Shown here: in pieces, positions 1 through 64,000 of the stretch
Position numbering within the stretch: the stretch's first letter is position 1
Layout of the letters: each line of letters opens with the position of its first letter
Source of the DNA: a phage
Direction: 5' to 3' (one strand)
DNA length: 64,000 bases
NCBI GenBank assembly: GCA_028909515.1
Contig: GCA_028909515.1_4811.1
Position numbers and translations under genes: made by a program
The notes under the pieces: model-generated
What the model was told of the DNA's origin: nothing
The model's database searches: none
The model's input: the letters and a program-made list of their open reading frames with translations, nothing else

Positions 1-1332
1 AGGAGGGTTTTGCGTTCCATAAAAATAAGGCTCAGGTCCATTTGGATTCTGAACAGGGTCGCAGACGCAAATCGAGTACCCAAACAAAAGAGCATCAGAC
101 CCTTCAGGCAATTCACGAGTTTGAGTTGATCCAGCGGCAGTCGCCTTCAACTCTATTGAGAAGCTGGTACTTACTCCAGAAGCAGCGGTTGCCGTCTGCT
201 CTACAATCCAGATTCTATACCAATCGCCGCCGATTGCTTTTATGCCACCACGGCTTGATTCCCTTCTTACTCCATCAAATTTTCCTGTAATGAAGTAGCT
301 CAAAGACGGGTCCAAGTTGAACTGTCCGGTGACAGGGTCAAACAGCTTTCCATTACTCGATGCATCACTATTCTCTGTAACAGAAACAGAAGCGACGTTT
401 TCAGAAAGCACCTTTATGTAGAAGCTATAGCAAACGTTAACGCCAGCCTGCGAAGGAAGGGCAATTGACTGTGCGCTTGGATTATTAGCCAAAGAATACA
501 CAGGCTCACCGCTTGAAGCCGTCTTGACGACCCTTACTGCGTTGGCAAAATTCTCTATTGCCTCACCTGGGTAATCGCCACACAACTGTCCATAGTAATC
601 AGGGCCGCCGTACTGTCTGGTGTCGCCGCCGACAAGGCCTGTGCCGGAACCATTCCCCCATGAGTACCAGTCTGGATGCGCCATCCGTGACACGGTGCCT
701 GATACTCCGCTGATGGTCAGCCCGGCGTTGTTGCCATGGCTTAAAAGTATCTGCTTATAATCGTGCTGAATCTCAGTTGACCCCTGCCAGTCGTACAGAA
801 GGAATGAGCCATTGGTCGATTCAGACGAAGACACCGCGCCTTGAGTGTTGTCTGTCACATATGCGTAGCGTGATGAAGAGTAATCCCAAGCTTCTCCACG
901 GTTGAAAATCCACTTAAGCATGCGGTTGATACTTTCGATGCGGCCATCACTTGTGAGCGTCAGATAACGAAGCTTAAGAAGTATGCGCGCTTCTTCGATA
1001 TTCTTTACAACCTTACCGCCAGCACCAAAGAAGTTGCCGCCGATGTTGTCAGCGCCTTCAAAGTTGTCGCGCGTCGGTCCGAACGCCCAGTTGTGTTCAT
1101 AATTGCTTAAGTCCACAAAGTCTCTTGGTATGCAAAGAATGTCGCACCAAATATAAATGCCCATTGCATCACAAGTGTCAATGTTGAAAATGTTGTTGTA
1201 CCAGTCAGTCCAAAACTGATCTTGGTATCTTTCATACCAGTCACTTTTCTTTTGCACCAAAGACGTGATGTTTGGTGCATTGTTCTGCATCCACTTAAGG
1301 TTTTGCAACAGGTTTGTGTCAAACTTTTGCAT
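1..1332 (-). CDS. Structural protein, probable tail fiber or distal baseplate component; only the N-terminal 444 codons are in the window
   Basis: ATG at 1332-1330 preceded by GAGGAA, 4 nt after the stop of the upstream gene. Frame translated by hand stays open to position 1. Gly-rich stretch GNGSGTGLVGG. Product is a guess from position after the baseplate genes. Confidence 0.5.
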   Translation of the reverse strand, partial: MQKFDTNLLQNLKWMQNNAPNITSLVQKKSDWYERYQDQFWTDWYNNIFNIDTCDAMGIYIWCDILCIPRDFVDLSNYEHNWAFGPTRDNFEGADNIGGNFFGAGGKVVKNIEEARILLKLRYLTLTSDGRIESINRMLKWIFNRGEAWDYSSSRYAYVTDNTQGAVSSSESTNGSFLLYDWQGSTEIQHDYKQILLSHGNNAGLTISGVSGTVSRMAHPDWYSWGNGSGTGLVGGDTRQYGGPDYYGQLCGDYPGEAIENFANAVRVVKTASSGEPVYSLANNPSAQSIALPSQAGVNVCYSFYIKVLSENVASVSVTENSDASSNGKLFDPVTGQFNLDPSLSYFITGKFDGVRRESSRGGIKAIGGDWYRIWIVEQTATAASGVSTSFSIELKATAAGSTQTRELPEGSDALLFGYSICVCDPVQNPNGPEPYFYGTQNPP

Positions 1333-1338
1333 AGTTCC

Positions 1339-2610
1339 TCACACAAATTTAACGTTGATAAAGCCGCGCATAGTATTCGCCTTATCCCAAGGATTGGCAA
1401 TCCACTCGCTGCCGTAATCGGATGGATAATTTGGCGCTGCCTGTCCGCTTTTCACTGCTGCAATCTTGCAATCTTTAATATACAAGCCTGGATACTCGCA
1501 AGACACTGCTGAAGCAATTTCAAAAGAAGATTGAGATTGACCTACTGTATATCCTTGCTCACCGTTAAAATTGCCATTGCCGTAATTCAAAACAGCAGCA
1601 ATAATAGATTCAGCGTCGGCGGTCGCGGTGCCTCTTGAAACAGTAATGTCGACATACAAGTCATATATTACTGCAGTGTTGAACTTAACAAAATAAGACA
1701 GTTGTGATTCTTCGTCGACAACTTCTATTCCATCAGGCGAGTTGACTGGATTGCCCTGATTGGTCGCGCCAAAGTCCCACGGCTGGCCGCCCATCTTCGC
1801 TTTGAAAATAGTCTCAGCAAAAACTTGCTTATCGAACGTTCCGCTTGCGCACACCCACACACCGTTAGGCGTTGAAAAGGTGATACCGCGTACCGTTCCA
1901 GGTAATCCCGTGTCGTTCTCCACGACCATCACCGATTCCACGCCGTCGACCGACATGGCACGGGCGCGAATGGCACCAAGCGATGCAATGCCCTGTTGGT
2001 AAAGACGCTTAACGCGAGCGGCCTTTAACGCTCCGTCTCCCATGTATTGCGTGCCTGGTACAGTCGTCGTTGCTGATGTTGAATACGTTCTTGACCATCC
2101 GATGACGTCATAGCCTTGCACCACGGTAAACTCTTCATCAGGCGCAACAGTAAATGAGCCATACTCTTTTGATGCAAGAGTCATGTTGCTTGTCTTGCCA
2201 GTCGAAGTGATTTGAACGTCTTCTAGAACATACCAGTATGTACCGTTTGAATCCGTCAGTAAACTTCCAGCAGGAATATCCAACAGCGGCGTTCCTTCTG
2301 CTGTAATTCCTTTCAGCATCGTGCTGATGTTTTTAGTTCGCTCAATCCCAAGCAATGCCGCGATGGCATCAAGGTATACGCCATACGAATAATTTGGGTT
2401 GATGAGACTTCCCAGCTCGGCGTTGTTCTTCATGACTGAAGTTCTTGCCAAAGTCTCTGTCGCGATTAAGGTGCCTTGCGGTGTCGAGGCATCAACGTCA
2501 AGCCCGACCCCTAGTGACTCAATCCATTCACTTTGAACGTCAGCCAGCAAATCGGCTGTGTCGATGGTTATTACACCAGTGCTTACTATGTAAGAATATT
2601 GTGCACTCAT
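1339..2610 (-). CDS. Baseplate wedge protein (gpJ-like)
   Basis: 423 aa ORF. Called from size and position downstream of the spike-like protein; no motif confirmed. Confidence 0.4.
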   Translation of the reverse strand: MSAQYSYIVSTGVITIDTADLLADVQSEWIESLGVGLDVDASTPQGTLIATETLARTSVMKNNAELGSLINPNYSYGVYLDAIAALLGIERTKNISTMLKGITAEGTPLLDIPAGSLLTDSNGTYWYVLEDVQITSTGKTSNMTLASKEYGSFTVAPDEEFTVVQGYDVIGWSRTYSTSATTTVPGTQYMGDGALKAARVKRLYQQGIASLGAIRARAMSVDGVESVMVVENDTGLPGTVRGITFSTPNGVWVCASGTFDKQVFAETIFKAKMGGQPWDFGATNQGNPVNSPDGIEVVDEESQLSYFVKFNTAVIYDLYVDITVSRGTATADAESIIAAVLNYGNGNFNGEQGYTVGQSQSSFEIASAVSCEYPGLYIKDCKIAAVKSGQAAPNYPSDYGSEWIANPWDKANTMRGFINVKFV

Positions 2611-3359
2611 TCTATCATATCCCCAGTTCTGTTTCCAGGTCCGTTACCTATGTGACCGTGAGTGGATACATTTGTGCCGCCGATTGTTGTGCCAGTCGGA
2701 AGCGTTGCCGTCGTTCCTTCTTTCCCTTCTATACCACCATTGAATGTCGCCTTTCCATTCACTATCAATTGTTGGTCGATAGTGGTAATTGGTGTTTTCA
2801 CGTTTACCCCAGCTGATGCGGTTATGTTTATCGAGTCATCACTTAATGCGATTCGGACAGCGCCGCTGAGTGACTGGATTACCATTGAGCCTGCATCCTC
2901 TCCGCTTATGGTGTATTTTCGGAATACATCCGGTATGAACAGTCCATCAGCGAAAGTTTTCACGCGACCATTGGTAGGCGCGGTCGGCTTCAATTCTTCA
3001 AGGAATGTCGACAACTCGCGGTCGCCAGCGAATATCCAGCCCAAATCACCTTCTTTCAAAGGAAAGTTGACTACGAAGCCGCCGCCGCCGATTGCCAATA
3101 CAGGAATTGACACCAAAGGTTGACGCTCCACTGGTTTATCATCAAGACTTACGAAATGAATAACAGGCTTTATGACTGCTAAATTCTGTTTGCGGTCATA
3201 AGATATTACTTGTGCAGGAATCATGCCGTCAGTGGTATACTTGCCACGGTCCAGCATTCCCTGCAGCGCGGCAAACATACTTGATTTGTCAGTTTGGTTG
3301 GGACTTGTAAGTTGGGTTAACTTTTCTGCCATCATAGACTCCTTATATCTGATCAACAA
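2607..3359 (-). CDS. Baseplate spike or hub protein (gpV/gp138-like)
   Basis: 250 aa ORF overlapping the next gene by 4 nt. Gly-rich core GGGGFVVNF. Assignment from position only. Confidence 0.35.
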   Translation of the reverse strand: MLIRYKESMMAEKLTQLTSPNQTDKSSMFAALQGMLDRGKYTTDGMIPAQVISYDRKQNLAVIKPVIHFVSLDDKPVERQPLVSIPVLAIGGGGFVVNFPLKEGDLGWIFAGDRELSTFLEELKPTAPTNGRVKTFADGLFIPDVFRKYTISGEDAGSMVIQSLSGAVRIALSDDSINITASAGVNVKTPITTIDQQLIVNGKATFNGGIEGKEGTTATLPTGTTIGGTNVSTHGHIGNGPGNRTGDMIE

Positions 3360-3391
3360 TTATAATCTATAAGGAGTCTATAAGCAATATT

Positions 3392-3913
3392 TTAGCGATT
3401 TGACTTTGATTCTTTAATGGCAGCTTCGTTTGAGTAGGCTTCATTAAGTGATTTTGCTATTAGTCCATCAAACATAGCGAATGCATCACGCAATGAATAA
3501 TATTCTTCCAATTCTTTTAACGAAGCAAGACCATTGTTTATTAGGCTTGCGACCATCGGCTCAAGATAATTAGGCTCTACGGTCGGGACGTCGGCCAAGA
3601 ATCTATTTGGAATCTTAGTACCTTTCCAATCACTGAGGAATCCAAAATTGTGCTTCTTCACCGCTTCCATTAGAACTTTCAATACAAGGTTTGGCGGCAA
3701 GTGATTTGGCACACTTTTCACTTCTTCACTGATGGCCTTCTCAGAGTTTAATCTGACTTTAGTTCCGTCATATTTAATAACATGGCATTCACTTAATAAT
3801 TCAAGTGGAGTTAATATGCTTATCGCATCAACCATTTCAAACGCGTCTATTGCGCTGAATTGATGTATTTCATAAGTAACTCCAAAAAGCTCAATTACTT
3901 TATTCTTTCTCAT
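3392..3913 (-). CDS. Tail/baseplate module protein
   Basis: 173 aa ORF in the co-oriented tail gene array. Confidence 0.4.
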   Translation of the reverse strand: MRKNKVIELFGVTYEIHQFSAIDAFEMVDAISILTPLELLSECHVIKYDGTKVRLNSEKAISEEVKSVPNHLPPNLVLKVLMEAVKKHNFGFLSDWKGTKIPNRFLADVPTVEPNYLEPMVASLINNGLASLKELEEYYSLRDAFAMFDGLIAKSLNEAYSNEAAIKESKSNR

Positions 3914-3915
3914 AT

Positions 3916-4788
3916 TTAGGCCGATGGTGCAACGCCGCCCGTCACCGTAAATATGTCATCACGACTTGCTAAATCATATTCAAGTTGCATGATGACAAAT
4001 GTAGTGTCGTTCAAGCTTGGGTTTAAGACTGATTTGAATTTCACACCTTGGGCAAGCTTCAAATCCGCGTTATACATGCAAGTGAAGTCAGCGCCCCACT
4101 CGTTCCACATCGGTATTCCGACAAATTCCTCAATCACCGTTATCTGTTCTGGATTCAGAATTTTGTCTTTATCCTTGACGATGAGCGTATCATCATCGAT
4201 ATATGCCGCAATAGAGTTCCTTTGATAGTTTTGAATCTCAAGCAGCAAGGCAGCTGCAACATATGTTGTTCGGCCTGGGTTCACAAGACGTTGATTGTTA
4301 ATCGACGTATCGCATATAACAGTATCAATATCCATTTGCTTTGCTGACCACTCCACAAACTCTTTGAAGGTTGGGTTTGACGGTGCAGCTTGAGTGATAA
4401 ACTTAGTCCTGTTTATCTGGTTGGTGTAGCAAGTGATGCGTATGACGATGTTCGGCGGCGGCGCTGTTATCTCGACAGTCGTCACCTGTCCCTTGTATAC
4501 CAAGTTGCTGCTGATTACGTTCCCCTCTCTGTACCCAGCTTCAATAGTCACGTTGACATAGTTCGCCGCCAACTGGCCTTGATCACGCAGACGTTTGTTG
4601 AATGCCGTGAAGTTGGAAAGCAGGTACTCTCTCAAGTACCCTGTCAATCCTGCAACTTCGATTGTGGCCTTATTCTGCACGGAAAGTGCTGCCTTTTTGA
4701 TTCGGCATCTGAGCATCAATCCTTCATCAAGCACTTGGCTTGTGCCATCCGGCATAGATAAGGTGACTTTAAGTATTCTCTTTTTCAA
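3916..4788 (-). CDS. Tail/baseplate hub-like protein
   Basis: 290 aa ORF immediately downstream of the tape measure gene. Confidence 0.4.
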   Translation of the reverse strand: MKKRILKVTLSMPDGTSQVLDEGLMLRCRIKKAALSVQNKATIEVAGLTGYLREYLLSNFTAFNKRLRDQGQLAANYVNVTIEAGYREGNVISSNLVYKGQVTTVEITAPPPNIVIRITCYTNQINRTKFITQAAPSNPTFKEFVEWSAKQMDIDTVICDTSINNQRLVNPGRTTYVAAALLLEIQNYQRNSIAAYIDDDTLIVKDKDKILNPEQITVIEEFVGIPMWNEWGADFTCMYNADLKLAQGVKFKSVLNPSLNDTTFVIMQLEYDLASRDDIFTVTGGVAPSA

Positions 4789-4792
4789 ATTA

Positions 4793-6973
4793 TCACCACT
4801 TCAAAGGTGTAGCAGTAAGGTTGTTTATGTCGTTGATATCATCTTGTTCAAGCACTCGTTTCGTTTCGAATGCCGTGCTGCGCGGGTCTTGAGCGCCGTT
4901 GACGTTGATGACAACATTTTTCTGACCCATAGTAATATCACGCCCACCAGGTCGACTATTCGCGGAAAGGTCGCCGCCGTATTTCTGGAATGCTTCAAGT
5001 TGGAATGCAGCAAGACGAGCGTTTTTCATCGCTTCGGCTTGAATGTTTGGTCTTACACCTGGAGTTGAAGCAAGCTGCATGTTTTTAATATAATCCCTTT
5101 GCGTTCCAAGTTTAAGGTAAGTTTGAGCAAAGTCAATATCACCTTTGTTAACTTGCCCCTGCATTAACTGCTCAACAGGCACGTTCAGGTATCCTGCAAT
5201 GGCTTCTTGCAACTGCCTGTATTGCACAGTTTGGCGCGATTGGCCTTGTACTGGTGCATAGCTGCCCTTTGGCGCTTCCGCTCCGCTACCGCTAAGGACT
5301 GGCGTTACTGGTGCACCTTGCGGCGCTGCCGTGGCATACTCACCATTGGATTGTCGGTCGAGAGCGGCCATGACCTTTCCAGGATACGCGCGTGTGTTCT
5401 TGCCCCAGCCGCTGCGGTCGTAGCCACCGTGATACATCGTCAGCGCAAGATTCCAATCGCCGTTGGCAGCGTTTAAATACTCTTTCAAAAGTTGAGCGCC
5501 GCCCATAATGTTTTGTCGGGGGTCACTGCCATCTGTTATTCCAAGACCCTTGAAGTTGGAAGGCATGATTTGCATCAAGCCAGTCGCGCCTGCTCCGCTC
5601 ACAGCATTTGGATTGAATCCAGATTCAACTTCAGTCACAGCTTTCATCATCGCTACAGGTATTCCATAGCGTTTTGAAGCTTCCTCATATATCGAGTCAT
5701 ATGCTGTCGGGTTGCCTGATCCAAGATTATTCCCTACGGTCGCGCCAGTATTCAATGCTGGTGTTCCAGGCATCGCGGATTGACCTGCACTTCGCCCTAT
5801 CTCACCAGCCCATGCAGCCCACGCTTGTCGCTCATCAATGACGCCAGCAAAAGTTGAAACAGCACTTGAAAACAGGTTGATGTCGCGAGTGAAAAGCGCC
5901 TGTGCAGAACGTTGTTCAGCTGCGTTCTGCTCTTGATTCCTCTGGCGTTTAATATCGCCATCAGCCATTTGTGTGATCCATCGGTCAACAGCTCTTTCGT
6001 GACGTTCATTTACAGCGGCCTGCTTGTCGAACGGATGTTTCAAGTCAGAGATGAAGTTGTCGACAAATTCGCTCCATCCGTCAGACATTCTTTGGAACAT
6101 CATTTGGAATCCTTCGACTGTATCAGCAGTTTTGCTGACAAGAGTCGAGAATGCAGGCATGACATTTTCACCAATTACCAGCTCAATACGCCGCCAATCT
6201 TCTTGAATTTGCCCCATACTATTTCGTATAGTCTCAAGAGCAGCTTGTTGGCGCTGCAGCTTTGCCGTTTCCTCATCGCTTATGCGCGTGCTTTCTTTTA
6301 CAGACTGGTTGCGCTCGCGAAGGGCGCGGACTTCATCAGCCGTGAATCCTGCCAATGCACCAATAGCACGAGCGGTCTGCTCATTAACGCTTCTCAGCTT
6401 TGTTCCAATTTCATCAAGCAGCTGGTTTGTGTCTTTTATGCCGCCGTTACTGTTGAAAGGACTTGTGCCCATCTTGTTAAGCAATAAGTTGTCCTTGTTC
6501 ATTACATCAGGGTTGGTGTATGCATTGAACGCCAAATTAGAAGCTTTACTGATTAAATCACGCGACCCCTGTGCGCCAAGGATTCCACCTGAACTTTCAT
6601 TCAACTGTCGTTGTAATTGTTCGACACCCATTGGAGAGAGTCCGGCTTCAAAGCCAAGCTTTCTTTGCGCTTCGTATTCTTTTCGAACATCAACGATGGA
6701 TTTGACAACGACGGCCAATCCTGCGACAACAGGAACGAGCGCGGCAAAGCGATATGTCAGCCGCGCAAGCATTCCGTCAATTGACCCTAGCTCACCAGTA
6801 AGGGGCTTTAGCTCGCCAAAAATATCTTTGAATGCTCCAGAGAAATCTTTGCCAGCTGATTTTGCCTTTTTGTTTGTCTGATCAACTTTATCTTGCAATT
6901 GCTCAAGACGATTGATGGACTCTTTCAAGTCCACCGTATATTGAAGTACAAATTTTTCTAATGAGTCAGACAC
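4793..6973 (-). CDS. Tail tape measure protein with lytic transglycosylase (SLT) domain
   Basis: 726 aa. Coiled-coil-like N-terminal half. SLT family motifs read directly: TEVESGFNPNAVSGAGATGLMQIMP and TMYHGG. Confidence 0.65.
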   Translation of the reverse strand: MSDSLEKFVLQYTVDLKESINRLEQLQDKVDQTNKKAKSAGKDFSGAFKDIFGELKPLTGELGSIDGMLARLTYRFAALVPVVAGLAVVVKSIVDVRKEYEAQRKLGFEAGLSPMGVEQLQRQLNESSGGILGAQGSRDLISKASNLAFNAYTNPDVMNKDNLLLNKMGTSPFNSNGGIKDTNQLLDEIGTKLRSVNEQTARAIGALAGFTADEVRALRERNQSVKESTRISDEETAKLQRQQAALETIRNSMGQIQEDWRRIELVIGENVMPAFSTLVSKTADTVEGFQMMFQRMSDGWSEFVDNFISDLKHPFDKQAAVNERHERAVDRWITQMADGDIKRQRNQEQNAAEQRSAQALFTRDINLFSSAVSTFAGVIDERQAWAAWAGEIGRSAGQSAMPGTPALNTGATVGNNLGSGNPTAYDSIYEEASKRYGIPVAMMKAVTEVESGFNPNAVSGAGATGLMQIMPSNFKGLGITDGSDPRQNIMGGAQLLKEYLNAANGDWNLALTMYHGGYDRSGWGKNTRAYPGKVMAALDRQSNGEYATAAPQGAPVTPVLSGSGAEAPKGSYAPVQGQSRQTVQYRQLQEAIAGYLNVPVEQLMQGQVNKGDIDFAQTYLKLGTQRDYIKNMQLASTPGVRPNIQAEAMKNARLAAFQLEAFQKYGGDLSANSRPGGRDITMGQKNVVINVNGAQDPRSTAFETKRVLEQDDINDINNLTATPLKW

Positions 6974-6976
6974 AGT

Positions 6977-7393
6977 TTACCCCTTATTTGGAGTCTCGCC
7001 GCTGAGGAATGGCGCGATTAATCGCATCGATTCGCCGATGAATGCTGCAGCCATTTCGCCGCCAGCCTGTTCCCAGTAGCCTTCACGCTCGGCGTGGGTG
7101 TCTGGGTTTATACCGTTCTCCATGAGAACTGCTTCAAATACTTCTTTAAGGTTTTCCCAGTCACCAAGATGGTTGTCAATTAGTGCACCAGTGCTTAATG
7201 GGATTTCTTGCCCCACGTCAAGCTCGACTTTTGCAAAGCTCAACACTTCCATCGTATACTCTGAACGAAAAGCAGGGTCTTTCGACATTGCAAATTCTAC
7301 GAATCGACGCTGAATATTCCAGCCTTCCATCGCAGTCATTTTGTTGATTTTAATTTCTACTGTACGACCAGTTTGTTTGTTGGTGATCTTCAT
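6977..7393 (-). CDS. Tail assembly chaperone-like protein
   Basis: 138 aa acidic ORF directly upstream of the tape measure gene. Confidence 0.35.
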   Translation of the reverse strand: MKITNKQTGRTVEIKINKMTAMEGWNIQRRFVEFAMSKDPAFRSEYTMEVLSFAKVELDVGQEIPLSTGALIDNHLGDWENLKEVFEAVLMENGINPDTHAEREGYWEQAGGEMAAAFIGESMRLIAPFLSGETPNKG

Positions 7394-7394
7394 T

Positions 7395-7955
7395 CTATAT
7401 TCCTACTGTTGATTTTATTTTATTATATAACGAACTCACAGTTGTAGTCAAACTGACTGGTTCTTTAATAGCAACACCATTTGATGATTCGTCTGCGGAT
7501 TGTTTAGGGTCGAAGCTTCCTTGAATGCTAAATGACGTTTGCTCGAAAGTTATTACTATTGAGACGCCATTCAAGTTTTCTTCTGACTGGGTTATTTCAA
7601 CGTCAGACATCGACATTTTACTGGCAATGATGCTTCGGGAAGTTATTGAAAATGTGACTTCGTCATCATCAAATGCATTTATGATATTTTCAATTGTAGA
7701 CTGATCATTGCAAATTACGTTTAACGCCATATGGGCTGGCATTACAACCTTTGCCGCCTGTAAATTGCTTACTGATGATGTGCTTGACACTTCGACGACC
7801 TGCATTGCTGTACCAGCAAGAGGGAATTGAGTTGTTTCTGCGGGGGATGTTATTTCTGCAGAAACAGGTGAAAGCCTTGTCCAGACAGGAAGACCTGTTG
7901 ACTCATTCGTTATGGTCAAAGATTGACCAGAAAGCAGAATCGAAACGAAGTCCAT
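7395..7955 (-). CDS. Tail module protein
   Basis: 186 aa ORF, tightly packed in the tail array. Confidence 0.35.
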   Translation of the reverse strand: MDFVSILLSGQSLTITNESTGLPVWTRLSPVSAEITSPAETTQFPLAGTAMQVVEVSSTSSVSNLQAAKVVMPAHMALNVICNDQSTIENIINAFDDDEVTFSITSRSIIASKMSMSDVEITQSEENLNGVSIVITFEQTSFSIQGSFDPKQSADESSNGVAIKEPVSLTTTVSSLYNKIKSTVGI

Positions 7956-8488
7956 CAGAACATCCCCTTGATACCATTCATCACCTTTGTAGCAACGCCA
8001 GTGACGCTGGCAGAAGTTTCTTTTATGTATGCAATGCCGCGCTCTATTACTGTTGAGTCGCCTGCCTGCGCTGTTTGAATAGACACATCCTGCTGTGTTA
8101 ATATCTCATGGAATACCAATTGTATGGGTTGCGACGTTATATTGTCAGCGTCCTGGCTGAAGTTGTTATTTTGCAGCACCATACGTTCGAATATTAAACC
8201 ACGGGAATTAATTGTGTATATAGTCGACCTGTTTTGCAACATCTTAGCTATTGCATCTGATGCGCTTTTTGTTTGTGCTATCACGGTGACAGTCAGTATT
8301 CGCGGCATCTTTACTCTGCCATCGACAATATAGCTGCCATCTTCCCTTTGGTTTTTGAATATCTTTGCTTGGAGTCTTATTTTGACGTTGACTATTGCCC
8401 ATCCAAGCGTGGATACTTCTCCAAGGTTGAAGCTCTTTATCGTGAAGCTTCTGTTTGATAAACTATATGACAATAAATCGATAGCCAT
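7955..8488 (-). CDS. Tail module protein
   Basis: 177 aa ORF, start overlaps the upstream stop. Confidence 0.35.
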   Translation of the reverse strand: MAIDLLSYSLSNRSFTIKSFNLGEVSTLGWAIVNVKIRLQAKIFKNQREDGSYIVDGRVKMPRILTVTVIAQTKSASDAIAKMLQNRSTIYTINSRGLIFERMVLQNNNFSQDADNITSQPIQLVFHEILTQQDVSIQTAQAGDSTVIERGIAYIKETSASVTGVATKVMNGIKGMF

Positions 8489-8985
8489 TAAATGGACCCC
8501 AATATGCTCTGCACCACGCCTTTTGCAATTTGAGACGTGCTCTGTGCGCCGCCGTAGCTGGCAAACACAAATGTGTATCGGTTTGTCTTGCGACGGCCTG
8601 ATTGCTCTATGGAGTCACCAAGCGGACCGCTGATTATTGTTCCGTTCGAGAATGCCACCCTTCCACCGTCAGGATATGTGATAAGCATTGATGTCACATC
8701 CTGAATTGGCAACCACTTGAATCCACCTTTACGGGCAGATAATAAAAGCTTAAGATTTATGTCATCTTCAGTGTTTGGAATGACCGCAATGGATACGCGA
8801 ACGACGGCGGCTTTGTCGTATATGCAAATGCCGCCGTCGTAAGTAAGTTGATAGCCTACTGATTCAACTTCCTCAATAATTAGCGAATCCTGGTCATCAG
8901 ACAAAGAACTGATATTCAGCCCAACAGGGAAAGATTGAAGAGCGACAATTCTAATGCTTGTGCCAAATCCACTAATATTGACCAT
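8488..8985 (-). CDS. Tail tube-like protein, paralog 2
   Basis: 165 aa. N-terminus MVNISGFGTSIRIVA matches MINVSGFGASIRLVA of the 9936-10403 product, with further shared blocks. Confidence 0.5.
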   Translation of the reverse strand: MVNISGFGTSIRIVALQSFPVGLNISSLSDDQDSLIIEEVESVGYQLTYDGGICIYDKAAVVRVSIAVIPNTEDDINLKLLLSARKGGFKWLPIQDVTSMLITYPDGGRVAFSNGTIISGPLGDSIEQSGRRKTNRYTFVFASYGGAQSTSQIAKGVVQSILGSI

Positions 8986-8987
8986 GT

Positions 8988-9254
8988 TTACTCCGCAGAT
9001 GCAGATTTAACTGCAGCAAGAATTTCATCCTTATAAGAAAGACCCTTGATGTCGATGCCATTTTCTTTGGCATAAGACTTCAATTCTGAAACACTCATGG
9101 AATCAAAATCGAGTTTTTGTTCAGTGGCCTTTTCTTCGACCTGCTCTTTGATTTCTGCAACAGGCTCGACTTTCTTGTTGAACATCTCTGATGCGTCTTC
9201 AAATTTTTCGCCAAATTTCATGACGCCATTTGCAAAATGAATTACTTGTGCCAT
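8988..9254 (-). CDS. Hypothetical tail module protein
   Basis: 88 aa acidic ORF. Confidence 0.4.
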   Translation of the reverse strand: MAQVIHFANGVMKFGEKFEDASEMFNKKVEPVAEIKEQVEEKATEQKLDFDSMSVSELKSYAKENGIDIKGLSYKDEILAAVKSASAE

Positions 9255-9610
9255 TATTGATTACTCACCTTTATACGTTCGCCATAAATAGTCACCACTT
9301 CTGCAGTGAATCCAAGGATACCGTTTTGGATGGTGACAGTCAATGAGTCGATTCCGGCAACGTCTGCTTTCTTCAGAATAGCATCTGCAATCGACTTTCG
9401 CGCACCGTCTTCGTCAACGGGCGACTTGAAAACGGTCCCCAAATAATCGACACCGTTTTCTATATCGTACAAGTCTTCACCAAGTCGCATCTGGTGCGCT
9501 GCCTTGATTACTTGCACCATCGCTTTTTCTCCTGAAAGAATATTTAAGTTTCTTCCATCAGGTAGAAAAAGATCATTATTTTCGTTAACTTCAATTGTTA
9601 GAGTTGTCAA
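9254..9610 (-). CDS. Hypothetical tail module protein
   Basis: 118 aa ORF with overlapping start/stop. Confidence 0.4.
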   Translation of the reverse strand: MTTLTIEVNENNDLFLPDGRNLNILSGEKAMVQVIKAAHQMRLGEDLYDIENGVDYLGTVFKSPVDEDGARKSIADAILKKADVAGIDSLTVTIQNGILGFTAEVVTIYGERIKVSNQ

Positions 9611-9936
9611 ATTGCAAACTCCGCTTCAGCAGTGGCCTGGAATTCAGCCAACTCAGATTCTGACATGTAATATAGATTACAGCCGCCAGAGTTAAAACTT
9701 TCATAATCAGGTACGCTGTCGAAAATGAAATTACCGTACCCAATCATAAGATACTTATAAGGCACCATTGGGATACCACCAAAACAGCGCACCCCTTGAA
9801 TCAAAAGTTCACCGTTGCGGTATACGTCGGCGCACATATGCTCGATAGCGGCAAAAATGTGCAACTGCCAATATGCACCGTCAACGTTAAAGCTGATATT
9901 CTGGTTAGGTACGCTGTCAAGTGGTATTTGATACAT
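9607..9936 (-). CDS. Hypothetical tail module protein
   Basis: 109 aa ORF with overlapping start/stop. Confidence 0.4.
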   Translation of the reverse strand: MYQIPLDSVPNQNISFNVDGAYWQLHIFAAIEHMCADVYRNGELLIQGVRCFGGIPMVPYKYLMIGYGNFIFDSVPDYESFNSGGCNLYYMSESELAEFQATAEAEFAI

Positions 9937-10403
9937 TATAAAATCTCTTGGTTGCTCACGCCAGTTTTGACTACGTTCTCAAACTTGAAGCGATATTGAC
10001 GTGTTTTCACACGACCTTGAGACTGGATGCCAGGAATTACTGAACCAGTTGTCAAGGTGCCTTTATTCAGCGTGATAACCATTCCAGAAGGATAAGTCAG
10101 CACAAGTGTGATCACGTCTTTTGCGGAGTTCTTACGCTTGCCTACGCGGTTTGCAGCCGCGAGAACGTCCAAGTTGACATCACTTTCAGAAGTAGGGATG
10201 ATGTTCACGCCTACTTCAAGCGGGTTTGCACGGTTCCATACTACCAAGTCACCGTTAAGGCCCATTGCGGCCTCAGAGATTTGCAGGTCCGGCGCGTCAA
10301 TCGGATCAGCATCATCTGCAAAATCAGAAAGAGTCACACCATTCGGAAAAGTGTTTGATGCTACCAAACGAATCGAAGCGCCAAAACCGGAAACGTTAAT
10401 CAT
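9936..10403 (-). CDS. Tail tube protein
   Basis: 155 aa ORF directly downstream of the sheath-like gene. Paralog of the 8488-8985 product. Confidence 0.5.
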   Translation of the reverse strand: MINVSGFGASIRLVASNTFPNGVTLSDFADDADPIDAPDLQISEAAMGLNGDLVVWNRANPLEVGVNIIPTSESDVNLDVLAAANRVGKRKNSAKDVITLVLTYPSGMVITLNKGTLTTGSVIPGIQSQGRVKTRQYRFKFENVVKTGVSNQEIL

Positions 10404-10450
10404 TACAGATTCCTCTCAGAGAGATGGCCGCCAGTTACGGCGGCAATTAT

Positions 10451-11989
10451 TTAAATAAGAACGTCACGACCTTCAACGCGACGCACAGCATCATCTTTAG
10501 AGTAGATTAGCGTGTATGTTGCATAGTATTCGGTGCGGTTATCGGAAGTGGTTTCAGTGTCAAAATCGACAGTCAACCAATAGCCGATAGTCTCAACCTG
10601 CCGCCAAGCAGTGTTGTCACCGGAAGTTTGCGTGATGTACTGTTTCTGGATTTCCGTCAGCGCCTTACCGACAGAGATGGTGCCGTTAACCTTCGCGTTG
10701 TCAACAGCAACTTGAATCATGGCTTGTACAGTCGCTTTGCCTTCTTCGTTCGCAGGCACGCGACCAAGATTCAAGAACATGCTGAACAGCTGAGAAGTGA
10801 TAGCAGATTTAAGCCACATCTCGTTGGCATAAGTGTTCATGTCAACTGCTGCGGTAGACCCGCCCATCAGAACGCCACGCTGGAAGAAGGCGAGCGTTTG
10901 ACCAGCTTGCTGAGTAGCGCCGATATAGTTTGCACGGTTTTGATCAGCAGTATCTGCGCGTGAATCAGTCGATACAGTAACATTTCGAGTGTCAAACTGA
11001 TAATACATGTAGTTTTGAGTTGCGTTTACAGTATTATAGTTTGTCGCTGCGAGAATTTCAGCAGGTGCCTGGTCGATGTAATCATTCGCAAGGTTGGTTG
11101 CACGGATCATCATGCCAACGCCTGAGTAACCTTTCAGCGCGGTATAGTATGAGCCGATGTTGGCGAATGCAGTCGAGAACAGATACATGTACATATTGTT
11201 CTGCGAGTGAGTCCAAGCTGCAACAGCTGTGATTTCTTCCAGCGTTCGGTCTGCTCCAGCGAAAAGGAATGAGCCAAAGTTGTTGGAAATCTCTACAGAT
11301 GCCGCGATGGCTTCTACCGGACTTGCTACACCCTGACCAGCGACCGTAACGGTGCCAGTAGTCGTCCAACCAAGCGCCTGAGATGGGTCTGTCGGTTGAC
11401 CTGTTACGTTAATCGAAAGGTTTCCAGCGCCAGCGGTCGACGGGGCGGCTTCCAAAGTGAACTGCTGGGTGTTGGCATTCCAATACACTTCTGCATCAGC
11501 AAGTGCAGGCACCGACGTGCCACCTTCTGCTGCAAACTTGGTGTTGATTGCCGTTTCCAAAAGTTCCGCTACATTGGCAAGGCTTGTTGCCGCTGAAAGG
11601 TTGATGGCGTCAGTCAGGTAATCTGTGCCGTCATAAGTAATACTTAAGATAGCGCCAGTGAATGCCTGAAAAGTAGCAAGTGTTTTAGGCTCAGTATCGC
11701 CGATAACCATTGCAGGAATCGCCGTGGATACAACGCGAGAAAAGCTGATTGAATCAGGCGAGTTGATTTGCTTGCTGATGAATCCAAAATACAGTGCTGC
11801 GCGCTTGTATTCTTCGGAAGAAAAACCGAAATATGATCCAACGGCATCAGCAGTTGAAAATTCTGCTACAATGCCTGGCGGCAGAACTGTATTGGAAGTC
11901 ATGATGCGAAGCGACAGTTTGCGAACTGCAACAGCCGCGCCTGCTCCGACCCCTGATACAATTTTAATATAACGAGATTGACTGATCAC
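10451..11989 (-). CDS. Tail sheath-like protein
   Basis: 512 aa ORF immediately upstream of the tube gene. Size and order fit a contractile tail; no motif verified. Confidence 0.45.
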   Translation of the reverse strand: MISQSRYIKIVSGVGAGAAVAVRKLSLRIMTSNTVLPPGIVAEFSTADAVGSYFGFSSEEYKRAALYFGFISKQINSPDSISFSRVVSTAIPAMVIGDTEPKTLATFQAFTGAILSITYDGTDYLTDAINLSAATSLANVAELLETAINTKFAAEGGTSVPALADAEVYWNANTQQFTLEAAPSTAGAGNLSINVTGQPTDPSQALGWTTTGTVTVAGQGVASPVEAIAASVEISNNFGSFLFAGADRTLEEITAVAAWTHSQNNMYMYLFSTAFANIGSYYTALKGYSGVGMMIRATNLANDYIDQAPAEILAATNYNTVNATQNYMYYQFDTRNVTVSTDSRADTADQNRANYIGATQQAGQTLAFFQRGVLMGGSTAAVDMNTYANEMWLKSAITSQLFSMFLNLGRVPANEEGKATVQAMIQVAVDNAKVNGTISVGKALTEIQKQYITQTSGDNTAWRQVETIGYWLTVDFDTETTSDNRTEYYATYTLIYSKDDAVRRVEGRDVLI

Positions 11990-12001
11990 GTCGGTGTCCT
12001 C

Positions 12002-12487
12002 TTATTTAATGACTTGGCTGCTGACAGATTGCCACATGAGGCTGGTGTGAATCAAAGGTTTGTCGAATCCTTTCACACGTACAGTATATCTGGCGTTTGG
12101 CTGCCACGGTCCGTTTTTAATTGATTCGACAATCTTTGCTTCCATCGCAAGCCCAATTTGACCCAATGCCTGTCTAGCGTCTATTTTACCGGAAAAAATT
12201 TTTTTAGCAATTTTATTCTCTATTTCACTGCGCTCACTAACGAATAATTCATAGGCGTATCTCATGAATGGTCTGGGTGGCACTTCTACCCTGACTGGTC
12301 CTTGTCCAAAGTTCAAAACGGCTATGTGACCAAATTCATTAAGCCGCGCAACTTCTGACACCAGAATACCTTCTCCACCAGTTTCTGAAGGGTATCTGGT
12401 AGAGTCAAACCATCCTGCCTCAACAGTAAGACCCTTCATTGATTGAAGCGCCTTTATCTGTTTTTCTATCATTTTTGATTTTGTCAT
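12002..12487 (-). CDS. Neck or tail completion protein
   Basis: 161 aa ORF between the head and tail blocks. Confidence 0.35.
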   Translation of the reverse strand: MTKSKMIEKQIKALQSMKGLTVEAGWFDSTRYPSETGGEGILVSEVARLNEFGHIAVLNFGQGPVRVEVPPRPFMRYAYELFVSERSEIENKIAKKIFSGKIDARQALGQIGLAMEAKIVESIKNGPWQPNARYTVRVKGFDKPLIHTSLMWQSVSSQVIK

Positions 12488-12488
12488 A

Positions 12489-13070
12489 TCACACCGGAAT
12501 ATCGCCTAAATCGTTATTAACAGCTCTTGCAACAGCAGGCGTGTCAATTGAAATTGCGTTTCTGTGAAGGATTACCAAATCAAAAGAAGGGAATGATTCA
12601 AACTGCGACATGTCGTCATAGAACTTTTCATTGTTGTTCATGTCGACTCTATATACTGAAGCCTGATGCTTTTTAAACCAATCCCTTAAATTAGCCTTGT
12701 GGGTTATGAATCTTGCCAAATAAGTCAAAACGTCATTAGCCGTAGGCTTTTCTGGATTGCCAGGGACTTCTGGGAATAAGCCGCTAATTTGAAAACGTGT
12801 TGCGTATATCTGATCTTCAATATCTTTAAATTTGCCATTAACGAATTGAGATTCATCATTGACAAATTCATTCTTTCTCATCGACCAACCGAATGGAACT
12901 GAGAATAAAAGGTTAAACCAAATCTGATCACCAGTCGGAATGCCCTGCTGAGTCGGTTGGTATTTTTTCTGGACCGGAACAGCAGAAAGGTCTGCACGAC
13001 TATACGCCGCCAGACCTTCTTCAATTCGCGTTGCCAGCATGTCAATCAGGTCGACATCTGTCATATACAC
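12489..13070 (-). CDS. Neck or head-tail joining protein
   Basis: 193 aa ORF. Confidence 0.35.
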   Translation of the reverse strand: MYMTDVDLIDMLATRIEEGLAAYSRADLSAVPVQKKYQPTQQGIPTGDQIWFNLLFSVPFGWSMRKNEFVNDESQFVNGKFKDIEDQIYATRFQISGLFPEVPGNPEKPTANDVLTYLARFITHKANLRDWFKKHQASVYRVDMNNNEKFYDDMSQFESFPSFDLVILHRNAISIDTPAVARAVNNDLGDIPV

Positions 13071-13071
13071 C

Positions 13072-13458
13072 TCAAGTAGACACTGGAAAGCTTTGTTTTA
13101 CTTCCACGGCAAGGCAAGACGTCCAACCATCTTGGTCAAACCATGTCGTTTCATCTTCCATCTTGTACGTTTTGCCACCAAACACGAAATAGTCGCCGGA
13201 AGCGTCGCGGTCAAGGTCAACAATGTCTTTGTCCACCCAGATTTTGACATAGTTCTTTTGAAGCTCTAATCCAAGCTCAACGTATTGGTTTCGAAGAACA
13301 GCCTGCACCGAAGCAAGTAGGGTGATTGGTTCTTCATATGTAGTTACATAGTTGCGCATCTTATCAAGGGTGCGCCCCTTGTACATGTAATATTGAATCG
13401 GTTGGCGACCGATGACCTTTGTCGCAACTCGATATAAGTTTACGCCAGGAATCCTCAC
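13072..13458 (-). CDS. Head-tail connector protein
   Basis: 128 aa ORF. Confidence 0.35.
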   Translation of the reverse strand: MRIPGVNLYRVATKVIGRQPIQYYMYKGRTLDKMRNYVTTYEEPITLLASVQAVLRNQYVELGLELQKNYVKIWVDKDIVDLDRDASGDYFVFGGKTYKMEDETTWFDQDGWTSCLAVEVKQSFPVST

Positions 13459-13919
13459 CAGAATACCCCACCAATTTTACGAAATCCTTCGCGCTCTGGA
13501 AGCCCACCGAATGACAAGCCGCCAACGGCCAGTGCTTGAAGAAGCGCCCACAACGCCATGCCATAAGGAGTGCTTGACAGCCAGTATTCCCAGCCATCAC
13601 TCGCAGGCGGCGCAACTTTGTTCACTGTGATGTCACCAATTGTTGCGCCAGTCACGAAGCCGCCTTGTTCAACTCCGTCACCAGAAGACACAGACACTTG
13701 CTGGTCTGCGGCTATGCATAAAAGATGAGCCGTCATATATTCCAATGCCAGCTCCAATTTACTGCCATTTAAAACACGACAAGGACTGTCTTGTGATTCA
13801 ATAAATTCACATGCCATGTCATAGAATACTTGAAGTGTTGTGTCAGGAAATTTAACCTGATCGGCAAACTGTGGAAATTTAATTCTGAACTTTTCGTAAT
13901 CTAATGACATGGCATTCAC
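13455..13919 (-). CDS. Head-tail connector or head completion protein
   Basis: 154 aa ORF, 4 nt overlap with the next gene. Confidence 0.35.
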   Translation of the reverse strand: MNAMSLDYEKFRIKFPQFADQVKFPDTTLQVFYDMACEFIESQDSPCRVLNGSKLELALEYMTAHLLCIAADQQVSVSSGDGVEQGGFVTGATIGDITVNKVAPPASDGWEYWLSSTPYGMALWALLQALAVGGLSFGGLPEREGFRKIGGVFW

Positions 13920-13924
13920 CTTAT

Positions 13925-14389
13925 TTAAACGCGGAATAAATCATCGTCTTGGTCGCCGCTCAATTTTACCTTGATGCGCTTGTCAGCAGTTTCACGCGTC
14001 ATAGGCGCAAACGGGTCGTCTGACATGCCGCGAACTTCTTTAGCGACGGCCTTGTGATTGCCAACAATGTCGTGATTTACGACTTTCACCAAACCTTTTT
14101 CAAGATGCTGCTTAAACACGTGATGGTCTTTAAGATGCTCAAAATCTGCATCGCTTACAACGGTGACGATTCCTTCAGGAGTCCACAAAGGTGCACCATC
14201 AGCGCCTTTTGCCATTTCACCAAAGCCGGAAGTTGCTGAAGTAAGACCAGCGCCGCCTTTGATCAGAATTTGTTTGCGGATATTTGGAAGAGCGCCTGAA
14301 CCAGCTTTTGCATTCGGGTTTTCTTTCACTTCCGTATAGAAGGTGTAGTTAACTGACATAGACATAGTTGAAACGATGTATTTTGACAT
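13925..14389 (-). CDS. Capsid-associated protein
   Basis: 154 aa ORF directly downstream of the putative major capsid gene. Confidence 0.35.
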   Translation of the reverse strand: MSKYIVSTMSMSVNYTFYTEVKENPNAKAGSGALPNIRKQILIKGGAGLTSATSGFGEMAKGADGAPLWTPEGIVTVVSDADFEHLKDHHVFKQHLEKGLVKVVNHDIVGNHKAVAKEVRGMSDDPFAPMTRETADKRIKVKLSGDQDDDLFRV

Positions 14390-14504
14390 TTTGTAGTCCT
14401 ATTTATATAAGCCTCAGATAAGCCCCTACAGCCCTTGAGGTCTATTGATATGGGGCGAAGCCTTTCGACCACGCCCCATGTGTTTTACTGTGTAATCACA
14501 GCAA

Positions 14505-15644
14505 TTAAATACCAGTCATACGGACGACTGCGAAAGGACGCTTGAGCAGAACGCCTGCTGTTGCGTTTGCGTAGTCTTCAACGTAGCTCTTAGCACGCTT
14601 TTCAACGCCCAGAGTCATGAACTTGGTCTGAACCAGCTGACTGAATACGGAACCATCATCGCTTGAACCATCGATTGAGGAATCGATGTGATCAGCGTAC
14701 AGGTATGCCACGTTCAAGAAAGTCGGGTCGCTGCCAAGTGCGCCGTTGAGTTCCGGTGCAGACTTGATCTTCATCTTCGGATAAGTCTGAGTGATCCAGT
14801 CACGTACAGAAATACCGAAGTCAGTGGTGTTGGACAGCCAATCGATAGAGTTGGTCGGCAGCGCCAGAGTCATGTCAACCTTCTCTGGATCAATCTGGTC
14901 CTGAGAGTTCACACGAATTTGACGAACCATCAAACGGATGTCTGCAGTCACCTGCTGGAAGGTCGCAGTAGCCCAGCCGGAAGTGGTGTTGGAAGTCATC
15001 GCCGCTGGCAGGTTTGGATCATTCAGGAAGCCGAACGTGCGGTTGTTCCCGTTGTACCAACCATAGAAGCCGATTGCGTTACGCATGATTTCCAGAGACA
15101 CAGCAGCCTGCTGGCGCTTGGTTTCTGCGGAGTTCAGACGCATCGCAGACGCGCGGCCTTCTTCCAGCATACCAACTGCCATACCCATTTCGCCACGAAC
15201 GATAGAGCGACGTTCAAAGTTTACGTTCCAGCTTGCCAGAGGAATAGCGGTGAAATCACCATATTCAACTGCGGTGCCAGCTGGTTCAACGATTCCCTGA
15301 ACGATTTCTGCATCTTCCCACTGGCCAACGGTATCAATACCAACCAGCTCGTCGATTTTACGAGCGGCGGTCATGATTTTGACGAAGCCAGGCAACCACT
15401 GCTGCAGGAACTGCAACGGGGTCGGGATTGACGGAGTGGTCTGCGGCGCAGTAAACGCGGCGTCACCTACGCGGAAAGCGCCTGCACGGTTTAAGTGCTC
15501 AATCTGATCACGCACAATCGCGGAATCAAAAACAATACCGATACGAGCAAGCTGGGAAACAGCCGCGTCGGTAACGGATTGCATATCAAAAGGGCGCACC
15601 TTGCTCGCTGGGAGGCGAGAGTGTGTTTGGCTAATGCGAGTCAT
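14505..15644 (-). CDS. Major capsid protein (putative)
   Basis: 379 aa. ATG at 15644 with AGGTGA upstream. Followed by a 115 bp structured intergenic region. Assigned from size and position after the scaffold gene. Confidence 0.5.
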
Positions 15645-15658
15645 TATTCACCTGCCTA

Positions 15659-16276
15659 TTAACGAGTCAATTGTACAATGGTATAAGTGGAAGACTGGAC
15701 GCTTGGGCCGGAAAGGGCAATAGCAGTCGGGTCAATCACGATACCGCCTGGAATGGCAACCATGCCAGTTGGCAGTGAGCCAGTATAGGCGATAATTGCA
15801 CCGATAGGCAAGTTGTTCGGGTTGTTGCCGCTGGAAATGCCTTTAGGTACATAAGCGAGCAGGTCGCCGTAGTTCAGCGTCTGCGGACTGGTGCCAGGGT
15901 TGAATACTTCAACTACGAGGCCCGTGCACATATCGTAAAACTCGCCTTCGCTATATTGAGGCAGAACCATGCTGGCACCCAAAGGACCAGTAGAGTTGCC
16001 ATACAGAGCGTAACGCTTGCTGTTGCCAAGGATGCCATAATAATTGGTGCCGCCCAGTTCAACTTCAAAGTCCTGCGCGCCCAATGTTTTGGTTTGACCA
16101 GTACCCATCAAGGATACGTCAGCCTTAAAACCGAACACACGGCTGATGGCGTTTACGTTTGCGCCTTCGTTGGCGTTGGCAATTCGGCCTGGCTTCCCAC
16201 GCTGTGGGCCGTCGCGAACGATGTCGCCAGGAAAGCCAGTTGTATATTGACGGCCTACACTAGTTTGGAAAGTCAT
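15659..16276 (-). CDS. Capsid decoration or head protein
   Basis: ORF track gives 15659-16297. Internal ATG at 16276 has an AGGGGA site and sits just after the scaffold stop. Confidence 0.4.
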   Translation of the reverse strand: MTFQTSVGRQYTTGFPGDIVRDGPQRGKPGRIANANEGANVNAISRVFGFKADVSLMGTGQTKTLGAQDFEVELGGTNYYGILGNSKRYALYGNSTGPLGASMVLPQYSEGEFYDMCTGLVVEVFNPGTSPQTLNYGDLLAYVPKGISSGNNPNNLPIGAIIAYTGSLPTGMVAIPGGIVIDPTAIALSGPSVQSSTYTIVQLTR

Positions 16277-16278
16277 GT

Positions 16279-17700
16279 TTATTCCCCTTTCAACCAAGCT
16301 TCAAATGCTTCGTCAGTTGCTGCAGAATCCGCAGCGGCCTTTTGTTTTGCGACTACACGCTGTTTTTGACCGTGTTCAACGCCGCGCAGATAGTTATCCA
16401 CCACGTCAAACTCAGCACCATCAACGCACTTCAAGCCTAACTTTTTAGCGCCATATTTCGCTACGGACTTGGAATCCATAGTTGCATGATCAAAGGCACC
16501 AACAACTTTAGACAGGCGCTGGTAGAGGCTATTCTTACGAGCAGAATCAGCGTAGAAAGCAGCAACTGCTGAATCAGATGCCATTGAGTGTTCCCCTTTT
16601 GCTGGACCTGGCGACGCTTTCGCCGCTTTTGTCGGTTTGTCATCTTTTTCGACCGAAGCCCCCTTTACGTTGCTGTTTTGCAGGCCGCTAACCACATCTT
16701 CAGCTTTGTCGCAAGGTGATACATCTTCAGCCTTGACTTCAACTTCTTCTTCGTCTTTGACTTCGGCTTCAACTTCTTCTTCATCACCTACCGCGCCACC
16801 TTTCAGTTTTGCAATAAGCGCTTCGATTTGGCTGATCAATTGCGGAAGTTCGCCGCCAGCGTGAGATTCAGTTTCAACTTCAAACTTCTCTTCACCTTCT
16901 GGGGTTTCTTCTGCTTCTGCCTTGACTTCTGGATCAACCATTACTTCTTCACGATTTTCGGTTGAGTCCTTCTCTTCTGCTTTCACTTCAACTTCATCCT
17001 GATGAGCAGCTTCAGTGCTCTCTTCGTTCAGAAATTGTTCGAGCGCAGGGATCAGTGATTTCAGCTGTTCAACAGCATTATCACGCGCTTTACCTTTTAA
17101 CGGTTTTGGCATGTCTAAATCCTCGTTGGATGGTGTTACAGTCGTCAAACAAAGATGGTCAAAGCAACGACCATCCAGCACCCGTGCACCTGGTACTCGA
17201 CCAACGTCCACGAGAGCAATGTGGTTGCCGCGAAGAGTTGTCTGCACCACTTCATACGGCTGCCCGTCAAACTCTCCAGACTGTATGATGAATTCACAGT
17301 CATAGCCCAAAGACAAGTCAACCTTTCCAGAATCGATGGCCTTCTTCAGACGACGGCTAAACACTTTAAGGTCGCCGCGCATCCATGGCTTGTCATAATA
17401 AACATTGCCAGTCAGAACGCCATCAACGCCATACTCTTCGGGTGCTGTGTTATCCTCATCACCTTCAAATCCAGAAAGCATTTCGTGATTGTCGATGAAA
17501 GGGATATTTTTGAATGAATCTATCGCTTCGGGGTCTTTCACCGCTGACTCAGGGCGATAGACTTTTACGATGCGATTCGGATCACCATCAAGACCAACTT
17601 GACCAGCAGAATAATCAAAAATGCCAAATGACGAAATTGGACAACCCATAATCGTCAAGAATCCATTTTTGTCAATTTCGCGTGCCGTTTGCATTCGCAT
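16279..17700 (-). CDS. Prohead scaffold protein, possibly fused to a protease
   Basis: 473 aa. Globular N-terminal ~200 aa, then a long E/K/A-rich acidic stretch typical of scaffolds. GAGGGTGG site upstream. Confidence 0.45.
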   Translation of the reverse strand: MRMQTAREIDKNGFLTIMGCPISSFGIFDYSAGQVGLDGDPNRIVKVYRPESAVKDPEAIDSFKNIPFIDNHEMLSGFEGDEDNTAPEEYGVDGVLTGNVYYDKPWMRGDLKVFSRRLKKAIDSGKVDLSLGYDCEFIIQSGEFDGQPYEVVQTTLRGNHIALVDVGRVPGARVLDGRCFDHLCLTTVTPSNEDLDMPKPLKGKARDNAVEQLKSLIPALEQFLNEESTEAAHQDEVEVKAEEKDSTENREEVMVDPEVKAEAEETPEGEEKFEVETESHAGGELPQLISQIEALIAKLKGGAVGDEEEVEAEVKDEEEVEVKAEDVSPCDKAEDVVSGLQNSNVKGASVEKDDKPTKAAKASPGPAKGEHSMASDSAVAAFYADSARKNSLYQRLSKVVGAFDHATMDSKSVAKYGAKKLGLKCVDGAEFDVVDNYLRGVEHGQKQRVVAKQKAAADSAATDEAFEAWLKGE

Positions 17701-17788
17701 CCACCCTCAAATAAGTATTGTGTATTATATCTAATGAAAAAAACTTAGGCAAACAATAATTATGGTTTGAATATGTATAACAACCGAT

Positions 17789-18090
17789 ATAGCCGCGCCT
17801 TTATTAGTGTGATACGGATGATACGGATAAAATGAGGCGTATTTTTATCCGTATCGGTGTATAAGCCGCGCTATCACTGGTGTGCTACGGATGATACGGA
17901 TGATACGGATACTTTTCATATATAAGAGTTTATAAAAAAATAAAATTAAATTAGATATATAATTTTAAATTAATTTATTTGAATTCCTATATAGTACGGC
18001 GGCAACGCGTATCATCCGTATCATCCGTAAGATTCTTTTGAAAACAACAACTTACTTGATACGGATGATACGTCATTATACGTATAAAAC
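17789..18090. repeat. Iteron-like locus 1: 9 bp ACGGATGAT repeats in both orientations around an AT-rich core
   Basis: A ~40 bp unit ending in TACGGATGATACGGAT occurs twice as a direct repeat. A 9 bp-stem hairpin lies between the copies. An AT-rich core at 17913-17995 is followed by inverted copies GTATCATCCGTATCATCCG. Confidence 0.6.
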
Positions 18091-18116
18091 TTGCGGCAAT
18101 CCTTTGCCGATGAATT

Positions 18117-18253
18117 CAGTGAATATTAAATAGCACTCCTGCCACTAAAACGCCAATCAACATCGAGTCATAAACAGCCCATTTCCAAGAAAGCAAAGAG
18201 TTGCAATTAATATTTCGCACTTTAACATAACGTGACTGAATAATCTTTTGCAT
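18117..18253 (-). CDS. Small membrane protein (46 aa)
   Basis: Not in the ORF track. ATG preceded by AAAGAGGAAG, overlapping the stop of the fiber-repeat gene. Hydrophobic C-terminal half. Confidence 0.3.
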
Positions 18254-18263
18254 AACTTCCTCT

Positions 18264-19184
18264 TTAGTTCAGCTTAATTGCGGTGATCTGTCCGTAAACG
18301 GTAGATGTCAACGCGTCGGTGCACTGATAGTTTAAATACACATTACCAGGCGCGGCAAGAGTAATTACTTTTGTTGGGATGTTGCCGCCGAAGCGACCTG
18401 CAGCCCGAATGCCAGCTGACATGGCAAATGCATCATCCGTAATATCTGAATTGCTTGTTGACAATTTGACTGTAATTCCGGTATTCGCTTGAACGCCTGC
18501 TGTCGCGACAGTCAACTGACTTGCTGTTACAAGCCATTTCCCTGCAGGAAGGTTTAAGGTTGCCAGATTGACCAAAGTTGTTGGAGGATTGCTGACGCTA
18601 TTAGTGGCATTCTGGACGGTACTTGCTGCTGCATTAAGCACACCAGACCCATCAATTGATAGAGTTGTACCGACCTTTACGCCGCCTAAAGTAGATGCTG
18701 AGGCAATCGGCAATGAGTATTGGGTGACGCTGATTGTTCCATCGCCTGCGACGCTTATTCCGGTGCCTATTTTGACGCCACCAAGAACGGAGGCTGTTGC
18801 CGCTGGTAACGTGTATTGGTTGCCGCTGGTTTTCACAACTTTGACCGCGACAGCGTTTTTCGACCCTCCAGACTCCATGCCTATAATCACTGCTTCGCCA
18901 AAAGCAATGGTGATTGTTGATGCAGTCAAGCCAGTTTGAACGTCTGTGATGTTCATCTTAGGCACAGACAATGTCAGGTTAGGCTTGCTGGTCGAATCGC
19001 CATCATTGCCAATCATAAAGAATTGACCTACTGAGTTATACCCTGATGCAAGCGGCGGGCTCAGTGGAACAATCAAGTTTTTATCAGAAGTGAATTCTGA
19101 GACAATTGCCAAGCCATTAGCATACACTGCAGGCAAGACTGGAGTTTGTCCAGATAGAGGGAATGTGTTGATTGGTATCGTCAT
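18264..19184 (-). CDS. Fiber-repeat protein inside the head module
   Basis: ORF track gives 18264-19277 from a GTG. ATG at 19184 has a GAGGT site and follows the MuF stop. Two repeats: TLPAATASVLGGVKIGTGISVAGDGTISV and SLPIASASTLGGVKVGTTLSIDGSGVLNA. Confidence 0.5.
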   Translation of the reverse strand: MTIPINTFPLSGQTPVLPAVYANGLAIVSEFTSDKNLIVPLSPPLASGYNSVGQFFMIGNDGDSTSKPNLTLSVPKMNITDVQTGLTASTITIAFGEAVIIGMESGGSKNAVAVKVVKTSGNQYTLPAATASVLGGVKIGTGISVAGDGTISVTQYSLPIASASTLGGVKVGTTLSIDGSGVLNAAASTVQNATNSVSNPPTTLVNLATLNLPAGKWLVTASQLTVATAGVQANTGITVKLSTSNSDITDDAFAMSAGIRAAGRFGGNIPTKVITLAAPGNVYLNYQCTDALTSTVYGQITAIKLN

Positions 19185-19191
19185 AATGACC

Positions 19192-20043
19192 TCAGATAAT
19201 TGGTATTTTCCTGCATTTGCAGTGTATTGCCCATCCAGGAGGACCGATGTCACCCTTTTTGAACTTAAGTTCTCCACCTACTTCCCATAAGCGTTTGTCA
19301 TCAAGCTTGAATCTCATGCCGTCGACGTGCTCATGTGATATTCGCGGCTCTTTGCCTGCTCCTGAATGCGCCCACTCAAATTCCTCAACGCCATTCTGTC
19401 GCATCCTTTCATCACTTAATACGCAATAAAGTTTGCTCGTTTGGTCTTTGGCGATAAGGTCTACGCGTTTTGCAGAGAAGTGTTTTACATTCCTTAGTGC
19501 CGCCTGAATGCCTGACGTGCCTTGTTGCGCTGGGTCTGGCGAAGTCAGCGAAAGCATCACCGCTTCGTACACCCTGTTGTGAATATCTTCGCCAACCTTA
19601 GTCACTAAAGTCGTGTTGAACGTCTCGCTTGTTTTAAGAGTGTTCTCAACGAATTTATTATATGTGGCTTTTGGCGCTTCTATTCCTGCAGATTTAAGAC
19701 TTGCAAATGTAGCAGAAGTGGCACCCTTTTCAACTGACTTGATGAAATCTGCGGCAATCTTTGACCCGACACGGGCGAAAGCCTTTGCCCATTTCAGTTG
19801 CAGTCGCTTCATCAAGGTCTGAAAAGTTGAATCAGCAGAGTCTTGCGCAAAGAACTTTTTAACCTGCTTCTTTTCAAGCCACTCAGCAATTCCTGCTTGA
19901 TAGTCGTCAATCATCGCATAGCAAAGACCTTTCATCTCACGACGATAGGCCATCGCAATAGCATTGGATGGGATTATCGGACTGCCGCGCCCGATTCTAT
20001 CGGGTGAGCGGCGTTCACGTTTTTTCGAAGCTTTAAAAGCCAT
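19192..20043 (-). CDS. MuF-like minor head (head morphogenesis) protein
   Basis: C-terminal motif HEHVDG...PGWAIHCKCRKIP resembles the MuF/SPP1 gp7 family. ATG at 20043 overlaps the portal stop. Confidence 0.6.
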   Translation of the reverse strand: MAFKASKKRERRSPDRIGRGSPIIPSNAIAMAYRREMKGLCYAMIDDYQAGIAEWLEKKQVKKFFAQDSADSTFQTLMKRLQLKWAKAFARVGSKIAADFIKSVEKGATSATFASLKSAGIEAPKATYNKFVENTLKTSETFNTTLVTKVGEDIHNRVYEAVMLSLTSPDPAQQGTSGIQAALRNVKHFSAKRVDLIAKDQTSKLYCVLSDERMRQNGVEEFEWAHSGAGKEPRISHEHVDGMRFKLDDKRLWEVGGELKFKKGDIGPPGWAIHCKCRKIPII

Positions 20044-20044
20044 A

Positions 20045-22420
20045 TCAACCTTGCTTCGGTGAATTAGTAGGATTATTGAGTGCTCCATATGCTTGAGAGC
20101 AATCACCCTTCAACCACTCCTTGAATGAGTTTACATCCAATTCGTGAATTGAGTCGAAGCCGTTCCAACCGTTACCAAATGATGCTTGATAAGCTTCTTT
20201 CGCTTCTTCTGCTGAATCAAATCCAAGCATACACTTGTGTTCATCAAATTCGCCAGAATAATTATCATTTTGGTTAATGATGAATACTTTAGGCGACTTC
20301 ATATTTGGCCCAACAAAGCAGTCGACTTCATCACCATCAGCACCCTTGGTGCCTTTGATGAATCCGTAGTGGTGCGGCATCTTAACTGCCCATTCACCAT
20401 CAAGGCTGTTTCCCCTACGAATGCTGTTGCGAGGATTCTCAATACCAAGAATCATCCCGTGCAACTTCATCTTAGGTAGCGATGCGGCATCCATCTTCCC
20501 TACGTTGTGTCGCAAGTTGACGACATTTCCTTTTACGCTTGGAAGCGTGGACGGTTGCACCGACCTTGCATCTTTTTGAGGGTCAAAATCCACATCCTGA
20601 CCTTCTTTAAGGTAATAGTCAGCAATACCCTCCAGACCTTCTTTCAGTTGCGTTAGGACATCAACGTGATGGCTTGATTCATCATCGGTATCATCCATGT
20701 TAATCTCAACTGGTGCTCTGTCAGGGTTTTCTGCCAACTCACCACGCGCGGCACCTTCCGGCATAATACCAGTTTCGCTGTAGAACTGGCCGCCCATCTT
20801 GACAACGTCAGCCTTAGCCTGTTCAATATCGGCCTTGCCTTGCAGAACTTCACCAGCAGACTTGCCAAGCAACGCCATATTCTCTGGAGACATCCCTGGG
20901 GTTTCTTCTGCCGCGTCTTCCGGCAAACGGTTGTAGCCACTGTTTTTGTCGTCCTTGATGCGGTCGCGCTCTTCATCAGGGGAGATGACGCCAGCATCAA
21001 TGAGAGTCTTGCCAGTGTTCGCTCGTTTGTCGTTAATCTCTGCAAGCTGAGTAGCAGTAAGTGAACCAACTGGCTCCCATGCCACTTTAACGTCGACTTC
21101 AACACCTTCAGATTTCAAAAGGATTTTATAGTGACGGTCAAGAATCTTCGTCAAATCGTGCTGCTGACAAGTTTCCAATTCTTCGTGATAGCTGACCATT
21201 TCGAACTCACCAGTGGCGTTAAAGCCTTTAGGTGAAGTCCCTAACAGTTTTGTCGACGGAACTTTTGCGATTGCGGCCACCAACTGGTACTGGTTCATGA
21301 TGATGCTGTCGAAGTCTGACAAGTTGATGTCAAACTGGTCCATCTCTTCTTTCTGACCAAGCACTTTTACCGCATAGTTGTCGCGGTACTTAATCCACAT
21401 CATCAAACGTTCGGCAAACGACCGCTCATTGGCAATCGCCTTGTCAACGTCGGTCCGCAGCGTGGTTGTACGCTTAGACATCGCCAGCAATGGCGCTTCG
21501 TTAGCGGTACGTTCAGCGGCATAGATACGTTCATAAATCTGCTGAGTCAGAGGAATGCCGCCGTATATATAAGTCGGCTTGAGAATATCAGCTGGCTCAT
21601 CGTTGCGCAAGATGATTAGGTGGCTGCGATGATAACGCTGTCCACTGATCACCCAGTATTCTGGATCATAGAAATGCTGTGACGCAGGGTCTGCAGTGTT
21701 TTCAGACGTCAAGAATGGCATCATCCAATAAGGGTCAACCTGAATGATTCCCTTATAAGACCCCTTTGTCACACCATCGATGTTAAAAGGTTTGCTATAA
21801 TATTCTGGGTCATCGCTGCGCACATCAAATATGATGACACGGATGCCAAAAATATTCTTGAATCGTTCGGCTTCAACTAAGTGCTCTTTGATGTTAAATT
21901 CTTTATCAATTTGCTTCAGGCGTTCGCTTGCCTGCACAGACAATTCTGATTCAGAGCTTGATTTTACTTCCCAACCTTTACGTACTGCATCGCGGCCTAC
22001 CATTGAGCAAGCCTTATTCACCAGCCAGTGCTGCGCGATAATTGCGCAAGCTTGATAGCCGATGAATGATTGTGACAAGTACCAGTTTTGCAACTGAATA
22101 GGGACTGTGTATGGATTCACCTGCCCTTCTGAACTGATGTTCTTCAAAGCATTATCCATAACTTTTTTGGATACGGTTGCTGAATCTACTGAGCGACCTT
22201 TGATGATTGCAACACCGTCTCCGTTGATATCAGGCTCATATAAAGGGAAGTCATCAACCGTTTTAAAGGTCGGTCGATTGCTTTCAGTCTTTTCCCAGCG
22301 TTGACCGCTGCCGCGCCTTTCAAGGCGTTCAAACGGTGCCAATGGGTCGCCTGGCGGCATCTCCGCTGGTTCGGCTTCTGGTTGCGTCTTCTCCCAGAGT
22401 TTTATGCCAAGAATTTTCAT
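20045..22420 (-). CDS. Portal protein with a pyrophosphatase-like C-terminal domain
   Basis: Large ORF between terminase and the MuF-like gene. ATG at 22420 with AGGTGG upstream (track gives a TTG at 22453). C-terminus contains HHYGFIKGTKGADGDEVDCFVGP. Confidence 0.6.
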   Translation of the reverse strand: MKILGIKLWEKTQPEAEPAEMPPGDPLAPFERLERRGSGQRWEKTESNRPTFKTVDDFPLYEPDINGDGVAIIKGRSVDSATVSKKVMDNALKNISSEGQVNPYTVPIQLQNWYLSQSFIGYQACAIIAQHWLVNKACSMVGRDAVRKGWEVKSSSESELSVQASERLKQIDKEFNIKEHLVEAERFKNIFGIRVIIFDVRSDDPEYYSKPFNIDGVTKGSYKGIIQVDPYWMMPFLTSENTADPASQHFYDPEYWVISGQRYHRSHLIILRNDEPADILKPTYIYGGIPLTQQIYERIYAAERTANEAPLLAMSKRTTTLRTDVDKAIANERSFAERLMMWIKYRDNYAVKVLGQKEEMDQFDINLSDFDSIIMNQYQLVAAIAKVPSTKLLGTSPKGFNATGEFEMVSYHEELETCQQHDLTKILDRHYKILLKSEGVEVDVKVAWEPVGSLTATQLAEINDKRANTGKTLIDAGVISPDEERDRIKDDKNSGYNRLPEDAAEETPGMSPENMALLGKSAGEVLQGKADIEQAKADVVKMGGQFYSETGIMPEGAARGELAENPDRAPVEINMDDTDDESSHHVDVLTQLKEGLEGIADYYLKEGQDVDFDPQKDARSVQPSTLPSVKGNVVNLRHNVGKMDAASLPKMKLHGMILGIENPRNSIRRGNSLDGEWAVKMPHHYGFIKGTKGADGDEVDCFVGPNMKSPKVFIINQNDNYSGEFDEHKCMLGFDSAEEAKEAYQASFGNGWNGFDSIHELDVNSFKEWLKGDCSQAYGALNNPTNSPKQG

Positions 22421-22582
22421 TGTTAACGCCACCTGACAGTGAAAGGGAATCAATCTATATTATAAATATTCATGTGTTTGTAAGCAAATGATATGTATAG
22501 TAATCATAAATAGTTCATAAAATATTTTGCTTTTGTATCATTTTGAGTTATATTTTAGTTAACCAAACGAAAGGAGATTGAA

Positions 22583-22999
22583 ATGAGCACAACAATTGTA
22601 TTTGTCGTCCTTCATCAAGGCGAAGTAGTAAACGTATGCGAATATGAAGAGCTGGCAAAAGCCACTGCTGCGCGATATGAAGGTGCCACAGTTGACCCTT
22701 GGATTTTGGATGCGCGAAACGTGTTGCAGGCGACCATGGATGAATGGCTTTTAGGTCGCAAGGTGTATCCGGTTGAAAACATCGAATCCATTCAAGGCGA
22801 AACGGTATACTTTGAAGATGAATGCGTTCGCGGCATTGGTAAATTTATGGGATTGTGCCCATCTTCATCCAAAAATAAATTTTATCGTATTCAAGTTGAA
22901 GAAAACGATATGTTTGACAAAGTAACGCGCTCGATTGTTCCTGGCGGCGGCACTCCAATCTTTATGGCAGAATCAGACATCAAGGGGATTATCAAATGA
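22583..22999 (+). CDS. Hypothetical protein (moron in the late module)
   Basis: 138 aa. Strong AAAGGAGA site 6 nt before the ATG. Opposite strand to the flanking portal and terminase genes. Confidence 0.5.
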   Translation: MSTTIVFVVLHQGEVVNVCEYEELAKATAARYEGATVDPWILDARNVLQATMDEWLLGRKVYPVENIESIQGETVYFEDECVRGIGKFMGLCPSSSKNKFYRIQVEENDMFDKVTRSIVPGGGTPIFMAESDIKGIIK

Positions 23000-23235
23000 G
23001 AACGTTAACCGAACTCGATGTTTTGAAAGACGTTGCAGCCGCGCTAGGCGTAGAAGTATCCGAAAAGGCGACACTAGGTGCTTTGCGTCGGGATTTACTC
23101 GAAGCCGTTGACCGCAACGATTTTGACCGTAAGTGTATGCAAAAGAAGATTCGTCAGGCGGTAAGAGCGGGTAAGCGATTCCGTGCCAGGTCATTTGCTG
23201 CAAGAAAACTCGACCTTCAGCACGGAATGCTTTGA
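22996..23235 (+). CDS. Hypothetical small basic protein (moron)
   Basis: 79 aa, Arg/Lys-rich, start overlaps the stop of the 22583 gene. Confidence 0.4.
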   Translation: MRTLTELDVLKDVAAALGVEVSEKATLGALRRDLLEAVDRNDFDRKCMQKKIRQAVRAGKRFRARSFAARKLDLQHGML

Positions 23236-23238
23236 TTG

Positions 23239-24699
23239 TTAAAGGTTAGAGAAGAAGCCGGATGCTGCAACGATTGGTTTCATCAATGCCATGATTGCTG
23301 CGTCCGCTTTGTTAGGTGATTTAACTCCACGCTTTGCCATGTCCTTTTTGGATTCAACTTTGAACTTGCCAAGAACAGACGTATCTTTGCGCGGCGCTGA
23401 CATCTCAAAAAGAAACGTCTCAATCTCTTCAGTAGTCCAAGCTGGAATTCCAAGTTCTGGTATGCCATCTGTGTCAATTGAAATCAACTCATCAGTCGGA
23501 TATACGGCCTGCCCAGTCGCATACTCGTATGTCTTTCTGAATCTCTCTGCAATCTCAGTCCACTTTTGCGCTTTTATGTTTGCGAAATGGTCTTTATTGA
23601 GTATTTCAACGTGTGGTAGTTCAAGAAAAACGTCATCAGGATCATCAACAGACCCTTGCGCGTTGAACGCATTAAATTCGATTCTTGGAAATGATGGATT
23701 TTCATGTATCGCATACTCGTTTAGTTCATCAAATTTTGAACCAGCAAAAGCGCCGACACCGATGGCGTCATAAGTTATAGAAGCGCCAAATGTAAGCGCA
23801 TCTTTCCAAACTCCGCTTGCCGATTTCAACAATTCATCTTCCAGACCTTCCCATGTCTTGATGCCGCGCAATACGTTTCCTGTAACGAATGCAGTGGCGT
23901 TAAGGTCGTCGCCATCGTCCGCTACGTCAAAGCCTATACGGTTAGACCCTGACAAACTCCAACCCAGCGTAGGGTGTTTGTGGAGGTTAAGCGCGGCCTT
24001 AACGAATGCGCGGTTGATTACAGATTTATCGCCGCCAGTCTTCGGCACGCCGCCATAAACGTGCTCTGCCTTTTTCGGGTCACGCTCGTACATGCCTGCA
24101 ATAACGTCCAGCATTGTTTGCGACAAGAATGGATTGTCTTGCCAGTTTATCTTTTTGACAATGGCATTCTTCGGCGGTCGCATGACAAAGTTTTGATAGA
24201 CGAAATCGGCCTCTTCATCAGGGTTAAAGATAATCCATATTTCGGACCCTTCTTTACGGATTGTCGGCTCAATAATGTCCCACTGTTCTTCAGTAAGCGC
24301 GTGCGCTTCTTCCAGCCAAAGAACATCAACGCCTTCTGTTGATTTGATTTCATCAACGTTACGTGCGATACCATAAAATAGAAATTCAGATTTAGTTCTT
24401 TTGTGTTCGATAGAGTTCTTTAATAAATTGAACTCATCTTTAAAATCAGAAATCTCTATTTTGTCTTTTAATAGAGTATATACAGATTCAGAAATCTTGT
24501 TCTGGAATTGTCGAACGCAAAGGAATTTTAATTTGAAGTTTGCCGCCAAATAAATAGCAAAACCAGCGGCATCGTGCGATTTGGAAGATGCACGACCGCC
24601 GTATATTACTTTGTATCGCGCTTTTGTCTTCCAGACTTCTTTTAAAGCAGGATTCAACTGGTACATGAATTTCCAATTATGTGTTAATATTTTATTCAT
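23239..24699 (-). CDS. Terminase large subunit
   Basis: 486 aa. Walker A VIYGGRASSKS and Walker B-like VLWLEEA in the N-terminal ATPase; acidic nuclease-like C-terminal half. Confidence 0.85.
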   Translation of the reverse strand: MNKILTHNWKFMYQLNPALKEVWKTKARYKVIYGGRASSKSHDAAGFAIYLAANFKLKFLCVRQFQNKISESVYTLLKDKIEISDFKDEFNLLKNSIEHKRTKSEFLFYGIARNVDEIKSTEGVDVLWLEEAHALTEEQWDIIEPTIRKEGSEIWIIFNPDEEADFVYQNFVMRPPKNAIVKKINWQDNPFLSQTMLDVIAGMYERDPKKAEHVYGGVPKTGGDKSVINRAFVKAALNLHKHPTLGWSLSGSNRIGFDVADDGDDLNATAFVTGNVLRGIKTWEGLEDELLKSASGVWKDALTFGASITYDAIGVGAFAGSKFDELNEYAIHENPSFPRIEFNAFNAQGSVDDPDDVFLELPHVEILNKDHFANIKAQKWTEIAERFRKTYEYATGQAVYPTDELISIDTDGIPELGIPAWTTEEIETFLFEMSAPRKDTSVLGKFKVESKKDMAKRGVKSPNKADAAIMALMKPIVAASGFFSNL

Positions 24700-24775
24700 A
24701 TTATAGTTTGCTTGTACAAGCTATATCAAGTAAAATTATGATTCCAGCTTAGTAGTGGATAAAGGGTGATCTTTC

Positions 24776-24802
24776 GGCCAGATTTTTTCTGGCCATTTTT
24801 TT
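24776..24802 (+). terminator. Rho-independent terminator-like hairpin
   Basis: GGCCAG, 7 nt loop, CTGGCC, then ATTTTTTT. Lies in the divergent region between terminase and the plus-strand operon. Confidence 0.5.
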
Positions 24803-24822
24803 GATTAAAATTCACAAAAAGT

Positions 24823-24850
24823 TTGCCTTTCTGAAACTCTGCGTTATAAT
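24823..24850 (+). promoter_or_regulatory. Sigma70-like promoter for the plus-strand operon
   Basis: TTGCCT, 16 nt spacer, TATAAT, then GGAGGT site and ATG at 24877. Confidence 0.5.
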
Positions 24851-24876
24851 CATATTAACTCAAAACCGGAGGTAAT

Positions 24877-25092
24877 ATGAAACTCATCGACCGTGCCATC
24901 AAAGCCATAGATAACCATTCCACAGCTATTGCATTCGTAATGGGATTCTGTTTTACTGCTGCGTTTGGCGACGTTCACACATTCAAGTCTGTCATCTTGT
25001 GCTGGTCTATCTGGTCCCTCATTTCTCTGGTTTTGATTCTTCCGATGACGTGGCTTGTCCTTACTTGTCTGGAATCTCAAGGTGAAGACTGA
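24877..25092 (+). CDS. Small membrane protein, holin-like topology
   Basis: 71 aa with two hydrophobic segments and a charged C-terminus. GGAGGT site. Confidence 0.45.
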   Translation: MKLIDRAIKAIDNHSTAIAFVMGFCFTAAFGDVHTFKSVILCWSIWSLISLVLILPMTWLVLTCLESQGED

Positions 25093-25313
25093 TGAGACTA
25101 TCAATCAAAGAGCGGGCAAAACGGCCCAAAAGGAGTGAGTCAAAAGCTAAATACACGTGCATAGGCGGTCCATTCGACGGGCAGCCTATATGGCTTTCAA
25201 AATCTAATCCATCGACGGTTGAATTCAGCCTTCATGGAATGCGCGGCAGATACCTGCTAAACAGAGAAACAAGCGTCAGTACATTTGTGGAGTGGAAAGA
25301 AAATGGCAAGTGA
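25092..25313 (+). CDS. Hypothetical protein
   Basis: 73 aa basic ORF, start overlaps the upstream stop. Confidence 0.4.
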   Translation: MRLSIKERAKRPKRSESKAKYTCIGGPFDGQPIWLSKSNPSTVEFSLHGMRGRYLLNRETSVSTFVEWKENGK

Positions 25314-25536
25314 ATTAACTTTAAAAGTACCAAAAGAAGTGCTAGATAAGGCATATGCAGATTCTGTAAAAGAATTGGCCGTGGTGCTTGGGATTGAAAA
25401 TGAATTTAACGTTCAATTGCAATTCCTTAAGGACACGCTTCAAATTAAAGAGAATAGAGAAGTTGGAAGCGGTGCGCCTTTAGCTCTGGCAATCCTCTAT
25501 GCGGGTCTGATTTTGCAATCTGGAGATGAACTGTGA
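25303..25536 (+). CDS. Hypothetical protein with hydrophobic C-terminus
   Basis: Internal ATG (MASELTLKV) chosen over the track start at 25285. Confidence 0.35.
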   Translation: MASELTLKVPKEVLDKAYADSVKELAVVLGIENEFNVQLQFLKDTLQIKENREVGSGAPLALAILYAGLILQSGDEL

Positions 25537-25731
25537 ATCGTTGGTGTAGTTGGAAGCTGAAACGACTCGCCTGGGCCAATGCCGCCAATTCTGCTGGGGT
25601 TATCACCGCTGGCGTTGGTTCGGTATGGGATGGCGAAGGCCGTTGGGATTCGCTGTGTGGCACGCGCCTATTCTTTCGCGTAAAATAATTATCACCCTTC
25701 CCGATATGGGAAGGGAATTAAAGAGGTTATC

Positions 25732-26073
25732 ATGAACAACACTTTATCACAACTGTTAATCTGGACTATCGCCGCTATCATCGGCACCGTTATTATGATG
25801 TCAAGTGCAAAGGCTGAAACGGATATTTGCGGCAGACTGATTTCTGAAAACGGCGAAATTTATTATGGCAACTCAAAAGGTGATTACATATCACCTGAAG
25901 TTTGCGCTCAGAAGAAAGCAGAGCTGCAAAAGCAGTATCATGAAGATCAATCTATATCTCAAGCCACGCTGATTGAATTAAGTATATCAGCCATCATCTT
26001 TCTAATCGTTTTTATGCTCATTATTAAACCAAATAATGGCAGCCATCGTCATATTCCTCTCAAAAGAAATTAA
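25732..26073 (+). CDS. Membrane or secreted protein
   Basis: 113 aa. Signal-peptide-like N-terminus and a C-terminal hydrophobic segment. Confidence 0.5.
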   Translation: MNNTLSQLLIWTIAAIIGTVIMMSSAKAETDICGRLISENGEIYYGNSKGDYISPEVCAQKKAELQKQYHEDQSISQATLIELSISAIIFLIVFMLIIKPNNGSHRHIPLKRN

Positions 26074-26111
26074 GGTTATAATACGGTTGTCGACAAAACG
26101 AGGACCGTAAA

Positions 26112-28499
26112 ATGCCAAGGCTAATATTCAAAAACAACTTTGAGGTCGCGCTTGCCCAGCCAACGACGACTTCAGACACCACCATCACAATTCGCTCAGG
26201 GTCGGGCTTTCCGACCTTGGGCGCAAACGAGCGTGTAGTGGCGACAATAGTCGACGCTGCGACAGGCCTCCAATTCGAAATCATCACAGTAACCGCCGTC
26301 GTCGGTGATGTCCTGACCGTTCAGCGTGCACAGGAAGGGACTGCAGCGCGTGCATGGGCTGCTGGTGATTTGCTTTCCATTCGAACTACTGCTGCATCTT
26401 TGACCAACACCGTCCGAAATTACGGCGCAATGCCATCAGGCATCAACTTGAATGCTCTTACAGGAAGTTGGTTTGGACAGTATTATCAGCCAGTAAGCTC
26501 AAATGCGCCAACAAACTTGAACTACCCAATAGCAGAGGCTGGCGTTTTACAAGTACTTCAAACTTCTGCAAATGGTTCAGAAAGCTGCATCCAAATATAT
26601 ACCACTTTTCAAAATAACATCACATTCCAAAGGACTTTTGTTGAATTATCAAGTTCATGGTCTAACTGGTCGAGAATAAGAAGGTTTACCGACATAGTAG
26701 GCATAGAGGCTGGCGGAACAGGTCAAACAACCATTCAGGGGATGAAGTCTGCTTTTGGATTCGGAACAGTCGCTGATCAAGACATCGTTCCAACTTCCAT
26801 GGGCGGCACAGGGTCAGCCGACAACGCGCAAGCATGGTTGAATATTCGCCCTCAAGGTTCAACGCCGCTTGCTGGCGACCCAGTGAATGATTATGATGCC
26901 GCGACCAAGCGTTGGGTAGAGAACTTGGTGAACACAGGCACCGTTGGCCCAAGCATGAACGGTGTAATGAACTATGGCGTCGGCGACTTCCACTTGCGTG
27001 ACAGTCGTGCATACATTCAACCATACGAAGTTGTTGCCGATGGGCAGTTGTTAAACCGCGCTGACTGGCCTGAGCTTTGGGCTTATGCGCAAATGCTTAC
27101 GCCTATTGCTGATGCCGACTGGCTTGCTGACCCACTTAAGCGCGGCAAGTATTCTTCAGGCAACGGCACAACAACATTCCGTGTACCAGACCGTAACGGT
27201 GTTCAGACAGGCAGCGTCAGAGCGCTATTTGCGCGCGGTGATGGCGGCAACTCGTCGAACGACGGAATGATCATGGAATCCTTCCTGCCAAACATCACTG
27301 GCAGCATCAACTTCCACGGGTCCGGCCCTGCAAGTGAACCAGGATCGGGAACGGTTGTCGCAAGTGCTGGCGGCGCATTCGTCAATGGAGAAGGATTCAC
27401 CATTCCGCGATATGTTAGAGGCGTTTCGCTTTTAAGTTCTGGTGCGAACTCTTTGGGAAGCGTTGCGCTAAGAGCTTCTAACTCAAGCCCAGCTTACGGT
27501 CGTAACAACCTTGCAACAGATGAAGTATTGCCGCGCAACTTTTCAGGCGTTTGGGTTATTCGTGCATCTGGTGGATTTGTTGCTGCTAAAACTTCTTGGG
27601 AGGTTGTGAACGGTGACTCAGTTCTTCCAGGCCCAGGTACCACTGTTGACGGCGGCGAAGTAAAATCAAAATATAATGTTGGAACGACTCTGCAAGCCCA
27701 ATTTAGTATGCGCGCACGCGCAGACGTTGGCGGGAACTATTATGGGCGTTTGAGCGTTTATAATGCTGCAAAAAGCGTCACCACTGTATATGATTTTGAC
27801 GATACTGGTGCTATCACGCTTCCTCAAAACGCGTCAATAAGATCAGGGTCGATGAAATTCGACTTTGCCCAATCCACAGGCGAAGTGTATTGCGCCACCT
27901 CAAGATTGCGCGTCGCCCCGTTATCAGGCGGCCAAACGATGGGTATTACATCGCTCGGCGGCGGAGGCTTGCCTGCTGAAAGTGCCTGGTTCGAGCACTG
28001 GGGCAATAGCACAAGCGGAGGTTCAGACAGAACGCGAGCGACAGTGGTTGAGTGCAAGGTTGGTGCTGATTACATGTGGTACTCGCAAAAGTTGACCACA
28101 GGAGCAAAAGAGTTGCGCGTCAACGGCGCTTGCATCGCAACGGCATTCACACAATCATCTGACAGAGACTTGAAAGAAAACATCCAAGTCATTCCAGATG
28201 CAACGGCAGCTTTGAGAAAGATGAGCGGCTATACATACACCTTAAAAGAGGATGGCATGCCGCATGCTGGTGTCATAGCGCAAGAAGCAATGGAAGCGAT
28301 TCCAGAGGCTGTCGGCTCTCAATATAAATATCCAGAAGGTGATGAAGAAGGACTAATCCCTGAAAGATATTACACCGTTGACTATTCTGCAGTCACAGGC
28401 CTTCTGGTTCAAGTTTGTCGTGAAGCTGATGAAAGAATAACGGCGCTTGAAGAGAGGATTGCGAATCTGGAAGCGTTAATAAAAAGTATGGCGAAATAA
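26112..28499 (+). CDS. Tail fiber/spike protein with C-terminal intramolecular chaperone (S74-like) domain
   Basis: 795 aa. C-terminal SDRDLKENIQ...GVIAQEAMEAIPEAV matches the self-cleaving chaperone domain of endosialidase-type fibers. Followed by a terminator. Confidence 0.75.
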   Translation: MPRLIFKNNFEVALAQPTTTSDTTITIRSGSGFPTLGANERVVATIVDAATGLQFEIITVTAVVGDVLTVQRAQEGTAARAWAAGDLLSIRTTAASLTNTVRNYGAMPSGINLNALTGSWFGQYYQPVSSNAPTNLNYPIAEAGVLQVLQTSANGSESCIQIYTTFQNNITFQRTFVELSSSWSNWSRIRRFTDIVGIEAGGTGQTTIQGMKSAFGFGTVADQDIVPTSMGGTGSADNAQAWLNIRPQGSTPLAGDPVNDYDAATKRWVENLVNTGTVGPSMNGVMNYGVGDFHLRDSRAYIQPYEVVADGQLLNRADWPELWAYAQMLTPIADADWLADPLKRGKYSSGNGTTTFRVPDRNGVQTGSVRALFARGDGGNSSNDGMIMESFLPNITGSINFHGSGPASEPGSGTVVASAGGAFVNGEGFTIPRYVRGVSLLSSGANSLGSVALRASNSSPAYGRNNLATDEVLPRNFSGVWVIRASGGFVAAKTSWEVVNGDSVLPGPGTTVDGGEVKSKYNVGTTLQAQFSMRARADVGGNYYGRLSVYNAAKSVTTVYDFDDTGAITLPQNASIRSGSMKFDFAQSTGEVYCATSRLRVAPLSGGQTMGITSLGGGGLPAESAWFEHWGNSTSGGSDRTRATVVECKVGADYMWYSQKLTTGAKELRVNGACIATAFTQSSDRDLKENIQVIPDATAALRKMSGYTYTLKEDGMPHAGVIAQEAMEAIPEAVGSQYKYPEGDEEGLIPERYYTVDYSAVTGLLVQVCREADERITALEERIANLEALIKSMAK

Positions 28500-28507
28500 T
28501 TCACTCA

Positions 28508-28532
28508 AGGCGCTGAAAAGCGCCTTTACTTT
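28508..28532 (+). terminator. Rho-independent terminator
   Basis: AGGCGCT, GAAA loop, AGCGCCT, then TTACTTT. Confidence 0.6.
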
Positions 28533-28580
28533 ATGCGCTATTAAGTTATACTCATTATACGTTAACAAGTGAGGTGTTTT

Positions 28581-28787
28581 ATGGAAATTAAAGTGTTGCC
28601 CGATTTTGTAAAAAGTATCGAAGCCAAAGGCATGACCATCAAGGCCAAAGGCAGTCTCGTTTGCATTGATAAAAAGCAAAGCGATCAAAGTATATCACTT
28701 GATGATATCAAGACTATGCAAAAACTCAACAAGAAAGGTGCTTTGCACGAGTTCTTAACGGATATTGGAGCAGTGGACAATGGATAA
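28581..28787 (+). CDS. Hypothetical protein
   Basis: ATG MEIKVLPDF with a GAGGTG site; track start is 28569. Confidence 0.4.
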   Translation: MEIKVLPDFVKSIEAKGMTIKAKGSLVCIDKKQSDQSISLDDIKTMQKLNKKGALHEFLTDIGAVDNG

Positions 28788-28881
28788 AGAGGCACGACGT
28801 TTTGCATTTTGGGGCACGGTTTGTGTTGTCGCCCTGTTTGGAATTGTTTACGCAATCATCCACGCTGCTGCAGCATGAATT

Positions 28882-29277
28882 ATGATCATTGATATTGAAA
28901 AGGCGCTTAAGCGCGAACTGACACCAGGTGCAACTCCTGGTGAAGAGGCTTATTACCGACCCAAGCCGCAACGCACCAATGATATTCCGGTCGCCAAGCG
29001 TACAGTGAATAAGAACGGCCAGCGGTCGCGACCACGCTCTATCCGGTCCGGTGAGAAGCTGAAAACGATTCGCCAATGTCTACAACGCCTCGAAATCATG
29101 GGTTGTCGCGCTTATATCGACCCTGATGGAAAGGTTTTGGTGAGAATTGGCAATAGTACACATCTGCAAGACGGATTGCCCTGCGGCGAATCCAGACCCA
29201 TAGCGAAGACCGACCGTGTGGCTACTGGCCGCGAAATTGAGGAAAGCTGGTTGGGTGCTTTCTTATTAAAATATTGA
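28882..29277 (+). CDS. Hypothetical protein
   Basis: 131 aa, basic, Pro/Arg-rich N-terminus. Confidence 0.4.
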   Translation: MIIDIEKALKRELTPGATPGEEAYYRPKPQRTNDIPVAKRTVNKNGQRSRPRSIRSGEKLKTIRQCLQRLEIMGCRAYIDPDGKVLVRIGNSTHLQDGLPCGESRPIAKTDRVATGREIEESWLGAFLLKY

Positions 29278-29284
29278 GGTTGAC

Positions 29285-29533
29285 ATGAATCAAAATGAAT
29301 CAGTAGCATTCTTACAATGGCTGGAAGGTGTGGTGGAGTATTACGCTCCAAAAGACCGCTTCATCTTTCAAGGAAAAAGTTACAAGCGCAAAGGGCAGGC
29401 CCAGAAAGCTGCGCGCAAGTACTGGAAAGAAGTTTATTCAGAATTTTTCTCTCAGATGGGAATCATCGGCGCAACGGTGTCCGGCGACCCTGCACAATTG
29501 GTATCGATTGATGAATCCAATCGTCACAATTAA
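29285..29533 (+). CDS. Hypothetical protein
   Basis: 82 aa ORF. Confidence 0.4.
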   Translation: MNQNESVAFLQWLEGVVEYYAPKDRFIFQGKSYKRKGQAQKAARKYWKEVYSEFFSQMGIIGATVSGDPAQLVSIDESNRHN

Positions 29534-29608
29534 TAAATCGATTTGAATGCCGCGCTATGCGGCTTTATTATAGTTATTGTTAATCACCCAAATATTAAAG
29601 GTAATGAT

Positions 29609-29989
29609 ATGTCAAATAAAAATGATTCTATGAGCCACACATATACTAAAGGCAGCGGCACCGCTTTTGGTTCAAGTATGAAAATTGACGCTCCATCTTG
29701 CTATTCTGATGGATTGGAAGTTGGCAACCGTGACTTGACATGGGTTTTACGTCGCCAATCCGATTTAGAAGAGAAGTTGGAAAATATTGAGCGTTCTCTT
29801 GAAAGTCTGCGCGACCAGCTTTTTGGTTGTTCTGGAGATGAGTCAAAACCTGTATCATATGCAGCCAATCGCGGTTTGATTGATAATATGCTTGCTATTA
29901 CCGCTCGATCAATTGGTAAAACTGTGTCCATTGAATCATTGATCAGCCAGATTGCGGATGGCTTTGGTGATGCCCATAAGAGTGAGTAG
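29609..29989 (+). CDS. Hypothetical protein
   Basis: Internal ATG (MSNKNDS) chosen over the track start at 29543. Confidence 0.4.
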   Translation: MSNKNDSMSHTYTKGSGTAFGSSMKIDAPSCYSDGLEVGNRDLTWVLRRQSDLEEKLENIERSLESLRDQLFGCSGDESKPVSYAANRGLIDNMLAITARSIGKTVSIESLISQIADGFGDAHKSE

Positions 29990-30009
29990 TGGGTGTTGGT
30001 TATTTAACC

Positions 30010-30038
30010 GTGAATCGTGGGTCGTGAATCTTGGGTCG
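30010..30038. repeat. Tandem direct repeat GTGAATC(G/T)TGGGTCG, two copies
   Basis: Read directly at the left edge of the island. Confidence 0.6.
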
Positions 30039-30253
30039 CTTAGTGCGGCCCTTTCTTTTGCCTGCCGTGCAGGAGTGTACTGCAAATTTACTGTGGGTAC
30101 AAAATAGTACGGTACTGTCTAGGATTTTTTCTTTGAAAAGTTAGTGGACCAAATGTGTCGTATTTTGATTAGTGTACTACAAATTTCATCAAGTACCAAA
30201 ACGCACCAAAAGACCCATGCCATAAAAACCACACGAACGCAATAATCAATCGC

Positions 30254-30338
30254 CGTTACAGTTTCCAGCGTTACAATTCGAAAGCGAATGATTCGAAGCA
30301 TAATAATATGAAGCATAATGATTCGAAAGCGAATGATT
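30254..30338. repeat. Nested direct repeats in non-coding DNA
   Basis: ATTCGAAAGCGAATGATT twice, GAAGCATAAT twice between them, CGTTACA twice just upstream. The 18-mer contains a 5 bp palindrome. Confidence 0.6.
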
Positions 30339-30463
30339 GCGTGTAGGATAATATCGGTGGGGATTATTCTAGATGCATGTAATTTCGCATGCGTACTATT
30401 TTCGGACGAAGGGTCGGCATATTCCTCGTTTTAGTTCGGAACGAAGGGAAAGTTTTGCGCCTT

Positions 30464-30537
30464 TATAAAACAACGACTTACGCGACCCTCCCTAACGGTC
30501 CGATATAGGTGTCTATATAAAACAACGACTTACGCGA
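30464..30537. repeat. Perfect 22 bp direct repeat TATAAAACAACGACTTACGCGA, two copies
   Basis: Copies at 30464-30485 and 30516-30537. Confidence 0.7.
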
Positions 30538-30662
30538 TGTTCTCCATTTAACGTAATACCCGTTATGCGAACTAAGGCGCATCTCGGCGAAGATTATGCG
30601 ACGACGAAGGGAAGGATAAAGGAGTTTTCGCGGAGAAGCGCATCGGGATAGGGACGAAGAAA

Positions 30663-30681
30663 AGCCGCGACTAAGCGCGGC
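30663..30681 (-). terminator. Weak terminator-like hairpin after small acidic gene A
   Basis: GCCGCG, 6 nt loop, CGCGGC, followed on the minus strand by TTTTCTTCG. Confidence 0.3.
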
Positions 30682-30701
30682 CTATTAGTAACGGAAGGGT
30701 A

Positions 30702-30992
30702 TTATAAGGAGACGATTTTAAAATAAGTTACTTCGCCGCCAAGTTGCGGGACCGCGATATATTCGCCGCCGATTTCGGTAATCGTATAGACGAAGCCGTT
30801 GATGGTTACGCGGTAGGATACTACGTCCTCGTCGCGATACTTGTAAAGGTCGAGGAAGTTGATCGGCTCATAAATAGACTCGATAGTCGCGTCTACGTTA
30901 GAGAGATAAACGCTCTCTAAGGTTTCGCCAAATACGTTAGAGTTTTCGGAAGTCTCGACGCGAGCGGAACGGATAGCGGATAAAGTAATCAT
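30702..30992 (-). CDS. Small acidic protein, paralog A of a three-member family
   Basis: 96 aa. AGGAG site. Blocks shared with B and C, for example SVYLSNVDATIE with EVYAANVDQTIE. Confidence 0.55.
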   Translation of the reverse strand: MITLSAIRSARVETSENSNVFGETLESVYLSNVDATIESIYEPINFLDLYKYRDEDVVSYRVTINGFVYTITEIGGEYIAVPQLGGEVTYFKIVSL

Positions 30993-31016
30993 AATATTCT
31001 CCTAGTTAGTCGGGAG

Positions 31017-31037
31017 GGTAGCGACCTATTCGCTACC
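31017..31037 (-). promoter_or_regulatory. Leader hairpin in the 5' UTR of gene A
   Basis: On the transcribed strand: GGTAGCG, loop AATAGGT, CGCTACC. Lies between the -10 element and the ribosome-binding site. Confidence 0.5.
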
Positions 31038-31058
31038 TCATCCCCTCTCGATATAAAC

Positions 31059-31088
31059 ATTATAGTCTTAGTGTACGAATAAGTAAAG
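31059..31088 (-). promoter_or_regulatory. Sigma70-like promoter of gene A
   Basis: Transcribed strand reads GTGCTTTACTT...TTCGTACACT...TATAAT then GTTTATATCGAGAGG. Shared with the promoters of B and C. Confidence 0.5.
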
Positions 31089-31097
31089 CACTTTTCG

Positions 31098-31399
31098 TTA
31101 TTCTGCGATAAAATATTTATAAGCTTTATCGCCTTCTATATCGAGATACTCGACGATAATTAACGCTTCGCCGCGCGGCGTAACGGTTTCGATGAGGGTT
31201 ACGGTTTCGTCGTCGGCCCGAATGAAGCGGATGGCGCTACGTTCGGCGTACTTAATCTCGTCGAAGGAAAGGCCGACGAAGGCGACCGCGCGGACTTTAA
31301 TTCCGCTCCACTCTAGTTCCGCGTTAACGGCTTTAAGAAGAGAAGCGACGGTTAAGCGGTCTTCGTCGTAAGTAAGAAGAGAAGAAATTAAAGTAGCCA
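31098..31399 (-). CDS. Small acidic protein, paralog C
   Basis: ATG MATLISSLL with a GGGAG site, chosen over the longer track ORF (31098-31457). Confidence 0.5.
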
Positions 31400-31457
31400 T
31401 AATAAAACTCCCGATGCTAGTAGAAGGAAGGGCCATCACCCGTCTCGATATAAACAA

Positions 31458-31485
31458 GTATACGCGAGTGTACGAAGAAGTAAAG
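31458..31485 (-). promoter_or_regulatory. Sigma70-like promoter of gene C
   Basis: Transcribed strand reads CTTTACTTCTTCGTACACT...TATACT then TGTTTATATCGAGACGG. Back to back with the promoter of B. Confidence 0.45.
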
Positions 31486-31528
31486 AAAAAAAGATAAAAT
31501 AATTTATCTCATTTTTATCGAAAAAGTG

Positions 31529-31557
31529 CTTTACTTTTTTCTACACTATATTATAAT
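31529..31557 (+). promoter_or_regulatory. Sigma70-like promoter of gene B
   Basis: GTGCTTTACTTTTTTCTACACT...TATAAT then GTACTCATATCGGGACGG. Confidence 0.5.
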
Positions 31558-31580
31558 GTACTCATATCGGGACGGGATGA

Positions 31581-31601
31581 GTTAACGAATAGGTCGTTAA
31601 C
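31581..31601 (+). promoter_or_regulatory. Leader hairpin in the 5' UTR of gene B
   Basis: GTTAACG, loop AATAGGT, CGTTAAC. Same loop as the gene A hairpin; two stem positions differ and both are compensated. Confidence 0.5.
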
Positions 31602-31625
31602 GCCTCTCCCAACTAGGAGTTTAAA

Positions 31626-31910
31626 ATGGCTATTCTTAACGTTTCTTCTATTCGCAACGCTATCGTCGAGAACTACGGCGTAAAACAAATTTTATCCGAA
31701 GTCTACGCCGCGAACGTAGACCAAACTATCGAGGCGGGTGGGGTAACGGTCGCCGAGGCTTTTAAACTTTACGCGGCGCTACCGGAATCGGACCGCGAAG
31801 CCTTCGAAGTAAACGTTAACGGATACTTCTTCGAAGCGGTCGAAATCGGTAACATCTTACTCGTTATGGGCGAAGAAGAATTTGAGACCTTCTCCCTCGT
31901 CGAAGCGTAA
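31626..31910 (+). CDS. Small acidic protein, paralog B
   Basis: 94 aa. AGGAG site. All 7 Leu codons are non-CTG and both Gln codons are CAA. Confidence 0.55.
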   Translation: MAILNVSSIRNAIVENYGVKQILSEVYAANVDQTIEAGGVTVAEAFKLYAALPESDREAFEVNVNGYFFEAVEIGNILLVMGEEEFETFSLVEA

Positions 31911-31990
31911 GAGAGGATTTTTAGAGCGTCGTGCGCGGCGCTTTAATAAAATTCTTTCGCGCCTAGCGCCCTAACAAATAGGAGTTTATT

Positions 31991-32617
31991 ATGGTTAGCT
32001 TAAATCGTTTCTCGACTAGCGGCGACGTTATCGCAACTAAGACCGCCGACCTCGTTGCATTTTATAATGCAAATTCCGGTTCGAAGCCGATTAAGAAATT
32101 TGCGGACCGCCGGACCGCCGAGACTCGCGTAATCGCGTTAATCGAGTCCTTAAACGCGCTCGATGAGCCGTCCAACGAATCGCCCATTCCCGACGCGAAG
32201 CCGCGCGAGGAAGTGTCCAGCGATGTAAAAACGCATAAGGCGCGCGCGGTCGTTAAAAAGGCCGAGCCGACCCAGGAAGAACTCGACGCGATGAGCGATG
32301 AAGAGTATGAAGCCTTCGTTAAGAGCGGCTTAAACGATAGTGCGAATTGCGTAGTGCAAAATGGAACTCCTTCCCATCGCCGTTCGAATAGCGAAGGTAT
32401 TGCAAAAAGTTGGGATAATAAGGAAGTGGCGCAAAAGCGTCTTACTCGTAACGGTGTTATGGTCGAGGGTGTAGGCGAGTTCAAATCGGTCCGCGTAGCG
32501 TTCGCCGCGCTGGGCTTACCGGATAGCAAGCATATTCGCTTCCGCATGAAGCTTAAAGAAGCTGGACGCTTAAACTTCGAGTTCGGCAACAAGTCCTACA
32601 CCTTCCAGATTATCTAA
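31991..32617 (+). CDS. Hypothetical protein with island-type codon usage
   Basis: 208 aa. AGGAG site. CpG-rich codons. Contains two copies of the ATAGTGC(A/G)AAT DNA motif in different reading frames. Confidence 0.5.
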   Translation: MVSLNRFSTSGDVIATKTADLVAFYNANSGSKPIKKFADRRTAETRVIALIESLNALDEPSNESPIPDAKPREEVSSDVKTHKARAVVKKAEPTQEELDAMSDEEYEAFVKSGLNDSANCVVQNGTPSHRRSNSEGIAKSWDNKEVAQKRLTRNGVMVEGVGEFKSVRVAFAALGLPDSKHIRFRMKLKEAGRLNFEFGNKSYTFQII

Positions 32618-33545
32618 TCGAATGGCGGCCCTTCGGGGTCGCTTTTCATAGTGCAAATTGGTGGATTATGAATACTCTTATTCTCATCGCTACGTTGTCC
32701 ATCGGAAGTGGTCGCACCTTATCCCTTTATGACCATAGTGCAAATTGCGCTTACCCTACGCGCGTTGCGGCGATAGTTAATAGTGCAAATAAGATGCTAT
32801 TCGAGACTTGCTGGCGGGTCGATAACGAGAAAGGTCGGGTAGTCTTAGGTTATAGTGCAAATCTGCTGGTGGAGTCGTTCGATTGGACGGCTGAAGGTCG
32901 TAAATTGTTACGTAAAGTGACTAAAAGATGACTTATAATAATACACTTTCTAACGCGTTTATGGTTGCAACCTTCCCCGTCGTATTACCGACGGCCCTAG
33001 AAGTGGAGAAAATGTGTTCTAGGGCCGTTTTATAGTGCAAATTGGCTAGTGGCGGGAGAATTGCTCGCCTTCTTTGGCCGCCTCTCCAAAATCCTTGTAG
33101 AAATCGTCCATAGAACGGCCCATTTTACTATTGCCGTTTTCATCAATCATCGTGATGCCGTAGATGATATTCAGTTCACGAATAGCATTAAGCTTGGCTG
33201 ACGCCGCGACTTCTGGATCACGCACAAGCTTGACCAAATTGTGAATTGCACCTTTTACGCTCCACAAATCCTTGAGTGGCATCTCTTCCATACGCTTTTT
33301 GAAGCGCATTTTGTAGTATGGGTTGCGTTGCGCGCAAAGGATTCGCTGGCCAGTGTAGTTATCCGTTGCAACTTCCATTCCAAATACTAGTGCAAAAGCT
33401 GCGCGCATGTCATGGCCCTGAATAACAAGGTCAATGAACTCATCGAATAAAGCCTGATTGTGCTCTGCAAATCGCGGGTCTTCAAAGTCTTCAGGCATCG
33501 CTACATAATCTTGACTCATAGTGCAAAATCCCATAGTGCAAATTA
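32336..33545 (+). repeat. Same-orientation array of an 11 bp motif, ATAGTGCAAAT, at least 8 copies
   Basis: Copies near 32336 (variant), 32351 (variant), 32648, 32735, 32780, 32852, 33032, 33518 (variant) and 33534. Present in coding and non-coding DNA and in different frames. Confidence 0.6.
33046..33534 (-). CDS. Hypothetical early protein
   Basis: 162 aa. The start region overlaps two copies of the 11 bp motif; an alternative ATG lies at 33519. Confidence 0.45.
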   Translation of the reverse strand: MGFCTMSQDYVAMPEDFEDPRFAEHNQALFDEFIDLVIQGHDMRAAFALVFGMEVATDNYTGQRILCAQRNPYYKMRFKKRMEEMPLKDLWSVKGAIHNLVKLVRDPEVAASAKLNAIRELNIIYGITMIDENGNSKMGRSMDDFYKDFGEAAKEGEQFSRH

Positions 33546-33744
33546 ATAGTGTGAATTATACAATGGATGGACATTATATTCAAGTGCAGATTGATGTTCA
33601 TTATGGCTATAAACGTACACAAATCATAGTGCTGATAGAGTTGCGGACCGTGGTGCGTGGTGTACTGTTTGATACGTATAAAAGAAATCCATCCCTTTCG
33701 CCGCTTGCTATGCAAATCAATGACTTAGCCGCTGCTGGCTGGTT

Positions 33745-34120
33745 GAAGCGTATCATGACGTATCATCCGTATTGCCGCAAGTCTTTGTTTTTACTTATAT
33801 CTTACGGATGATACGTATAAATATAAGTTTAGTATAAGTATGAGGATGTAGAAAAAAATTAATTTAAATTAATTCAAAATGGAGTTAATTAATTTTCTGG
33901 AATTCTATATATATTATGTTTGCACCCGTATCATCCGTATCAGCGTATTTTTCCTTATAAATCAATAGCCCAATGATACGTCATGATACGTATGAATGAC
34001 TGCCTTCGCGGCAAAACAATCCCAGTGTATACCAACAATCCCAGGCGCGGCGCACCACAGGGCCACGGTACAATATCCTGTGAAGAGGTGACTCTCATTT
34101 CCTTATACGTATCATCATGG
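33745..34120. repeat. Iteron-like locus 2: GATACG-type repeats in both orientations around an AT-rich core
   Basis: GTATCATCCGTAT, ACGGATGATACG and GATACGTCATGATACG flank an AT-rich stretch at 33840-33920. Homologous to the locus at 17789-18090. Confidence 0.55.
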
Positions 34121-34483
34121 ACTACGATTACTAAAACTAAAAACATTATTAAAATTCTGAGCACCAACACCACAAGCACCAAGACCCACGGCTAACGCAC
34201 CGTTAGCCAATACTCCACGATAAAATATCCTATAAATTACAAACAATCCGCGTATATAATAGCACCATAATTATTTATTTTTGATTCAATATTTACACTA
34301 AAATAAGCCATTGTATTTTCCTCACTGTTCTATCCGTATTATTTAGTGGATTAAACTGTCATAAATACTTATAAACGTTGATTGCCACAATATGCAATAA
34401 TCTTGATAAATTATTATAATATTTTCGCTCTCTTAAATTACAGCCTTGAATCGTAAATAACCACAAAAAGCCTCACATTACAC

Positions 34484-34514
34484 AGGCAAACAAAAAGGGC
34501 CAATCGGCCCTCTT
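34484..34514 (-). terminator. Rho-independent terminator at the end of the minus-strand early operon
   Basis: On the minus strand: GGGCC, 4 nt loop, GGCCC with extended pairing, then TTTTTGTTTG, directly after the stop of the 34529-34981 gene. Confidence 0.55.
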
Positions 34515-34528
34515 AACATTAATCATAA

Positions 34529-34981
34529 TTAAAATATAAAATTCTTCACTCCAAGCCTTTTGAATTCTTTCCTTAACATTATATTAAACTTCTTCAATTT
34601 AGTTTTATTCATCCTTAGCGGATTGTAGGTGAACACCTTTTCTATTACTTCCTTACGCATCTTTGAGCGCATATTAGTTAAGTAATAATTCTTGAACATA
34701 TTAATAAGGTGATTGGCTTCCAGCTTAAGCTCAATTACTTCTTCCGATTCATCAAGCTCAAGCAGTCCTTTTTGCGTAAGAATATCTCTTAATATATCCT
34801 GACATTTCTTGCAATCACCTTTGCCTAAAAGCGAGTCGATGTAATCGCCGCTGACGCGCTCATCACCGAAATAAGTTGCGCGACCACAAAGGCTTTGCAC
34901 TTCTCCTTCATCAAAGTAGTGCGCACGATGAGCCCACTTCGGTATGGCCCAACCAGCGGCGATAAGCTTTTTACCCATCAC
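34529..34981 (-). CDS. Hypothetical early protein with Cys-rich N-terminus
   Basis: 150 aa. CGR...CKKC zinc-binding-like motif. Lys-rich C-terminal half encoded by AT-rich DNA. Confidence 0.4.
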   Translation of the reverse strand: MMGKKLIAAGWAIPKWAHRAHYFDEGEVQSLCGRATYFGDERVSGDYIDSLLGKGDCKKCQDILRDILTQKGLLELDESEEVIELKLEANHLINMFKNYYLTNMRSKMRKEVIEKVFTYNPLRMNKTKLKKFNIMLRKEFKRLGVKNFIF

Positions 34982-35403
34982 CCCTCCTTAACAACCCGAT
35001 AAGCAATAATGTCGCTGCCTTTGAGTGCTCCTATATGACCCCAGTGAAGATGGTCAGAAAGTCTCGACAGTACTTTATCACCTCCATTGCGCAGCTTGTA
35101 TTCAACAATCTCGCCAGGCACCGGATTCTCGCCACCAAACCACACGGTCCACGCTTCCTCCTTCGGCGCATCATCATCCACGCCTATAGTGGCAACAACG
35201 TCGTGCAACTGCTTAACGAGCGCCCACGCATCACGGACCTGCGAGCGTAATGCAACCAACTCGCGTTGCGCTTCACCATATTTCGCTTCCAGCGCGGCAT
35301 AGTCCTCATATTCAACGTAGCCGCCTTCATCATCCTTTACAACTTCGCAGGTGCAAGCGTGCTGCGTGCAATAATCAACATCGTAACGTTGTATCATGAT
35401 CAA
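34978..35403 (-). CDS. Hypothetical early protein sharing a C-terminal domain with the 36803-37303 product
   Basis: 141 aa. C-terminus WTVWFGGENPVPGEIV...SDIIAYRVVKEG. Confidence 0.5.
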   Translation of the reverse strand: MIMIQRYDVDYCTQHACTCEVVKDDEGGYVEYEDYAALEAKYGEAQRELVALRSQVRDAWALVKQLHDVVATIGVDDDAPKEEAWTVWFGGENPVPGEIVEYKLRNGGDKVLSRLSDHLHWGHIGALKGSDIIAYRVVKEG

Positions 35404-35660
35404 TACTCCTTGTTTACTTCTTCAATTATTTTTTCGGCCAATTTGATTGCCTGTTCTTTGTTTAACACCAAACATGATGTTTCACTGTATATCGACAGCT
35501 CAACAAGATTGCAACCTCCTTCACCATCGTTGTAAAACTGAATGCTGCACACATCGCCGTCATTATCTTCAAACTCAAAGGTTGGGCATTCAGGGGTCCG
35601 AAGATTGCTCCTGTCCTTGAACATTTCTTTTAAGCAATCATTAATCATTTTAAGCTCCAA
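35400..35660 (-). CDS. Hypothetical small acidic early protein
   Basis: 86 aa, overlapping start/stop. Confidence 0.4.
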   Translation of the reverse strand: MELKMINDCLKEMFKDRSNLRTPECPTFEFEDNDGDVCSIQFYNDGEGGCNLVELSIYSETSCLVLNKEQAIKLAEKIIEEVNKEY

Positions 35661-36136
35661 GTATTTAACAGGGTGTTTCGTAAGTTCTGCACTTCTATCT
35701 TGAGAAGGTCAATTTGCAAGTCACGATGGGCCAGTTCAGCGGCGATGTCCGACTTGCTGTAAAGTCCTTCATGAGTCATGGCATAGATGTGGCGCGTATA
35801 ATAGCCGCCCTCGTCGAGTTGCTCGATGTCACGCTGCCCGACTGCGTATTGTTTATCGGTCGATGGCGCTGGGTCCTGGATTTTGATTGATTCGACTTCC
35901 TTCAATGAATCGCGTGATGCTGGCCTGTTCTCTTCGAACATCTTTCCATCACCAATTTGCTTGCACCAAAGCGAATCGCCAATTGCGTATCCCCACTGGC
36001 CGCGCCAATCGTTCCATGCAGGCTTCCCCTCATACGCCCAGATGGTTCCGTTAGAGTCACGCGCAACGAATCGCGCACGAGCGTCTATTTCGTATTCTTT
36101 ACCTTCAAAATTGATGCGCTGCGTTTTGTTAGTCAT
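35645..36136 (-). CDS. Hypothetical early protein with a Trp-rich motif
   Basis: 163 aa. Motif VARDSNGTIWAYEGKPAW...GQWGYAIG recurs in the 39240-39557 product. Confidence 0.45.
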   Translation of the reverse strand: MTNKTQRINFEGKEYEIDARARFVARDSNGTIWAYEGKPAWNDWRGQWGYAIGDSLWCKQIGDGKMFEENRPASRDSLKEVESIKIQDPAPSTDKQYAVGQRDIEQLDEGGYYTRHIYAMTHEGLYSKSDIAAELAHRDLQIDLLKIEVQNLRNTLLNTWSLK

Positions 36137-36465
36137 GATGCATCCTTAGTTGGATAGAATTTAGGGTTGTTCTTATAGAACGCCTTGAGCCATGCCTTTG
36201 CTTCAGCAATGCTGCTGAACTCTTCCTTGGAGAGTCCGGTGCGGTCCTCGCCTGCGACCTTGAAATGGATGCGCACCTTGAGACGAAGGTTGGTTGCTCT
36301 CGCGTAGTGGCCTTCATAGCCGTCATGGTTAAGGCTTACTATCGCGGCGAGCATCTCGCAGTCTTCTTTATCGGGATTGCCGCTGTAACAAATCGGCCAG
36401 CCACGACGTTGGAATGACCTGTATGAGCCTGTCGGCTCAGGGTCCACGTACCATTTCAATTTCAT
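36133..36465 (-). CDS. Hypothetical early protein
   Basis: 110 aa ORF. Confidence 0.45.
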   Translation of the reverse strand: MKLKWYVDPEPTGSYRSFQRRGWPICYSGNPDKEDCEMLAAIVSLNHDGYEGHYARATNLRLKVRIHFKVAGEDRTGLSKEEFSSIAEAKAWLKAFYKNNPKFYPTKDAS

Positions 36466-36803
36466 TTAACCTTCTCCAATTGGAATCTCGTTTCAGGAAA
36501 GCCCGCAACAAACATGTCACGGCCCTCTACATCACGCTTCACAAACCATCTCATGCCGTTAACAACCGTGAAGACAATTTGCTTTCCATCAATAATAAGT
36601 CCTTTTGCCTCATAAAGCAAATAAGACTGACCGACCTTGAAGATTGACAGTTCTTTGCCTGTGCTGGTGCACTTGAGCCGCCACTTGGTGAGATTGGATT
36701 CACTCGCCTCGATGTCAACAATCTTACCGCGCAGCGGCGATGTGCGCTGAAGCTCGGCCATCTGTTCATCGAACGTTAGCTCACGGCCTTCTTGCTCTTC
36801 CAT
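36462..36803 (-). CDS. Hypothetical early protein
   Basis: 113 aa ORF. Confidence 0.45.
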   Translation of the reverse strand: MEEQEGRELTFDEQMAELQRTSPLRGKIVDIEASESNLTKWRLKCTSTGKELSIFKVGQSYLLYEAKGLIIDGKQIVFTVVNGMRWFVKRDVEGRDMFVAGFPETRFQLEKVK

Positions 36804-37303
36804 TATTCCTCCACGACGCGATAAGCGATGATGTCATACCCCGATTCTTTATGACTCCAACGCCATTTTTCGGATTTTGAAGGAAAAATCGTCTTTGTGC
36901 CTTGCCTTACCGCCACGCGGACTAACTTGCCAGGCACCGGATTGTCGCCGCCATCCCAATCAATCCAACCGTCAGCAGTCTTTTGTTTATCCTTCAAATG
37001 CTCATGCTTCTCACCGATGTGGGCGACAGGTTGACGGCTTCCGTAATAGAATGCTAATGCAACGTCGTAGGATGGATGAGTATTCGAAAGACAGATGTCA
37101 TCGCACCAAAGCTCCATGGTGCGCGACTTAAGCGTCATCATGTTAGTATACCACTCGATGGTGTAGTGGTCGTTAAGGTTGCCGACGATATAGAAGTTGC
37201 GACAAAAGTGCGCAGCGTCATCCGACTTCTCGCGGCTATAGCTTCTGATTGCGCCTGCCTTTACAGCCATTTCCAATACTGCTTCGAGTTGTTCGATTTT
37301 CAT
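36803..37303 (-). CDS. Hypothetical early protein sharing a C-terminal domain with the 34978-35403 product
   Basis: 166 aa. C-terminus GWIDWDGGDNPVPGKLV...YDIIAYRVVEE. Confidence 0.5.
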   Translation of the reverse strand: MKIEQLEAVLEMAVKAGAIRSYSREKSDDAAHFCRNFYIVGNLNDHYTIEWYTNMMTLKSRTMELWCDDICLSNTHPSYDVALAFYYGSRQPVAHIGEKHEHLKDKQKTADGWIDWDGGDNPVPGKLVRVAVRQGTKTIFPSKSEKWRWSHKESGYDIIAYRVVEE

Positions 37304-37536
37304 TTCTTTGCTCCTAGTTCAATTTGATAGCCGATTGACAATTCATTTTCGCCGATGTTGAATGCATCAACGGGCTGCGACATCACCGCTTTTAAATATA
37401 CCTTCTTGCGCCGCTTCGCCTTGTACAGACAACGGTCGCCGCTGCGGTTGTAGATGTTAAGCCAGGTGCGCTTGCTAATCTTATACGGCACATGCGGCTT
37501 GATGAACAGTAAACGGGCTTTAAGGTTGGATGTCAT
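37300..37536 (-). CDS. Hypothetical small basic protein
   Basis: 78 aa ORF. Confidence 0.35.
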   Translation of the reverse strand: MTSNLKARLLFIKPHVPYKISKRTWLNIYNRSGDRCLYKAKRRKKVYLKAVMSQPVDAFNIGENELSIGYQIELGAKK

Positions 37537-37831
37537 AATAGTATTTTCCTCCTCTCATGTTCTCTTTAATTCCTTGTAATGCCTCGCGACCCTTCTTTGT
37601 CATCACCACGGATGAATAGCGCGTCGGGTCTTTCTCTCCTGGCACCGCCCAATCAACAAGGCCCAACCGGAATAAGACAGGGATTGATGGCGCATTGATG
37701 TCGTGAAACAGTGATGGCCGCTTTTCATAAGCCTTCTTGCAATCGCCGCGCAGCATGTATGGCGTTCCGTCTTCCATGCGATATAATGTCTGAATCTGAG
37801 CTAGGCTTAATCTCATTGCTGTCTTCTCCAA
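37520..37831 (-). CDS. Hypothetical early protein
   Basis: 103 aa ORF. Confidence 0.4.
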   Translation of the reverse strand: MEKTAMRLSLAQIQTLYRMEDGTPYMLRGDCKKAYEKRPSLFHDINAPSIPVLFRLGLVDWAVPGEKDPTRYSSVVMTKKGREALQGIKENMRGGKYYYDIQP

Positions 37832-37998
37832 ACTGCGTGTAATGTTTTCTGGTCAAACTTGGACAGCGTTTCACGCTCCGAAGCCTTAAGGAATCGCGTG
37901 CCAAAGAACAGCATGCCTTGCGGCGTTTTAACGAGTGACACGCCTTTGTTGCGGTAGAAGCTTACCAGTGCTGATGCGTTATGGACTTCGGTACTCAT
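37813..37998 (-). CDS. Hypothetical small protein
   Basis: 61 aa ORF. Confidence 0.3.
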   Translation of the reverse strand: MSTEVHNASALVSFYRNKGVSLVKTPQGMLFFGTRFLKASERETLSKFDQKTLHAVWRRQQ

Positions 37999-38360
37999 AA
38001 AACGCCTCCAAAAGTCGCAACACGAATGCCGCGACGCTCAAACGTTAACATAGGATTAATACCCGTCGCGCAGGTGATGTAAGCGTCATCGGCGACAAGG
38101 TCATAACCGCCTGCGCAAAGAATGAAGGTCGTGTCGCTGTTCTTCAAGAGCATAACAGCAGCTGCCGCACCTTTCTTGTTCTTAAAGAAGAATACTGGTT
38201 CACCGCCTTCTTGCGTCTCTTTGAACTCCTGAATAGCGCCGCACTCTACTGCGGCCTGCATCACCTTCAACAACTTGCTCTTCATCGCTTCGGTGCTCAT
38301 AATAACCTCTCCTTTGCTTGATGAAGTAAGTATAATACAGACAAATAAAAAGGCAAGCAA
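37995..38360 (-). CDS. Hypothetical early protein
   Basis: Track ORF of 121 aa with a TTG start; an internal ATG (MSTEAMKSKLL) is the more likely start. My reading of the sequence near 38280 was one base out of register with this ORF. Confidence 0.4.
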   Translation of the reverse strand: MLAFLFVCIILTSSSKGEVIMSTEAMKSKLLKVMQAAVECGAIQEFKETQEGGEPVFFFKNKKGAAAAVMLLKNSDTTFILCAGGYDLVADDAYITCATGINPMLTFERRGIRVATFGGVL

Positions 38361-38378
38361 TTAGCTCACCTTTTTGAA

Positions 38379-38639
38379 TTAAATCTGATCGGCTTCTTCG
38401 TGTAGACCAACTGACCTTAACTTACGCCGCAAGTAAGCTTTCTTTTCACACTCGCGTCCGGCTGGCGTGACGCGGTACTTTAATGTGTTCTCTCTATTCT
38501 TGCGTCGGTTGTTCTCGTCGAGTAGCTCTACCAGCGCCTTTGCGTCGTCGAGTGTTAACACCACGGGCCGCGACCCATTAACGGCCTGTCGAAGCTTCCG
38601 CGCGGCAAGGGCCAGTGGCGTCATCGGTCCCTTATTCAA
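38379..38639 (-). CDS. Hypothetical small basic protein, possibly DNA-binding
   Basis: 86 aa, Arg/Lys-rich. Likely ATG at MTPLALAARKL. Same register caveat near 38580. Confidence 0.4.
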   Translation of the reverse strand: MNKGPMTPLALAARKLRQAVNGSRPVVLTLDDAKALVELLDENNRRKNRENTLKYRVTPAGRECEKKAYLRRKLRSVGLHEEADQI

Positions 38640-39028
38640 GCCAACTCCTTATTCATCGGCGTGATGGACAAGACCTTTACTTCAGTGATGTCGCGGTTGT
38701 ATTCGCGCTTGATTTGAAGAATCTGGGATTGGATGCGCGCGATGAAGTGCGGCGTGACTCCTTCCTTAACGTTAATCCAGGCCGCAAGCTGCATTGAGTC
38801 GATGTCGCTTCTCATCACCGTTGGGCAGTTGATGGTACTTGGTGCACCGTTCGCGCCGTAGGCCAGTTGGGAATCATAAGCCGAATACCTGAACGCAACC
38901 AGGAACATTCGCTCTTCAAGCTGGCTTTCGCTTCTTGGATTCTTATCGCAACCAGACATGTGCTGCACAAACTCTTCATGCGGAAGGTGCATGACGTCGT
39001 GGCAATAAGGGCAACGTTTCATTCTCAT
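38636..39028 (-). CDS. Zinc-finger-like early protein
   Basis: 130 aa. N-terminal CPYCH...H...C motif. Confidence 0.45.
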   Translation of the reverse strand: MRMKRCPYCHDVMHLPHEEFVQHMSGCDKNPRSESQLEERMFLVAFRYSAYDSQLAYGANGAPSTINCPTVMRSDIDSMQLAAWINVKEGVTPHFIARIQSQILQIKREYNRDITEVKVLSITPMNKELA

Positions 39029-39261
39029 TTTGCATACTCCATAGCATATCGCTGCAACTTGAATGCAGCCTTGTTTAGTTGCTTGTGTCTTGCGTACAAG
39101 CGCTCACGTTCTTCTTCAGGGCAATCGGCACGAAGAATAGACATGGCAATACTTGACATGGCATTAAGGGTGCGCTGAAAGGCAGACACCATGCGCAACT
39201 CATTGCGCTTATTAAAAGACAACTTACCCAGCGCGGCATTCATAATTGCACCTCGACACAC
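39025..39261 (-). CDS. Hypothetical small protein
   Basis: 78 aa ORF. Confidence 0.35.
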   Translation of the reverse strand: MCRGAIMNAALGKLSFNKRNELRMVSAFQRTLNAMSSIAMSILRADCPEEERERLYARHKQLNKAAFKLQRYAMEYAK

Positions 39262-39557
39262 GATTCACTGGCCTTGAAGCTCCAGCCTTCCAGACCGACT
39301 TCGCCGCAACAGCGCACCTTTGCCCAGCCAGTCATGAGCCATTGGTGATACTTTTCGAAGTATGTCGGCTTTTCTGAGTAACAATGAACAAGGCCGTTAT
39401 CGTCAATGGCCACGTAACGCGTCCAAGGTGCAACGGGTACAACTACGTCGGGGTGGCCTTCTGGCCAAGGCTTGGTGTGTACAGCTGTGTTCAAGTCTAT
39501 GTTTAACACGCTTCCTAACCGCTCGTCTTGTTCCTTGTCGATGCCTAAGTAAATCAT
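39240..39557 (-). CDS. Hypothetical early protein with a Trp-rich motif
   Basis: 105 aa. Motif VAIDDNGLVHCYSEKPTYF...WLMTGWAKV, as in the 35645-36136 product. Confidence 0.45.
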   Translation of the reverse strand: MIYLGIDKEQDERLGSVLNIDLNTAVHTKPWPEGHPDVVVPVAPWTRYVAIDDNGLVHCYSEKPTYFEKYHQWLMTGWAKVRCCGEVGLEGWSFKASESCVEVQL

Positions 39558-39641
39558 AATTCACCTCACTTGTTCGCCTTGATGAAAAGAGTATAAATAT
39601 TGATAAAAGAAAAGGCAAGCATTTAGCTCACCTTTTGATAT

Positions 39642-39836
39642 TCATTTCTGCTTTATGTATTCATCAACTATGTCGATTATGTATCGATGCTCAACAAGCC
39701 ACTCAAGCATACTTTCCGGTCTTACGTCGCCGTTTGGAACGCTTCCATAAAGCGTGCAACTGGCATAACAATCCATGAAGTTCTTTATTGCAGCGGCCTT
39801 ATCAAGAGTTTTCTGTATGTCTAGTTTAACACTCAT
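39642..39836 (-). CDS. Hypothetical small protein
   Basis: 64 aa ORF. Confidence 0.35.
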   Translation of the reverse strand: MSVKLDIQKTLDKAAAIKNFMDCYASCTLYGSVPNGDVRPESMLEWLVEHRYIIDIVDEYIKQK

Positions 39837-39854
39837 AAATCACCTTTTTGATAT

Positions 39855-40187
39855 TCATTTTACATAGTGGAGTAGATCAATCTCTATCTGATCACGCGTC
39901 CTTGTTATCTTTGTATCACCCGTCCGGTGAGAGAATCGATAGATGGTCAACTCTCCGTCACCTCCCCTATCGAACTTCATGTTGGCTAGTCGACAAGCAT
40001 ATATTGCATTAAGCTTATTACCATAAGACAAGATGTTAAATGTCAAAACGGTATTGCCCATCCTCACATTCTCTTTTATGCACCTCTTTAAGAAGTAATA
40101 GGACTCGGCAAAAGCGTTTTGTCTTTTCCAGATTTCTTTAACCTTCTCACGCTCATGCGCGGCGAGTATCTGATCACGGGTCATCAC
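39855..40187 (-). CDS. Hypothetical early protein
   Basis: 110 aa ORF. Confidence 0.4.
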   Translation of the reverse strand: MMTRDQILAAHEREKVKEIWKRQNAFAESYYFLKRCIKENVRMGNTVLTFNILSYGNKLNAIYACRLANMKFDRGGDGELTIYRFSHRTGDTKITRTRDQIEIDLLHYVK

Positions 40188-40420
40188 TGCACCTCTGTTA
40201 TTCCGGTAATTCGAACGATGACGGTGTCATCCAAATTGAACTGCTGCCGCGCGACGCGTTTGATGTCGTCCTTAAGGTCGGCAATCAACTCCCTTGTTAA
40301 CACTGTACGCTCTGAAACGTCATATTGAACGTCAAAGGTATACTCGCCATAGAATACCGCGCCATTGGGAAGCTGCACGACATAGAATGCCATATACATG
40401 GCGTTGATATAATCTTCCAT
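40184..40420 (-). CDS. Hypothetical small protein
   Basis: Internal ATG (MEDYINAM) chosen; the longer track ORF (to 40534) overlaps the upstream gene. Confidence 0.35.
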   Translation of the reverse strand: MEDYINAMYMAFYVVQLPNGAVFYGEYTFDVQYDVSERTVLTRELIADLKDDIKRVARQQFNLDDTVIVRITGITEVQ

Positions 40421-40767
40421 TATACATTCTCCACGGGTCGACGGATGAGTTTGCGTAATCCTTCGGGCCATACCTTCTTGATGACGGCCTTCGCTGGGCT
40501 TGATGAAAGCTTCTTCAGCTTCAATAGGACACATCCTTCATCATCGTTCGGTTGCACCTGGATAACGACTCGCGCTTGTCGGTCGATGACCATGACATCA
40601 CCAATGCGAATGTCCTTCACCAACACGCCCATCTCCTTCGTGCCGGATACACCAATCACATGGTCACATCGAACGCGCGGCGGGAGTAGCGTTCCACCGT
40701 CAGCCATCTCACGCACGCGCTTCTTAATCTCTGCACCGTATAACACTTCGTCTTTAACATGAGCCAT
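40420..40767 (-). CDS. Hypothetical early protein
   Basis: 115 aa ORF. Confidence 0.4.
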   Translation of the reverse strand: MAHVKDEVLYGAEIKKRVREMADGGTLLPPRVRCDHVIGVSGTKEMGVLVKDIRIGDVMVIDRQARVVIQVQPNDDEGCVLLKLKKLSSSPAKAVIKKVWPEGLRKLIRRPVENV

Positions 40768-41248
40768 GGTCGAGTACCTTATAAAGAGTGCAAGAAGGGC
40801 TGCTGAATTCCCTTAATGCATAAGCCACGTTCAAGCTGCCAGGTTCTTTCTTTGCGTTTGTCACTTCCATGTATTGGCAGCCGTTTATGCTGTATCGTCT
40901 TACTACAACAGCATTGAAAATCTGACTGCCGTAATAGACGCAGACGATAACATCACCGACTTCTATTTTATCAGCCGGAACAGGCTTAAGGCGCGGCTTT
41001 TTATCAACATAAGTTTGAATAGGAACTCTTACGCAACGTGATTGATGGTGAATAGGTCTTGTTGCACCTTTGACGTTGCGCTTCAGTAATTCATCAATGG
41101 CATAGTCAACATCACCACTTTCGAACTGCTTCATGATGAAGTCTCTTACCTTTACGCGAAGGTTAACATCTGCTTCTGCACGTCTCAATGCGTGTAAAAT
41201 TTCTTCACACTCTTCTTTGTTTAACATTAAAGGGCGATGGATGATCAT
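40754..41248 (-). CDS. Hypothetical early protein
   Basis: 164 aa ORF. Confidence 0.45.
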   Translation of the reverse strand: MIIHRPLMLNKEECEEILHALRRAEADVNLRVKVRDFIMKQFESGDVDYAIDELLKRNVKGATRPIHHQSRCVRVPIQTYVDKKPRLKPVPADKIEVGDVIVCVYYGSQIFNAVVVRRYSINGCQYMEVTNAKKEPGSLNVAYALREFSSPSCTLYKVLDHGSC

Positions 41249-41250
41249 AA

Positions 41251-41406
41251 TTAACCTCTTATTTGTGACACAAAACGTTTATAATGTTCTTTGGCTAGGA
41301 CGCGTGCGCGCTCTTTCGTATGGCCGCTGGCTTCAAGTACGCGGCGAAGCTGCTTGATTGCGTCTGCCTTACTGATTTTATTATCGCTAAATTGATGTTT
41401 ATTCAT
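41251..41406 (-). CDS. Small basic protein (51 aa)
   Basis: Not in the ORF track. ATG overlaps the upstream stop (ATGA). Confidence 0.3.
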   Translation of the reverse strand: MNKHQFSDNKISKADAIKQLRRVLEASGHTKERARVLAKEHYKRFVSQIRG

Positions 41407-41624
41407 GCTTCACAAGCAGCCTTGATTTGACGTGGAGTTACAATGACGACTTCACCAACCAGTGACTTGTCATCTTCTTTTACTGTATCGATTCTTACAC
41501 GGTAATGATTGCGACCGCGTGAATCGGTAAGGTATTCATCCAGCTCAAGGATGGTGCCTGCACGCATATTCTGTCCTGACATCCAACGGATACGGTCGCC
41601 AGCCTTAAGGGTTTTCTTGCTCAT
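41403..41624 (-). CDS. Hypothetical small protein
   Basis: Internal ATG (MSKKTLKAGD) chosen; the longer track ORF overlaps the 41632-41910 gene. Confidence 0.35.
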   Translation of the reverse strand: MSKKTLKAGDRIRWMSGQNMRAGTILELDEYLTDSRGRNHYRVRIDTVKEDDKSLVGEVVIVTPRQIKAACEA

Positions 41625-41631
41625 CTTCAAC

Positions 41632-41910
41632 TCACTTATAATATTTAAACATAGCCGCGCAAAAGTCTTGCATGGCATTCTTGATTTGCTTCTTGAACAA
41701 CGGGTCATGCATCGTTTCAACATTCGTCTTAATCCGAACGTGACCGATAACATCAAACGCAGTCGCTGGCATCGGCTCATAGATTTCATGATCGTTCAAG
41801 ATTATATCTAGCTTTGACTCAGAAATCACGGGATAATTCTTGCCAGCAGTAAATTGGTCATCAATAGATGATGTGCACTTGACAAAGAATACTTTGTATG
41901 TAGTAATCAT
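41632..41910 (-). CDS. Hypothetical early protein
   Basis: 92 aa ORF. Confidence 0.4.
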   Translation of the reverse strand: MITTYKVFFVKCTSSIDDQFTAGKNYPVISESKLDIILNDHEIYEPMPATAFDVIGHVRIKTNVETMHDPLFKKQIKNAMQDFCAAMFKYYK

Positions 41911-42116
41911 AGAGAATCCTTCGGGCCGCAGTAGCGCCCGTCCAGGTAGCGGTCATATTGGATTAAAGCGAATGTTTTTAGCGAAAGGTTACGGCGCTTA
42001 AACAGATGACCAGTTGCTGGATTCTGCTCGTGCGCCGTTGGATAAAGGCGTGACAGGTAGTGGATGAGGACTTGTAAAGCCCTACGTTGATTTGTGATTC
42101 TTCCCTGTGTATTCAT
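41907..42116 (-). CDS. Hypothetical small protein
   Basis: 69 aa ORF; overlaps the alternative 42082-42306 ORF, so the boundary is uncertain. Confidence 0.3.
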   Translation of the reverse strand: MNTQGRITNQRRALQVLIHYLSRLYPTAHEQNPATGHLFKRRNLSLKTFALIQYDRYLDGRYCGPKDSL

Positions 42117-42345
42117 GGCTGAATCTACCCTCTGTCAATATCCGGTCATGGATGACTATACCAGTACAGCGCAGGCGGTTGGCATTGCTTCGCGCCTTTG
42201 CTGCTTGATGAGGATTGAACAAGCCAAACAAACTAGCCTTAAAAGCAAACTGGTAATATTTGATTAAGGTACTAAGTGCTAACTCAATCCTGTCTAAATT
42301 AATCATAATATCACCTCGTCAGAAAAGCAAATATTTTGATGATAA

Positions 42346-42993
42346 TTATCCTGTGGCCTGCATATTGCGTACATACTTCTGCTCTAATGAATAGATGAAG
42401 TCGGCGACAGTTAATCCCTTCGTGTGCCATTCATACATGGTGAAGCCTGTATTCAGGAAATAGCCGCGCACCTTGTCCATCGCTTCAGCTTCCTCCATTG
42501 AAGCCATCAGCGCGGCGACGTTGTCATAAGAAGGCACAAATCCCTTCTTGCGTAGCGCATTGCGCAAATCTTTAGTTCTGAATCCAATCTTGCAAGGGTC
42601 ATCACGGCCCGTGGATGATGCAACCTTCGGTAGCGCAAGGAACTCTTTAAGGAACATTGCAATGTTCAAGTCTCCTGCGTCATCAAGCTTCTGGATTCGG
42701 TTGCGACCGCGACCCTTGAATTCACTTGCACGAGGGTGAGCGCCAAAACAGTGCGCCCCTTCCAGTTTAGGGTCGATGATCATTACATCTTTACCAATGC
42801 GCAGCTCTACGTAGTAAAGATAAGACTCATCGACAAGCTTTGTGCGCTTGCAAGTGATTGAGTCCTTATCATAACCAAAGCCACGCAACACGGTTGAAAT
42901 CATCCGGTTCATTTCTTCGCCGTGAACGTCACTCTCTTTGTTCAGTTCACCAAGATTTTGAAAGAATTTAGCGATGTTGATTGCTTTATTCAT
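42346..42993 (-). CDS. Hypothetical early protein
   Basis: 215 aa ORF directly downstream of the helicase. Confidence 0.45.
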   Translation of the reverse strand: MNKAINIAKFFQNLGELNKESDVHGEEMNRMISTVLRGFGYDKDSITCKRTKLVDESYLYYVELRIGKDVMIIDPKLEGAHCFGAHPRASEFKGRGRNRIQKLDDAGDLNIAMFLKEFLALPKVASSTGRDDPCKIGFRTKDLRNALRKKGFVPSYDNVAALMASMEEAEAMDKVRGYFLNTGFTMYEWHTKGLTVADFIYSLEQKYVRNMQATG

Positions 42994-44663
42994 CAGAATT
43001 CATCCTTATCTCTTCCCAAAGAACGTTTACGCTCAATAACCTTCTTCAAGAATTCAATATCTTCAGGGTCAGACTCATCGCGGATGAGATACGCTAAGAT
43101 GGTCATCAAATCAGAAATGTATTCCCCTGATTCATTCTTAATCAGCGGCGTAAAGTAACCGCGCTGGTTGCGATAGGTTGCAGGCTCAAAACCAAGCTTC
43201 GACATGTGCGGCGCAAGGGTACGAGAGAAAGGCGACTTGCCGCACTTCGCTCTGAATCCCATAGCAATAGCACCACTGGTGATGTGCCAGCGTCCGCTGT
43301 GATGTCGGTCATAAGGCGCGGTGATGACGACTTCAACAAGGTCGTTGTCAACCATCTCATCACGGATAACGCCGCGCGCACGTTCCATTTCGTTCTTGCT
43401 GAACTCAGTAAGCATGCGAGATGTTTCACCAACAAACGCATTGTAACCTGCTTCGCCGTGCTTCTCCATCCACGCAGCACACTCAGCCATCAACTGCCAA
43501 ACGTCTTCTTTCAAAGTGGAAAGGTCAGCTTGGAAATCTTTCGACCAGTTCGGTTGCCCGTCCTTGTCAGCGAGTTGGCCAACAAAGATAGGATACACAC
43601 GACGGTTGCCCGTGTCATCGCGCTGCATACCTGCGTATTCATTGCCGTCCATGATAGCAATCCACTGGCGTGGTTTAACCTGCGTATCTTCAAATTTGAA
43701 GTCCAGGTCATCTTCTGTCTTAGTCAGGAATGCTTTCATGTTTTCGATGTCGGCCTTTTTAAAGCCTGTCATCTCGCCGACGTTCGCGATAATCGAGCGA
43801 CCCGTAATAGCTCGCAAGAACGGGTTGAAGTTTTGCGCGGCTAAGTTTAACGGAATCGGTGTTGCGTGGCGGTCGTTCATAATAGCTTCGCAAAGCAGCT
43901 TGCTAAAATAACTCTTCCCTGCGTTCTGGCCGCCGATGAGCGCGATGGAGATTGGCGCTTGACAGCCAGGGTTGGTCAGGCGGTTATAGAGCGATAGCCA
44001 AAAATACACACCGATTTGTCGGTTTAACTCTGTATCGAATGGTCGGAATAGCTCGATAAGGTATTTCTCGATGCGCGCAGTACCGTCCCATTCAGGCAGC
44101 TTCTTGTAGAAGAAGTCCATCAGGTCGTCGCGCTGATAACGCATGGCCCATTCCTTATAGGATTGAGCGACCTGACGTGAGTTTGGGTTGGACAATCCTG
44201 CTGCGTCGACAGCGGCAACTATCTCTGTGACTTCCAAAGTACGGTCGGTGAATGTTTCGCCGCGATGGTCGACTAAGCGCCCACGAAAAGTATCTTTGTG
44301 AGGGAATGGAACAACGCCACTTCCCTTATCAAACAACGCGTCGAAAACCGCATAACGGTTCATGTCACTCGTCCTGTCTGCCTGTAGAACGAAGTCATCT
44401 TTGGTAGGCTTGTAGTGAGGGAACTTGATTACCTGAAGTGAGGCGAGCAAGCGTGCTCTTTCAACCAAGTCTTCTTCACCGTAGCATTCCATGCGCTCTG
44501 AATCTTTTTCAACGGCTTTATGTTGAAGGCTGATTTTAGCTCTGGTGCCTTGCTGCTCTGCCGCCTGCATTTCTTCCGAAACGCCTGCATCTTGAATTTC
44601 GTCAAAGATTGCACCAAATTCATCACCTGTATCCTCTGGAAGATTGTCATTATTAATTGACAT
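42993..44663 (-). CDS. P-loop NTPase, replicative helicase (SF3 / primase-associated type)
   Basis: 556 aa. Walker A IALIGGQNAGKSYF. Sits downstream of the primase-like gene. Family assignment is inferred. Confidence 0.55.
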   Translation of the reverse strand: MSINNDNLPEDTGDEFGAIFDEIQDAGVSEEMQAAEQQGTRAKISLQHKAVEKDSERMECYGEEDLVERARLLASLQVIKFPHYKPTKDDFVLQADRTSDMNRYAVFDALFDKGSGVVPFPHKDTFRGRLVDHRGETFTDRTLEVTEIVAAVDAAGLSNPNSRQVAQSYKEWAMRYQRDDLMDFFYKKLPEWDGTARIEKYLIELFRPFDTELNRQIGVYFWLSLYNRLTNPGCQAPISIALIGGQNAGKSYFSKLLCEAIMNDRHATPIPLNLAAQNFNPFLRAITGRSIIANVGEMTGFKKADIENMKAFLTKTEDDLDFKFEDTQVKPRQWIAIMDGNEYAGMQRDDTGNRRVYPIFVGQLADKDGQPNWSKDFQADLSTLKEDVWQLMAECAAWMEKHGEAGYNAFVGETSRMLTEFSKNEMERARGVIRDEMVDNDLVEVVITAPYDRHHSGRWHITSGAIAMGFRAKCGKSPFSRTLAPHMSKLGFEPATYRNQRGYFTPLIKNESGEYISDLMTILAYLIRDESDPEDIEFLKKVIERKRSLGRDKDEF

Positions 44664-44729
44664 TTAATCCTCCTGATACGGCTTTGTTATATTGTTGCAT
44701 GGATATATCCTTTCAGGGTGCGGTAAATA

Positions 44730-44749
44730 AACGCCAGAAATCTGGCGTT
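44730..44749 (-). terminator. Perfect 9 bp inverted repeat, possible weak terminator or operator
   Basis: AACGCCAGA, short loop, TCTGGCGTT. Only a weak T-tract on the minus strand. Confidence 0.3.
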
Positions 44750-44799
44750 GTATATTAATATAGTAAAACTCAATTTAAAGCAATATAACTGGTGAACTA

Positions 44800-45090
44800 T
44801 CAGCAAGGAAATTGGTTGGCGTATGCCTTTCTCAATTTGTTTACTGATTGAACAGCATGAAGGTATTGGCAATCGGTGAAGATGCGGCGCAAATGATCCA
44901 TAGAAGACAGGTCATCGTTAGTAACCACCAGAATCTCTTCCGAAGGGCAGCCAGCTTCTTTGACAATCTCATTGAGATTTGCGCCACTAATTTCTTCAAC
45001 ACGTTTCACCTCATCGATACCGTAAACATCAACGGCAACTTCGATGTCGTCATCGCTGATATTTTCACCATAAAGAATTACAATATTCAT
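44800..45090 (-). CDS. Hypothetical acidic early protein
   Basis: 96 aa ORF. Confidence 0.4.
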   Translation of the reverse strand: MNIVILYGENISDDDIEVAVDVYGIDEVKRVEEISGANLNEIVKEAGCPSEEILVVTNDDLSSMDHLRRIFTDCQYLHAVQSVNKLRKAYANQFPC

Positions 45091-45209
45091 CCGCTCACCC
45101 CTGCCAAATAATATGCCATATCCAATACATATAATAGCCCCAGGATGATGACAAGGGAAATGATTAATGTGTATTTCTTTACGGCTTTCATAAGTATCTA
45201 TACCTAAAT

Positions 45210-45476
45210 TTACTGTTGAGGATCACCAATGGAGTCTGTCGCATCCCATTCAACGCGTGCTGTGCGCTCTGCTGGTGGGCAACCTTCGCCAGCGTAAAGC
45301 TCCACAACGCCTTCATGAGAGCAGCACTGGCACTCTACAAGGTCGCCATCTTCCCAGGCACCTTCCTCCGCGTTGCGATGCTGCCGCACCTTGATAACAT
45401 CGCTCGCACAGTTAGGACAAGTCGAGAGATTGCTGGCAACGTTCCAGATGAACTCGTTACGGAAAGCACCCATGCT
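45210..45476 (-). CDS. Zinc-ribbon protein
   Basis: CPNC...CQCC motif. Internal ATG (MGAFRNEF) chosen over the track start at 45554. Confidence 0.4.
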   Translation of the reverse strand, partial: SMGAFRNEFIWNVASNLSTCPNCASDVIKVRQHRNAEEGAWEDGDLVECQCCSHEGVVELYAGEGCPPAERTARVEWDATDSIGDPQQ

Positions 45477-45765
45477 ACACCTCTTGATCTCTTTGCTGTT
45501 GAATCGCGGCTGAAGCTTCGTCAAAATTGACTGGCTCAACGGTGAACGTTGCACTGACTGTAAGGTCTTTAATAGTCAGCAGTGTGTTGAATCGCTCGGC
45601 CTGAAGATTCATAGCTACATGCGTGGATACGTTAAGGATTGCACCAACAACTTCCTCCACTGCGTAGCCTGCAAACAAGGGGAGAATCTGGTTGACAAGC
45701 TTAAGCTCGTTTTCAACACGAAGCTTTTGTGCTTCTTCAACGGTCATCATTTTTGGTTCGTTCAT
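45475..45765 (-). CDS. Hypothetical early protein
   Basis: 96 aa ORF. Confidence 0.4.
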   Translation of the reverse strand: MNEPKMMTVEEAQKLRVENELKLVNQILPLFAGYAVEEVVGAILNVSTHVAMNLQAERFNTLLTIKDLTVSATFTVEPVNFDEASAAIQQQRDQEV

Positions 45766-45972
45766 TTTTATTCCTTAACAAATTCAGAGTAGTGTTTGGC
45801 CGCAGCCGCTTGATGGTGAGCCATGACTCCTTGAAGGGTCGGAAGCTCTGCTGGTTTAGGTTCTAACGACTTTAACAGACATTCAACCTCGATGTTCAAT
45901 TCTTCGCTTTGCATAAATCACCTCTGCTTCAGTTCATAAAATGATTATAGTTACTATGAAAGTAAAAGCAAA

Positions 45973-47055
45973 CTATTTTATGCCACCTGCACGACGATTT
46001 ATCATGTCAAGTTGATTCTCAATATAAGGCATGACGATTGCTTCAACAAAAGCGGTCCAACCTTTCTTGCCTTCCCCTTTACGGTGACAGTCGTGGGCGC
46101 AACCGAACACAAATTCATGTTCTGCACCAGGGATAGGGCCGCGAAAGTAAGCGCCATACGGGTCGCCGTTGGTGTGTTCTTCACCCCAAGGACAGATTAT
46201 GCGGCACTTGCCTGACATGTTCTCGATGACGTCACCATCAGACCCTTCACCCATCTTGCTGCGCGCTAGAATCTGCTGGGCTATTTTATACCAAACAGCA
46301 TCATACTTGTATTCATCGACGTCAATTTGAATCTCACGCTTTTGCGGCATGACGACGTGAAAGCCAAATGCCTGACAAATGTCTTCGATGGTGTAGCGCA
46401 ATGAGTAGTCTGCATGGACAAGTCGGCAGCGGAACGGGTCGCCGTTCTCATCGACATATTTATAGGGGCCGTCATGAGTCACACGCTTGTTGTTGATGCA
46501 CCCAGGAACACGGCCCACGCGCGTTACGTCTTTAATCGTGTTGTCGCCGCCCTTCTTGAGTACCATGTTAACGAAAGACCCAAGGAACGCTTTGAACTGA
46601 ATAAGATGGTCAATCGGTTCTTTAAAGAAGTACCAAAGCTGGTGGTTGTTCGGTGAAGTCTCGACGATGACAGTCGGCTTCAGTCGCTCAAAAAAGAATT
46701 CCAAATCTAAATCGCCTTTGGACCCTTTACCGTGACCGATGTCGTCGACCATCATCGCCATGCCGTGACCAAAGGCCGACTCTGTACGCCAGTATCGCAT
46801 CTCACCCGTCTTTGGGTTGGGAGACTTACGCATTGAACTGATGCAAGCATAGCCGTTTTGGTGCTGCATGAGCGGCTTTCCCAACTTCCAAGGCTTAGGC
46901 CAGAAGCTGCTGTTAATCTTCTTGCCGCGCTCGTCAGTCTGCACCGTTGCTTCAGGCGCAAACACCGTCATGACGCGCTCATCTTCTGGAATGCCTCTTT
47001 GGAGTTCTGTTAAAAACTCTTCGATTATTTTTGCTTCTTCTCTTAAACTAGCCAT
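45973..47055 (-). CDS. Primase-polymerase-like protein (archaeo-eukaryotic primase type, putative)
   Basis: 360 aa. Motifs MVDDIGHG and NHQLWYF, C-terminal Cys/His cluster CPWGEEH...CAHDCH. Lies upstream of the helicase. Family is inferred. Confidence 0.45.
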   Translation of the reverse strand: MASLREEAKIIEEFLTELQRGIPEDERVMTVFAPEATVQTDERGKKINSSFWPKPWKLGKPLMQHQNGYACISSMRKSPNPKTGEMRYWRTESAFGHGMAMMVDDIGHGKGSKGDLDLEFFFERLKPTVIVETSPNNHQLWYFFKEPIDHLIQFKAFLGSFVNMVLKKGGDNTIKDVTRVGRVPGCINNKRVTHDGPYKYVDENGDPFRCRLVHADYSLRYTIEDICQAFGFHVVMPQKREIQIDVDEYKYDAVWYKIAQQILARSKMGEGSDGDVIENMSGKCRIICPWGEEHTNGDPYGAYFRGPIPGAEHEFVFGCAHDCHRKGEGKKGWTAFVEAIVMPYIENQLDMINRRAGGIK

Positions 47056-47215
47056 CTTTCTTTCCTTTGGTGATCAATACCTGCAGTATAATATTGAGTG
47101 ATACAAAGTCAACAATATTTACCATTTAGTTCACAATTTCGATTTACTTTGCTTTATACTATATCTGCAATTATACTATCAGAAAATATTTCCGCACTAA
47201 CAAAGGTCGCCTGAA

Positions 47216-47542
47216 ATGAACGAAAAAGAGACGAAGCAACGCGAACGTGCAACACACGTCGGAATCGTTGAGTCCTTCCTTAATACAAGATTGAATTCAA
47301 GCCTAACAATCATGCGATTCCTGGGTCAACCAGACAGAATCAAATTTATTTTTGCCGCAAATCCGGTATCGCTGTACATCCCTGTTGAATCCATGGCGTA
47401 CTTAGTGCGCGACGAGAAAGGATGGAAGATACCAAACACAACTGTTTTCTTCAGCCATGTTGATGGTGAGATGTTTGAACGAAAAGAAGATTGCCATTTT
47501 ATTCCAGTATATCTGGACCTTGAAAGCGTAGTGGAGTTATAA
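47216..47542 (+). CDS. Hypothetical protein
   Basis: 108 aa, first gene of the plus-strand block, stop overlaps the helicase start. Confidence 0.4.
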   Translation: MNEKETKQRERATHVGIVESFLNTRLNSSLTIMRFLGQPDRIKFIFAANPVSLYIPVESMAYLVRDEKGWKIPNTTVFFSHVDGEMFERKEDCHFIPVYLDLESVVEL

Positions 47543-48726
47543 TGAACATTCCAGAATTTAATGATGAGCCAGTTATTCAGTTTAACGCGCAACAAATCGA
47601 TGCCATCGAGAAGGCCGTTGCATGGTACAAGCGATTGCAGGACGGTAAAACGACGAAGCGCGTGTTTTTCATTGCTGGCTATGCAGGGACTGGTAAAACC
47701 TCTATTGCTCGCGAGATTGTGCGCCGATGTGTCGGTGAGTACGGCGCTATCTATATTGCGCCGACCGGAAAGGCTGCAAGCCGATTAAAGCAAAAAGGCT
47801 GTCGTGGAGCTAAGACCCTCCACCAGTTCATCTATAACGTGCGCGGCGTAAATGACGATAATGAGCCAATCTTTTCGAGAAAGTCAAAGCTGGATGAAAG
47901 GCCGCACCTTGTTGTACTCGATGAAGCGTCGATGGTTGGCGAGTGGGACACAGAGCGCCTTCTTGATCACCGCATCCCTGTCCTGGCATTAGGCGACATT
48001 GGACAAGTACCTCCGGTAAAATCCGCCGCCTACTTTACTGAAGATGCCGTTGACGTACTGTTAACAGAAATCATGCGGCAAGGGAAAGAGTCCAATATAA
48101 TCCGCGCCTCCTTCTTCGTGCGCCAAGGCAACCGCCTTCCTCCGCGTGAATACGATGACGTCAAAGTATTGGCAGAATCGCCGCGCGTTACTGCATTGAA
48201 GAAATTCATGGGCGAAGATGATCAAATTATTTGCTCCTATAATAGCACCAAAGATAAATGGAATTCATTATTACGGCAAGTGAGCGGACGTATAACGCCA
48301 ATGCCAGGAATCGGCGAGAAAGTTATTTGCACCTTCAACCAGCACGGGCCAGGATTCTGTAATGGCGAGCAAGGGATTGTTATTAGCTATGAGCCAGTGC
48401 CGGACTTTGAAAGGGACGAGGACGAGTCCAATGAAATAATGTATGTCAATTTGCGCTCGCTTACCGATGGCAAAGATATAAAGGTTAAGATTAATCCTCT
48501 TTCCTTCTCTACTGATCAGGAAGTGCGCAAAGAGGCCCAACGCGCTGTTGGAGGCATGGACTATGGCTATGTCATCACGGTGCACAAATCACAAGGCAGC
48601 GAGTGGGACAATGTGTGCGTGCTGGAAGAAATCTTACGCGGCGTTCCGTACTCCAAGATGATGTACACCGCTGTCACCCGTGCTAAGAAGAATCTGACCG
48701 TGTACCGTGATTTGAAAGCGCGTTAA
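47542..48726 (+). CDS. Dda/RecD-like SF1 DNA helicase
   Basis: 394 aa. Walker A AGYAGTGKTS, Walker B VVLDEASMV, C-terminal VITVHKSQGSEW. Confidence 0.85.
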   Translation: MNIPEFNDEPVIQFNAQQIDAIEKAVAWYKRLQDGKTTKRVFFIAGYAGTGKTSIAREIVRRCVGEYGAIYIAPTGKAASRLKQKGCRGAKTLHQFIYNVRGVNDDNEPIFSRKSKLDERPHLVVLDEASMVGEWDTERLLDHRIPVLALGDIGQVPPVKSAAYFTEDAVDVLLTEIMRQGKESNIIRASFFVRQGNRLPPREYDDVKVLAESPRVTALKKFMGEDDQIICSYNSTKDKWNSLLRQVSGRITPMPGIGEKVICTFNQHGPGFCNGEQGIVISYEPVPDFERDEDESNEIMYVNLRSLTDGKDIKVKINPLSFSTDQEVRKEAQRAVGGMDYGYVITVHKSQGSEWDNVCVLEEILRGVPYSKMMYTAVTRAKKNLTVYRDLKAR

Positions 48727-48885
48727 TGTTGACGTAAATTTACGAAAAATAAAACTGAAAATCAGTTTAATTAAAGTGGCATTGCCGCCATAGTTTTTAG
48801 TTGCTACTGGCGGCGACTGAAGGCATAATTAAGTTATCCCAAACGGGGAATATAAAATAAACTAATTTATTTAAGGACTGTGAAT

Positions 48886-49725
48886 ATGGCCGAAGCAATC
48901 AAAGTATTATCTAAAGAAGAAAAACAAGCAGCCGCAGCAGAACGTCGTCGCGTGGCTGAAGAAAAACGCCTGGCTAAAAAGAAAGAAGCCGAAGAAAAAC
49001 GCCAGAAGCGTGAGCAGGAAAAACAAGCCAAGCGTGAAGAAGCTGCGCTGAAACGCAAGCAGGCTGCTGATGAGAAGGCTCAGAAGCGTGCTGAAGAAGC
49101 AGCTAAGAAAGCTAAAGAGCGTGCAGAAAAGGCTGCTGCTAAGAAAGCAGAGCGTGAAGCCGCTAAAGCAGCAAAAGAAATCGAAAAGGCAAAGGCTAAA
49201 GAAGAAGCCAAGCGCCTGAAAGCTGAGCAGGCTGCGGCCAAGAAAGCAGAGCGTGATCAAGCCCGTGCTGCAGCGAAGGCCGAAAAAGAGAAGGCCAAAG
49301 AAGAAGCTAAAGCGAAACGCAAGGCAGAGCGTGAAGCTGCTAAGATTGCGGCGAAAGAAGCTGCAGAACAGCAGAAAGAACAGCGTAAGAAAGAAGCTGA
49401 AGAACGTCGCAAAGCCATCGCAGAACGTAAGGCTGCTAAAAAGGCAAACGGTCAGCGTCGTGCAAAAGCCACTCACTTCATCTACACTGGCAATGGCCTG
49501 AGCCAGCCGCAAGAGCATTCCACCCGTGGACGCGTTCTGGCGGCGATCAAAGAAGGCGAAGTTGGCGTGGCGCAGTCTATCGATGAGCTGGGCGAAAAAG
49601 TTAAAGATCAACTGTTTGGCGCTTCCGTTCGCTCCTACCTGAGCAAGCTGGAAGAGATGGGCCACATCGAGTTTGTCGATGTTGAATCCAACGGCGATGC
49701 CGAAGACGGTGATCAAGCGGAATAA
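48886..49725 (+). CDS. Charged Glu/Lys/Ala/Arg-rich protein with a globular C-terminal domain
   Basis: ATG at 48886 with an AAGGA site (track begins at a GTG, 48880). About 190 aa of KAAK/EEKR low-complexity sequence, then an ~80 aa non-repetitive tail. Confidence 0.55.
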   Translation: MAEAIKVLSKEEKQAAAAERRRVAEEKRLAKKKEAEEKRQKREQEKQAKREEAALKRKQAADEKAQKRAEEAAKKAKERAEKAAAKKAEREAAKAAKEIEKAKAKEEAKRLKAEQAAAKKAERDQARAAAKAEKEKAKEEAKAKRKAEREAAKIAAKEAAEQQKEQRKKEAEERRKAIAERKAAKKANGQRRAKATHFIYTGNGLSQPQEHSTRGRVLAAIKEGEVGVAQSIDELGEKVKDQLFGASVRSYLSKLEEMGHIEFVDVESNGDAEDGDQAE

Positions 49726-49751
49726 CCTGTAGGACGGTTATAGCGGTAATT

Positions 49752-49778
49752 GACCCACACTTGTTGTGGGTCTTTTTT
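49752..49778 (+). terminator. Rho-independent terminator
   Basis: GACCCACA, 5 nt loop, TGTGGGTC, then TTTTTT. Confidence 0.65.
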
Positions 49779-49804
49779 CGTCTGTACTAAATAGAAATGA
49801 CTTG

Positions 49805-49833
49805 TTGCTGTAAAATAATTTAGCTATTATACT
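49805..49833 (+). promoter_or_regulatory. Sigma70-like promoter upstream of the flavoprotein gene
   Basis: TTGCTG, 17 nt spacer, TATACT. Confidence 0.4.
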
Positions 49834-49857
49834 TCTCATATCACCCACAAAGGACAA

Positions 49858-50853
49858 ATGAACATGAAACAACCTGTAATGATTATCGGCGGCGGACTGG
49901 CAGGACTTATCACCGCGTGTCACTTCCCGAACTCTATTGTGTACGAAGCAGGGGAACGAGCGCAACAGCACAAGGCACTGCTACGCTTTCGCGGCGAAGA
50001 AGTAAGCCGTATTACCGGAATCCCTTTTAAGGCCGTGACAGTTGACAAGGCTGTGTATTTTCGCGGTAACTACTACCACGACCATTGCCCAATCAACCTT
50101 GCCAATATGTATTCCATGAAGGTCACCAATCAGTTTGGCAGTCGTTCAATCATGAAGCTTAAAACTGCAACGCGTTATATTGCGCCTGATGACTTTTATG
50201 ATCAGCTTGTCGACAAACTGGGTGACCGCATATTCTTTAATACTCCGGTTGATACTCTTTGCGGCTATAGCGAGACGCCAATCATCAACACGTCGCCGCT
50301 GCCAGTAATGATGAAGCTTGCTGGGATTGATCAAAAGCTTGATTTCTCATTTGATAAAGCAAACATTCGCGTTTACCGCTTTAAGATTAAACGTAAGTGT
50401 GATTTGTATCAGACAATTTACTTCCCTGACTACTCCGTCAGAACTTACCGCGCATCAATTACTGGTGACACGCTTATCATTGAAACAATTCCTTTGGTCA
50501 GCGTGAGTGAAGCTGCAGTTGAAGCCGCTGGCGGCATCACCCGTTATCGCGACATGAAGCTGCGCGCGGAAGTGGACGAAGTTCTGACCGCTTTTGGTCT
50601 TTCATGGAATGACATCTCTTTGGAAGAAGTTGAAAAGGTTGACCAGAAGTATGGCAAGATTGTAGACATTCCGAAAGACTTGCGACACGCCTTACTGCTC
50701 CAGCTGACTATGGATTTGAACGTATTCAGTGTTGGCCGATTCGCTACATGGCGCAACATCTTGCTTGATGACGTAGCTCATGACCTTGTTGAAGTTGAAA
50801 AACTCATCAAAGCAAATAACTATCAAAAATTTGCTTATATTGCTAATAAATAA
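49858..50853 (+). CDS. FAD/NAD(P)-binding oxidoreductase-like protein
   Basis: 331 aa. N-terminal Rossmann motif VMIIGGGLAGL. Exact family not resolved. Confidence 0.5.
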   Translation: MNMKQPVMIIGGGLAGLITACHFPNSIVYEAGERAQQHKALLRFRGEEVSRITGIPFKAVTVDKAVYFRGNYYHDHCPINLANMYSMKVTNQFGSRSIMKLKTATRYIAPDDFYDQLVDKLGDRIFFNTPVDTLCGYSETPIINTSPLPVMMKLAGIDQKLDFSFDKANIRVYRFKIKRKCDLYQTIYFPDYSVRTYRASITGDTLIIETIPLVSVSEAAVEAAGGITRYRDMKLRAEVDEVLTAFGLSWNDISLEEVEKVDQKYGKIVDIPKDLRHALLLQLTMDLNVFSVGRFATWRNILLDDVAHDLVEVEKLIKANNYQKFAYIANK

Positions 50854-50895
50854 TTTGCTTTCTTCTTCAATGTGCGTATACTTTAATCATTGAAG
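50854..50895 (+). promoter_or_regulatory. Sigma70-like promoter with an inverted repeat straddling the -10
   Basis: TTTGCT, 17 nt spacer, TATACT. CTTCAATG at 50865-50872 pairs with CATTGAAG at 50888-50895. Confidence 0.4.
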
Positions 50896-50918
50896 CAGAA
50901 CTCATAGAGGAAACGAAA

Positions 50919-51365
50919 ATGAAACGAATCACTGGAATCGCGCTTGCCGCGACTGCTATTCTCGGCACCATGTATATGGAAGCGACTGAAGCCGCCGTCC
51001 GTACTTCCGATTCAATCGCTGTTTACGATTGTGAAGCGATGGACGGTAAGACCGCAGCAACGACTGGTGCGAAGATTACCACTTACATCGGTGTGAATGA
51101 GCAAGAAGGTCTGAATATTCAGATTCAGGGATTCACGGGAAAAGGCGCCAACCGGACTCCGTGGATGCAGCGTTTCACTTTCGTTCAACCTCGTTCAACT
51201 GGCGCCTTTATCAACCTGATTGGTGAAAACCGTTCTGGTGCAGAAATCTTTACATCAATGAGTTCCAATAATGAACCAAAGAAAAGTTTTCAGTTGCTTT
51301 ATAACGCACAATTCGTTTATCATTGCACCTTCTCTGGTGATCAGCAACTAGTTAACTACCGTTAA
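50919..51365 (+). CDS. Secreted or periplasmic protein
   Basis: 148 aa. Signal-peptide-like N-terminus MKRITGIALAATAILG. Confidence 0.5.
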   Translation: MKRITGIALAATAILGTMYMEATEAAVRTSDSIAVYDCEAMDGKTAATTGAKITTYIGVNEQEGLNIQIQGFTGKGANRTPWMQRFTFVQPRSTGAFINLIGENRSGAEIFTSMSSNNEPKKSFQLLYNAQFVYHCTFSGDQQLVNYR

Positions 51366-51378
51366 TAGGATAATTAAA

Positions 51379-52182
51379 ATGAAAGTTGAATTAATTCGAT
51401 ACACCCAAGATGCACTTGACCTTTTGCTGGAAACAAAGAACACGCGCATGACTGGTAAGCCAGTCTCTGAGATGACAGAATCAGAGAAGCAAGAGCACTG
51501 GCGATACATGCTTGACACAATCAAGTCGCCTTTTGATTTTGTGGACTATATCTTTGACATCACTGATGTATCAAAGAATATGACTCATCAGATGGTGCGC
51601 ACGCGCACAGGTGCATATCAAGAACGTACAAGCCGCGCTCAGGAATCTTCTGCTTTTGATGCGATTCGTCCTGCCAAATTTACTTACCCAGAGGATGATC
51701 CAAAGGGATGGACTCGTCATGACGAGAAGGCTGCTGAACTGGCAGAGAAATGGGATGATGCGATGGCCACGATTGACGCCCTCTACCAAGAGCTTCGCGC
51801 GGCTGGCGCAGAGATTCAAGATGCACGTGCCGTGTTGCCTTCTAATATGCAAACGCATATCATGGCAAAGTTCAACTTGCGAACGCTGCAACAGATGGCG
51901 TCAAACCGCTTGTGCACGCGCACCCAAGGCGAGTATCAGGAAGTTTTCCGTGCGATGGTAGCTGAAGTCCTCAAGGTGCATCCGTGGGCTAATCCTTTAC
52001 TACAGCCGCAATGCATCGGCATGGGCAAGTGCGCATTCCCTCGCCATGGCAAGGCCCATTGCCCTTGGTATCGTGATTGGATGGATACCACTGCACAGCA
52101 AGAAGAATTACGCATCCAGTTTTGGAATGCAATGCCAATCACCAATAATCCGGTTGCCAAAGATGGAGTATCAAAAGGATGA
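51379..52182 (+). CDS. ThyX-like protein (flavin-dependent thymidylate synthase fold) with altered signature motif
   Basis: 267 aa. C-terminal ARAVLPSNMQTHIMAKFNLRTLQQMASNRLC resembles ThyX. The canonical RHR...S motif position reads VRTRTGAYQERTS. Confidence 0.55.
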   Translation: MKVELIRYTQDALDLLLETKNTRMTGKPVSEMTESEKQEHWRYMLDTIKSPFDFVDYIFDITDVSKNMTHQMVRTRTGAYQERTSRAQESSAFDAIRPAKFTYPEDDPKGWTRHDEKAAELAEKWDDAMATIDALYQELRAAGAEIQDARAVLPSNMQTHIMAKFNLRTLQQMASNRLCTRTQGEYQEVFRAMVAEVLKVHPWANPLLQPQCIGMGKCAFPRHGKAHCPWYRDWMDTTAQQEELRIQFWNAMPITNNPVAKDGVSKG

Positions 52183-53051
52183 GCATTAAAAACAGCGAAA
52201 TCTTAAACGTATTCGACCTTGACGGAACGCTGTTTGATGACCGTTGGCGCTTAGACCGCATCAAGGTGGCAGGTCCGTTGTCAGACTATGATGACTATCA
52301 CAGCGGTATTGGTTATGATCAGTTCTATCCTCACATTGCATCAGCAGTAGAGTCGGCATCTCTTCGCGGTGAGGCGGTTGAATATTGGACTGCAAGGCCA
52401 GAAAAATACAGACAAGTGACTTTTGAACGTCTGGACAATGTTTTCCCTTTTGATGAATTTACAATCAAGATGAGAGACTATGGCGACAAACGTCCATCAA
52501 CTATCATGAAATCTGCATGGCTATCGCACGCATTGCGGCACGGTGATTATCGAATCATCAATGTATTCGACGACCGACAAGACGTACTCGCGCGGATGCA
52601 AGATGAAGCATTGTATTATAATTCCGTTGCTCAAAATAAAATCGCTTTTACATTTAATCTTTGCAAGGCAGGTGAAGTGGTGCAACAATTAGCAATTGAT
52701 CCAAGCGCAACAGGGCAAGAAGAGACTAAGGCTGTGGAAGTTGAACAATCTCCGGCAACTGCCGCCGATATTCTTGATGCAATGGCAGCAACCTTCCGTG
52801 AGCGCAACGCTGTCTATGGCGATAACGCTGTGATGGTAGGTCAGGTTATGCAGGTGCTTTTCCCTAATGGCGTAACGTTGAAAACGCCGGAAGACTACCA
52901 CATGTGGCATCTGTTCGAGCTTAAGATTGTCAAGCTTACACGCTTTGCAATCAGCGGCCTGAAGCACGAAGACTCTATACACGATGATGGTGTTTACAGC
53001 GCCATGTGTGAACGTCTTGTAAACACCCATAATATTAATTTCAATAAATAG
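52179..53051 (+). CDS. HAD-family phosphatase fused to an unassigned C-terminal domain
   Basis: 290 aa. Motif I LNVFDLDGTLFDD and motif IV INVFDDRQD in the N-terminal ~150 aa. Confidence 0.55.
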   Translation: MSIKNSEILNVFDLDGTLFDDRWRLDRIKVAGPLSDYDDYHSGIGYDQFYPHIASAVESASLRGEAVEYWTARPEKYRQVTFERLDNVFPFDEFTIKMRDYGDKRPSTIMKSAWLSHALRHGDYRIINVFDDRQDVLARMQDEALYYNSVAQNKIAFTFNLCKAGEVVQQLAIDPSATGQEETKAVEVEQSPATAADILDAMAATFRERNAVYGDNAVMVGQVMQVLFPNGVTLKTPEDYHMWHLFELKIVKLTRFAISGLKHEDSIHDDGVYSAMCERLVNTHNINFNK

Positions 53052-53095
53052 TTTACTTGTGCGTTTCGATGAGTTATATTTACCTCATCGAAACG
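53052..53095 (+). promoter_or_regulatory. Sigma70-like promoter with an 11-12 bp inverted repeat straddling the -10
   Basis: TTTACT, 17 nt spacer, TATATT. CGTTTCGATGAG pairs with CTCATCGAAACG. The leader TCATCGAAACGAA recurs at 59915. Confidence 0.45.
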
Positions 53096-53116
53096 AAGTC
53101 CAAAAAGGATAAATAA

Positions 53117-53800
53117 ATGAAAAAAGTAATTGTTGTAACAGGTTCCAATTCCGGTCTTGGTAAATCTATTTTTGACACCCTTGGCGCTTACGGTCATAAC
53201 GTGCTTGGCATCGATTCAGCATACGGATATGACGTCCGCGATGCTAAACAGATGAAAGAAATTTTAAGCCCATATGATGTTGAAGGCTTGATCAACTGTG
53301 CTGGTGTCAACTCTAACAACTGGTTCGAAGATGTTAACTACGAAGAGTTCAATCGCGTTATGCACACCAACGCCTTCTCTTTCGTCAACACGACTCAGGC
53401 CGCGCTGAAAAGTCTTATCGACAACAAAGGCTTTGTGATCAACATCGTTTCCAACGCTGCGCATATTCCTATGACGTCCAGCTTGTGTTATAATGCATCC
53501 AAGGCTGCTGCGCTTATGATCAGCAAGCAGATGGCTCACGAACTTACGCCTAAGTACGGCATCACGGTATTCTCTATTAGTCCTAACAAGTTGCGCGGCA
53601 CTGGCATGTCTAAACAGATTGAAGATGCCGTTTGTGCGACTCGCGGCTGGACTCCTGAATACGCTGCTGAATACCAGAAAAAGGCATTGATGAATGGATT
53701 GGAGACTGAGCCGCAAGTAATTGCCGACTTCATTCGCCATATCTTAATTACGGGCGCATGGCGCTTTATGTCTGGCACTGATATTCCATTTGGTAAATAA
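53117..53800 (+). CDS. Short-chain dehydrogenase/reductase (SDR) family oxidoreductase
   Basis: 227 aa. Motifs VIVVTGSNSGLGKS, NCAG and catalytic YNASK. Confidence 0.75.
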   Translation: MKKVIVVTGSNSGLGKSIFDTLGAYGHNVLGIDSAYGYDVRDAKQMKEILSPYDVEGLINCAGVNSNNWFEDVNYEEFNRVMHTNAFSFVNTTQAALKSLIDNKGFVINIVSNAAHIPMTSSLCYNASKAAALMISKQMAHELTPKYGITVFSISPNKLRGTGMSKQIEDAVCATRGWTPEYAAEYQKKALMNGLETEPQVIADFIRHILITGAWRFMSGTDIPFGK

Positions 53801-53896
53801 ATCACGAACATTTTAAGTTGTCACACCCGCTCCTGAAAAGAAACAGGACGAAGACAACACAGTAATTAATCAATAATATTTAATTAAGGAAACAAA

Positions 53897-54448
53897 ATGC
53901 CACATTTTAAAATTGAACAAATCGCCCTGTCAATTCCAGATGCTCAGCGCGCACAGGATTTCTTGGCTAAAATCGGCCTGACGGAATGGTTCCATGATCA
54001 TGTTGTTGCTACTGGTCGCGTATTTGAAGCTGATGACTTTAAAGGTCGTCGCGACGATTGCACCAATGAAGCTGACTTGCGCTTCAACTATCAGGCTGGC
54101 AACGGTACTGATGGCGGCGCTGGTAAGCCTCTTGAGCTTGAAATACTTGACTACACAATGGGCTGCAACTGGATTAACGAAAACATCGAATATATCGATG
54201 CGCATGACAATCAGGTCAGCCACCTTGGCATGCATGTGACTGCCGCTGAACTTGCTGAATGGCGTAAGTTCTTTAGCGAAGAAGGCATTCAGGTTGCACA
54301 GGAAGTTGTAACTGACTCTCATACCAACCCGAACATTGCTGGTCAACGTCGTTACAACTATGTGATCTTTGATACGCGTGAAATCATCGGTGTTGATTTG
54401 AAGTTTATCGTGCGCTTGAATCAAGACGGTACTCCGTACACTGTATAA
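53897..54448 (+). CDS. Hypothetical protein, possibly glyoxalase/VOC-like
   Basis: 183 aa. N-terminal KIEQIALSIPDAQRAQDFLAKIGL pattern. Weak assignment. Confidence 0.35.
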   Translation: MPHFKIEQIALSIPDAQRAQDFLAKIGLTEWFHDHVVATGRVFEADDFKGRRDDCTNEADLRFNYQAGNGTDGGAGKPLELEILDYTMGCNWINENIEYIDAHDNQVSHLGMHVTAAELAEWRKFFSEEGIQVAQEVVTDSHTNPNIAGQRRYNYVIFDTREIIGVDLKFIVRLNQDGTPYTV

Positions 54449-54464
54449 CGAATCGTGAATCTGT

Positions 54465-54489
54465 GGCCGTCCTAATGGGCGGCCTTTTT
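54465..54489 (+). terminator. Rho-independent terminator
   Basis: GGCCGTCC, 4 nt loop, GGGCGGCC (one G-U pair), then TTTTT. Confidence 0.6.
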
Positions 54490-54502
54490 GTAGGAGGCTA
54501 AT

Positions 54503-55045
54503 GTGTTATTTCTCCCTTATGACTTCGAAACAACCGGATTGACCGTGCACCCGAAAGCGCCGCTTGGGATGCAGCCGCGCCCTATTGAATTTGCAGGTCT
54601 GTTGACAGACGGCAAAGAGATTCTTGAAACGTTTGAATTCATAATTAATCCTGAAATCGTGATTGAAGAAATTATCACAAAGATTACCGGATTAACAAAT
54701 GAAGACCTTGAGTGCAATCCACCATTCATCAATTTCGTCCCGCAGCTAAAAGAAATCTTCAAGAAGACTGATGCAACTATCGCGCACAACCATGCGTTCG
54801 ATAAAAACATTCTTGATTATGCACTACAGCGCGAAGGACTTACGCTTGATGATGTTAATTTTCCAGAAATAAACATATGTACAGTTGAGCAAACCTTGCC
54901 TATTTTTGGCCGAAGAGTTAAGCTTCAAGAGCTGTATGAATTATATTTCGGAAAATATGAACAGAAGCACCGTGCATTAGACGACGTAATATTACTGCAC
55001 AAAGTCTGCCAACAAATTGGCGTATATGACATCTGGAGTAAATAA
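54503..55045 (+). CDS. DnaQ-like 3'-5' proofreading exonuclease
   Basis: 180 aa. GTG start with AGGAGG site. Exo motifs LPYDFETTGL, AHNHAFDKNIL and HRALDDV. Stop overlaps the polymerase start. Confidence 0.8.
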   Translation: MLFLPYDFETTGLTVHPKAPLGMQPRPIEFAGLLTDGKEILETFEFIINPEIVIEEIITKITGLTNEDLECNPPFINFVPQLKEIFKKTDATIAHNHAFDKNILDYALQREGLTLDDVNFPEINICTVEQTLPIFGRRVKLQELYELYFGKYEQKHRALDDVILLHKVCQQIGVYDIWSK

Positions 55046-57942
55046 TGTTTCCACAATTGAGAGTTCGCAGCGGTTACACGTTCAAAGAAGTTTATGGACG
55101 GCATCCTGAAATTATAGCACGGCTCAAAGAGTTGGGCTGCGAAGTCGCGGCATTAGTTGATAACAACACATGGGGTCACGTCCGCTGGGAAAAGGAATGC
55201 CAGAAAAATGATATTAAGCCTATGTTTGGGATGGAGATTCCAATCATCGACCCTGATGCGGACCCTAAAAAGGGATTCAAACCGAAGGCTTGGATATTGG
55301 CCCTTGACTTAAAATCTTTTTACAACGCTACGACACTTGCAACGCAGCGTGGTGGCCTTACCCGTGCAGAGTTCGGTGCGCTTGATGGCGTCGTTAAATT
55401 CTGTGGCGGTGCCGTTGAGCTGCTGCGGCCAGAGGACTACGATTATATAGACGTCAACCCATCATCGTTCCTTTTGGCTAAGCGCCAGGTGTTGGCTCAC
55501 CGCAGCAACGGAAGGCCGCTGGTTTTAACCGGATACAACCACATGCCTTCACCTAAGCACGTTGACTTTGCTTATGCTTGGGAAGTGCGCGACACGGTCA
55601 AGCCGCACTGCATCGTTGACGCGGAAGACTTGCGCAAACAGCTTAAAGGCATCTTGACTGAAGATGAGCTCAATCAGGCAACGGCCAATGCTGTTGACAT
55701 AGCAAACGGCATAGTCGGACTTGACCTGAAATTGCGTAAGGCACCGATTATTCACCTTGCTGGTGACATGGTAAAGCTTGCTCGCGAGGGGATGGAGTAT
55801 CGTCTCAAAGCAGGTCACATCAAAGAGTGGACTCAGGAATATGAGGACCGCTTCAACGAAGAAATTCACCAGATTCAGCTGAAAGATTTCGACTCATACT
55901 TTCTGGTAGTAGCGGACCTTGTACGATTCGCAAAAACAAAAATGCTCGTCGGGCCTGCTCGCGGCTCATCGGCTGGTTCACTTGTTTGCTATTGCCTCGG
56001 CATCACGGAAGTGGACCCAATCCCGTATAAGCTGCTGTTTGCCCGATTCATCGACGTAAGCCGCGCCGACCTTCCTGACATCGACATCGACTTTGAAGAT
56101 ACCAAACGCTACATGGTGTTTGATTATCTTAAAGAGAAATATGGCGAAATGAACGTTGCAAAGCTTGGCAACATCAACACGCTTAAGGCCAACTCAGTAA
56201 TGGCGCAGGTTGGTAAGAAGTTCAACATTGGATACCACGAAACGGCCAACATTAAAAACGCACTGCTTGAATACTCATCCGGTGACGCCCGTTATGGTCA
56301 CGGCCTGGAGGATACCTTTGCAACAACGACCACGGGCCAAGAGTTTGTGGCGAAATATCCTGACGCCGCGCGTTGCATGGGTGACCTTGAGATTCACCCG
56401 TCTCACACAGGTGTTCACGCAGCGGGAATCATTGTGTGTAATGACCCAATCTCTGATTACTGTACTGTAACTGCAGAAGGGATTGCGCAAATCGATAAGC
56501 CTGACAGCGAATACCTAAACCTTTTGAAGCTTGATGCGCTGGGCCTTCGTACTCTCGGAATCATTTCTGATACTGGCGTGATAGATGCTGAAACGCTGTA
56601 CGGAATCAAGCTTGATGACCAAAGCGTCCTTGACATCCTTAACGAAAACAAGATGTCAGGCATCTTCCAGTTTGAAGGCGACGCTGTACGCTCAGTAACC
56701 AACTTTGTGCACGTTGATAACTTTAACAAAATCGATAACCTGACAGCACTTGGCCGACCTGGCCCGTTGTCGTCCGGTATGGCCCAGAAATACATTGAAC
56801 GCGCGGCAGGACGTGCGCCGATTGAGTACGACGTGCCGCAGCTTGAGCCGTACTTAAAAGAGACTTACGGCGTGTTTCTTTACCAAGAGCAAATCATGGC
56901 CGTGGTTAAAGAGATTGGTTCATTTGACTGGGCGAAAACATCCGCTGTACGTAAGGCGATGTCAGGTCGTAAGGGTGAGGAATACTTTAACAAGCTTGGC
57001 GAAGACTTCGTTGCAGGAGCAATAAATAACGGCGTACCGGAAGCGGATGCAAGAAAGCTTTGGCAAGCGATGGCGACGTTCGGGTCATGGGGCTTTAACA
57101 AGTCACACTCCGTATCATACGCGGTCGTGACCTACTGGACCTTGTGGCTTAAGCGACACTACCCGTTGGAATTTGCCGCTGCTTGCTTACGCGCTGCTAA
57201 GGACGAAGACCAGACGATTGCGATATTACGTGAACTTGCGAAGGAAGGCGTGGATTATGTGCCAATCGACCCTGATCACTCTTCAATGAACTGGACCATC
57301 GCTAACGGAAAGCTAATCGGCGGCATCATGAACGCAAAAGGATATGGCATGGTGAAGGCAATGAAGTATATCGAAGCACGTGAAGCCGGAACCTTAACGC
57401 AAAAGCAAAAGGATGCATTGGCCAATGCTGAAGTCAAATACGGCGACCTTACAGAGATGCACACAAAGTTCGGATGGGCATATAATGACCCCTATCTGAT
57501 TGGCGTTACTTCCGGTGCTTCAATACGCCAGATGAAGGAAGTCGGCGATGACGAGCGTGCAATAGTGATCGGCAAGTTGACCAAGAAAGTGCTGGCTGAC
57601 GAGAACGAAGCGACACGCATCCGTAAACGTCTTGAGCGCGGCATTTATACAAAGCACGGCAAACTTAAAAAGGGTCTTCAAGCTGATGGCCGCTACGCAG
57701 AGTTTGACCAGTATGGAAACAAGCTTGAGACTCAGTTCATTGACCTTATGTGCAAGGACGATTCGACCGACTCGCCAATGCGCTTCAGGATTCGTCCAGA
57801 GAAGTTCCAGAAATACGGGAAATACATTGCAGAGAACGTCGGGAACGGCGCATTCTTCCTGATGAAAGGCCGCAAACTTGAAGGCATTGACATGTTCATC
57901 GTCGACGTTATCAAACAGGTGTATCCAGATGGCAACAAATAA
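55045..57942 (+). CDS. DNA polymerase III alpha-like (DnaE family) replicative polymerase
   Basis: 965 aa. Catalytic LPDIDIDFED and SYAVVTYWTLWLKRHYPLEFAAACL. N-terminus QLRVRSGYT sits where PHP domains carry a His-x-His metal site. Confidence 0.8.
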   Translation: MFPQLRVRSGYTFKEVYGRHPEIIARLKELGCEVAALVDNNTWGHVRWEKECQKNDIKPMFGMEIPIIDPDADPKKGFKPKAWILALDLKSFYNATTLATQRGGLTRAEFGALDGVVKFCGGAVELLRPEDYDYIDVNPSSFLLAKRQVLAHRSNGRPLVLTGYNHMPSPKHVDFAYAWEVRDTVKPHCIVDAEDLRKQLKGILTEDELNQATANAVDIANGIVGLDLKLRKAPIIHLAGDMVKLAREGMEYRLKAGHIKEWTQEYEDRFNEEIHQIQLKDFDSYFLVVADLVRFAKTKMLVGPARGSSAGSLVCYCLGITEVDPIPYKLLFARFIDVSRADLPDIDIDFEDTKRYMVFDYLKEKYGEMNVAKLGNINTLKANSVMAQVGKKFNIGYHETANIKNALLEYSSGDARYGHGLEDTFATTTTGQEFVAKYPDAARCMGDLEIHPSHTGVHAAGIIVCNDPISDYCTVTAEGIAQIDKPDSEYLNLLKLDALGLRTLGIISDTGVIDAETLYGIKLDDQSVLDILNENKMSGIFQFEGDAVRSVTNFVHVDNFNKIDNLTALGRPGPLSSGMAQKYIERAAGRAPIEYDVPQLEPYLKETYGVFLYQEQIMAVVKEIGSFDWAKTSAVRKAMSGRKGEEYFNKLGEDFVAGAINNGVPEADARKLWQAMATFGSWGFNKSHSVSYAVVTYWTLWLKRHYPLEFAAACLRAAKDEDQTIAILRELAKEGVDYVPIDPDHSSMNWTIANGKLIGGIMNAKGYGMVKAMKYIEAREAGTLTQKQKDALANAEVKYGDLTEMHTKFGWAYNDPYLIGVTSGASIRQMKEVGDDERAIVIGKLTKKVLADENEATRIRKRLERGIYTKHGKLKKGLQADGRYAEFDQYGNKLETQFIDLMCKDDSTDSPMRFRIRPEKFQKYGKYIAENVGNGAFFLMKGRKLEGIDMFIVDVIKQVYPDGNK

Positions 57943-58351
57943 CCGTGAACAGAAATACATATTCGTGCCTTTGAAGAAGCATTCAGAATCAATCTTGAAG
58001 CTTCAAAGAATCGAATCAATGACGGGTGATGGTGTGCCGGACGTAATCGGCACCAACCGGAAAGGGCGCGGCTTTTGGCTTGAAATGAAGTTCTTTGAAT
58101 CGTGGCCTGCAAGGGCCACCACTCTTCCTTTCAAGAGCGCATTTGAGAAAGGTCAACAAAGCTTTTTGACTTCTTGGAGTGATTGGAAATTCTCGTCATT
58201 CGTGTTGCTGAAGGTGGACTCTGAAAAGGCTTATTATTTAGTTCACCCTTCATTGCGATTAAAAGAATATACTAAGCATGAGATTCTGGCTATGGTCGCC
58301 GCGAGCGGGTCCATCCATCACATCATCAAGTATTTAGAGGAATTGTCATGA
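57929..58351 (+). CDS. VRR-NUC-like nuclease
   Basis: ATG MATNNREQ overlaps the polymerase 3' end. Motif GVPDVIGTNRKGRGFWLEMKF resembles a PD-(D/E)xK site. Confidence 0.5.
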   Translation: MATNNREQKYIFVPLKKHSESILKLQRIESMTGDGVPDVIGTNRKGRGFWLEMKFFESWPARATTLPFKSAFEKGQQSFLTSWSDWKFSSFVLLKVDSEKAYYLVHPSLRLKEYTKHEILAMVAASGSIHHIIKYLEELS

Positions 58352-59871
58352 AAACACAAGGGATGCGCCACCAGCTTCTGGCGCTTGATAAAGCAGGCCG
58401 CAGAAAATACTTTGCCTATTTCATGGAACAGGGTCTTGGTAAAACTTGGACCGCTTTGGCAGAGTTTGAAAAGCACTTCACTGCTGGCGCGTTCGATGCC
58501 ATGGTCGTCATCGCTCCAAACGGTGTCCACTCCAACTGGATTCGTCGTGAAGCACCAGAACACCTTTCCATCAAGTGGATTGGGCACTACTGGCGCGGCA
58601 ACGACAAGATGAAGACTAAAAAGGGCAAGGTGCTTTGGGAGAAGATGTTTGCTGATCACTACCCTGAAGGCGAAGTGCCTGCGCGCATCTTCTCATTCAA
58701 CATCGATACCGTCAACACACCAGTAGGTTATCAACACATCGAGTCGGTCTTGAAGAAATACCGCTGCCTGATGATCATTGATGAATCGACTCGCATCAAA
58801 AATAACACAGCAAAACGCTCCATCAAGGTCGTGGAATTGGGTCGGCTGGCAAAGGCCCGTCGAATCCTTTCTGGCACGCCGCTGCCGCGCTCGCCTGCGG
58901 ATATTTACATGCAATATCACTTCCTTGAAGCAGGCTTGCTCGGCACCAAATCTTTCCGCGCCTTCAACTCTGAATTCACTGTGCTACTTGAAGCGCACGA
59001 CCCAGAAATGCAAGCCATCCTCAAGAAAATCGGCGGCAATGGCTATGGGATTCCGCAAGTGCCGCGCAAAGACCAGTTTGGCCGACCGATGTACAAAAAC
59101 CTTGACAAGCTTATCCGGCTGATGGAACCGCACTATTTTCGTGCGACAAAAGCGGAATACTTGCCTGACCTTCCAGAGAAGGTGTATAAGTTTATCGACT
59201 TCGAGCTGTCGCCTAAACAACGCGATGTCTACGATGAACTCAAGAATGAGTACAACTATTTGATGGAATACAAGGGCGAAGAAGAAAACGTTAAGTTTGA
59301 GATGATCGCATCTCGCACTAAGATGAAGCAGGTTACATCAGGCTTTGTTAAGGTGTATGATGAGATGGTCTACATGGAAGACAACCCACGATTCACGGCC
59401 TTTAAGGACTATGTGGAAGGGGTGCTGGAAGACGACCCAGAGCGCAAATTCATTGTTTGGGCCATCTTTAAGGAAGAGATGAACCAGATTAAGGATTGGC
59501 TTGAGTCTGAAGGAGTGGTCACTGGTGTATATAACGGTGAGACGTCAAAAGAGCAGCGTGAGTTCTTGATTGATGACTTCCAGAAGAACACAGTCGAGAA
59601 CGGTGGGACGCAAGTGCTTGTTTGTCACGCTGCAGCGGCAGGAATCGGTATCACGCTTACCGCCGCCGACTTGGCAATCTATTATTCTTGCAACTATGAC
59701 AACGAGTTGCGCAAGCAATCTGAAGACCGAAATCACCGAATCGGCACAAAATCAAGCGTGTTGTATGTTGATTTTATTGGTGTTGATACCATCGACGAAG
59801 AAATTCAGCGTTCATTAAGTATGAAGTCTATGCTTGCTGATCACATCCTCGACGGCAAAAAGATGAATTAA
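58348..59871 (+). CDS. SNF2-family helicase
   Basis: 507 aa. Motif I MEQGLGKTWTAL, motif II MIIDESTRIKN, C-terminal block QSEDRNHRIGTKSSV. Confidence 0.8.
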   Translation: MKTQGMRHQLLALDKAGRRKYFAYFMEQGLGKTWTALAEFEKHFTAGAFDAMVVIAPNGVHSNWIRREAPEHLSIKWIGHYWRGNDKMKTKKGKVLWEKMFADHYPEGEVPARIFSFNIDTVNTPVGYQHIESVLKKYRCLMIIDESTRIKNNTAKRSIKVVELGRLAKARRILSGTPLPRSPADIYMQYHFLEAGLLGTKSFRAFNSEFTVLLEAHDPEMQAILKKIGGNGYGIPQVPRKDQFGRPMYKNLDKLIRLMEPHYFRATKAEYLPDLPEKVYKFIDFELSPKQRDVYDELKNEYNYLMEYKGEEENVKFEMIASRTKMKQVTSGFVKVYDEMVYMEDNPRFTAFKDYVEGVLEDDPERKFIVWAIFKEEMNQIKDWLESEGVVTGVYNGETSKEQREFLIDDFQKNTVENGGTQVLVCHAAAAGIGITLTAADLAIYYSCNYDNELRKQSEDRNHRIGTKSSVLYVDFIGVDTIDEEIQRSLSMKSMLADHILDGKKMN

Positions 59872-59884
59872 TATCAAAAATAAT

Positions 59885-59930
59885 TTGACTTGTCACGGAA
59901 GATGAGTCATAATTACTTCATCGAAACGAA
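59885..59930 (+). promoter_or_regulatory. Sigma70-like promoter with a conserved leader
   Basis: TTGACT, 17 nt spacer, CATAAT, then leader TACTTCATCGAAACGAAACAG, nearly identical to the leader at 53081. Confidence 0.5.
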
Positions 59931-59945
59931 ACAGAGGAATACAAA

Positions 59946-60209
59946 ATGGTACGCATCCTTGAACGTTACAAAAATGAAGCTACTGGTGCAATCGCTTTCA
60001 AACGTCTTTTGGTCAAAGAAATTGACGGGATGTTCCGCGTTGTTAAAGAGTTTGATTATGGCAACGGTGCTGGGGTGAATACCGTTATTATGCCTGGCAT
60101 CAAGGCATATAAAACATTGAAAGGCGCTGAGAAGGCTTTGGCGGCTTGGAAACCTGAACGTTATCAAATGACCCGTGTTGAAGGGCTAATGCAAGAAGGT
60201 AAAATATGA
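59946..60209 (+). CDS. Hypothetical protein
   Basis: 87 aa ORF. Confidence 0.4.
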   Translation: MVRILERYKNEATGAIAFKRLLVKEIDGMFRVVKEFDYGNGAGVNTVIMPGIKAYKTLKGAEKALAAWKPERYQMTRVEGLMQEGKI

Positions 60210-60763
60210 GCAATATTAATTGGGAAGATGATTTGCCGCAGGTCGCTCCTGAGAGCATTCAAGAGCGCCTTGCGCGCTTAGTATCTGAACTGGCAGAACG
60301 CCAAGAAGCTTTGACAGAGCTTGAAGATGAAGCTGATATGCAAAAGCAGCGAATCAGTGAAATCAAAACTGTTCTGCTTCCTGGCGTTATGGATGAGCTT
60401 GGCGTGTCCGAAATCAAGCTTGAGGACAAGACCAAAATCAAGGTCGAGTCCAAGGTGAACGCTTCAATCAAGAAAGAAAACGAATTAAAAGTTTTCGATT
60501 GGCTTGTCAACAACGGTTACGGCGGCTTGATCAAGTCCAGCGTCACGGCTGAGTTCGGTCGCGAAGAAATCGAACAGGCGCAAGAGATTGTTGCCGCGCT
60601 GCGTGAAGATGGTGTTGAAGCCACGTTGAAACAAGGCGTTCATTCTGCTACACTGAAGTCGTTTGTAAAAGAACAGCTGGAAGCGGGCAATCCAGTTAGT
60701 GAAGATATTAGCGTTTTTGAATACAAAGAAGCTAAAATAACCTTGCCTAAAAGCAAAAAGTAA
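60206..60763 (+). CDS. Hypothetical acidic protein
   Basis: 185 aa. Acidic, helix-like N-terminal region. Confidence 0.4.
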   Translation: MSNINWEDDLPQVAPESIQERLARLVSELAERQEALTELEDEADMQKQRISEIKTVLLPGVMDELGVSEIKLEDKTKIKVESKVNASIKKENELKVFDWLVNNGYGGLIKSSVTAEFGREEIEQAQEIVAALREDGVEATLKQGVHSATLKSFVKEQLEAGNPVSEDISVFEYKEAKITLPKSKK

Positions 60764-60822
60764 TTTAACCTTTATCTTGAAATCAGGTTGCCACGAAACT
60801 TGATACTATAGGAAAATATCAA

Positions 60823-61683
60823 ATGTCTAAGAAAGAAACCACCGAAGTTGCAGTGAAAAACACCCAGATGTCCGCTATGGCTGATTTTGTCGACATGACC
60901 GATTTTGGCGCTGGTTTTGAAGGTGCCGATGCCGATGCGTATGCCATTCCTTTTATCGTCGTACTGCAGAAGATGTCTCCTATGGTCGACGAAGATGATC
61001 CGAAACACGTTCCTGGCGCAAAAGCTGGCATGCTTTACAACACCGTTACTGGTGAGTTGTATGACGGCAAGAAAGGCGTGCAGATCATCCCTTGCGCATT
61101 CAAACGCACCTTCATTCTTTGGGGCGGTCGCGAGTCCGACGATAAAGGCTTTAAAGGTGAATTCACCAAAGAGCACGTTGATGCAGAAGTCGCGGCAGGC
61201 CGCGCTGTTGAGATCAACGGTAAGGTATTCGTGCCGGACGAAAACGGCAAGGTGCACGAGAAGAAATCTCCTTACTACGCAGATACACGCAACCACTTCG
61301 TAATTCTGTTGAACGAAGAAACTGGTGAATTTGGTAGCGCAATGCTGTCTCTGACTTCTTCCATGATCAAGCCGTCTCGCATGCTGATGACCGCCCTGCA
61401 GCAGAAGAAAGTTCAGACTCCGCAGGGTCTGAAAACGCCGCCGACCTTTATGAACATTGTTCGCATGGGTACTGCATCCCAGTCCAAAGACGGCAATACA
61501 TGGTCTGTTCTGAAGTTTGAGCTGGAAGGTCTGGTGCAGGACAAAGGTCTGTACGAAGTCGCCAAGGCATTCCACAACGACGTAGTTGGCGGTAACGTTA
61601 ACATCGACCGCAGCAAGCAGGAAGAAGCAAGCGGTGCCGCTGGTCCTGTCAATGAAACTCCGACCGACGCAGAAGAGTTTTAA
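60823..61683 (+). CDS. ssDNA-binding protein-like (acidic C-terminal tail ending in Phe)
   Basis: 286 aa. C-terminus ETPTDAEEF resembles SSB interaction tails. No OB-fold verified. Confidence 0.4.
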   Translation: MSKKETTEVAVKNTQMSAMADFVDMTDFGAGFEGADADAYAIPFIVVLQKMSPMVDEDDPKHVPGAKAGMLYNTVTGELYDGKKGVQIIPCAFKRTFILWGGRESDDKGFKGEFTKEHVDAEVAAGRAVEINGKVFVPDENGKVHEKKSPYYADTRNHFVILLNEETGEFGSAMLSLTSSMIKPSRMLMTALQQKKVQTPQGLKTPPTFMNIVRMGTASQSKDGNTWSVLKFELEGLVQDKGLYEVAKAFHNDVVGGNVNIDRSKQEEASGAAGPVNETPTDAEEF

Positions 61684-61702
61684 TCGACAATCAAATCAAC
61701 AA

Positions 61703-61728
61703 GGCTGCCGTTTGGCGGCCTTTTATTT
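61703..61728 (+). terminator. Rho-independent terminator
   Basis: GGCTGCC, GTTT loop, GGCGGCC (one G-U pair), then TTTTATTT. Confidence 0.55.
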
Positions 61729-61740
61729 ATCTGGTGCATC

Positions 61741-62256
61741 ATGATAGAAAGAATTGTACCGCTCCTGAAGATTCTGGCCCTTGTTGGCGCGTTTGCCGCT
61801 GGATCATACGTTGAAGACCTGCAGCAAACCAACGCATCACTGGCCAAGGATAATCAATATCTGACATCGCTTAATGAGCGTAAGGACAAGATAAATGCAC
61901 TCGAAGAGCAAATTGCAACTTTACAGGTTGAATCGGCATCGGCATATGAGAAGGGTCGCCAGGAAGCGCAACTGGTTGCTGATGACACTATTGCTCGTTA
62001 CAAGTCTGGGAATGTCAAGTTGCGCGAGCAACTCAGCTGCTCCCGTGAGTTACTCAGGAGTGTGCCCGACTCTGCGACCACTGGACGCCTCTCTATCCCA
62101 GAAGGAAACTGTGGACTATCAGAAGAGGATGTCAGATTTCTTGTTCAGTTCGCCGCAGAAACAAATCGATTAAAAGAGAAAGTTAATAGCTTGATTGATA
62201 CTTATAATCAGGCTAAAATAAAAATCGATCAATTCAATGCATCAAAGGAAAAATAA
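61741..62256 (+). CDS. Inner-membrane spanin (Rz-like)
   Basis: 171 aa. N-terminal transmembrane segment LLKILALVGAFAAG, then a coiled-coil-like domain with one Cys. A lipoprotein ORF is embedded in the +1 frame. Confidence 0.55.
   Translation: MIERIVPLLKILALVGAFAAGSYVEDLQQTNASLAKDNQYLTSLNERKDKINALEEQIATLQVESASAYEKGRQEAQLVADDTIARYKSGNVKLREQLSCSRELLRSVPDSATTGRLSIPEGNCGLSEEDVRFLVQFAAETNRLKEKVNSLIDTYNQAKIKIDQFNASKEK
61895..62173 (+). CDS. Outer-membrane spanin (Rz1-like lipoprotein), embedded in the Rz-like gene
   Basis: ORF lies wholly inside 61741-62256 in another frame. Hydrophobic stretch then Cys (LLLVTSLGMSSC), Pro-containing mature part. True start uncertain. Confidence 0.4.
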   Translation: MHSKSKLQLYRLNRHRHMRRVARKRNWLLMTLLLVTSLGMSSCASNSAAPVSYSGVCPTLRPLDASLSQKETVDYQKRMSDFLFSSPQKQID

Positions 62257-62880
62257 ATGAAACAGATTTATGCAAACATTCGCCAGTGGGCTTCTGACCG
62301 TAACATCATCCAAGGTTGCGACCTTAAGGACCAATACCCGAAGCTTATCAGCGAGTTTGGGGAGTTAACCGACCACGTTGATCAACTCCATGACCTTGTG
62401 TTCTTCGACCCTGAAATTGGATATACAGAGCAGGCCATCTGTGACTTGCAAGCTGCAATCAAGGACGACATTGGCGATTGTCTTGTTGTGTTGACCATCC
62501 TGGCGGCGCAAAACGGTACTGAAATCGAAAACATTAATGGCGGCGGTTGTGCTGATAAAGGCGCTCACCCTCATTCATTCATCCTTCGCCTGGCAAAGAC
62601 CCTTGGACGGCTTGGTGATGCTATTGCTAAGAATCAGACCATGGATATTGACGTCACCATCATGGCCGCAGTCGATTACCTTTCCGGCGTAGCTCATGAT
62701 TATGGCCTTCGCTTATCCGACTGTGCGCAAGCGGCCTACGAAGACATCAAGGACCGCAAAGGTGTCATGTACAACGGAACGTTCATCAAATCTACTGATC
62801 CAGCTTATGAGCACTCCTGCAAAATGGTAAAGAAGCTGGAACTTGAAGACCGTGTGATCAGAGAAGTTACAGGACAATAA
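62257..62880 (+). CDS. MazG-like nucleotide pyrophosphohydrolase (putative)
   Basis: 207 aa. Motifs KLISEFGEL and DDIGDCLVVL. Weak assignment. Confidence 0.45.
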   Translation: MKQIYANIRQWASDRNIIQGCDLKDQYPKLISEFGELTDHVDQLHDLVFFDPEIGYTEQAICDLQAAIKDDIGDCLVVLTILAAQNGTEIENINGGGCADKGAHPHSFILRLAKTLGRLGDAIAKNQTMDIDVTIMAAVDYLSGVAHDYGLRLSDCAQAAYEDIKDRKGVMYNGTFIKSTDPAYEHSCKMVKKLELEDRVIREVTGQ

Positions 62881-62882
62881 TT

Positions 62883-63845
62883 ATGACAGCATTAAAACCA
62901 ATGAAGGGTTGCCAACGTAAGCAGATTATCGAGCGCGGCGAGGACGTGCCGCTGCCTTGCGGACTGTCATTCAAGGTCGATGGCATACGTGCAATGGCGT
63001 ATGACAACTTGCCAATGGGCACTTCCGGCATGCCGTTGCGCAACGTTCAAATCAAAAAAGAGTTCCTCTTTTTGGGTGAACTAATTCACGGACTTGATGG
63101 AGAGCTAATCGACGGAAATCCAAATGATAAGAACGTCATGCAACAGGCCTATACTGCATGCATGAATACTGATGCAATCACTAACTTTACATGGTGGGTG
63201 TTTGATGACTTCAGCGACCCTGATCTGCCTTTTGAAAAGCGTTATGCAAACTATCGAGCTAGAGTTGCTGAAGTTAATCAGCATCTCATCAACCATGGTC
63301 GACGCCCATTCCTTCGCGCTCTCGAATATCGAAACATCGAAAATATGGAACAGTACGCGGCGATGCAAATCGAAGCAGACCAGCTTGGATATGAAGGCTT
63401 GTATGGCAAGTCTTGGACGGGCAAATATAAGCATGGCCGCGCGACGCCGAAGTCACGTGATGTGTGGAAGGACAAGCCGTGGACCGATGAAGAAGGGTTG
63501 ATCATAGACTTCGTTGAGATGATGGAGAACAACAACGAAGCATTCATTGACGAATTGGGTCGCACCAAGCGTTCAAAAGAGGCTGAAGGTTTAGTTGCGA
63601 AAGGATACCTTGGCTCATTCGTAGTCGTCAATCCAAAATATGTGGATGAGAAAGGTGAAATGATTCCTTTCCGCGTCTCCGCTGGTTCAATGCCTATGGC
63701 AGAGCGTAAAATGCTTTGGGAGAATCGCGAGAACTATCGCGATAAATACCTAACGTATAAATTCTTTAACTTTGGCATCGTCGACGTGCCGCGCTCTGCT
63801 TTGTATAAATGCTTCCGTGATATTACCGATATGGAGTATTTTTAA
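62883..63845 (+). CDS. ATP-dependent DNA ligase
   Basis: 320 aa. Adenylation motif I FKVDGIR, motif III FLGELIHGLDGEL, motif IV EGLII, motif V WKDKPW. Confidence 0.75.
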   Translation: MTALKPMKGCQRKQIIERGEDVPLPCGLSFKVDGIRAMAYDNLPMGTSGMPLRNVQIKKEFLFLGELIHGLDGELIDGNPNDKNVMQQAYTACMNTDAITNFTWWVFDDFSDPDLPFEKRYANYRARVAEVNQHLINHGRRPFLRALEYRNIENMEQYAAMQIEADQLGYEGLYGKSWTGKYKHGRATPKSRDVWKDKPWTDEEGLIIDFVEMMENNNEAFIDELGRTKRSKEAEGLVAKGYLGSFVVVNPKYVDEKGEMIPFRVSAGSMPMAERKMLWENRENYRDKYLTYKFFNFGIVDVPRSALYKCFRDITDMEYF

Positions 63846-63919
63846 GACACTAGATAAATAATTGATGCGGATAATCTATCGCGTCGTTTTATAGAATTTA
63901 ATATACAGTGTATACATAA

Positions 63920-63945
63920 AGCCGGAAATCTCCGGCTTTTCTTTT
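63920..63945 (+). terminator. Rho-independent terminator
   Basis: AGCCGGA, AATC loop, TCCGGCT, then TTTTCTTTTATTT. Confidence 0.65.
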
Positions 63946-64000
63946 ATTTACCTTTCGCCTTATTTACTTTCAAAACCTTCGGCCTATACTATTAATATTC

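What the first reader, a model, noticed from the sequence alone, without database searches (positions are those of the whole stretch)
32336..33545. Same-orientation array of the 11 bp motif ATAGTGCAAAT
At least 8 copies (some variants) lie in one orientation within about 1.2 kb, at irregular spacing. They occur in non-coding DNA, inside the 208 aa gene in two different frames, and over the start codon of the 33046-33534 gene, so it is a DNA-level signal. Candidates include binding sites for a phage regulator, -10-like promoter cores (C/TATAGT) or a packaging or partition site.
Basis: seen in the sequence. Interest (0 to 1): 0.65.

Follow-up and report, generated by a model that had tools for sequence, protein, structure and literature searches.

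The report
One-way DNA motif array beside terminase gene
A 12-letter DNA word is repeated about a dozen times, always pointing the same way, only in the terminal repeat of this E. coli phage next to its small-terminase gene. Eight other related phage lineages have the same array, so it is a real but undescribed signal, most likely used to recognise or handle that end of the genome.

Summary
The window is a Wifcevirus, a PB1-like E. coli myovirus with a 3.7 kb direct terminal repeat (DTR).

- **Counts in the window.** ATAGTGCAAAT occurs 6 times exactly (0.08 expected). With variants there are 13 copies, all on the + strand, at 32064-33636. No copy with one mismatch or fewer lies elsewhere in the window or in a complete relative genome.
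- **Location.** The array sits inside the DTR, 0.25-1.8 kb from the physical genome end (about 33880). It covers the promoter, leader and body of the small terminase gene (terS, 33046-33519, minus strand) and the converging 87-aa and 208-aa genes.
- **Conservation.** The same word (aATTTGCACTAt on the terS-sense strand) forms the same array in nine lineages whose TerS proteins are 42-68% identical. The core GCACTA occurs 94 times on one strand and 0 on the other. Copies turn over between lineages, and codon choice in the genes is bent to hold them.
- **Absent elsewhere.** Sister clades with a homologous TerS lack it.
- **What it is not.** It is not a sigma-70 promoter, a known RNA or a partition site.
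- **Best reading (about 35%).** It is a pac-type recognition array for the small terminase that also acts as an operator on terS.
- **Rivals.** Another phage DNA-binding protein, a Chi-like polar signal read by an enzyme entering at the DNA end, or origin iterons.
- **Side finding.** Chi arrays share its place and polarity in most relatives.

The parts
32064..32074 (+). motif copy, weak variant ATAATGCAAAT, inside the 208-aa gene
   Evidence: Varies among Wifcevirus genomes.
32337..32347 (+). motif copy ATAGTGCGAAT in the variable linker of the 208-aa gene (reads D-S-A-N)
   Evidence: It is the exact ATAGTGCAAAT in 8 of 9 other Wifcevirus genomes.
32351..32361 (+). motif copy GTAGTGCAAAA in the 208-aa gene, in the other stop-free frame (reads V-V-Q-N)
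32648..32658 (+). exact copy between the terminator of the 208-aa gene and the ribosome-binding site of the 87-aa gene
   Evidence: Invariant in 10 Wifcevirus genomes. L141 has two copies at the equivalent place.
32735..32745 (+). exact copy in the 87-aa gene (reads H-S-A-N)
32780..32790 (+). exact copy in the 87-aa gene (reads N-S-A-N); the position is conserved across lineages
   Evidence: The codons AAT-AGT-GC(A/G) are kept in 8 of 9 lineages.
32852..32862 (+). exact copy in the 87-aa gene (reads Y-S-A-N), followed 2 bp later by a Chi site
32865..32872 (+). the only intact Chi site (GCTGGTGG) in the DTR, with the same polarity as the motif
   Evidence: Five one-mismatch Chi variants lie on the + strand of the DTR and none on the - strand.
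33032..33042 (+). exact copy just after the terminator of the + strand operon, at the 3' end of terS
33387..33397 (+). variant CTAGTGCAAAA inside terS, on the antisense strand (terS reads F-A-L)
   Evidence: Present at the same relative position in L243.
33518..33556 (+). three tandem copies (33518, 33533, 33546; spacing 15 and 13 bp) filling the terS leader from the -10 box to the ATG
   Evidence: L243 and L246 show the same layout, TATAAT followed after 2 bases by GCACTAT.
33626..33636 (+). outermost weak copy ATAGTGCTGAT, upstream of the terS promoter
   Evidence: variable within the genus
33046..33519 (-). small terminase gene terS, 157 aa from the second ATG
   Evidence: phmmer match to PDB 7UXE (Pseudomonas phage E217 small terminase), E = 7e-34 over residues 3-147. 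The Mansfield record annotates it as small terminase.
33555..33600 (-). two overlapping sigma-70-like promoters for terS (TTGAAT-17-TATAAT and TGAACA-16-TATAAT)
   Evidence: A TATAAT lies at the same place in all seven lineages examined.
31991..32617 (+). 208-aa two-domain protein conserved across the PB1-like superfamily; holds three motif copies
32668..32931 (+). 87-aa protein with a signal-peptide-like N-terminus; holds three motif copies
31530..31557 (+). sigma-70 promoter TTTACT-16-TATAAT driving the 94-aa, 208-aa and 87-aa genes
   Evidence: The same promoter precedes the 208-aa homologue in Kyle and L141.
30128..33880 (.). direct terminal repeat. The terS-proximal physical end is at about 33880; the other boundary is at 30128 (WFC) or about 30208 (WFH, Mansfield).

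Best explanation
The array is a cis-acting, orientation-locked set of protein recognition sites that marks the terS-proximal part of the direct terminal repeat. The most likely reader is the small terminase. On this reading, the ring-shaped TerS oligomer binds the 12-bp word (aATTTGCACTAt on the terS-sense strand). Binding starts at the three tandem copies in the terS leader. TerS then uses the scattered copies downstream to build the nucleoprotein complex that identifies phage DNA. That complex lets the large terminase cut about 250-450 bp upstream, at the mature end, and start packaging towards terS. Because the first copies sit between the -10 box and the ATG of terS, the same binding would also limit terS expression.

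**Shown:** the anatomy, the restriction to the DTR, the polarity, the conservation, the DNA-level selection, the identity of terS and the position of the genome end.

For: - **One locus per genome unit.** This is expected for a pac, cos or ori site. No copy with one mismatch or fewer lies outside the DTR in the window, in complete Bas99 or in complete Kyle.
- **Centred on terS.** The 162-aa ORF matches the solved E217 small terminase at E = 7e-34. Copies run from about -110 to about +1260 relative to the terS ATG in nine lineages.
- **Close to the cut site.** Two independently determined left ends (WFC and Mansfield) map to 33880, which is 244 bp from the outermost copy.
- **Absolute polarity.** GCACTA occurs 94 times on the terS-sense strand and 0 on the other, with 5.1 expected per strand.
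- **Selection acts on the DNA.** Core copies are nearly invariant among 10 Wifcevirus genomes (4 of 99 columns variable, against 365 of 1858; P = 1.6e-5). Copies are gained and lost at non-homologous places between lineages. In the 87-aa family, 18 of 20 Ser-Ala pairs are encoded AGT-GCn.
- **Size of the word.** Information is confined to one asymmetric 12-bp block, about what one DNA-binding domain reads.
- **Operator position.** A copy follows the -10 box of the terS promoter directly in the window, L243 and L246, and tandem copies fill the leader.
- **Tracks a TerS subclade.** In the profile search, the proteins scoring 236 bits or more include all nine checked motif-bearing lineages. The three checked at 161-177 bits, and the more distant ones, do not have the motif.
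- **Precedent.** The P22 pac site is an asymmetric sequence inside terS. SPP1 TerS makes multiple contacts flanking the cut site (PMC9611059).
Against: - The array spans 1-1.6 kb with irregular spacing (10-464 bp, median 84, no helical phase). Known pac sites are much more compact.
- Myosmarvirus has a homologous TerS and a 3.6 kb DTR but no such array. No substitute repeated word was found there or in Pbunavirus, XcP1, Maja or L268-L272.
- The homologous E217 TerS showed no appreciable DNA binding in vitro (PMC9611059).
- No TerS residue is strictly diagnostic of the motif-bearing clade.
- A second motif, ATGATACG, lies in inverted arrangement centred on the cut site itself. It is a competing candidate for the terminase recognition site in Wifcevirus.
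- Clade-restricted presence is equally explained by plain ancestry.
Confidence: 0.35

Rival explanations
1. The copies are operator or roadblock sites for a different phage-encoded DNA-binding protein. One example would be an early regulator or end-coating protein such as the conserved 208-aa DTR protein. It would silence terS and the converging early genes, or coat the terminal 1.5 kb.
For: Copies sit at gene starts on both strands. One lies directly after the terS -10 box and over its ATG (window, L243). Others lie just upstream of, or over, the start codon of the 87-aa gene (window, L141, L244, L246, L274). The 12-bp asymmetric block suits a monomeric helix-turn-helix domain. The 208-aa gene lies inside the array behind a promoter conserved in Kyle and L141.
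Against: Most copies are inside ORFs, far from promoters. The 208-aa protein is also conserved in clades without the motif. It has no Pfam hit and no significant PDB hit, so no recognised DNA-binding domain. Regulators rarely need 10 or more sites that all point one way.
Confidence: 0.2
2. The motif is a polar signal read by an enzyme that travels along the DNA from the terS-proximal end. It would be a functional analogue of Chi for RecBCD or a phage-modified RecBCD, or a cosQ-like signal for the translocating terminase. Many irregularly spaced copies would raise the chance of recognition.
For: The motif has the same polarity, the same distance window from the end and the same irregular spacing as the Chi arrays that accompany it. 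Chi occurs 42 times in the orientation active for entry at that end and once in the other, across the nine lineages. The bias is absolute and there is no helical phasing. Copies are tolerated anywhere, including inside ORFs. The motif persists where Chi has decayed (Wifcevirus, L243). The orientation rule for active Chi and the precedent of terminal Chi clusters come from PMC12315714.
Against: No enzyme is known to read this word. It matches Chi at only 4 of 8 positions (own comparison). The motif is absent from Myosmarvirus and L268, which keep Chi arrays. The tandem triple at the terS leader looks like a binding site rather than a stochastic signal.
Confidence: 0.15
3. The copies are iterons of a replication origin placed in the terminal repeat and bound by the phage initiator (a primase-helicase).
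For: They are direct repeats of one word at a unique locus next to an AT-rich region (33.6-34.5 kb, 38-40% GC). In several relatives the primase-helicase gene lies directly upstream of terS. Origins inside genes are known, for example lambda ori in gene O (own knowledge).
Against: Spacing is irregular and wide rather than about 20 bp tandem. The replication genes are conserved in clades that lack the motif. In Wifcevirus, the ATGATACG inverted repeats flanking an AT-rich centre look more like an origin.
Confidence: 0.1
4. The copies specify strand-specific nicks in virion DNA, like the single-strand interruptions of T5, phiKMV-like phages or Pseudomonas phage tf.
For: All copies are on one strand, have a defined sequence and lie in a terminal repeat. 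This is an analogy from own knowledge only.
Against: Known nick motifs are spread along the genome rather than confined to 1.5 kb. No nickase gene was recognised in the Bas99 or Kyle annotations.
Confidence: 0.05
5. The copies are promoter cores: a -10-like (C/T)ATAGT for host RNA polymerase, or a promoter for a phage-specific factor.
For: Two copies follow terminators and precede genes or antisense regions (32648, 33032). TATAGT resembles TATAAT.
Against: The base that would be -11 is A in only 36 of 71 copies, and the base before it is unconserved. Only 3 of 71 copies combine a 4-of-6 -10 box with a 4-of-6 -35 box, against about 10% of random positions for the -35 alone. Read on the other strand as a -35 box, 2 of 71 qualify. 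There is no second conserved block within 30 bp on either side. The operon has its own TTTACT-N16-TATAAT promoter. Most copies are inside ORFs or antisense to terS. None lies in the other 64 kb, where middle and late genes are.
Confidence: 0.04

Closest known systems
pac sites of headful phages: the P22 22-bp asymmetric site inside gene 3, and the SPP1 pacL/pacR contacts flanking the cut (PMC9611059)
   Same: A unique cis-site in and around the small-terminase gene, asymmetric, near the initial cut, with terS the first gene packaged. In SPP1 there are several contacts on both sides of the terS start.
   Different: Here there are 7-14 copies of a 12-bp word spread over 1-1.6 kb, all on one side of the cut. 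The phage has fixed ends with a 3.7 kb direct repeat rather than headful, permuted ends. TerS binding is untested.
Short repeated words next to the T7 terminal repeat (SRL/SRR heptamer arrays; own recollection of Dunn and Studier 1983, not checked here)
   Same: Many imperfect copies of a short word, irregularly spaced, next to or inside the terminal repeat of a fixed-end phage. Suspected to act in concatemer processing.
   Different: Different word and different phage family. The T7 arrays flank a 160-bp repeat, whereas this array lies inside a 3.7 kb repeat and overlaps genes.
Terminal clusters of Chi sites in phages that rely on host RecBCD (LLS, MD8, P1; PMC12315714)
   Same: Irregularly spaced copies of a short asymmetric word, nearly all in one orientation relative to a DNA end, tolerated inside genes. 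Real Chi arrays share the same 1.6 kb in seven of the nine motif-bearing lineages.
   Different: The word is not Chi and has no known reader. It is confined to about 1.5 kb rather than enriched over a large part of the genome.
Lambda cosB R-sites and cosQ (own knowledge)
   Same: Repeated small-terminase binding sites beside the cut site (the R sites), and a polar element read by the translocating terminase (cosQ).
   Different: There are three R sites in mixed orientation within about 120 bp, plus IHF. No cohesive ends exist here.
Iterons of plasmid and phage origins (lambda ori, P1 oriR, P4 ori/crr; own knowledge)
   Same: Direct repeats of one word at a unique locus, sometimes inside a gene.
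   Different: Iterons are usually 17-22 bp at regular spacing of about two helical turns, next to or inside the initiator gene. Here the spacing is 10-464 bp and the genes involved are terS and small early genes.

Membership tests
pac-type small-terminase recognition site | Lies in or next to the small-terminase gene | tested here: met
   terS was identified by its match to PDB 7UXE (E = 7e-34). Copies run from -113 to +1176 relative to its ATG.
pac-type small-terminase recognition site | Unique in the genome unit | tested here: met
   No copy lies outside the DTR in the window, in complete Bas99 or in complete Kyle.
pac-type small-terminase recognition site | Close to the site of the initial or mature-end cut | tested here: met
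   The mature end maps to 33880 in both WFC and Mansfield. The nearest copy is at 33636 and the tandem triple at 33518-33556.
pac-type small-terminase recognition site | Bound specifically by the small terminase | not testable with these tools
   Needs biochemistry. The homologous E217 TerS did not bind DNA appreciably in vitro.
pac-type small-terminase recognition site | Required and sufficient in cis for packaging | not testable with these tools
   Needs a plasmid transduction assay or recoded phage.
pac-type small-terminase recognition site | Compact site (tens to a few hundred bp) | tested here: not met
   The array spans about 1.0-1.6 kb with a median spacing of 84 bp.
sigma-70 promoter | -10 hexamer with conserved A at -11 and T at -7 | tested here: not met
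   The would-be -11 is A in 36 of 71 copies. The conserved bases lie downstream of the hexamer.
sigma-70 promoter | -35 element or a TG extension at the right distance | tested here: not met
   3 of 71 copies qualify, against about 10% of random positions. There is no conserved block within 30 bp on either side.
sigma-70 promoter | Transcription starts downstream of the copies | not testable with these tools
   No transcript data are available.
Chi (RecBCD regulatory sequence) | Sequence GCTGGTGG | tested here: not met
   The motif is TAGTGC(A/G)AAT. Real Chi sites are separate elements in the same region.
Chi (RecBCD regulatory sequence) | Orientation biased so that it is read from a nearby DNA end | tested here: met
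   The motif has the same polarity as the co-resident Chi sites, which are active for entry at the 33880 end.
Chi (RecBCD regulatory sequence) | Changes RecBCD nuclease activity | not testable with these tools
   Needs an enzyme assay.
origin iterons | Regular tandem spacing next to an AT-rich unwinding element and an initiator gene | tested here: not met
   Spacing is 10-464 bp with no phase. An AT-rich region is adjacent, but no initiator gene is.
partition centromere | Adjacent ParA/ParB-type genes; plasmid or prophage lifestyle | tested here: not met
   No such genes appear in the Bas99 or Kyle annotation. The DTR proteins have no significant Pfam hits.
known structured RNA | Match to an Rfam family | tested here: not met
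   No match at E of 1 or less in 30000-35000.

The most novel reading that the evidence does not exclude
The word TAGTGC(A/G)AAT is a second, non-Chi polar control sequence for an enzyme that enters the injected genome at the terS-proximal end. The enzyme would be RecBCD whose specificity is altered by a phage factor, or a phage helicase-nuclease. The phage would then carry its own Chi-like password. This would protect the leading end and channel it into recombination between the terminal repeats. The signal would sit beside, and in Wifcevirus largely replace, an ancestral array of genuine Chi sites.
Probability: 0.12. Interest if true: 0.9.

Novelty: new variant of a known kind. Interest (0 to 1): 0.6.

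Why it matters
How phages with long direct terminal repeats recognise their DNA, define their ends and protect the first-entering end is poorly understood. This array is a concrete, conserved and easily mutated candidate signal in a phage group that now grows on engineered E. coli K-12 (BASEL Bas98-101, PMC11990801).

If it is the small-terminase recognition array, it gives the TerS family of E217 and PB1-like phages a specific DNA ligand. None had been found before. It would also help with designing packaging-competent vectors or rebooted genomes.

If instead it is read by an end-entering nuclease, it would be a new class of polar control sequence. In either case, the neighbouring Chi arrays show that these lytic myoviruses engage host RecBCD at one defined end.

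Tried and rejected
- **Sigma-70 promoter, in either orientation.** Rejected on quantitative grounds.
- **Bipartite signals (sigma-54, MotA-type).** No second conserved block lies within 30 bp on either side.
- **Known RNA families.** None found.
- **Defence or anti-defence protein families for the DTR proteins.** None found. Pfam and PHROGs gave no function.
- **Host-factor sites recalled from memory.** I compared the word with sites for IHF, DnaA, Tus/Ter, CRP, PurR, NtrC half-site, marbox, RfaH ops, EcoKI and the Haemophilus uptake sequence. None matches beyond 4-7 scattered bases, and none was tested further.
- **Pattern scans of IMG/VR for paired copies.** They found no array outside Wifcevirus, so they cannot exclude arrays elsewhere.
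- **Literature search for the word.** It returned only primers.
- **Substitute repeated words in clades without the motif.** Nothing exceeded shuffles except Chi.
- **TerS residues diagnostic of the motif-bearing clade.** None found.
- **Helical phasing of copies.** None found.
- **Structure prediction of the 208-aa protein.** Not possible with a useful alignment.
- **Reading the E217 terminase paper.** It is not held in the library.
- **Profile-based locus search with a seven-genus TerS alignment.** It failed.
Full report
**1. What the window is**

Megablast of 31000-35000 finds 29 phage records at 93-96% identity. All are Wifcevirus or close relatives (Bas99, Bas98, WFH, WFC, ECML-117, Mansfield). 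These are virulent E. coli and Shigella myoviruses of 66-72 kb, distantly related to the Pseudomonas PB1-like phages (Pbunavirus). WFC and WFH carry terminal repeats of about 3.7 kb. Mansfield has a 3,673-bp direct terminal repeat (DTR) predicted by PhageTerm.

Mapping the record ends onto the window puts one physical end at 33880. This position is identical for WFC and Mansfield. The other repeat boundary falls at 30128 (WFC) or about 30208 (WFH, Mansfield). The window is therefore a circularly assembled genome with the single DTR copy in its middle.

**2. The observation**

- ATAGTGCAAAT occurs 6 times exactly, all on the + strand, against 0.08 expected.
- Seven further copies with 1-2 mismatches, all on the + strand, lie among them. 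This gives 13 copies between 32064 and 33636.
- The loose pattern is not enriched over the whole window, so the signal is the cluster.
- TAGTGCAA occurs 9 times, only here and only on the + strand.
- In the complete 68,355-bp genome of Bas99, copies with one mismatch or fewer occur only in the homologous 1.5 kb, all on one strand.

**3. Anatomy**

The ORF at 33046-33534 is the small terminase. From its second ATG (33519) it matches the solved TerS of Pseudomonas phage E217 (PDB 7UXE) at E = 7e-34. The Mansfield record annotates it the same way.

Two overlapping sigma-70-like promoters lie at 33555-33600 on the minus strand. The three tandem copies at 33518-33556 fill the stretch from the -10 box to the terS ATG.

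Converging on terS from the other side is an operon of 94-aa, 208-aa, 87-aa and 35-aa genes. It is driven by a TTTACT-16-TATAAT promoter at 31530. Terminators annotated in the WFH record map to about 32625-32642 and 32992-33027. Copies at 32648 and 33032 follow these terminators directly. Three copies lie in the 87-aa gene and three in the 208-aa gene. The whole array lies 244-1816 bp from the end at 33880.

**4. Related phages**

I used TerS as a handle to collect loci from GenBank phages, a JGI metagenome and Logan/ENA assemblies. Nine lineages, whose TerS proteins are 42-68% identical to the window's, carry the same array. They are Wifcevirus, L243, L246, L244, L141, L245, Pantoea phage Kyle, L273 and L274.

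- Within -400 to +2000 of the terS ATG, the core GCACTA occurs 94 times on the terS-sense strand and 0 times on the other. The expectation is 5.1 per strand.
- Each lineage has 7-14 copies spanning about 1 kb.
- The consensus is aATTTGCACTAt, and there is no further information within 30 bp on either side.
- In the complete Kyle genome the 9-mer T[TC]GCACTA occurs 9 times in each DTR copy and nowhere else.
- Copies turn over: only some are positionally homologous between lineages.

Where copies lie in genes they use the two stop-free frames (x-S-A-N or I/V-V-Q). In the 87-aa family, 18 of 20 Ser-Ala pairs are encoded AGT-GCn. At one conserved position the codons AAT-AGT-GC(A/G) are kept in 8 of 9 lineages, while the Myosmarvirus homologue lacks the peptide altogether. 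Among ten Wifcevirus genomes the nine core copies are almost invariant: 4 of 99 columns vary, against 365 of 1858 elsewhere (P = 1.6e-5). Selection therefore acts on the DNA word, on its number and on its direction.

**5. Where it is absent**

No array exists in the following:

- Myosmarvirus (Hera, TropicalSun). This genus also has a DTR of about 3.6 kb.
- Pbunavirus Pa193. This genus packages by headful, giving permuted genomes.
- Xanthomonas XcP1 and Burkholderia Maja.
- The metagenomic lineages L268-L272.

No substitute repeated word exceeded shuffles in any of them. In the profile search, the proteins scoring 236 bits or more include all nine checked motif-bearing lineages. The three checked at 161-177 bits, and the more distant ones, do not carry the motif. 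No single TerS residue is strictly diagnostic of the motif-bearing clade.

**6. Promoter, RNA and partition readings**

*Promoter.* The base that would be the critical -11 A is A in only 36 of 71 copies. The conserved GCAAAT falls in the discriminator and start region, which sigma-70 promoters do not conserve. Only 3 of 71 copies have both a 4-of-6 -10 box and a 4-of-6 -35 box, about the random rate. Reading the other strand as a -35 box gives 2 of 71. The genes concerned have canonical promoters of their own. A phage-specific promoter class would be expected elsewhere in the genome, and it is not there.

*RNA.* No Rfam family matches. The copies lie on the sense strand of one operon and the antisense strand of terS, so an RNA-level role is unlikely.

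*Partition.* No partition genes are annotated.

**7. Chi arrays, a finding that bears on the interpretation**

In seven of the nine motif-bearing lineages, the same 1.6 kb also carries an array of genuine Chi sites (GCTGGTGG). Over the nine lineages, 42 Chi sites lie on the same strand as TAGTGCAAAT and 1 on the other, with 0.3 expected per strand. Myosmarvirus and L268 have smaller Chi arrays without the motif.

By the published orientation rule, these Chi sites are active for RecBCD entering at the terS-proximal end. Kyle has 9 per DTR copy and only 6 in the remaining 66 kb. In four lineages one Chi site sits in the spacer of the terS promoter.

The window keeps one intact Chi (32865, two bases after a motif copy). 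It also has five one-mismatch variants, all on the + strand and none on the - strand. This looks like a decayed array. L243 has none.

Terminal Chi clusters are known in lambdoid phages that depend on RecBCD, and P1 needs RecA and RecBCD to recombine its terminal repeats. The inference for these phages is as follows:

- The terS-proximal end is exposed to RecBCD.
- Chi in the outer half of the repeat limits degradation.
- Chi also feeds recombination with the other repeat copy.

The motif array shares the Chi arrays' polarity, distance window and irregular spacing. It persists where Chi is lost.

**8. Mechanism**

A unique, asymmetric, multi-copy word wrapped around terS, a few hundred bp from the mature end, most resembles a pac-type recognition region. 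P22 has an asymmetric site inside terS. SPP1 TerS makes several contacts on both sides of the cut and of the terS start. The tandem copies between the -10 box and the ATG of terS would make the same protein an autoregulator. Over-expressed TerS is reported to be harmful to E217. I rank this first, at about 0.35.

Several points weigh against it:

- The span is 1-1.6 kb with unphased spacing.
- Myosmarvirus, which also has a DTR, lacks the array.
- E217 TerS does not bind DNA in vitro.
- A different motif, ATGATACG, is arranged as inverted repeats centred on the cut site.

Rivals are another phage DNA-binding protein (0.2), a Chi-like or cosQ-like polar signal for a translocating enzyme (0.15), origin iterons (0.1), nick sites (0.05) and promoters (0.04). 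None of these can be settled without binding, packaging or nuclease assays.

**9. Novelty**

Neither the Wifcevirus descriptions nor a full-text search for the word mentions the array. It is best filed as a new variant of the known kind [quoted passage not shown], with an unknown reader. The co-resident Chi arrays are a new instance of a known strategy.

Noticed in passing
window 32865-32872 and 31734-33745; L003 255-1972; L141 1625-3322; L244 323-1824; L246 411-1836; L273; L274; L005 4737-5833; L006 5487-5992; L268: Arrays of Chi (GCTGGTGG) lie in the outer ~1.6 kb of the terminal repeat. All are oriented to be active for RecBCD entering at the terS-proximal end (42 against 1 over the nine lineages). 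In Wifcevirus the array has decayed to one intact site plus five one-mismatch variants, all on the + strand. In four lineages one Chi sits in the spacer of the terS promoter.
   Followed up: partly
window 33668-34116 and 17818-18065: A second motif, ATGATACG(TAT) / CGTATCATCCGTA, occurs in inverted arrangement. The exact inverted arms are 18 nt (33749/33973) and 13-14 nt, with their centre of symmetry at about 33870-33880. This coincides with the physical genome end and its AT-rich palindromic core. A second cluster of the same motif lies in the 17.8-18.1 kb region, which by my coordinate mapping falls in an intergenic gap of the head-gene module in Bas99. It could be the terminase cut-site signal, an origin or a regulator site.
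   Followed up: partly
window 30284-30340; L137 8108-8229: AATGATT(C/G) repeats (within GCGAATGATT) lie just inside the other DTR boundary. Pantoea phage Kyle has four AATGATT/AATCATT copies within 140 bp of its right end. This suggests a conserved signal at the inner or right boundary of the repeat.
   Followed up: no
window 31626-31910 (+), 31098-31457 (-), 30702-30992 (-): Three paralogous proteins of about 95 aa lie in the DTR. Two of them (31626-31910 and 31098-31457) sit just downstream of a TTTACT-N16/17-TATAAT promoter. They have no family hits, and the search against the other lineages found no convincing homologue (only a 23-residue match at E = 0.01 to TropicalSun). They may be early host-takeover or anti-restriction factors.
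   Followed up: no
window 31991-32617: The 208-aa protein has two conserved domains joined by a variable acidic linker. It is conserved from Wifcevirus to Pbunavirus, Myosmarvirus and Xanthomonas XcP1. In Kyle and L141 it is the first gene behind a conserved early promoter. It has no Pfam hit and no significant PDB hit. The Wifcevirus linker carries two motif copies that are replaced in ECML-117.
   Followed up: partly
L003 801-817; L244 899-915: The C-terminal TerS tail ..HYPPA.. in Kyle and L244 is encoded by GCACTAyCCACCAGC, that is, a motif copy and a Chi site back to back. In L244, L246 and L274 the 87-aa homologue begins ATG-ATA-GTG-CAA-AT (M-I-V-Q-I), so a copy overlaps its start codon.
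   Followed up: partly
protein search with window 31991-32617: Hundreds of near-identical copies of the 208-aa protein lie on about 68-kb contigs in public assemblies, some labelled E. coli or Salmonella. Wifcevirus genomes therefore seem to be common passengers in enterobacterial sequencing data.
   Followed up: no
L007 2063-2107: Xanthomonas phage XcP1 has four perfect tandem 11-bp repeats (CCCCAGAACAA) in the non-coding gap after its primase/helicase gene. They are unrelated to the motif studied here.
   Followed up: no

What the first reader, a model, noticed from the sequence alone, without database searches (positions are those of the whole stretch)
33046..45765. Early operon of about 30 tightly packed small ORFans
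A continuous minus-strand array of mostly 60-170 aa ORFs with overlapping start and stop codons lies upstream of the replication genes. It includes two Cys-rich zinc-binding proteins and several basic proteins. In characterised phages this kind of early block holds host-takeover and anti-defence genes, but I could not assign any function.
Basis: inference. Interest (0 to 1): 0.5.

Follow-up and report, generated by a model that had tools for sequence, protein, structure and literature searches.

The report
Small-gene array of a Wifcevirus phage
This is a real, tightly packed run of about 31 mostly small phage genes of unknown function in an E. coli Wifcevirus; it is ordinary for phages and is already present, unnamed, in about 30 sequenced relatives, but its edges were misread, because it contains the replicative helicase and runs into the genome terminus and the small terminase gene.

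Summary
The window is a Wifcevirus (PB1-like E. coli myovirus), 90-94% identical in DNA to Bas99, WFC and FEC19.

**Observation, largely real.** Thirty-one minus-strand genes tile 34,529-45,765. Coding coverage is 96%, and most junctions overlap by 4 or 1 nt. dN/dS is mostly below 0.3.

**Three corrections.**
- The array starts further upstream, at a conserved sigma-70 promoter in front of the RepB-type primase gene (45,973-47,055). It also contains the 556-aa VapE/D5-type helicase.
- It is not one operon. Conserved hairpin and promoter junctions split it into at least five units, and a strong terminator ends it at 34,490-34,511.
- The last 1.5 kb is something else. It holds an ORF-poor iteron and AT-rich element carrying the terminal-repeat boundary, then the small terminase gene (PDB 7UXE, E=9.5e-32).

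**Structure of the array.** Genes next to the helicase (g02-g12) are conserved. The distal half (g13-g32) is a mosaic of gene swaps, allele classes and domain shuffling. Pbunavirus 14-1 has no array at this position.

**Function.** No gene matches a known anti-defence or defence family. "Early host-takeover or anti-defence cargo" remains plausible but untested.

**Verdict.** An ordinary feature of a known kind, with modest interest.

The parts
47085..47112 (-). Head promoter of the array (TTGACT-16-TATACT), in the divergent control region 47,056-47,215.
   Evidence: Best-ranked site, 10 of 12 matches, in the promoter scan. Both hexamers and the spacing are identical in divergent relative L012 although the spacer has diverged.
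45973..47055 (-). g01, a RepB-type DNA primase (360 aa). It is the true first gene of the array and lies outside the finding's coordinates.
   Evidence: Pfam RepB_primase, E=4.6e-36, 124.9 bits against a cut-off of 24.3. PHROG 4861, DNA primase. 64% identical to 14-1 gp73.
44800..45914 (-). g02-g05 plus the 34-aa hydrophobic peptide g04b (45,087-45,191). These are conserved small genes between primase and helicase. g04 (45,210-45,473) is a candidate zinc ribbon.
   Evidence: Gene model. 83-100% identical within the genus. g03, g04 and g05 are conserved in L012. g04 Cys and His residues are invariant. dN/dS is 0.05 for g03 and g04, 0.36 for g05 and 0.44 for g02.
44664..44799 (-). Junction in front of the helicase gene: a promoter-like TTGCTT-17-TATTAA followed by an 8-bp GC hairpin and a T-run.
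   Evidence: Sequence and fold. The same arrangement occurs in L012, with the stem kept and the loop changed. Annotated as a putative terminator in WFC.
42993..44663 (-). g06, a VapE/D5-type P-loop (SF3-like) primase-helicase of 556 aa.
   Evidence: Pfam VapE-like_dom, E=1.6e-28, 100.1 bits against a cut-off of 25. PHROG 4630. 44% identical to Pbunavirus helicases in 297 Pseudomonas phage records.
42346..42993 (-). g07 (215 aa), whose start overlaps the helicase stop by 1 nt. It is lineage-restricted and its function is unknown.
   Evidence: Junction overlap of 1 nt. Only two clusters were found among 5.8 billion proteins, at 97% and 55% identity. dN/dS is 0.04. The AlphaFold2 model is unusable, pLDDT 49.
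41251..42306 (-). g08-g12, five small, mostly basic proteins that form the conserved core of the array.
   Evidence: 93-100% identical within the genus. All five are recognisable in L012 at 41-65%. dN/dS is 0.06-0.29. No family hit.
39642..41248 (-). g13-g17, where the mosaic half begins. g13 is built from two swappable modules. g15 is 97-100% conserved within the genus. g17 is present in 2 of 9 relatives.
   Evidence: Conservation matrix. Module shuffling in g13. g15 dN/dS is 0.01.
39590..39636 (-). Hairpin/promoter junction, copy 1: an 11-bp stem-loop and T-run whose 3' arm supplies the -35 of TTGCCT-17-TATACT.
   Evidence: The 25-nt core is identical in all relatives that carry this part of the array, including L012.
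38379..39557 (-). g18-g21. g18 shares a domain with the N-terminus of g29. g20 carries an N-terminal CxxCH...H...C motif.
   Evidence: Both g18 and g29N hit PHROG 1972; blastp E=0.001. g20 Cys and His are invariant within the genus. Identity within the genus is 65-94%.
38329..38375 (-). Hairpin/promoter junction, copy 2 (TTGCCT-16-TATACT). Relatives gain and lose genes next to this point.
   Evidence: RCIP0319 carries three extra genes here.
34529..38300 (-). g22-g32, the most plastic segment. g23 and g24 are present or absent among relatives. g30 is unique to this isolate. g26 and g31 share a hypervariable 57-aa C-terminal module. g32 exists in three allele classes and has a domain like 14-1 gp85.
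   Evidence: g32 N-terminus against 14-1 gp85: phmmer E=1.1e-4, hhalign probability 54%.
34490..34511 (-). Intrinsic terminator that ends the array (GGGCCGATTGGCCC followed by TTTTTGTTTG), 17 nt after the g32 stop codon.
   Evidence: Read directly from the sequence. The fold shows a 9-bp stem within a -24.0 kcal/mol structure of the 89-nt stretch.
33535..34489 (.). ORF-poor cis region. Inverted GATGATACG/ACGTATCAT iterons (33,668-34,116) flank a roughly 65-nt AT-rich core. The direct-terminal-repeat boundary (virion DNA end in WFC) falls at 33,881|33,880, just after the box AATTAACTCC.
   Evidence: Motif enrichment: 29 matches against 11.9 expected, with 10 of 11 exact copies in two clusters. 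Repeats. WFC terminal repeat of 3,784 bp mapped to the window. Conserved in L012. The short ORFs here lack coding support.
33046..33534 (-). terS, the small terminase subunit, inside the terminal repeat and with its own promoter-like sites at 33,555-33,600. The start annotated in relatives is 33,519.
   Evidence: PDB 7UXE chain A (E217 TerS), E=9.5e-32, covering g37 residues 7-152. 14-1 gp76, E=1.2e-36. Promoter-like sites with 10 of 12 matches. dN/dS 0.05.

Best explanation
The region is not one early operon of ORFans. It is three things in a row.

**(1) A run of at least five co-directional transcription units, 47,112 down to 34,490.** They are driven by conserved sigma-70-type promoters and separated by conserved hairpin and T-run junctions, which probably attenuate read-through and restart transcription. 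The proximal part holds the RepB-type primase, the VapE/D5-type helicase and about ten small conserved proteins (g02-g12). This is the lineage's replication-linked core. The distal part (g13-g32) is a hyperplastic cargo bay. Small genes and domains are exchanged there by recombination, and the products most likely bind host or defence proteins.

**(2) A terminator, then a non-coding iteron and AT-rich element.** This element carries the boundary of the 3.8-kb direct terminal repeat.

**(3) The small terminase gene, with its own promoter.**

*Shown:* the gene content, the conservation gradient, the promoter and hairpin conservation, the terminase identity and the repeat boundary.

*Inferred:* early or middle timing by host RNA polymerase, and a host-interaction or counter-defence role for the distal genes.
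For: **Gene reality and packing.**

**Known genes inside or at the ends.**
- Primase and helicase domains score above Pfam cut-offs.
- TerS matches the solved E217 small terminase (PMC9611059).

**Terminal repeat.** The WFC repeat is 3,784 bp at 100% identity and maps to about 30,120-33,880 of the window. The Mansfield record, with a predicted 3,673-bp repeat, ends 480 bp after its g32 homologue.

**Transcription signals.**
- Promoter hexamers are conserved over diverged spacers.
- The 25-nt hairpin core is identical in all relatives that carry this part of the array.

**Conservation gradient.**
- g01-g12 are 83-100% identical within the genus and are mostly present in the divergent relative L012.
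- g13-g32 show 26-98% identity, presence or absence, and replacement.
- Pbunavirus 14-1 keeps primase, helicase, an ORF-free gap and TerS, but has none of the small genes anywhere in its genome. The only exception is a weak gp85 match to the g32 N-terminus.

**Signs of cargo turnover.**
- Module shuffling in g13, and gene conversion between the g26 and g31 C-termini.
- L012 carries Macro and Gp54-trigger family genes in its array.
Against: - No transcript or timing data exist for any Wifcevirus.
- The generic promoter scan found no more sites than chance (30 against 28.8 expected). The promoter calls therefore rest on conservation at five sites only.
- Gene starts are inferred.
- No distal gene has a detectable functional homologue. 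'Host or defence interaction' rests on analogy and on evolutionary behaviour.
- dN/dS stays below 1 everywhere, so there is no gene-wide signal of positive selection.
- The terminal repeat, not this array, may hold the first-expressed genes.
Confidence: 0.6

Rival explanations
1. One reading: a single early operon of about 30 ORFans spanning 33,046-45,765, made of host-takeover and anti-defence genes and transcribed as one unit before replication.
For: - All genes share one strand and are tightly coupled.
- A conserved sigma-70 head promoter exists.
- Wifceviruses resist nearly all tested defences.
Against: - The block contains the helicase gene and ends with the terminase gene.
- Four conserved internal junctions and a strong terminator lie within it. 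A 1-kb non-coding element with the genome terminus interrupts it.
- No anti-defence homologue was found.
Confidence: 0.1
2. A middle (delayed-early) replication-associated module. On this reading the small proteins mainly serve DNA replication, recombination, nucleotide metabolism or DNA hypermodification. The true immediate-early takeover and anti-defence genes sit in the 3.8-kb terminal repeat and its neighbours, as in T5-type phages (from general phage knowledge) and next to terS as in Pbunavirus.
For: - The array is co-transcribed with primase and helicase, and g07 is translationally coupled to the helicase.
- The terminal repeat carries several promoter-like sites with 10 of 12 matches for small genes.
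- The Pbunavirus anti-defence island gp80-88 lies beyond terS, on the gp77 side. The gp77 homologue is at 31,991-32,617 on the + strand.
- Pbunavirus DNA carries hypermodified thymidine whose genes are unknown, which could explain restriction resistance without inhibitors.
Against: - The distal half is far too variable for core replication functions.
- Pbunaviruses replicate with the same primase and helicase and none of these genes.
- No enzyme-like domain was found in any small protein.
Confidence: 0.25
3. Largely dispensable or selfish filler. On this reading the distal ORFs are moron-like passengers, or annotation noise, with no benefit to the phage.
For: - Individual genes are present or absent among otherwise near-identical relatives.
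- g30 occurs in this isolate only.
- Most have no homologues of known function.
Against: - Purifying selection acts on nearly every gene (dN/dS 0.01-0.3).
- g15 and g25 are 97-100% conserved inside the mosaic.
- The packing is compact and the genes are translationally coupled.
- Peptides were detected for two orthologues.
Confidence: 0.05

Closest known systems
The orthologous block in published Wifcevirus genomes (for example Bas99_0058-0094, WFC_00075-00107, FEC19, Mansfield, vB_Eco4M-7).
   Same: Same gene order and strand, with 90-94% DNA identity over 72-90% of the region in 26 of 29 records. Same hairpin junctions and the same terminal-repeat position.
   Different: This isolate has its own combination of alleles and one gene, g30, found in no other Wifcevirus record. 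In those records everything except the 'DNA primase/P-loop ATPase' is 'hypothetical protein', terS included.
The anti-defence island ('adi', gp80-gp88) of Pbunavirus 14-1, which encodes Bdi1, Bdi2, gp82 and anti-END gp88 (PMC13307970; bioRxiv 10.1101/2025.03.31.646159).
   Same: It belongs to the sister lineage. It is a block of small ORFs with extensive gene gain, loss and divergence, close to terS. The g32 N-terminal H/C/CxxC domain weakly resembles gp85 of that island.
   Different: It lies on the other side of terS, on the opposite strand and convergent with it. No homologue of Bdi1, Bdi2, gp82 or gp88 is present in the window. Activity has been shown there and not tested here. At the position of this array 14-1 has only a 1-kb ORF-free gap.
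Hyperplastic or early accessory regions of model phages, such as T4 hyperplastic regions, T7 class I genes and the T5 pre-early region (from general phage knowledge, not tested here).
   Same: Runs of small, tightly packed, fast-evolving genes of mostly unknown function, read by host RNA polymerase, that hold host-takeover and counter-defence functions.
   Different: No gene here is homologous to any characterised member. Timing is unknown. Here the run is fused to the primase and helicase units rather than set apart from them.
The small terminase of Pseudomonas phage E217 (PDB 7UXE; a decameric ring).
   Same: g37 aligns over residues 7-152 with E=9.5e-32. As in E217, terS is far from terL (PMC9611059). 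Here terL is at 23,239-24,699.
   Different: The window's phage type packages with a 3.8-kb direct terminal repeat whose boundary lies about 350 bp upstream of terS. Pbunaviruses are reported as headful, permuted packagers.

Membership tests
Small terminase, E217/Pbunavirus TerS family (applies to 33,046-33,534) | Significant sequence similarity over most of the length to an experimentally solved TerS. | tested here: met
   7uxe_A, E=9.5e-32, g37 residues 7-152 aligned to chain residues 6-150. 14-1 gp76, E=1.2e-36.
Small terminase, E217/Pbunavirus TerS family (applies to 33,046-33,534) | Same genomic setting as in the family: downstream of primase and helicase, after an ORF-free gap, convergent with a gp77-like gene and remote from terL. 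| tested here: met
   14-1 gp73-gp75-gap-gp76 convergent with gp77. terL in the window is at 23,239-24,699.
Small terminase, E217/Pbunavirus TerS family (applies to 33,046-33,534) | Ring oligomer that recognises the packaging start and activates TerL. | not testable with these tools
   Needs biochemistry or structure. Adjacent iterons and the repeat boundary are suggestive only.
Pbunavirus-type anti-defence island | Contains homologues of the proven inhibitors Bdi1 (gp80), Bdi2 (gp81), gp82 or anti-END (gp88). | tested here: not met
   phmmer --max of all 14-1 gp77-gp90 against every window ORF of at least 30 aa in 28-47.3 kb gave no hit below E=0.1 for these four. hhalign of Bdi1/2 against g14 and g11 gave about 1% probability.
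Pbunavirus-type anti-defence island | A plastic block of small ORFs with gene gain, loss and divergence between close relatives. | tested here: met
   True for g13-g32 only: presence or absence, 26-98% identity, allele classes and module swaps.
Pbunavirus-type anti-defence island | Same locus: beyond terS and convergent with it. | tested here: not met
   The array lies on the helicase side of terS and is co-directional with it.
Pbunavirus-type anti-defence island | Genes restore plating on hosts that carry defence systems. | not testable with these tools
   Requires deletion and complementation assays.
Early (host RNA polymerase) transcription unit | Sigma-70-type promoter at the head of the unit. 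| tested here: met
   TTGACT-16-TATACT at 47,112-47,085, with hexamers and spacing conserved in L012 over a diverged spacer.
Early (host RNA polymerase) transcription unit | One uninterrupted operon. | tested here: not met
   There are conserved hairpin and T-run junctions with restart promoters at about 44.7, 39.6 and 38.35 kb, a promoter-like site at 45.9 kb, and a terminator at 34.5 kb.
Early (host RNA polymerase) transcription unit | Transcripts present in the first minutes of infection. | not testable with these tools
   No Wifcevirus transcriptome was found in the literature searches. The 14-1 study gives no usable timing for the homologous genes.
ORFan (no relatives outside the lineage) | No homologue beyond Wifcevirus-like phages. 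| tested here: inconclusive
   - Met for g07: two clusters only.
- Nearly met for g32: Wifcevirus records plus one partial Klebsiella phage hit at E=2e-4.
- Not met for g06 and g37.
- Not met for the g26/g31 C-terminal module, with 767 representative clusters at E of at most 1e-3.
- Not met for g30 (Erwinia phage Snitter, 41%).
- Most other genes hit only PHROGs of unknown function or nothing.
Zinc-ribbon / zinc-binding small proteins | Paired CxxC or C/H ligands that are invariant across orthologues. | tested here: met
   - g04: 8 of 8 distinct sequences, including L012.
- g20: 11 of 12 distinct sequences, that is all genus sequences.
- g32: H20, C31 and C56 in 12 of 12 sequences and C59 in 11 of 12, across three allele classes plus 14-1 gp85.

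All.
Zinc-ribbon / zinc-binding small proteins | Match to a curated zinc-ribbon family above its threshold, or demonstrated metal binding. | tested here: not met
   The best match is Zn_Ribbon_YjdM at E=0.014, 15.8 bits against a cut-off of 30.8, for g04. Metal binding cannot be tested here.
RepB-type primase plus VapE/D5-type helicase replication module | Both domains score above their curated cut-offs and the genes are neighbours on one strand. | tested here: met
   124.9 bits against 24.3 and 100.1 bits against 25. The same pair occurs in 14-1 and L012.

The most novel reading that the evidence does not exclude
The distal half of the array (g13-g32, 34,529-41,248) may be the Wifcevirus lineage's own anti-defence island. 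It would have arisen independently at a different locus from the Pbunavirus island and be filled with inhibitor families that have no described relatives.

On this reading, the g26/g31 module (WxW-GG-NPVPG...DIIAYR) would be a swappable target-binding cassette. It has a hypervariable centre, it is exchanged between paralogues, and it occurs in 767 protein clusters across phages.

This could explain why Wifceviruses were insensitive to every defence system tested in the BASEL study except EcoP1_I.
Probability: 0.3. Interest if true: 0.55.

Novelty: new member of a known kind. Interest (0 to 1): 0.3.

Why it matters
**For annotation.**
- The small terminase of Wifceviruses can now be named.
- The array's true limits are set.
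- The genome terminus is placed inside what was read as an operon.

**For biology.**
- Wifceviruses are reported to be very fast (3-5 min from adsorption to progeny release, as cited in PMC11990801; the primary study, PMC7048862, reports development complete within about 10 min). They are also broadly resistant to defence systems with no known mechanism.
- The variable half of this array is a sensible, bounded place (about 6.7 kb, 20 genes) to look for the responsible genes.
- The conserved half is a place to look for helpers of a plasmid-like primase and helicase replisome.

None of this is surprising to a phage specialist. Such arrays are the rule, and this one is already in about 30 database records.

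Tried and rejected
**Family and structure searches that gave nothing**
- Pfam, NCBIfam and PADLOC gave nothing for any small protein. PHROGs gave only families of unknown function.
- A sequence search of all small proteins against the PDB returned only TerS.
- Rfam and tRNA scans of the region were empty.

**g26 (166 aa)**
- The AlphaFold2 model was good (pLDDT 83.7).
- Foldseek against the PDB found nothing at E of 0.001 or better.
- BFVD returned only uncharacterised phage proteins.
- Pfam on 47 relatives of its C-terminal module showed no named domain for the module. There were only occasional fusions to DUF3310 or a dGTP diphosphohydrolase N-domain, and weak Tudor-like hits.

**g07.** The model had pLDDT 49 and was not searched.

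**Tests of specific ideas**
- Homology of g11 and g14 ('GD-hhh' beta-barrel-like motif) to Bdi1/Bdi2: rejected, about 1% hhalign probability.
- The Mansfield record labels the g05 homologue 'DNA primase (RSF1010 RepB)'. Neither the PDB search nor Pfam reproduced this for g05, so it is probably a misplaced note.

**Searches that failed for technical reasons**
- A concatenated query to the 5.8-billion-protein search returned nothing and wasted one search.

**Timing data**
- The 14-1 transcriptome paper holds no usable timing for the homologous genes, and its supplements are not held.
- The Lokareddy 2022 paper on E217 terminase is not held.

Full report
**Identity of the window.** The finding's 12.7 kb matches 29 phage records, all Escherichia or Shigella Wifcevirus myoviruses. 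Twenty-six match at 90-95% DNA identity. The best, Bas99, covers 90% of the query at 94.3%. In those records the block is annotated almost entirely as 'hypothetical protein', with one 'DNA primase' or 'putative P-loop ATPase'. The window is therefore a new isolate of a described genus (Korf et al. 2019, PMC6563267; Humolli et al. 2025, PMC11990801).

**Check of the observation.** I built a gene model from ORFs, Shine-Dalgarno sequences and the relatives' annotation.
- From 47,055 down to 34,529 the minus strand carries 33 genes covering 96.4% of the DNA.
- Same-strand ORFs of at least 45 aa cover 0.976 of the region, against 0.345 on average and 0.492 at most in 200 shuffles.
- Thirty-one genes lie within the finding's limits above 34,529, and 27 of them are 60-170 aa.
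- In the 32-gene model, nineteen of 31 junctions overlap: ten by 4 nt, five by 1 nt and four by more. Four further junctions are 1-2 nt apart.
- Pairwise dN/dS against 8-9 relatives is 0.01-0.3 for nearly all genes, so these are real coding sequences.
- Peptides from the orthologues of g22 and g31 were reported in vB_Eco4M-7 lysates, with low scores (PMC7048862).
- Thirteen products have pI above 9.
- Three have invariant Cys/His ligand sets: g04, g20 and g32.

- The block is not all ORFans. The ORF at 42,993-44,663 encodes a 556-aa VapE-like/DUF5906 P-loop helicase (100 bits against a cut-off of 25). It has 44%-identical homologues in 297 Pseudomonas phage records.
- The array does not begin at 45,765. 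The same strand continues upstream through a 48-aa gene to the RepB-type primase gene at 45,973-47,055 (125 bits) and a divergent control region. The small genes thus lie downstream of, and around, replication genes rather than upstream of them.
- The array does not run to 33,046. It stops at 34,529, and a canonical terminator, GGGCCGATTGGCCC plus a T-run, follows 17 nt later.
- The next kilobase has only short ORFs. These are absent from most relatives, or have dN/dS of 0.62.
- The last ORF, 33,046-33,534, is the small terminase. It matches the solved TerS of Pseudomonas phage E217 (7UXE) with E=9.5e-32 over residues 7-152, and 14-1 gp76 with E=1.2e-36. In E217, too, terS lies far from terL (PMC9611059). 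Here terL is at 23,239-24,699.

**The genome terminus lies inside the finding.** WFC was deposited with its terminal repeat. Its first 3,784 bp equal its last 3,784 bp exactly, and they map to about 30,120-33,880 of the window. The WFC repeat starts immediately after the box AATTAACTCC, which corresponds to window 33,881|33,880. The Mansfield record, which has a predicted 3,673-bp repeat (PMC6753283), ends 480 bp beyond its g32 homologue. So terS sits inside the repeat, and the ORF-poor stretch contains the virion DNA end.

That stretch is a structured element. Inverted copies of GATGATACG/ACGTATCAT flank a roughly 65-nt AT-rich core. Ten of the eleven exact GATGATACG copies in the 64 kb fall in two clusters.

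**Transcription signals.**
- A generic sigma-70 scan finds no more sites than chance (30 against 28.8). I therefore relied on conservation.
- The head promoter, TTGACT-16-TATACT at 47,112-47,085, keeps both hexamers and the spacing in a divergent relative. That relative is a 72.5-kb Logan contig (L012) whose proteins are about 40-89% identical. The spacer has changed at about half its positions.
- Two 41-nt repeats, at 39,596-39,636 and 38,334-38,374, each form an 11-bp hairpin with a T-run. The 3' arm of each hairpin supplies the -35 of TTGCCT-16/17-TATACT.
- The 25-nt core of this repeat is identical in every relative that carries this part of the array, L012 included, and the promoter hexamers are again kept over a diverged spacer.
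- The helicase gene is preceded by TTGCTT-17-TATTAA and a conserved hairpin whose loop differs in L012.
- A further promoter-like site, TTGCTT-16-TATAAT, lies between g01 and g02.

The block is therefore best read as at least five units that allow attenuated read-through and re-initiation, all using host-type promoters. This fits early or middle expression but does not prove it. I found no Wifcevirus transcriptome. The ONT-cappable-seq study of Pbunavirus 14-1 reports 26 sigma-70-like and 11 phage-specific promoters but gives no usable timing for these genes.

**A gradient from core to cargo.**
- Against nine relatives, g01-g12 are 83-100% identical.
- From g13 onwards identity falls to 26-98%, and genes come and go: g17 is in 2 of 9 relatives, g23 and g24 in 4 of 9, and g30 in none.
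- g32 exists in three allele classes at 93-96%, about 34% and about 27% identity, always as the last gene.
- g13 is assembled from two N-terminal and two C-terminal modules in all combinations.
- g26 and g31 share a C-terminal module (E=1.5e-12). Its centre is hypervariable between fixed motifs, and one g26 relative carries the g31-type sequence, which indicates gene conversion.
- g18 and the N-terminus of g29 share another domain.
- g30 has one database relative, in Erwinia phage Snitter at 41%.
- In L012 the frame is the same: Dda helicase | primase, small genes, helicase, g07, about 22 small genes, a gap with the same iterons, then terS.
- Only g01, g03-g12, g14, g15, g18, g20 and terS, plus a partial match to g19, are recognisable in L012. 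The rest is replaced, and the replacements include a Macro-domain protein and a PF25180 'phage antiviral trigger protein Gp54' member.
- Pbunavirus 14-1 has primase gp73, gp74, helicase gp75, a 1-kb ORF-free gap and TerS gp76. No homologue of g02-g05 or g07-g31 exists anywhere in its 66 kb.

The array is thus an expansion specific to the Wifcevirus lineage, inserted between the helicase gene and the terminus element.

**Search for function.**
- No small protein reaches any curated threshold in Pfam or NCBIfam, and none hits PADLOC. PHROG hits are all 'unknown function'.
- g07 follows the helicase with a 1-nt overlap and has dN/dS of 0.04. It has only two clusters among 5.8 billion proteins, and its model is unreliable (pLDDT 49).
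- g26 modelled well (pLDDT 83.7) but has no significant match among solved structures. Among viral models it matches only uncharacterised proteins.
- Its 57-aa C-terminal module is widespread: 767 clusters at E of at most 1e-3, often two to four copies per protein. It is not in Pfam.

**Comparison with what is known.** The most relevant system is the anti-defence island of Pbunavirus 14-1, gp80-gp88. [quoted passage not shown]
- That island lies beyond terS, on the opposite strand. Its flank gene gp77 has its homologue at window 31,991-32,617 on the + strand (E=2.6e-33).
- None of the four proven inhibitors has a homologue in the window.
- The only link is a weak similarity between gp85 and the g32 N-terminal domain (phmmer E=1.1e-4; hhalign 54%).

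The array therefore behaves like such an island in its distal half, but it is not a member of it.

Two published facts cut both ways. [quoted passage not shown] This invites a search for inhibitors here. However, Pbunavirus DNA was recently found to carry hypermodified thymidine from unidentified genes. A related modification could explain restriction resistance without any inhibitor.

**Verdict.** The packed small-gene array is real. Its extent and content were partly misread. Its interpretation as early host-takeover or anti-defence cargo is reasonable for g13-g32, weaker for g02-g12, wrong for the helicase and terminase genes, and untested throughout. It is an ordinary kind of phage feature and is already in the databases as unnamed genes. 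I rate interest at 0.3.

Noticed in passing
window 33,668-34,116 and window 17,790-18,110; also L012 14,690-15,010, and 14-1 58.9-59.9 kb and 12.8-13.3 kb: A composite cis element occurs twice in the genome. Inverted GATGATACG/ACGTATCAT iterons flank a roughly 65-nt AT-rich core. One copy lies between the array's terminator and terS and holds the terminal-repeat boundary. The other lies in the ORF-free gap upstream of the prohead protease gene. Pbunavirus 14-1 has analogous elements at both equivalent places but with a different iteron (CCGGTAATT/AAATTACCG). The two copies therefore co-evolve with some phage-encoded DNA-binding protein. Whether the element is an origin, a packaging site or a late-gene enhancer is unknown.
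   Followed up: partly
window 33,046-33,534 (minus strand): The small terminase gene is labelled 'hypothetical protein' in every annotated Wifcevirus record inspected, although it matches the solved E217 TerS at E=9.5e-32. Two tandem TTGCACTATG repeats (three in L012) overlap its start codons at 33,517-33,542.
   Followed up: partly
window 38,348-38,372 and 39,610-39,634 (minus strand): The 25-nt hairpin core AAGGTGAGCTAAWTGCTTGCCTTTT is identical in all relatives that carry this part of the array. This includes one whose flanking proteins are only about 40-50% identical. That is tighter conservation than a plain terminator needs, so it may also be a protein-binding or RNA-processing site. There is no Rfam match.
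   Followed up: partly
window 36,806-37,006 (g26 C-terminus) and 34,981-35,170 (g31 C-terminus): An unnamed module of about 57 aa (WxW-GG-NPVPG...W...DIIAYR) is found in 767 representative protein clusters, often as 2-4 tandem copies. It is absent from Pfam. Within Wifcevirus its centre is hypervariable, and it is exchanged between the two paralogues.
   Followed up: partly
window 20,045-22,453 (minus strand), residues about 661-785 of the product: The portal (minor head) protein has a C-terminal extension of about 125 aa. The extension hits PHROGs of very large virion proteins, including one named 'DarB-like antirestriction'. This may be an ejected or capsid-internal effector domain.
   Followed up: no
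window about 30,120-33,880 (the terminal-repeat equivalent), for example promoter-like sites at 31,530-31,557 (+), 31,059-31,087 (-) and 31,457-31,484 (-): The terminal repeat carries several small genes on both strands, with promoter-like sites of the form TTTACT-16/17-TATAAT or TATACT. It also carries the homologue of 14-1 gp77 (31,991-32,617, +), which flanks the Pbunavirus anti-defence island. This region, rather than the array, may hold the first-expressed genes.
   Followed up: partly
window 35,400-35,648 (g30, minus strand): This acidic 82-aa protein with five Cys residues is absent from all other Wifcevirus records. Its only database relative is in Erwinia phage Snitter (41% identity), which points to a recent acquisition by this isolate.
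   Followed up: partly
window 45,087-45,191 (minus strand): A 34-aa hydrophobic, membrane-helix-like peptide gene (MKAVKKYTLIISLVIILGLLYVLDMAYYLAGVSG) sits between g04 and g05, overlapping the g05 start by 4 nt. It is annotated in several relatives.
   Followed up: no
L012 9,666-10,292 and 12,015-12,305: In a divergent Wifcevirus-like contig (Logan SRR26188688), the equivalent array carries a Macro-domain protein and a member of PF25180, 'phage antiviral trigger protein Gp54'.
   Followed up: no

What the first reader, a model, noticed from the sequence alone, without database searches (positions are those of the whole stretch)
33745..34120. Second copy of the iteron-like locus in a ~1 kb non-coding gap
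The same GATACGGATGATACG-type repeats in both orientations flank an AT-rich core (33840-33920), whose motifs resemble those at 17913-17995. The surrounding 33535-34484 stretch has no convincing ORF and is bounded by a terminator. Two homologous copies about 16 kb apart suggest a dedicated cis element recognised by one factor.
Basis: seen in the sequence. Interest (0 to 1): 0.6.

Follow-up and report, generated by a model that had tools for sequence, protein, structure and literature searches.

The report
Paired phage origin that marks genome end
This non-coding stretch of an E. coli phage genome is one of two matching copies of what looks like a DNA replication start site, and the middle of this copy is also where the phage cuts its DNA to make one end of the packaged genome, a combination not described before for this group of therapy-relevant phages.

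Summary
The window is a Wifcevirus-type E. coli myophage. GATACG-core repeats with a 9-10 bp period sit in both orientations around a ~100 bp AT-rich centre at 33,670-34,117 and again at 17,810-18,085. These centres are the two most AT-rich spots in the window. The two loci align colinearly (z = 24.6 against shuffles), and 17 of the 21 TGATACG heptamers lie in them.

Two things are new. First, relatives whose virion ends were determined start at window 33,880|33,881, the middle of this AT core. It is therefore the left boundary of a ~3.67 kb direct terminal repeat, 361 bp from the small terminase gene. Fixed ends map to the homologous element in Kylevirus, Myosmarvirus and Pbunavirus. Second, the two-locus design recurs in all four genera, each with its own repeat motif. 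That points to one co-evolving binding protein.

The best candidate is the phage's helicase, a full-length structural homologue of the SaPI1 Rep initiator-helicase. SaPI origins have this architecture, and the element lies directly 3' of that helicase gene in several lineages. I read it as a paired SaPI/P4-type origin whose terminase-proximal copy also carries the packaging cut (confidence ~0.5). The main rival is that the repeats are small-terminase binding sites (~0.22). Nothing has been tested experimentally.

The parts
33670..33680 (.). Outlying single repeat unit (TGATACGTATA) on the terminal-repeat side of locus 2
   Evidence: (D1)
33749..33773 (.). Outer repeat array on the terminal-repeat side (CGTATCATGACGTATCATCCGTATT). 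It is a perfect 18-nt inverted partner of 33973-33990.
   Evidence: (I1, I4)
33801..33820 (.). Inner repeat array on the terminal-repeat side (CTTACGGATGATACGTATAA). It is inverted relative to 33927-33939.
   Evidence: (I4, I5)
33821..33926 (.). AT-rich core of locus 2, about 84-87% A+T. It is the second most AT-rich stretch of the window.
33880..33881 (.). Inferred terminase cut and left physical end of the virion DNA, which is the left boundary of the direct terminal repeat. The context AATTAACTCC|ATTTT (Mansfield orientation) is invariant in 7 Wifcevirus genomes.
   Evidence: Mansfield position 1 (PhageTerm) and WFC position 1 map here. SP13 and Ro157lw have TerS at 361 and 360. L145 keeps TTAACTCC|ATTTTGAA.
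33927..33948 (.). Inner repeat array on the unique side (CGTATCATCCGTATCAGCGTAT)
   Evidence: (I5). It is retained in otherwise non-homologous flanks of other Wifcevirus subgroups.
33973..33996 (.). Outer repeat array on the unique side (ATGATACGTCATGATACGTATGA)
   Evidence: (I1, I12)
34103..34117 (.). Outlying repeat unit on the unique side (TTATACGTATCATCA)
   Evidence: (I3, I8)
33913..34480 (.). Hypervariable non-coding spacer at the unique end of the genome. It is non-homologous between Wifcevirus subgroups apart from the repeat units.
34493..34514 (-). Intrinsic terminator that ends the minus-strand early-gene block
   Evidence: dG -14.1, z -3.5. WFH annotates a terminator under the match (H8).
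30209..33880 (.). Inferred direct terminal repeat, about 3.67 kb. The right end is placed by homology with the Mansfield and Kyle right ends.
33046..33519 (-). Small terminase (TerS) gene. Its start lies 361 bp from the cut, and the gene lies inside the terminal repeat.
   Evidence: (E217 TerS decamer 7UXE, E 7e-34)
33555..33600 (-). Sigma-70-like promoter matches upstream of TerS, between the element and the gene
   Evidence: consensus matches only
17810..17856 (.). Locus 1 outer arrays (TGATACGGATGATACGGAT, then inverted TTTTATCCGTATCG)
17883..17912 (.). Locus 1 inner array with three tandem 9-mers (TGCTACGGA TGATACGGA TGATACGGA TAC)
   Evidence: (I1)
17913..17995 (.). Locus 1 AT-rich core, up to 95% A+T and the most AT-rich stretch of the window. 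It lacks the CTCC|ATTTTG cut context.
18008..18085 (.). Locus 1 arrays on the other side (CGTATCATCCGTATCATCCGTAAG, a 25-nt spacer, then TGATACGGATGATACGTCATTATACGTAT)
   Evidence: (I1, I7)
42993..44663 (-). VapE-like, SaPI-Rep1-like self-loading helicase. It is the candidate protein that reads the repeats.
   Evidence: Pfam PF05272. 7PDS by sequence, E 4e-11. AF2 model with pLDDT 87. Foldseek top hit 7PDS, E 1e-16, 480 aligned columns.
45973..47055 (-). RepB-type DNA primase, upstream of the helicase in pri...rep order
   Evidence: Pfam PF16793, E 5e-36

Best explanation
Locus 2 (33,670-34,117) and locus 1 (17,810-18,085) are two paralogous copies of an iteron-type replication origin of the SaPI/P4 kind. 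Short GATACG-core repeats with a 9-10 bp period lie on both sides of a ~100 bp AT-rich centre and point in opposite directions.

The inferred mechanism is as follows. The phage's own Rep1-like self-loading helicase (42,993-44,663) reads the repeats, probably through a C-terminal winged-helix domain. It loads one hexamer on each side and opens the AT-rich centre. The RepB-type primase (45,973-47,055) then primes DNA synthesis.

In addition, the centre of locus 2 is the site where the terminase cuts replicated DNA. This part rests on mapped virion ends in relatives. The cut makes the left physical end of the packaged genome at 33,880|33,881, which is the left boundary of a ~3.67 kb direct terminal repeat (30,209-33,880). 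The small terminase gene starts 361 bp away. Locus 2 is therefore a composite origin plus packaging site.

Locus 1 is a second copy that lacks the invariant cut sequence. It most likely acts as a second origin or as a cis-acting replication partner, like crr of phage P4.
For: SHOWN
- The repeats, the dyad layout and the AT cores are real and far beyond chance, and the two loci are homologous.
- The two-locus design is conserved in four genera. Each has its own motif, nearly confined to the two loci: GATACGGAT in Wifcevirus, RAATAWCC in Kyle, GTAATTTGG/CCGGTAATT in LMA2 and ACTTTTCG in Hera.
- Paralogues within one genome are far more alike (z = 25-44) than orthologues between genera, which score at noise level. 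This fits co-evolution with one sequence-specific protein.
- Metagenomic relatives carry further motif variants. L143 has TATCCGCAAGA and L146 has CATCCGC. L145 keeps GATACG.
- The only PDB sequence hit of the helicase is the SaPI1 Rep1-DNA complex 7PDS (E 4e-11). A confident AF2 model (pLDDT 87, pTM 0.80) has 7PDS as its top fold match by nine orders of magnitude. That match has E 1e-16, 480 aligned columns against a ~451-residue chain, and TM 0.61. Residues 436-504 show a helix-strand-helix-helix-strand-strand pattern.
- SaPI origins are defined in PMC9371898 as follows: pri lies upstream of rep; the ori lies immediately 3' of rep; there are 6-12 short iterons around a central AT-rich region, with at least 2 on each side pointing in opposite directions; the Rep C-terminal winged helix reads the iterons; one hexamer loads on each side.
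- The element lies directly 3' of the helicase gene in LMA2, Hera/MTx, Gekk3-15 and L144, and one gene away in L143.
- Mansfield (PhageTerm), WFC, SP13 and Ro157lw all begin at window 33,880|33,881.
- Kyle position 1 lies in the core of its own locus 2. MTx position 1 (PhageTerm) lies at the edge of its core. Pbunavirus Ab29 was opened at a fixed read termination (PMC4482731), and it starts at the edge of the LMA2 core.
- TerS is a homologue of the E217 TerS decamer.

INFERRED
- That the helicase is the protein that binds the repeats.
- That the loci fire as origins.
- That locus 1 is not cut.
Against: - There is no experimental evidence for binding or origin function in this family.
- In the window the element is 9 kb from the helicase gene. 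In every lineage examined it stays next to TerS (Wifcevirus, Kyle, L145, L146).
- A cut lying between repeat arrays near terS is also exactly what a terminase recognition site would look like. SPP1 pacL-pacC-pacR and P1 pac are examples.
- SaPIs have one origin, so the conserved second copy inside the head-gene module is not explained by that model.
- Gekk3-15 has only one copy.
- The repeat unit is 9-10 bp with a 6-bp core, against 5-6 nt in SaPIs.
- GC skew follows transcription direction and gives no origin signal.
- The winged helix was seen only in a predicted model and was not searched as an isolated domain.
- The DNA-binding halves of both the helicase and TerS are the more divergent parts between genera, so divergence does not discriminate between them.
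- The end positions come from relatives' records, not from reads of this phage. The WFC right end differs by 81 nt from the Mansfield-equivalent position.
Confidence: 0.5

Rival explanations
1. The repeat arrays are binding sites for the small terminase, so locus 2 is a pac-type recognition and cleavage site. TerS rings would bind the 9-10 bp-period repeats on both sides and position the large terminase to cut the AT-rich centre. Locus 1 would be a second TerS-binding site that is not cut, or only rarely cut. It could serve as a synapsis partner, as in the T4 'twin-ring pac synapsis' idea, or couple head-gene expression to packaging.
For: - The physical end lies between the arrays in four genera.
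- The element is always adjacent to terS, with 357-377 bp from the cut to the TerS start in the terminal-repeat phages. It stays there when small genes are inserted between it and the helicase.
- TerS is a homologue of a decameric ring with N-terminal helix-turn-helix motifs (PMC9611059). A ~9 bp repeat period would suit DNA wrapped around such a ring; this last point is my inference.
- SPP1 and P1 pac sites have recognition repeats flanking the cut (PMC9611059 for SPP1; P1 from my own knowledge).
- The T4 twin-ring model is a precedent for two homologous TerS sites.
Against: - Strict dyad symmetry and a 85-95% AT centre are typical of bidirectional origins, not of directional pac sites.
- A conserved second copy 16-20 kb away has no established role in packaging.
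- Locus 1 lacks the invariant cut context.
- E217 TerS showed no appreciable DNA binding in vitro (PMC9611059), although these repeats were probably not tested.
- The architecture and the position 3' of a Rep1-like helicase match the SaPI origin definition point by point.
Confidence: 0.22
2. The arrays are operator or enhancer sites for a phage transcription regulator. That regulator would control the two promoters immediately downstream, those of TerS and of the prohead protease-scaffold-capsid operon. The AT-rich centre would be bent or UP-element-like DNA. On this reading the packaging cut merely happens to lie in the same intergenic region.
For: - Both loci sit 150-350 bp upstream of co-oriented genes that have sigma-70-like promoter matches between the element and the gene. 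In Kyle there is a perfect TTGACG-17-TATAAT before TerS.
- LMA2 annotates predicted promoters in the locus 1 gap.
- Pbunavirus 14-1 has non-sigma-70 promoters that need phage factors (PMC10914365).
Against: - Other late operons (portal, large terminase, tail) lack the element.
- The promoter matches are no more frequent than in shuffled sequence.
- A ~300 bp dyad element with a 100 bp AT core is oversized for an operator.
- Gekk3-15 keeps only the TerS-proximal copy.
- No candidate regulator was identified.
Confidence: 0.1
3. The locus is not a functional element. On this reading it is low-complexity AT-rich spacer with chance repeats, or it hides a small protein gene or a non-coding RNA.
For: Gene callers place small hypothetical ORFs here in some records, and ORFs of 30-96 aa exist.
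Against: - The repeats are enriched more than 100-fold over shuffles.
- The layout is conserved across four genera with co-varying motifs.
- None of the ORFs has a PHROG match.
- The unique-side flank is non-homologous between close relatives, yet it keeps the repeats.
- There is no Rfam match.
Confidence: 0.02

Closest known systems
SaPI (Staphylococcus aureus pathogenicity island) pri-rep-ori replicon
   Same: - The window's helicase is a full-length structural homologue of SaPI1 Rep1.
- A primase gene lies upstream of the helicase gene.
- The origin has short lineage-specific iterons on both sides of a central AT-rich region, in opposite orientation (PMC9371898).
- In Pbunavirus, Myosmarvirus, Gekk3-15 and L144 the element is directly 3' of the helicase gene.
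   Different: - Here there are two copies per genome.
- The repeat units are 9-10 bp rather than 5-6 nt.
- The primase is RepB-type.
- In Wifcevirus the element is 9 kb from the helicase gene.
- The AT-rich centre of one copy is also the packaged-genome end. SaPIs are not known to cut there.
Phage P4 ori / crr pair, read by the alpha primase-helicase (from my own knowledge; no paper retrieved)
   Same: Two separated loci carry the same short iterons. They are bound by one D5/SF3-type primase-helicase through a C-terminal winged helix, and both act in cis in replication.
   Different: - P4 ori and crr are ~4.5 kb apart and are not duplicates of one dyad element.
- P4 packaging uses a separate cos site.
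- Homology of the window's helicase to P4 alpha was not tested here.
pac sites with recognition repeats flanking the cut (SPP1 pacL-pacC-pacR; P1 pac hexamers)
   Same: - The terminase cut lies between repeated motifs, next to the terS gene.
- In headful-packaging Pbunavirus relatives the homologous site carries the single fixed read termination (PMC4482731).
   Different: - Known pac sites are single-copy and asymmetric, and they lack a 100 bp AT-rich centre.
- Wifcevirus makes fixed ends with a 3.67 kb direct terminal repeat rather than permuted headfuls.
T7-type concatemer junction (direct terminal repeat, with pac signals and a secondary origin/promoter near the ends; from my own knowledge)
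   Same: Both have exact direct terminal repeats that must be duplicated during packaging. In both, replication or transcription signals lie close to the cut.
   Different: - The T7 repeat is 160 bp.
- There are no iteron arrays and no second copy.
- T7 uses its own RNA polymerase promoters.
SPP1 oriL / oriR (from my own knowledge)
   Same: A phage with two origins that carry the same initiator-binding boxes next to AT-rich DNA, far apart on the genome.
   Different: The initiator family is different (G38P). Neither SPP1 origin is the pac site.

Membership tests
SaPI-type self-loading Rep helicase origin (pri-rep-ori) | The genome encodes a Rep-family (VapE/D5-like) initiator-helicase | tested here: met
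   PF05272, E 1.6e-28. 7PDS SaPI1 Rep1 by sequence, E 4e-11. By fold, E 1e-16, 480 aligned columns, TM 0.61 normalised to the target.
SaPI-type self-loading Rep helicase origin (pri-rep-ori) | A C-terminal winged-helix domain in Rep that reads the iterons | tested here: inconclusive
   The AF2 model shows H436-448, E459-462, H463-474, H480-489, E493-497 and E500-504, which is winged-helix-like. The 7PDS alignment spans nearly the whole Rep1 chain. The domain was not searched on its own, and binding is untested.
SaPI-type self-loading Rep helicase origin (pri-rep-ori) | Short iterons on both sides of a central AT-rich region, at least two per side, in opposite orientation | tested here: met
   Both loci have 2-3 units in each inner array plus outer arrays, with inverted orientation across the core.
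SaPI-type self-loading Rep helicase origin (pri-rep-ori) | [quoted passage not shown] | tested here: not met
   In the window the element is ~9 kb from the helicase stop, with about 25 small genes between. The feature is met in the relatives LMA2, Hera/MTx, Gekk3-15 and L144, and nearly met in L143.
SaPI-type self-loading Rep helicase origin (pri-rep-ori) | Iteron sequence is lineage-specific and matches its cognate Rep | tested here: inconclusive
   Motifs are lineage-specific. The helicase termini are its most divergent parts, but so is the TerS N-terminal half. Co-variation could therefore not be assigned to one protein.
SaPI-type self-loading Rep helicase origin (pri-rep-ori) | Rep binds and melts the origin, and the element supports replication | not testable with these tools
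   This needs EMSA or footprinting, plasmid replication assays and marker-frequency analysis.
Terminase recognition/cleavage site (pac-type, or direct-terminal-repeat boundary) | A virion DNA end maps inside the element | tested here: met
   This was mapped by homology to relatives with determined ends: Mansfield and WFC, Kyle, MTx and Ab29. No reads of this phage itself were available.
Terminase recognition/cleavage site (pac-type, or direct-terminal-repeat boundary) | The site lies in or next to the small terminase gene | tested here: met
   The TerS start is 361 bp from the cut.
Terminase recognition/cleavage site (pac-type, or direct-terminal-repeat boundary) | TerS binds specific sequences at the site | not testable with these tools
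   E217 TerS was reported not to bind DNA appreciably in vitro (PMC9611059). These repeats were probably not tested.
Terminase recognition/cleavage site (pac-type, or direct-terminal-repeat boundary) | The site is single-copy in the genome | tested here: not met
   A paralogous second copy exists, although it lacks the cut-site context.
Classical plasmid/lambda-type iteron origin (17-22 bp direct iterons, DnaA boxes) | [quoted passage not shown] | tested here: not met
   The units are 9-10 bp and lie in both orientations on both sides of the core.
Classical plasmid/lambda-type iteron origin (17-22 bp direct iterons, DnaA boxes) | DnaA boxes in or next to the origin | tested here: not met
   TTWTNCACA gives 1 hit in the window, at 53,358, and none in either locus.

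The most novel reading that the evidence does not exclude
Origin and packaging site are one machine rather than neighbours. On this reading the Rep-type helicase opens the AT-rich centre of locus 2, and that opened or firing origin is the substrate the terminase cuts. Origin-primed re-replication from the cut point rightwards would then supply the second copy of the 3.67 kb terminal repeat that each packaged genome needs. Locus 1 would pair with locus 2 to license this step, in the manner of P4 ori/crr or of T4 twin-ring synapsis. This would be a new way of making exact direct terminal repeats. It would also explain why the pac site of the E217/PB1 family has not been found by testing TerS alone.
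Probability: 0.17. Interest if true: 0.8.

Novelty: new variant of a known kind. Interest (0 to 1): 0.55.

Why it matters
Wifcevirus and its relatives, especially the PB1-like Pbunavirus phages, are among the phages most used in therapy. Neither their replication origin nor their packaging signal has been defined. The E217 small terminase has a solved structure, but it has no known DNA target and was reported not to bind DNA in vitro (PMC9611059).

This analysis gives exact, testable sequences in five or more lineages:
- the repeat arrays;
- the AT-rich core;
- the invariant cut context AATTAACTCC|ATTTT;
- a named candidate reader, the Rep1-like helicase, and a named rival, TerS.

It also shows that a genome end sits in the centre of an origin-like element, and that a second copy is kept in step with it across genera. 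If the two functions are coupled, that bears on how exact terminal repeats are duplicated. This question is open outside T7. Practically, knowing the true ends and the cis elements matters for rebooting and engineering these ~68 kb genomes.

Tried and rejected
- **IMG/VR scan for the 15-mer.** Hits were almost all single chance matches. Only known Wifcevirus genomes had clusters, so the scan added no new relatives.
- **TerS-based locus search in IMG/VR.** It returned only close relatives.
- **Rfam and tRNA scans.** Nothing was found, so there is no support for a known RNA gene.
- **Small ORFs in the gap.** No family matched, so a protein gene was rejected.
- **GC skew as an origin indicator.** It tracks transcription direction and is uninformative.
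- **GCGGCA motif as a shared cross-genus signal.** It is common genome-wide and not specific to the loci.
- **Per-region divergence of helicase against TerS, to assign the co-varying reader.** Both proteins diverge most in their putative DNA-binding parts, so this does not discriminate.
- **Promoter scans of both loci.** Matches are no more frequent than in shuffled sequence, and there are none in the cores.
- **Transcription start tables for Pbunavirus 14-1.** The supplements are not held, so I could not test whether promoter P011 lies in locus 1.
- **Literature on repeats, origin or pac site in Wifcevirus and Pbunavirus.** I found no description of these elements.
- **Literature on P4 ori/crr.** Nothing was retrieved, so that comparison rests on my own knowledge.
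- **DnaA boxes.** There are none in the loci.
- **Similarity between the left-end and right-end cut contexts.** I saw no shared motif.
Full report
**What the window is.** The region 33,400-34,600 matches 29 phage records, all Wifcevirus-type E. coli or Shigella myophages of 67-72 kb. The best matches are Bas98 and Bas99 at 96.8% over the full length. The window runs in reverse orientation relative to the well-annotated phage Mansfield. The gene map in window coordinates is:
- 1-17,700 (-): tail, baseplate and head genes, ending with the prohead protease;
- locus 1;
- 18,264-22,453 (-): the portal block;
- 23,239-24,699 (-): large terminase;
- 26,112-28,499 (+): tail fibre;
- a block of small genes that includes the small terminase (TerS, 33,046-33,519, -);
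- locus 2;
- 34,529-47,055 (-): early genes, the VapE-like helicase (42,993-44,663) and the RepB-type primase (45,973-47,055);
- from 47,216 (+): nucleotide metabolism and DNA polymerase genes.

**Checking the observation.** The layout in window orientation is as follows:
- an outer array at 33,749-33,773;
- a 27-nt spacer;
- an inner array at 33,801-33,820;
- an AT-rich core at 33,821-33,926;
- an inner array at 33,927-33,948;
- a 24-nt spacer;
- an outer array at 33,973-33,996;
- single outlying units at 33,670 and 34,103.

Orientation flips across the core, so the whole element has dyad symmetry. The inner arms are 13-14 nt and the outer arms 18 nt, and both pairs are perfect inverted repeats. 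Units follow each other at 9 bp (GATACGGAT) or 10 bp (GATACGTCAT).

The statistics are clear:
- The 15-mer with up to 2 mismatches gives 9 hits against 0.05 expected.
- GATACGKAT gives 12 hits against 0.55 expected, all in the two loci.
- 17 of the 21 TGATACG heptamers are in the two loci.
- The two cores are the first and second most AT-rich 60-100 bp windows of the 64 kb.

Locus 1 has the same colinear plan. It aligns with locus 2 at 75% column identity, with a local score of 61 against 13.0 +/- 1.9 for dinucleotide shuffles.

The other refuting test, a conserved gene, is not met either. ORFs of 30-96 aa exist and some records annotate them. None matches a PHROG family. The stretch 33,913-34,480 is not homologous between Wifcevirus subgroups. 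No Rfam family or tRNA is present. The bounding terminator is real: a minus-strand hairpin plus U-run at 34,493-34,514, with dG -14.1 kcal/mol.

[quoted passage not shown] Its position 1 aligns to window 33,880. The sequence reads ...TAATTCAAAAT|GGAGTTAATT... in window orientation.

Phage WFC was deposited with both repeat copies. TerS sits at 361-834 and again at 69,049-69,522, which gives a 3,784-bp repeat. WFC starts at the same nucleotide. SP13 and Ro157lw, also deposited with both copies, have TerS at 361 and 360. ECO71P1 ends within about 10 nt of the same point.

In an alignment of seven Wifcevirus loci, the terminal-repeat side of the cut is almost invariant. The unique side is non-homologous between subgroups. 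Every genome nevertheless keeps AATTAACTCC|ATTTT at the cut and a GATGATACGGAT array about 30 nt away. A more distant metagenomic relative, L145 (helicase 75% identical), keeps both the GATACG units and TTAACTCC|ATTTTGAA.

The right end of the repeat maps to window 30,208|30,209, by homology with the Mansfield and Kyle right ends. These two fall at equivalent positions. The WFC record ends 81 nt further on. Locus 1 does not contain the CTCC|ATTTTG context.

**The design is family-wide and the motif co-varies.** TerS homologues occur in 359 phage records. I examined one genome from each of several genera.

| Genus and phage | Repeat motif | Position of the mapped virion end | Second copy before the protease operon |
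|---|---|---|---|
| Kylevirus, Pantoea phage Kyle (TerS 43% identical; exact 3,603-bp repeat in the record) | RAATAWCC, 9-bp period | Position 1 in an AT-rich core, 357 bp before TerS | Yes, at 17,650-17,960 |
| Pbunavirus, LMA2 | GTAATTTGG / CCGGTAATT | Ab29 starts at LMA2 59,084, at the edge of the core; Pa193, BrSP1, PA19 and SIIA-P1 share that start | Yes; the two loci share a ~50-nt near-identical flank |
| Myosmarvirus, Hera and MTx | ACTTTTCG | MTx position 1 (PhageTerm, 3,566-bp repeat) at the edge of its core, 377 bp before TerS | Yes |

[quoted passage not shown] In each genome the motif is almost confined to the two loci. Paralogues within one genome score z = 25-44, while the orthologous locus between genera scores at noise level. 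Metagenomic relatives add further motifs: TATCCGCAAGA in L143 and CATCCGC in L146.

The more distant Aeromonas phage Gekk3-15 has a dyad element before TerS, with the motif AATAGGTA, but no second copy. The copy next to TerS is therefore ancestral. The second copy arose in the common ancestor of the four genera, and the two have since evolved in concert. This is what one co-evolving sequence-specific binding protein would produce.

**Which protein reads the repeats?** There are two candidates.

*TerS.* It is a clear homologue of the E217 TerS decamer (7UXE, E 7e-34). The element is always next to its gene. The cut lies between the arrays, as in SPP1 and P1 pac sites.

*The helicase.* Its only PDB sequence hit is 7PDS (E 4e-11). 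The depositing paper identifies 7PDS as the SaPI1 Rep1-DNA complex. An AlphaFold model built on 55 homologues is confident (pLDDT 87, pTM 0.80). Its best fold match, by nine orders of magnitude, is again 7PDS, with E 1e-16 and 480 aligned columns against a ~451-residue chain. The next matches are other D5-type primase-helicases. Residues 436-504 have a winged-helix-like succession of secondary-structure elements.

The same paper (PMC9371898) defines the SaPI replicon as follows:
- the primase gene lies upstream of rep;
- the origin lies immediately downstream of rep;
- there are 6-12 short iterons around a central AT-rich region, with at least two on each side pointing in opposite directions;
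- the iterons are read by the C-terminal winged helix of Rep;
- one hexamer loads on each side.

That is the architecture seen here. In LMA2, Hera/MTx, Gekk3-15 and L144 the element is directly 3' of the helicase gene, and in L143 one gene intervenes. A RepB-type primase lies upstream. In Wifcevirus, Kyle, L145 and L146, small genes have been inserted between the helicase and the element, which stays next to TerS.

Dyad symmetry, the 85-95% AT centre, the second copy and the absence of DnaA boxes fit a self-loading helicase origin better than a directional pac site. As single strands, each flank can also fold into a 13-16 bp hairpin (z = -4.3 to -5.4). This is compatible with priming signals for a RepB-type primase, but that is only an inference. 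I could not assign the co-variation to one protein, because the DNA-binding halves of both proteins are their most divergent parts.

**Most likely mechanism.** The following points are shown:
- the element and its paralogue;
- their conservation and co-variation;
- the position of virion ends in relatives;
- the homology of the helicase and of TerS.

The following points are inferred:
- The Rep1-like helicase binds the arrays, opens the AT core and starts replication at both loci with the RepB-type primase.
- The terminase cuts the core of locus 2 at 33,880|33,881, guided by the invariant AACTCC|ATTTTG context and probably by TerS contacts nearby. This makes the left end of the packaged DNA.
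- Packaging then runs through the genome to the right end of the next terminal repeat.
- Locus 1 is a second origin or a P4-crr-like partner, and it is not cut.

I put about 0.5 on this composite reading and about 0.9 on the narrower claim that the left genome end lies in this core. The rivals are the arrays as TerS sites (0.22), regulator sites for the two downstream operons (0.10) and no function (0.02).

**Novelty.** I found no description of these repeats, of an origin or of a pac site for Wifcevirus or Pbunavirus. A review states that E217 TerS showed no appreciable DNA binding and suggests T4-like site-independent packaging. Reports on Pbunavirus ends are contradictory.

The element is a member of a known kind, the SaPI/P4-type iteron origin, with new features:
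- two copies kept in step with each other;
- a packaged-genome end in the centre of one copy;
- lineage-specific motifs across a whole phage family.

I therefore rate it a new variant of a known kind. Interest is moderate to good, because it turns two open questions for a therapeutically used family (where is the origin, and where is pac?) into direct experiments.

**Limits.**
- No reads of this phage were available. The ends are transferred from relatives, and most of those were called by PhageTerm or from coverage.
- No binding, replication or cutting has been measured for any member of the family.
- The P4, P1, T7 and SPP1-origin comparisons rest on my own knowledge.

Noticed in passing
window 30170-30345 (right end of the terminal repeat at 30208|30209): The right boundary of the terminal repeat has its own conserved signals, different from those at the left end. 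An AGTACAC(TAATC) motif lies about 31 nt outside the cut in both Wifcevirus and Kyle. In the window, 3 of the 4 AGTACAC copies are on the minus strand, at 30075, 30172 and 33660. A cluster of AATCATT/AATGATT units lies 80-130 bp inside the repeat, at window 30287, 30317 and 30332. Kyle has four such units at 3464-3585. Unlike the left-end repeats, this motif is the same in both genera.
   Followed up: partly
window 33913-34480: The unique-end spacer next to the terminal repeat is a recombination hot spot. It is non-homologous and of different length in the window/Bas98, WFC and ECML-117/FEC19/Mansfield subgroups, although the flanking genes are more than 90% identical.
   Followed up: partly
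window 33046-33519: The small terminase gene lies inside the direct terminal repeat, so it is present twice in every packaged genome. It is also far from the large terminase gene (23239-24699). The same arrangement is seen in Kyle and MTx.
   Followed up: no
window 33517-33542: A tandem 11-mer, CATAGTGCAAA, occurs twice 15 nt apart and overlaps the TerS start codon region. On the coding strand it reads TTTGCACTATG twice, each copy ending in ATG. It is conserved in all seven Wifcevirus genomes aligned and in L145. It might be a translational or regulatory signal.
   Followed up: no
whole window: The DnaA-box consensus TTWTNCACA occurs once, against 7.7 +/- 2.7 in shuffles, so it appears to be depleted. 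The hexamer GCGGCA/TGCCGC occurs 99 times on both strands, against roughly 20-30 expected from base composition by my own arithmetic. The copies are spread over the genome rather than clustered.
   Followed up: partly
window 34015-34044 and 34063-34236: There are further short direct repeats in the variable spacer. AACAATCCCAG occurs twice 19 nt apart. A 22-mer, CCACGGTACAATATCCTGTGAA, recurs as CCACGATAAAATATCCTATAAA 152 nt away (D8, D4). Their meaning is unknown, and they lie in sequence that is not conserved in other subgroups.
   Followed up: no
L141/L142 (Aeromonas phage Gekk3-15), record positions 48022-48944: This distant relative has primase, primase-helicase, a 923-bp gap and then TerS in direct succession. 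The gap holds a dyad element (AATAGGTA units, with outer 17-nt inverted GTTAACGTTTTATTAAC arms). There is no second copy elsewhere, and only a 128-bp gap before the head maturation gene.
   Followed up: partly
L134 (Pbunavirus LMA2), record positions 12766-12790: The locus 1 homologue of LMA2 contains CTGGG next to AAAAGTATATAG. CTGGG is the core of the non-sigma-70 promoter motif reported for Pbunavirus 14-1 (PMC10914365). I could not check whether promoter P011 of that study lies here, because the position tables are not held.
   Followed up: partly
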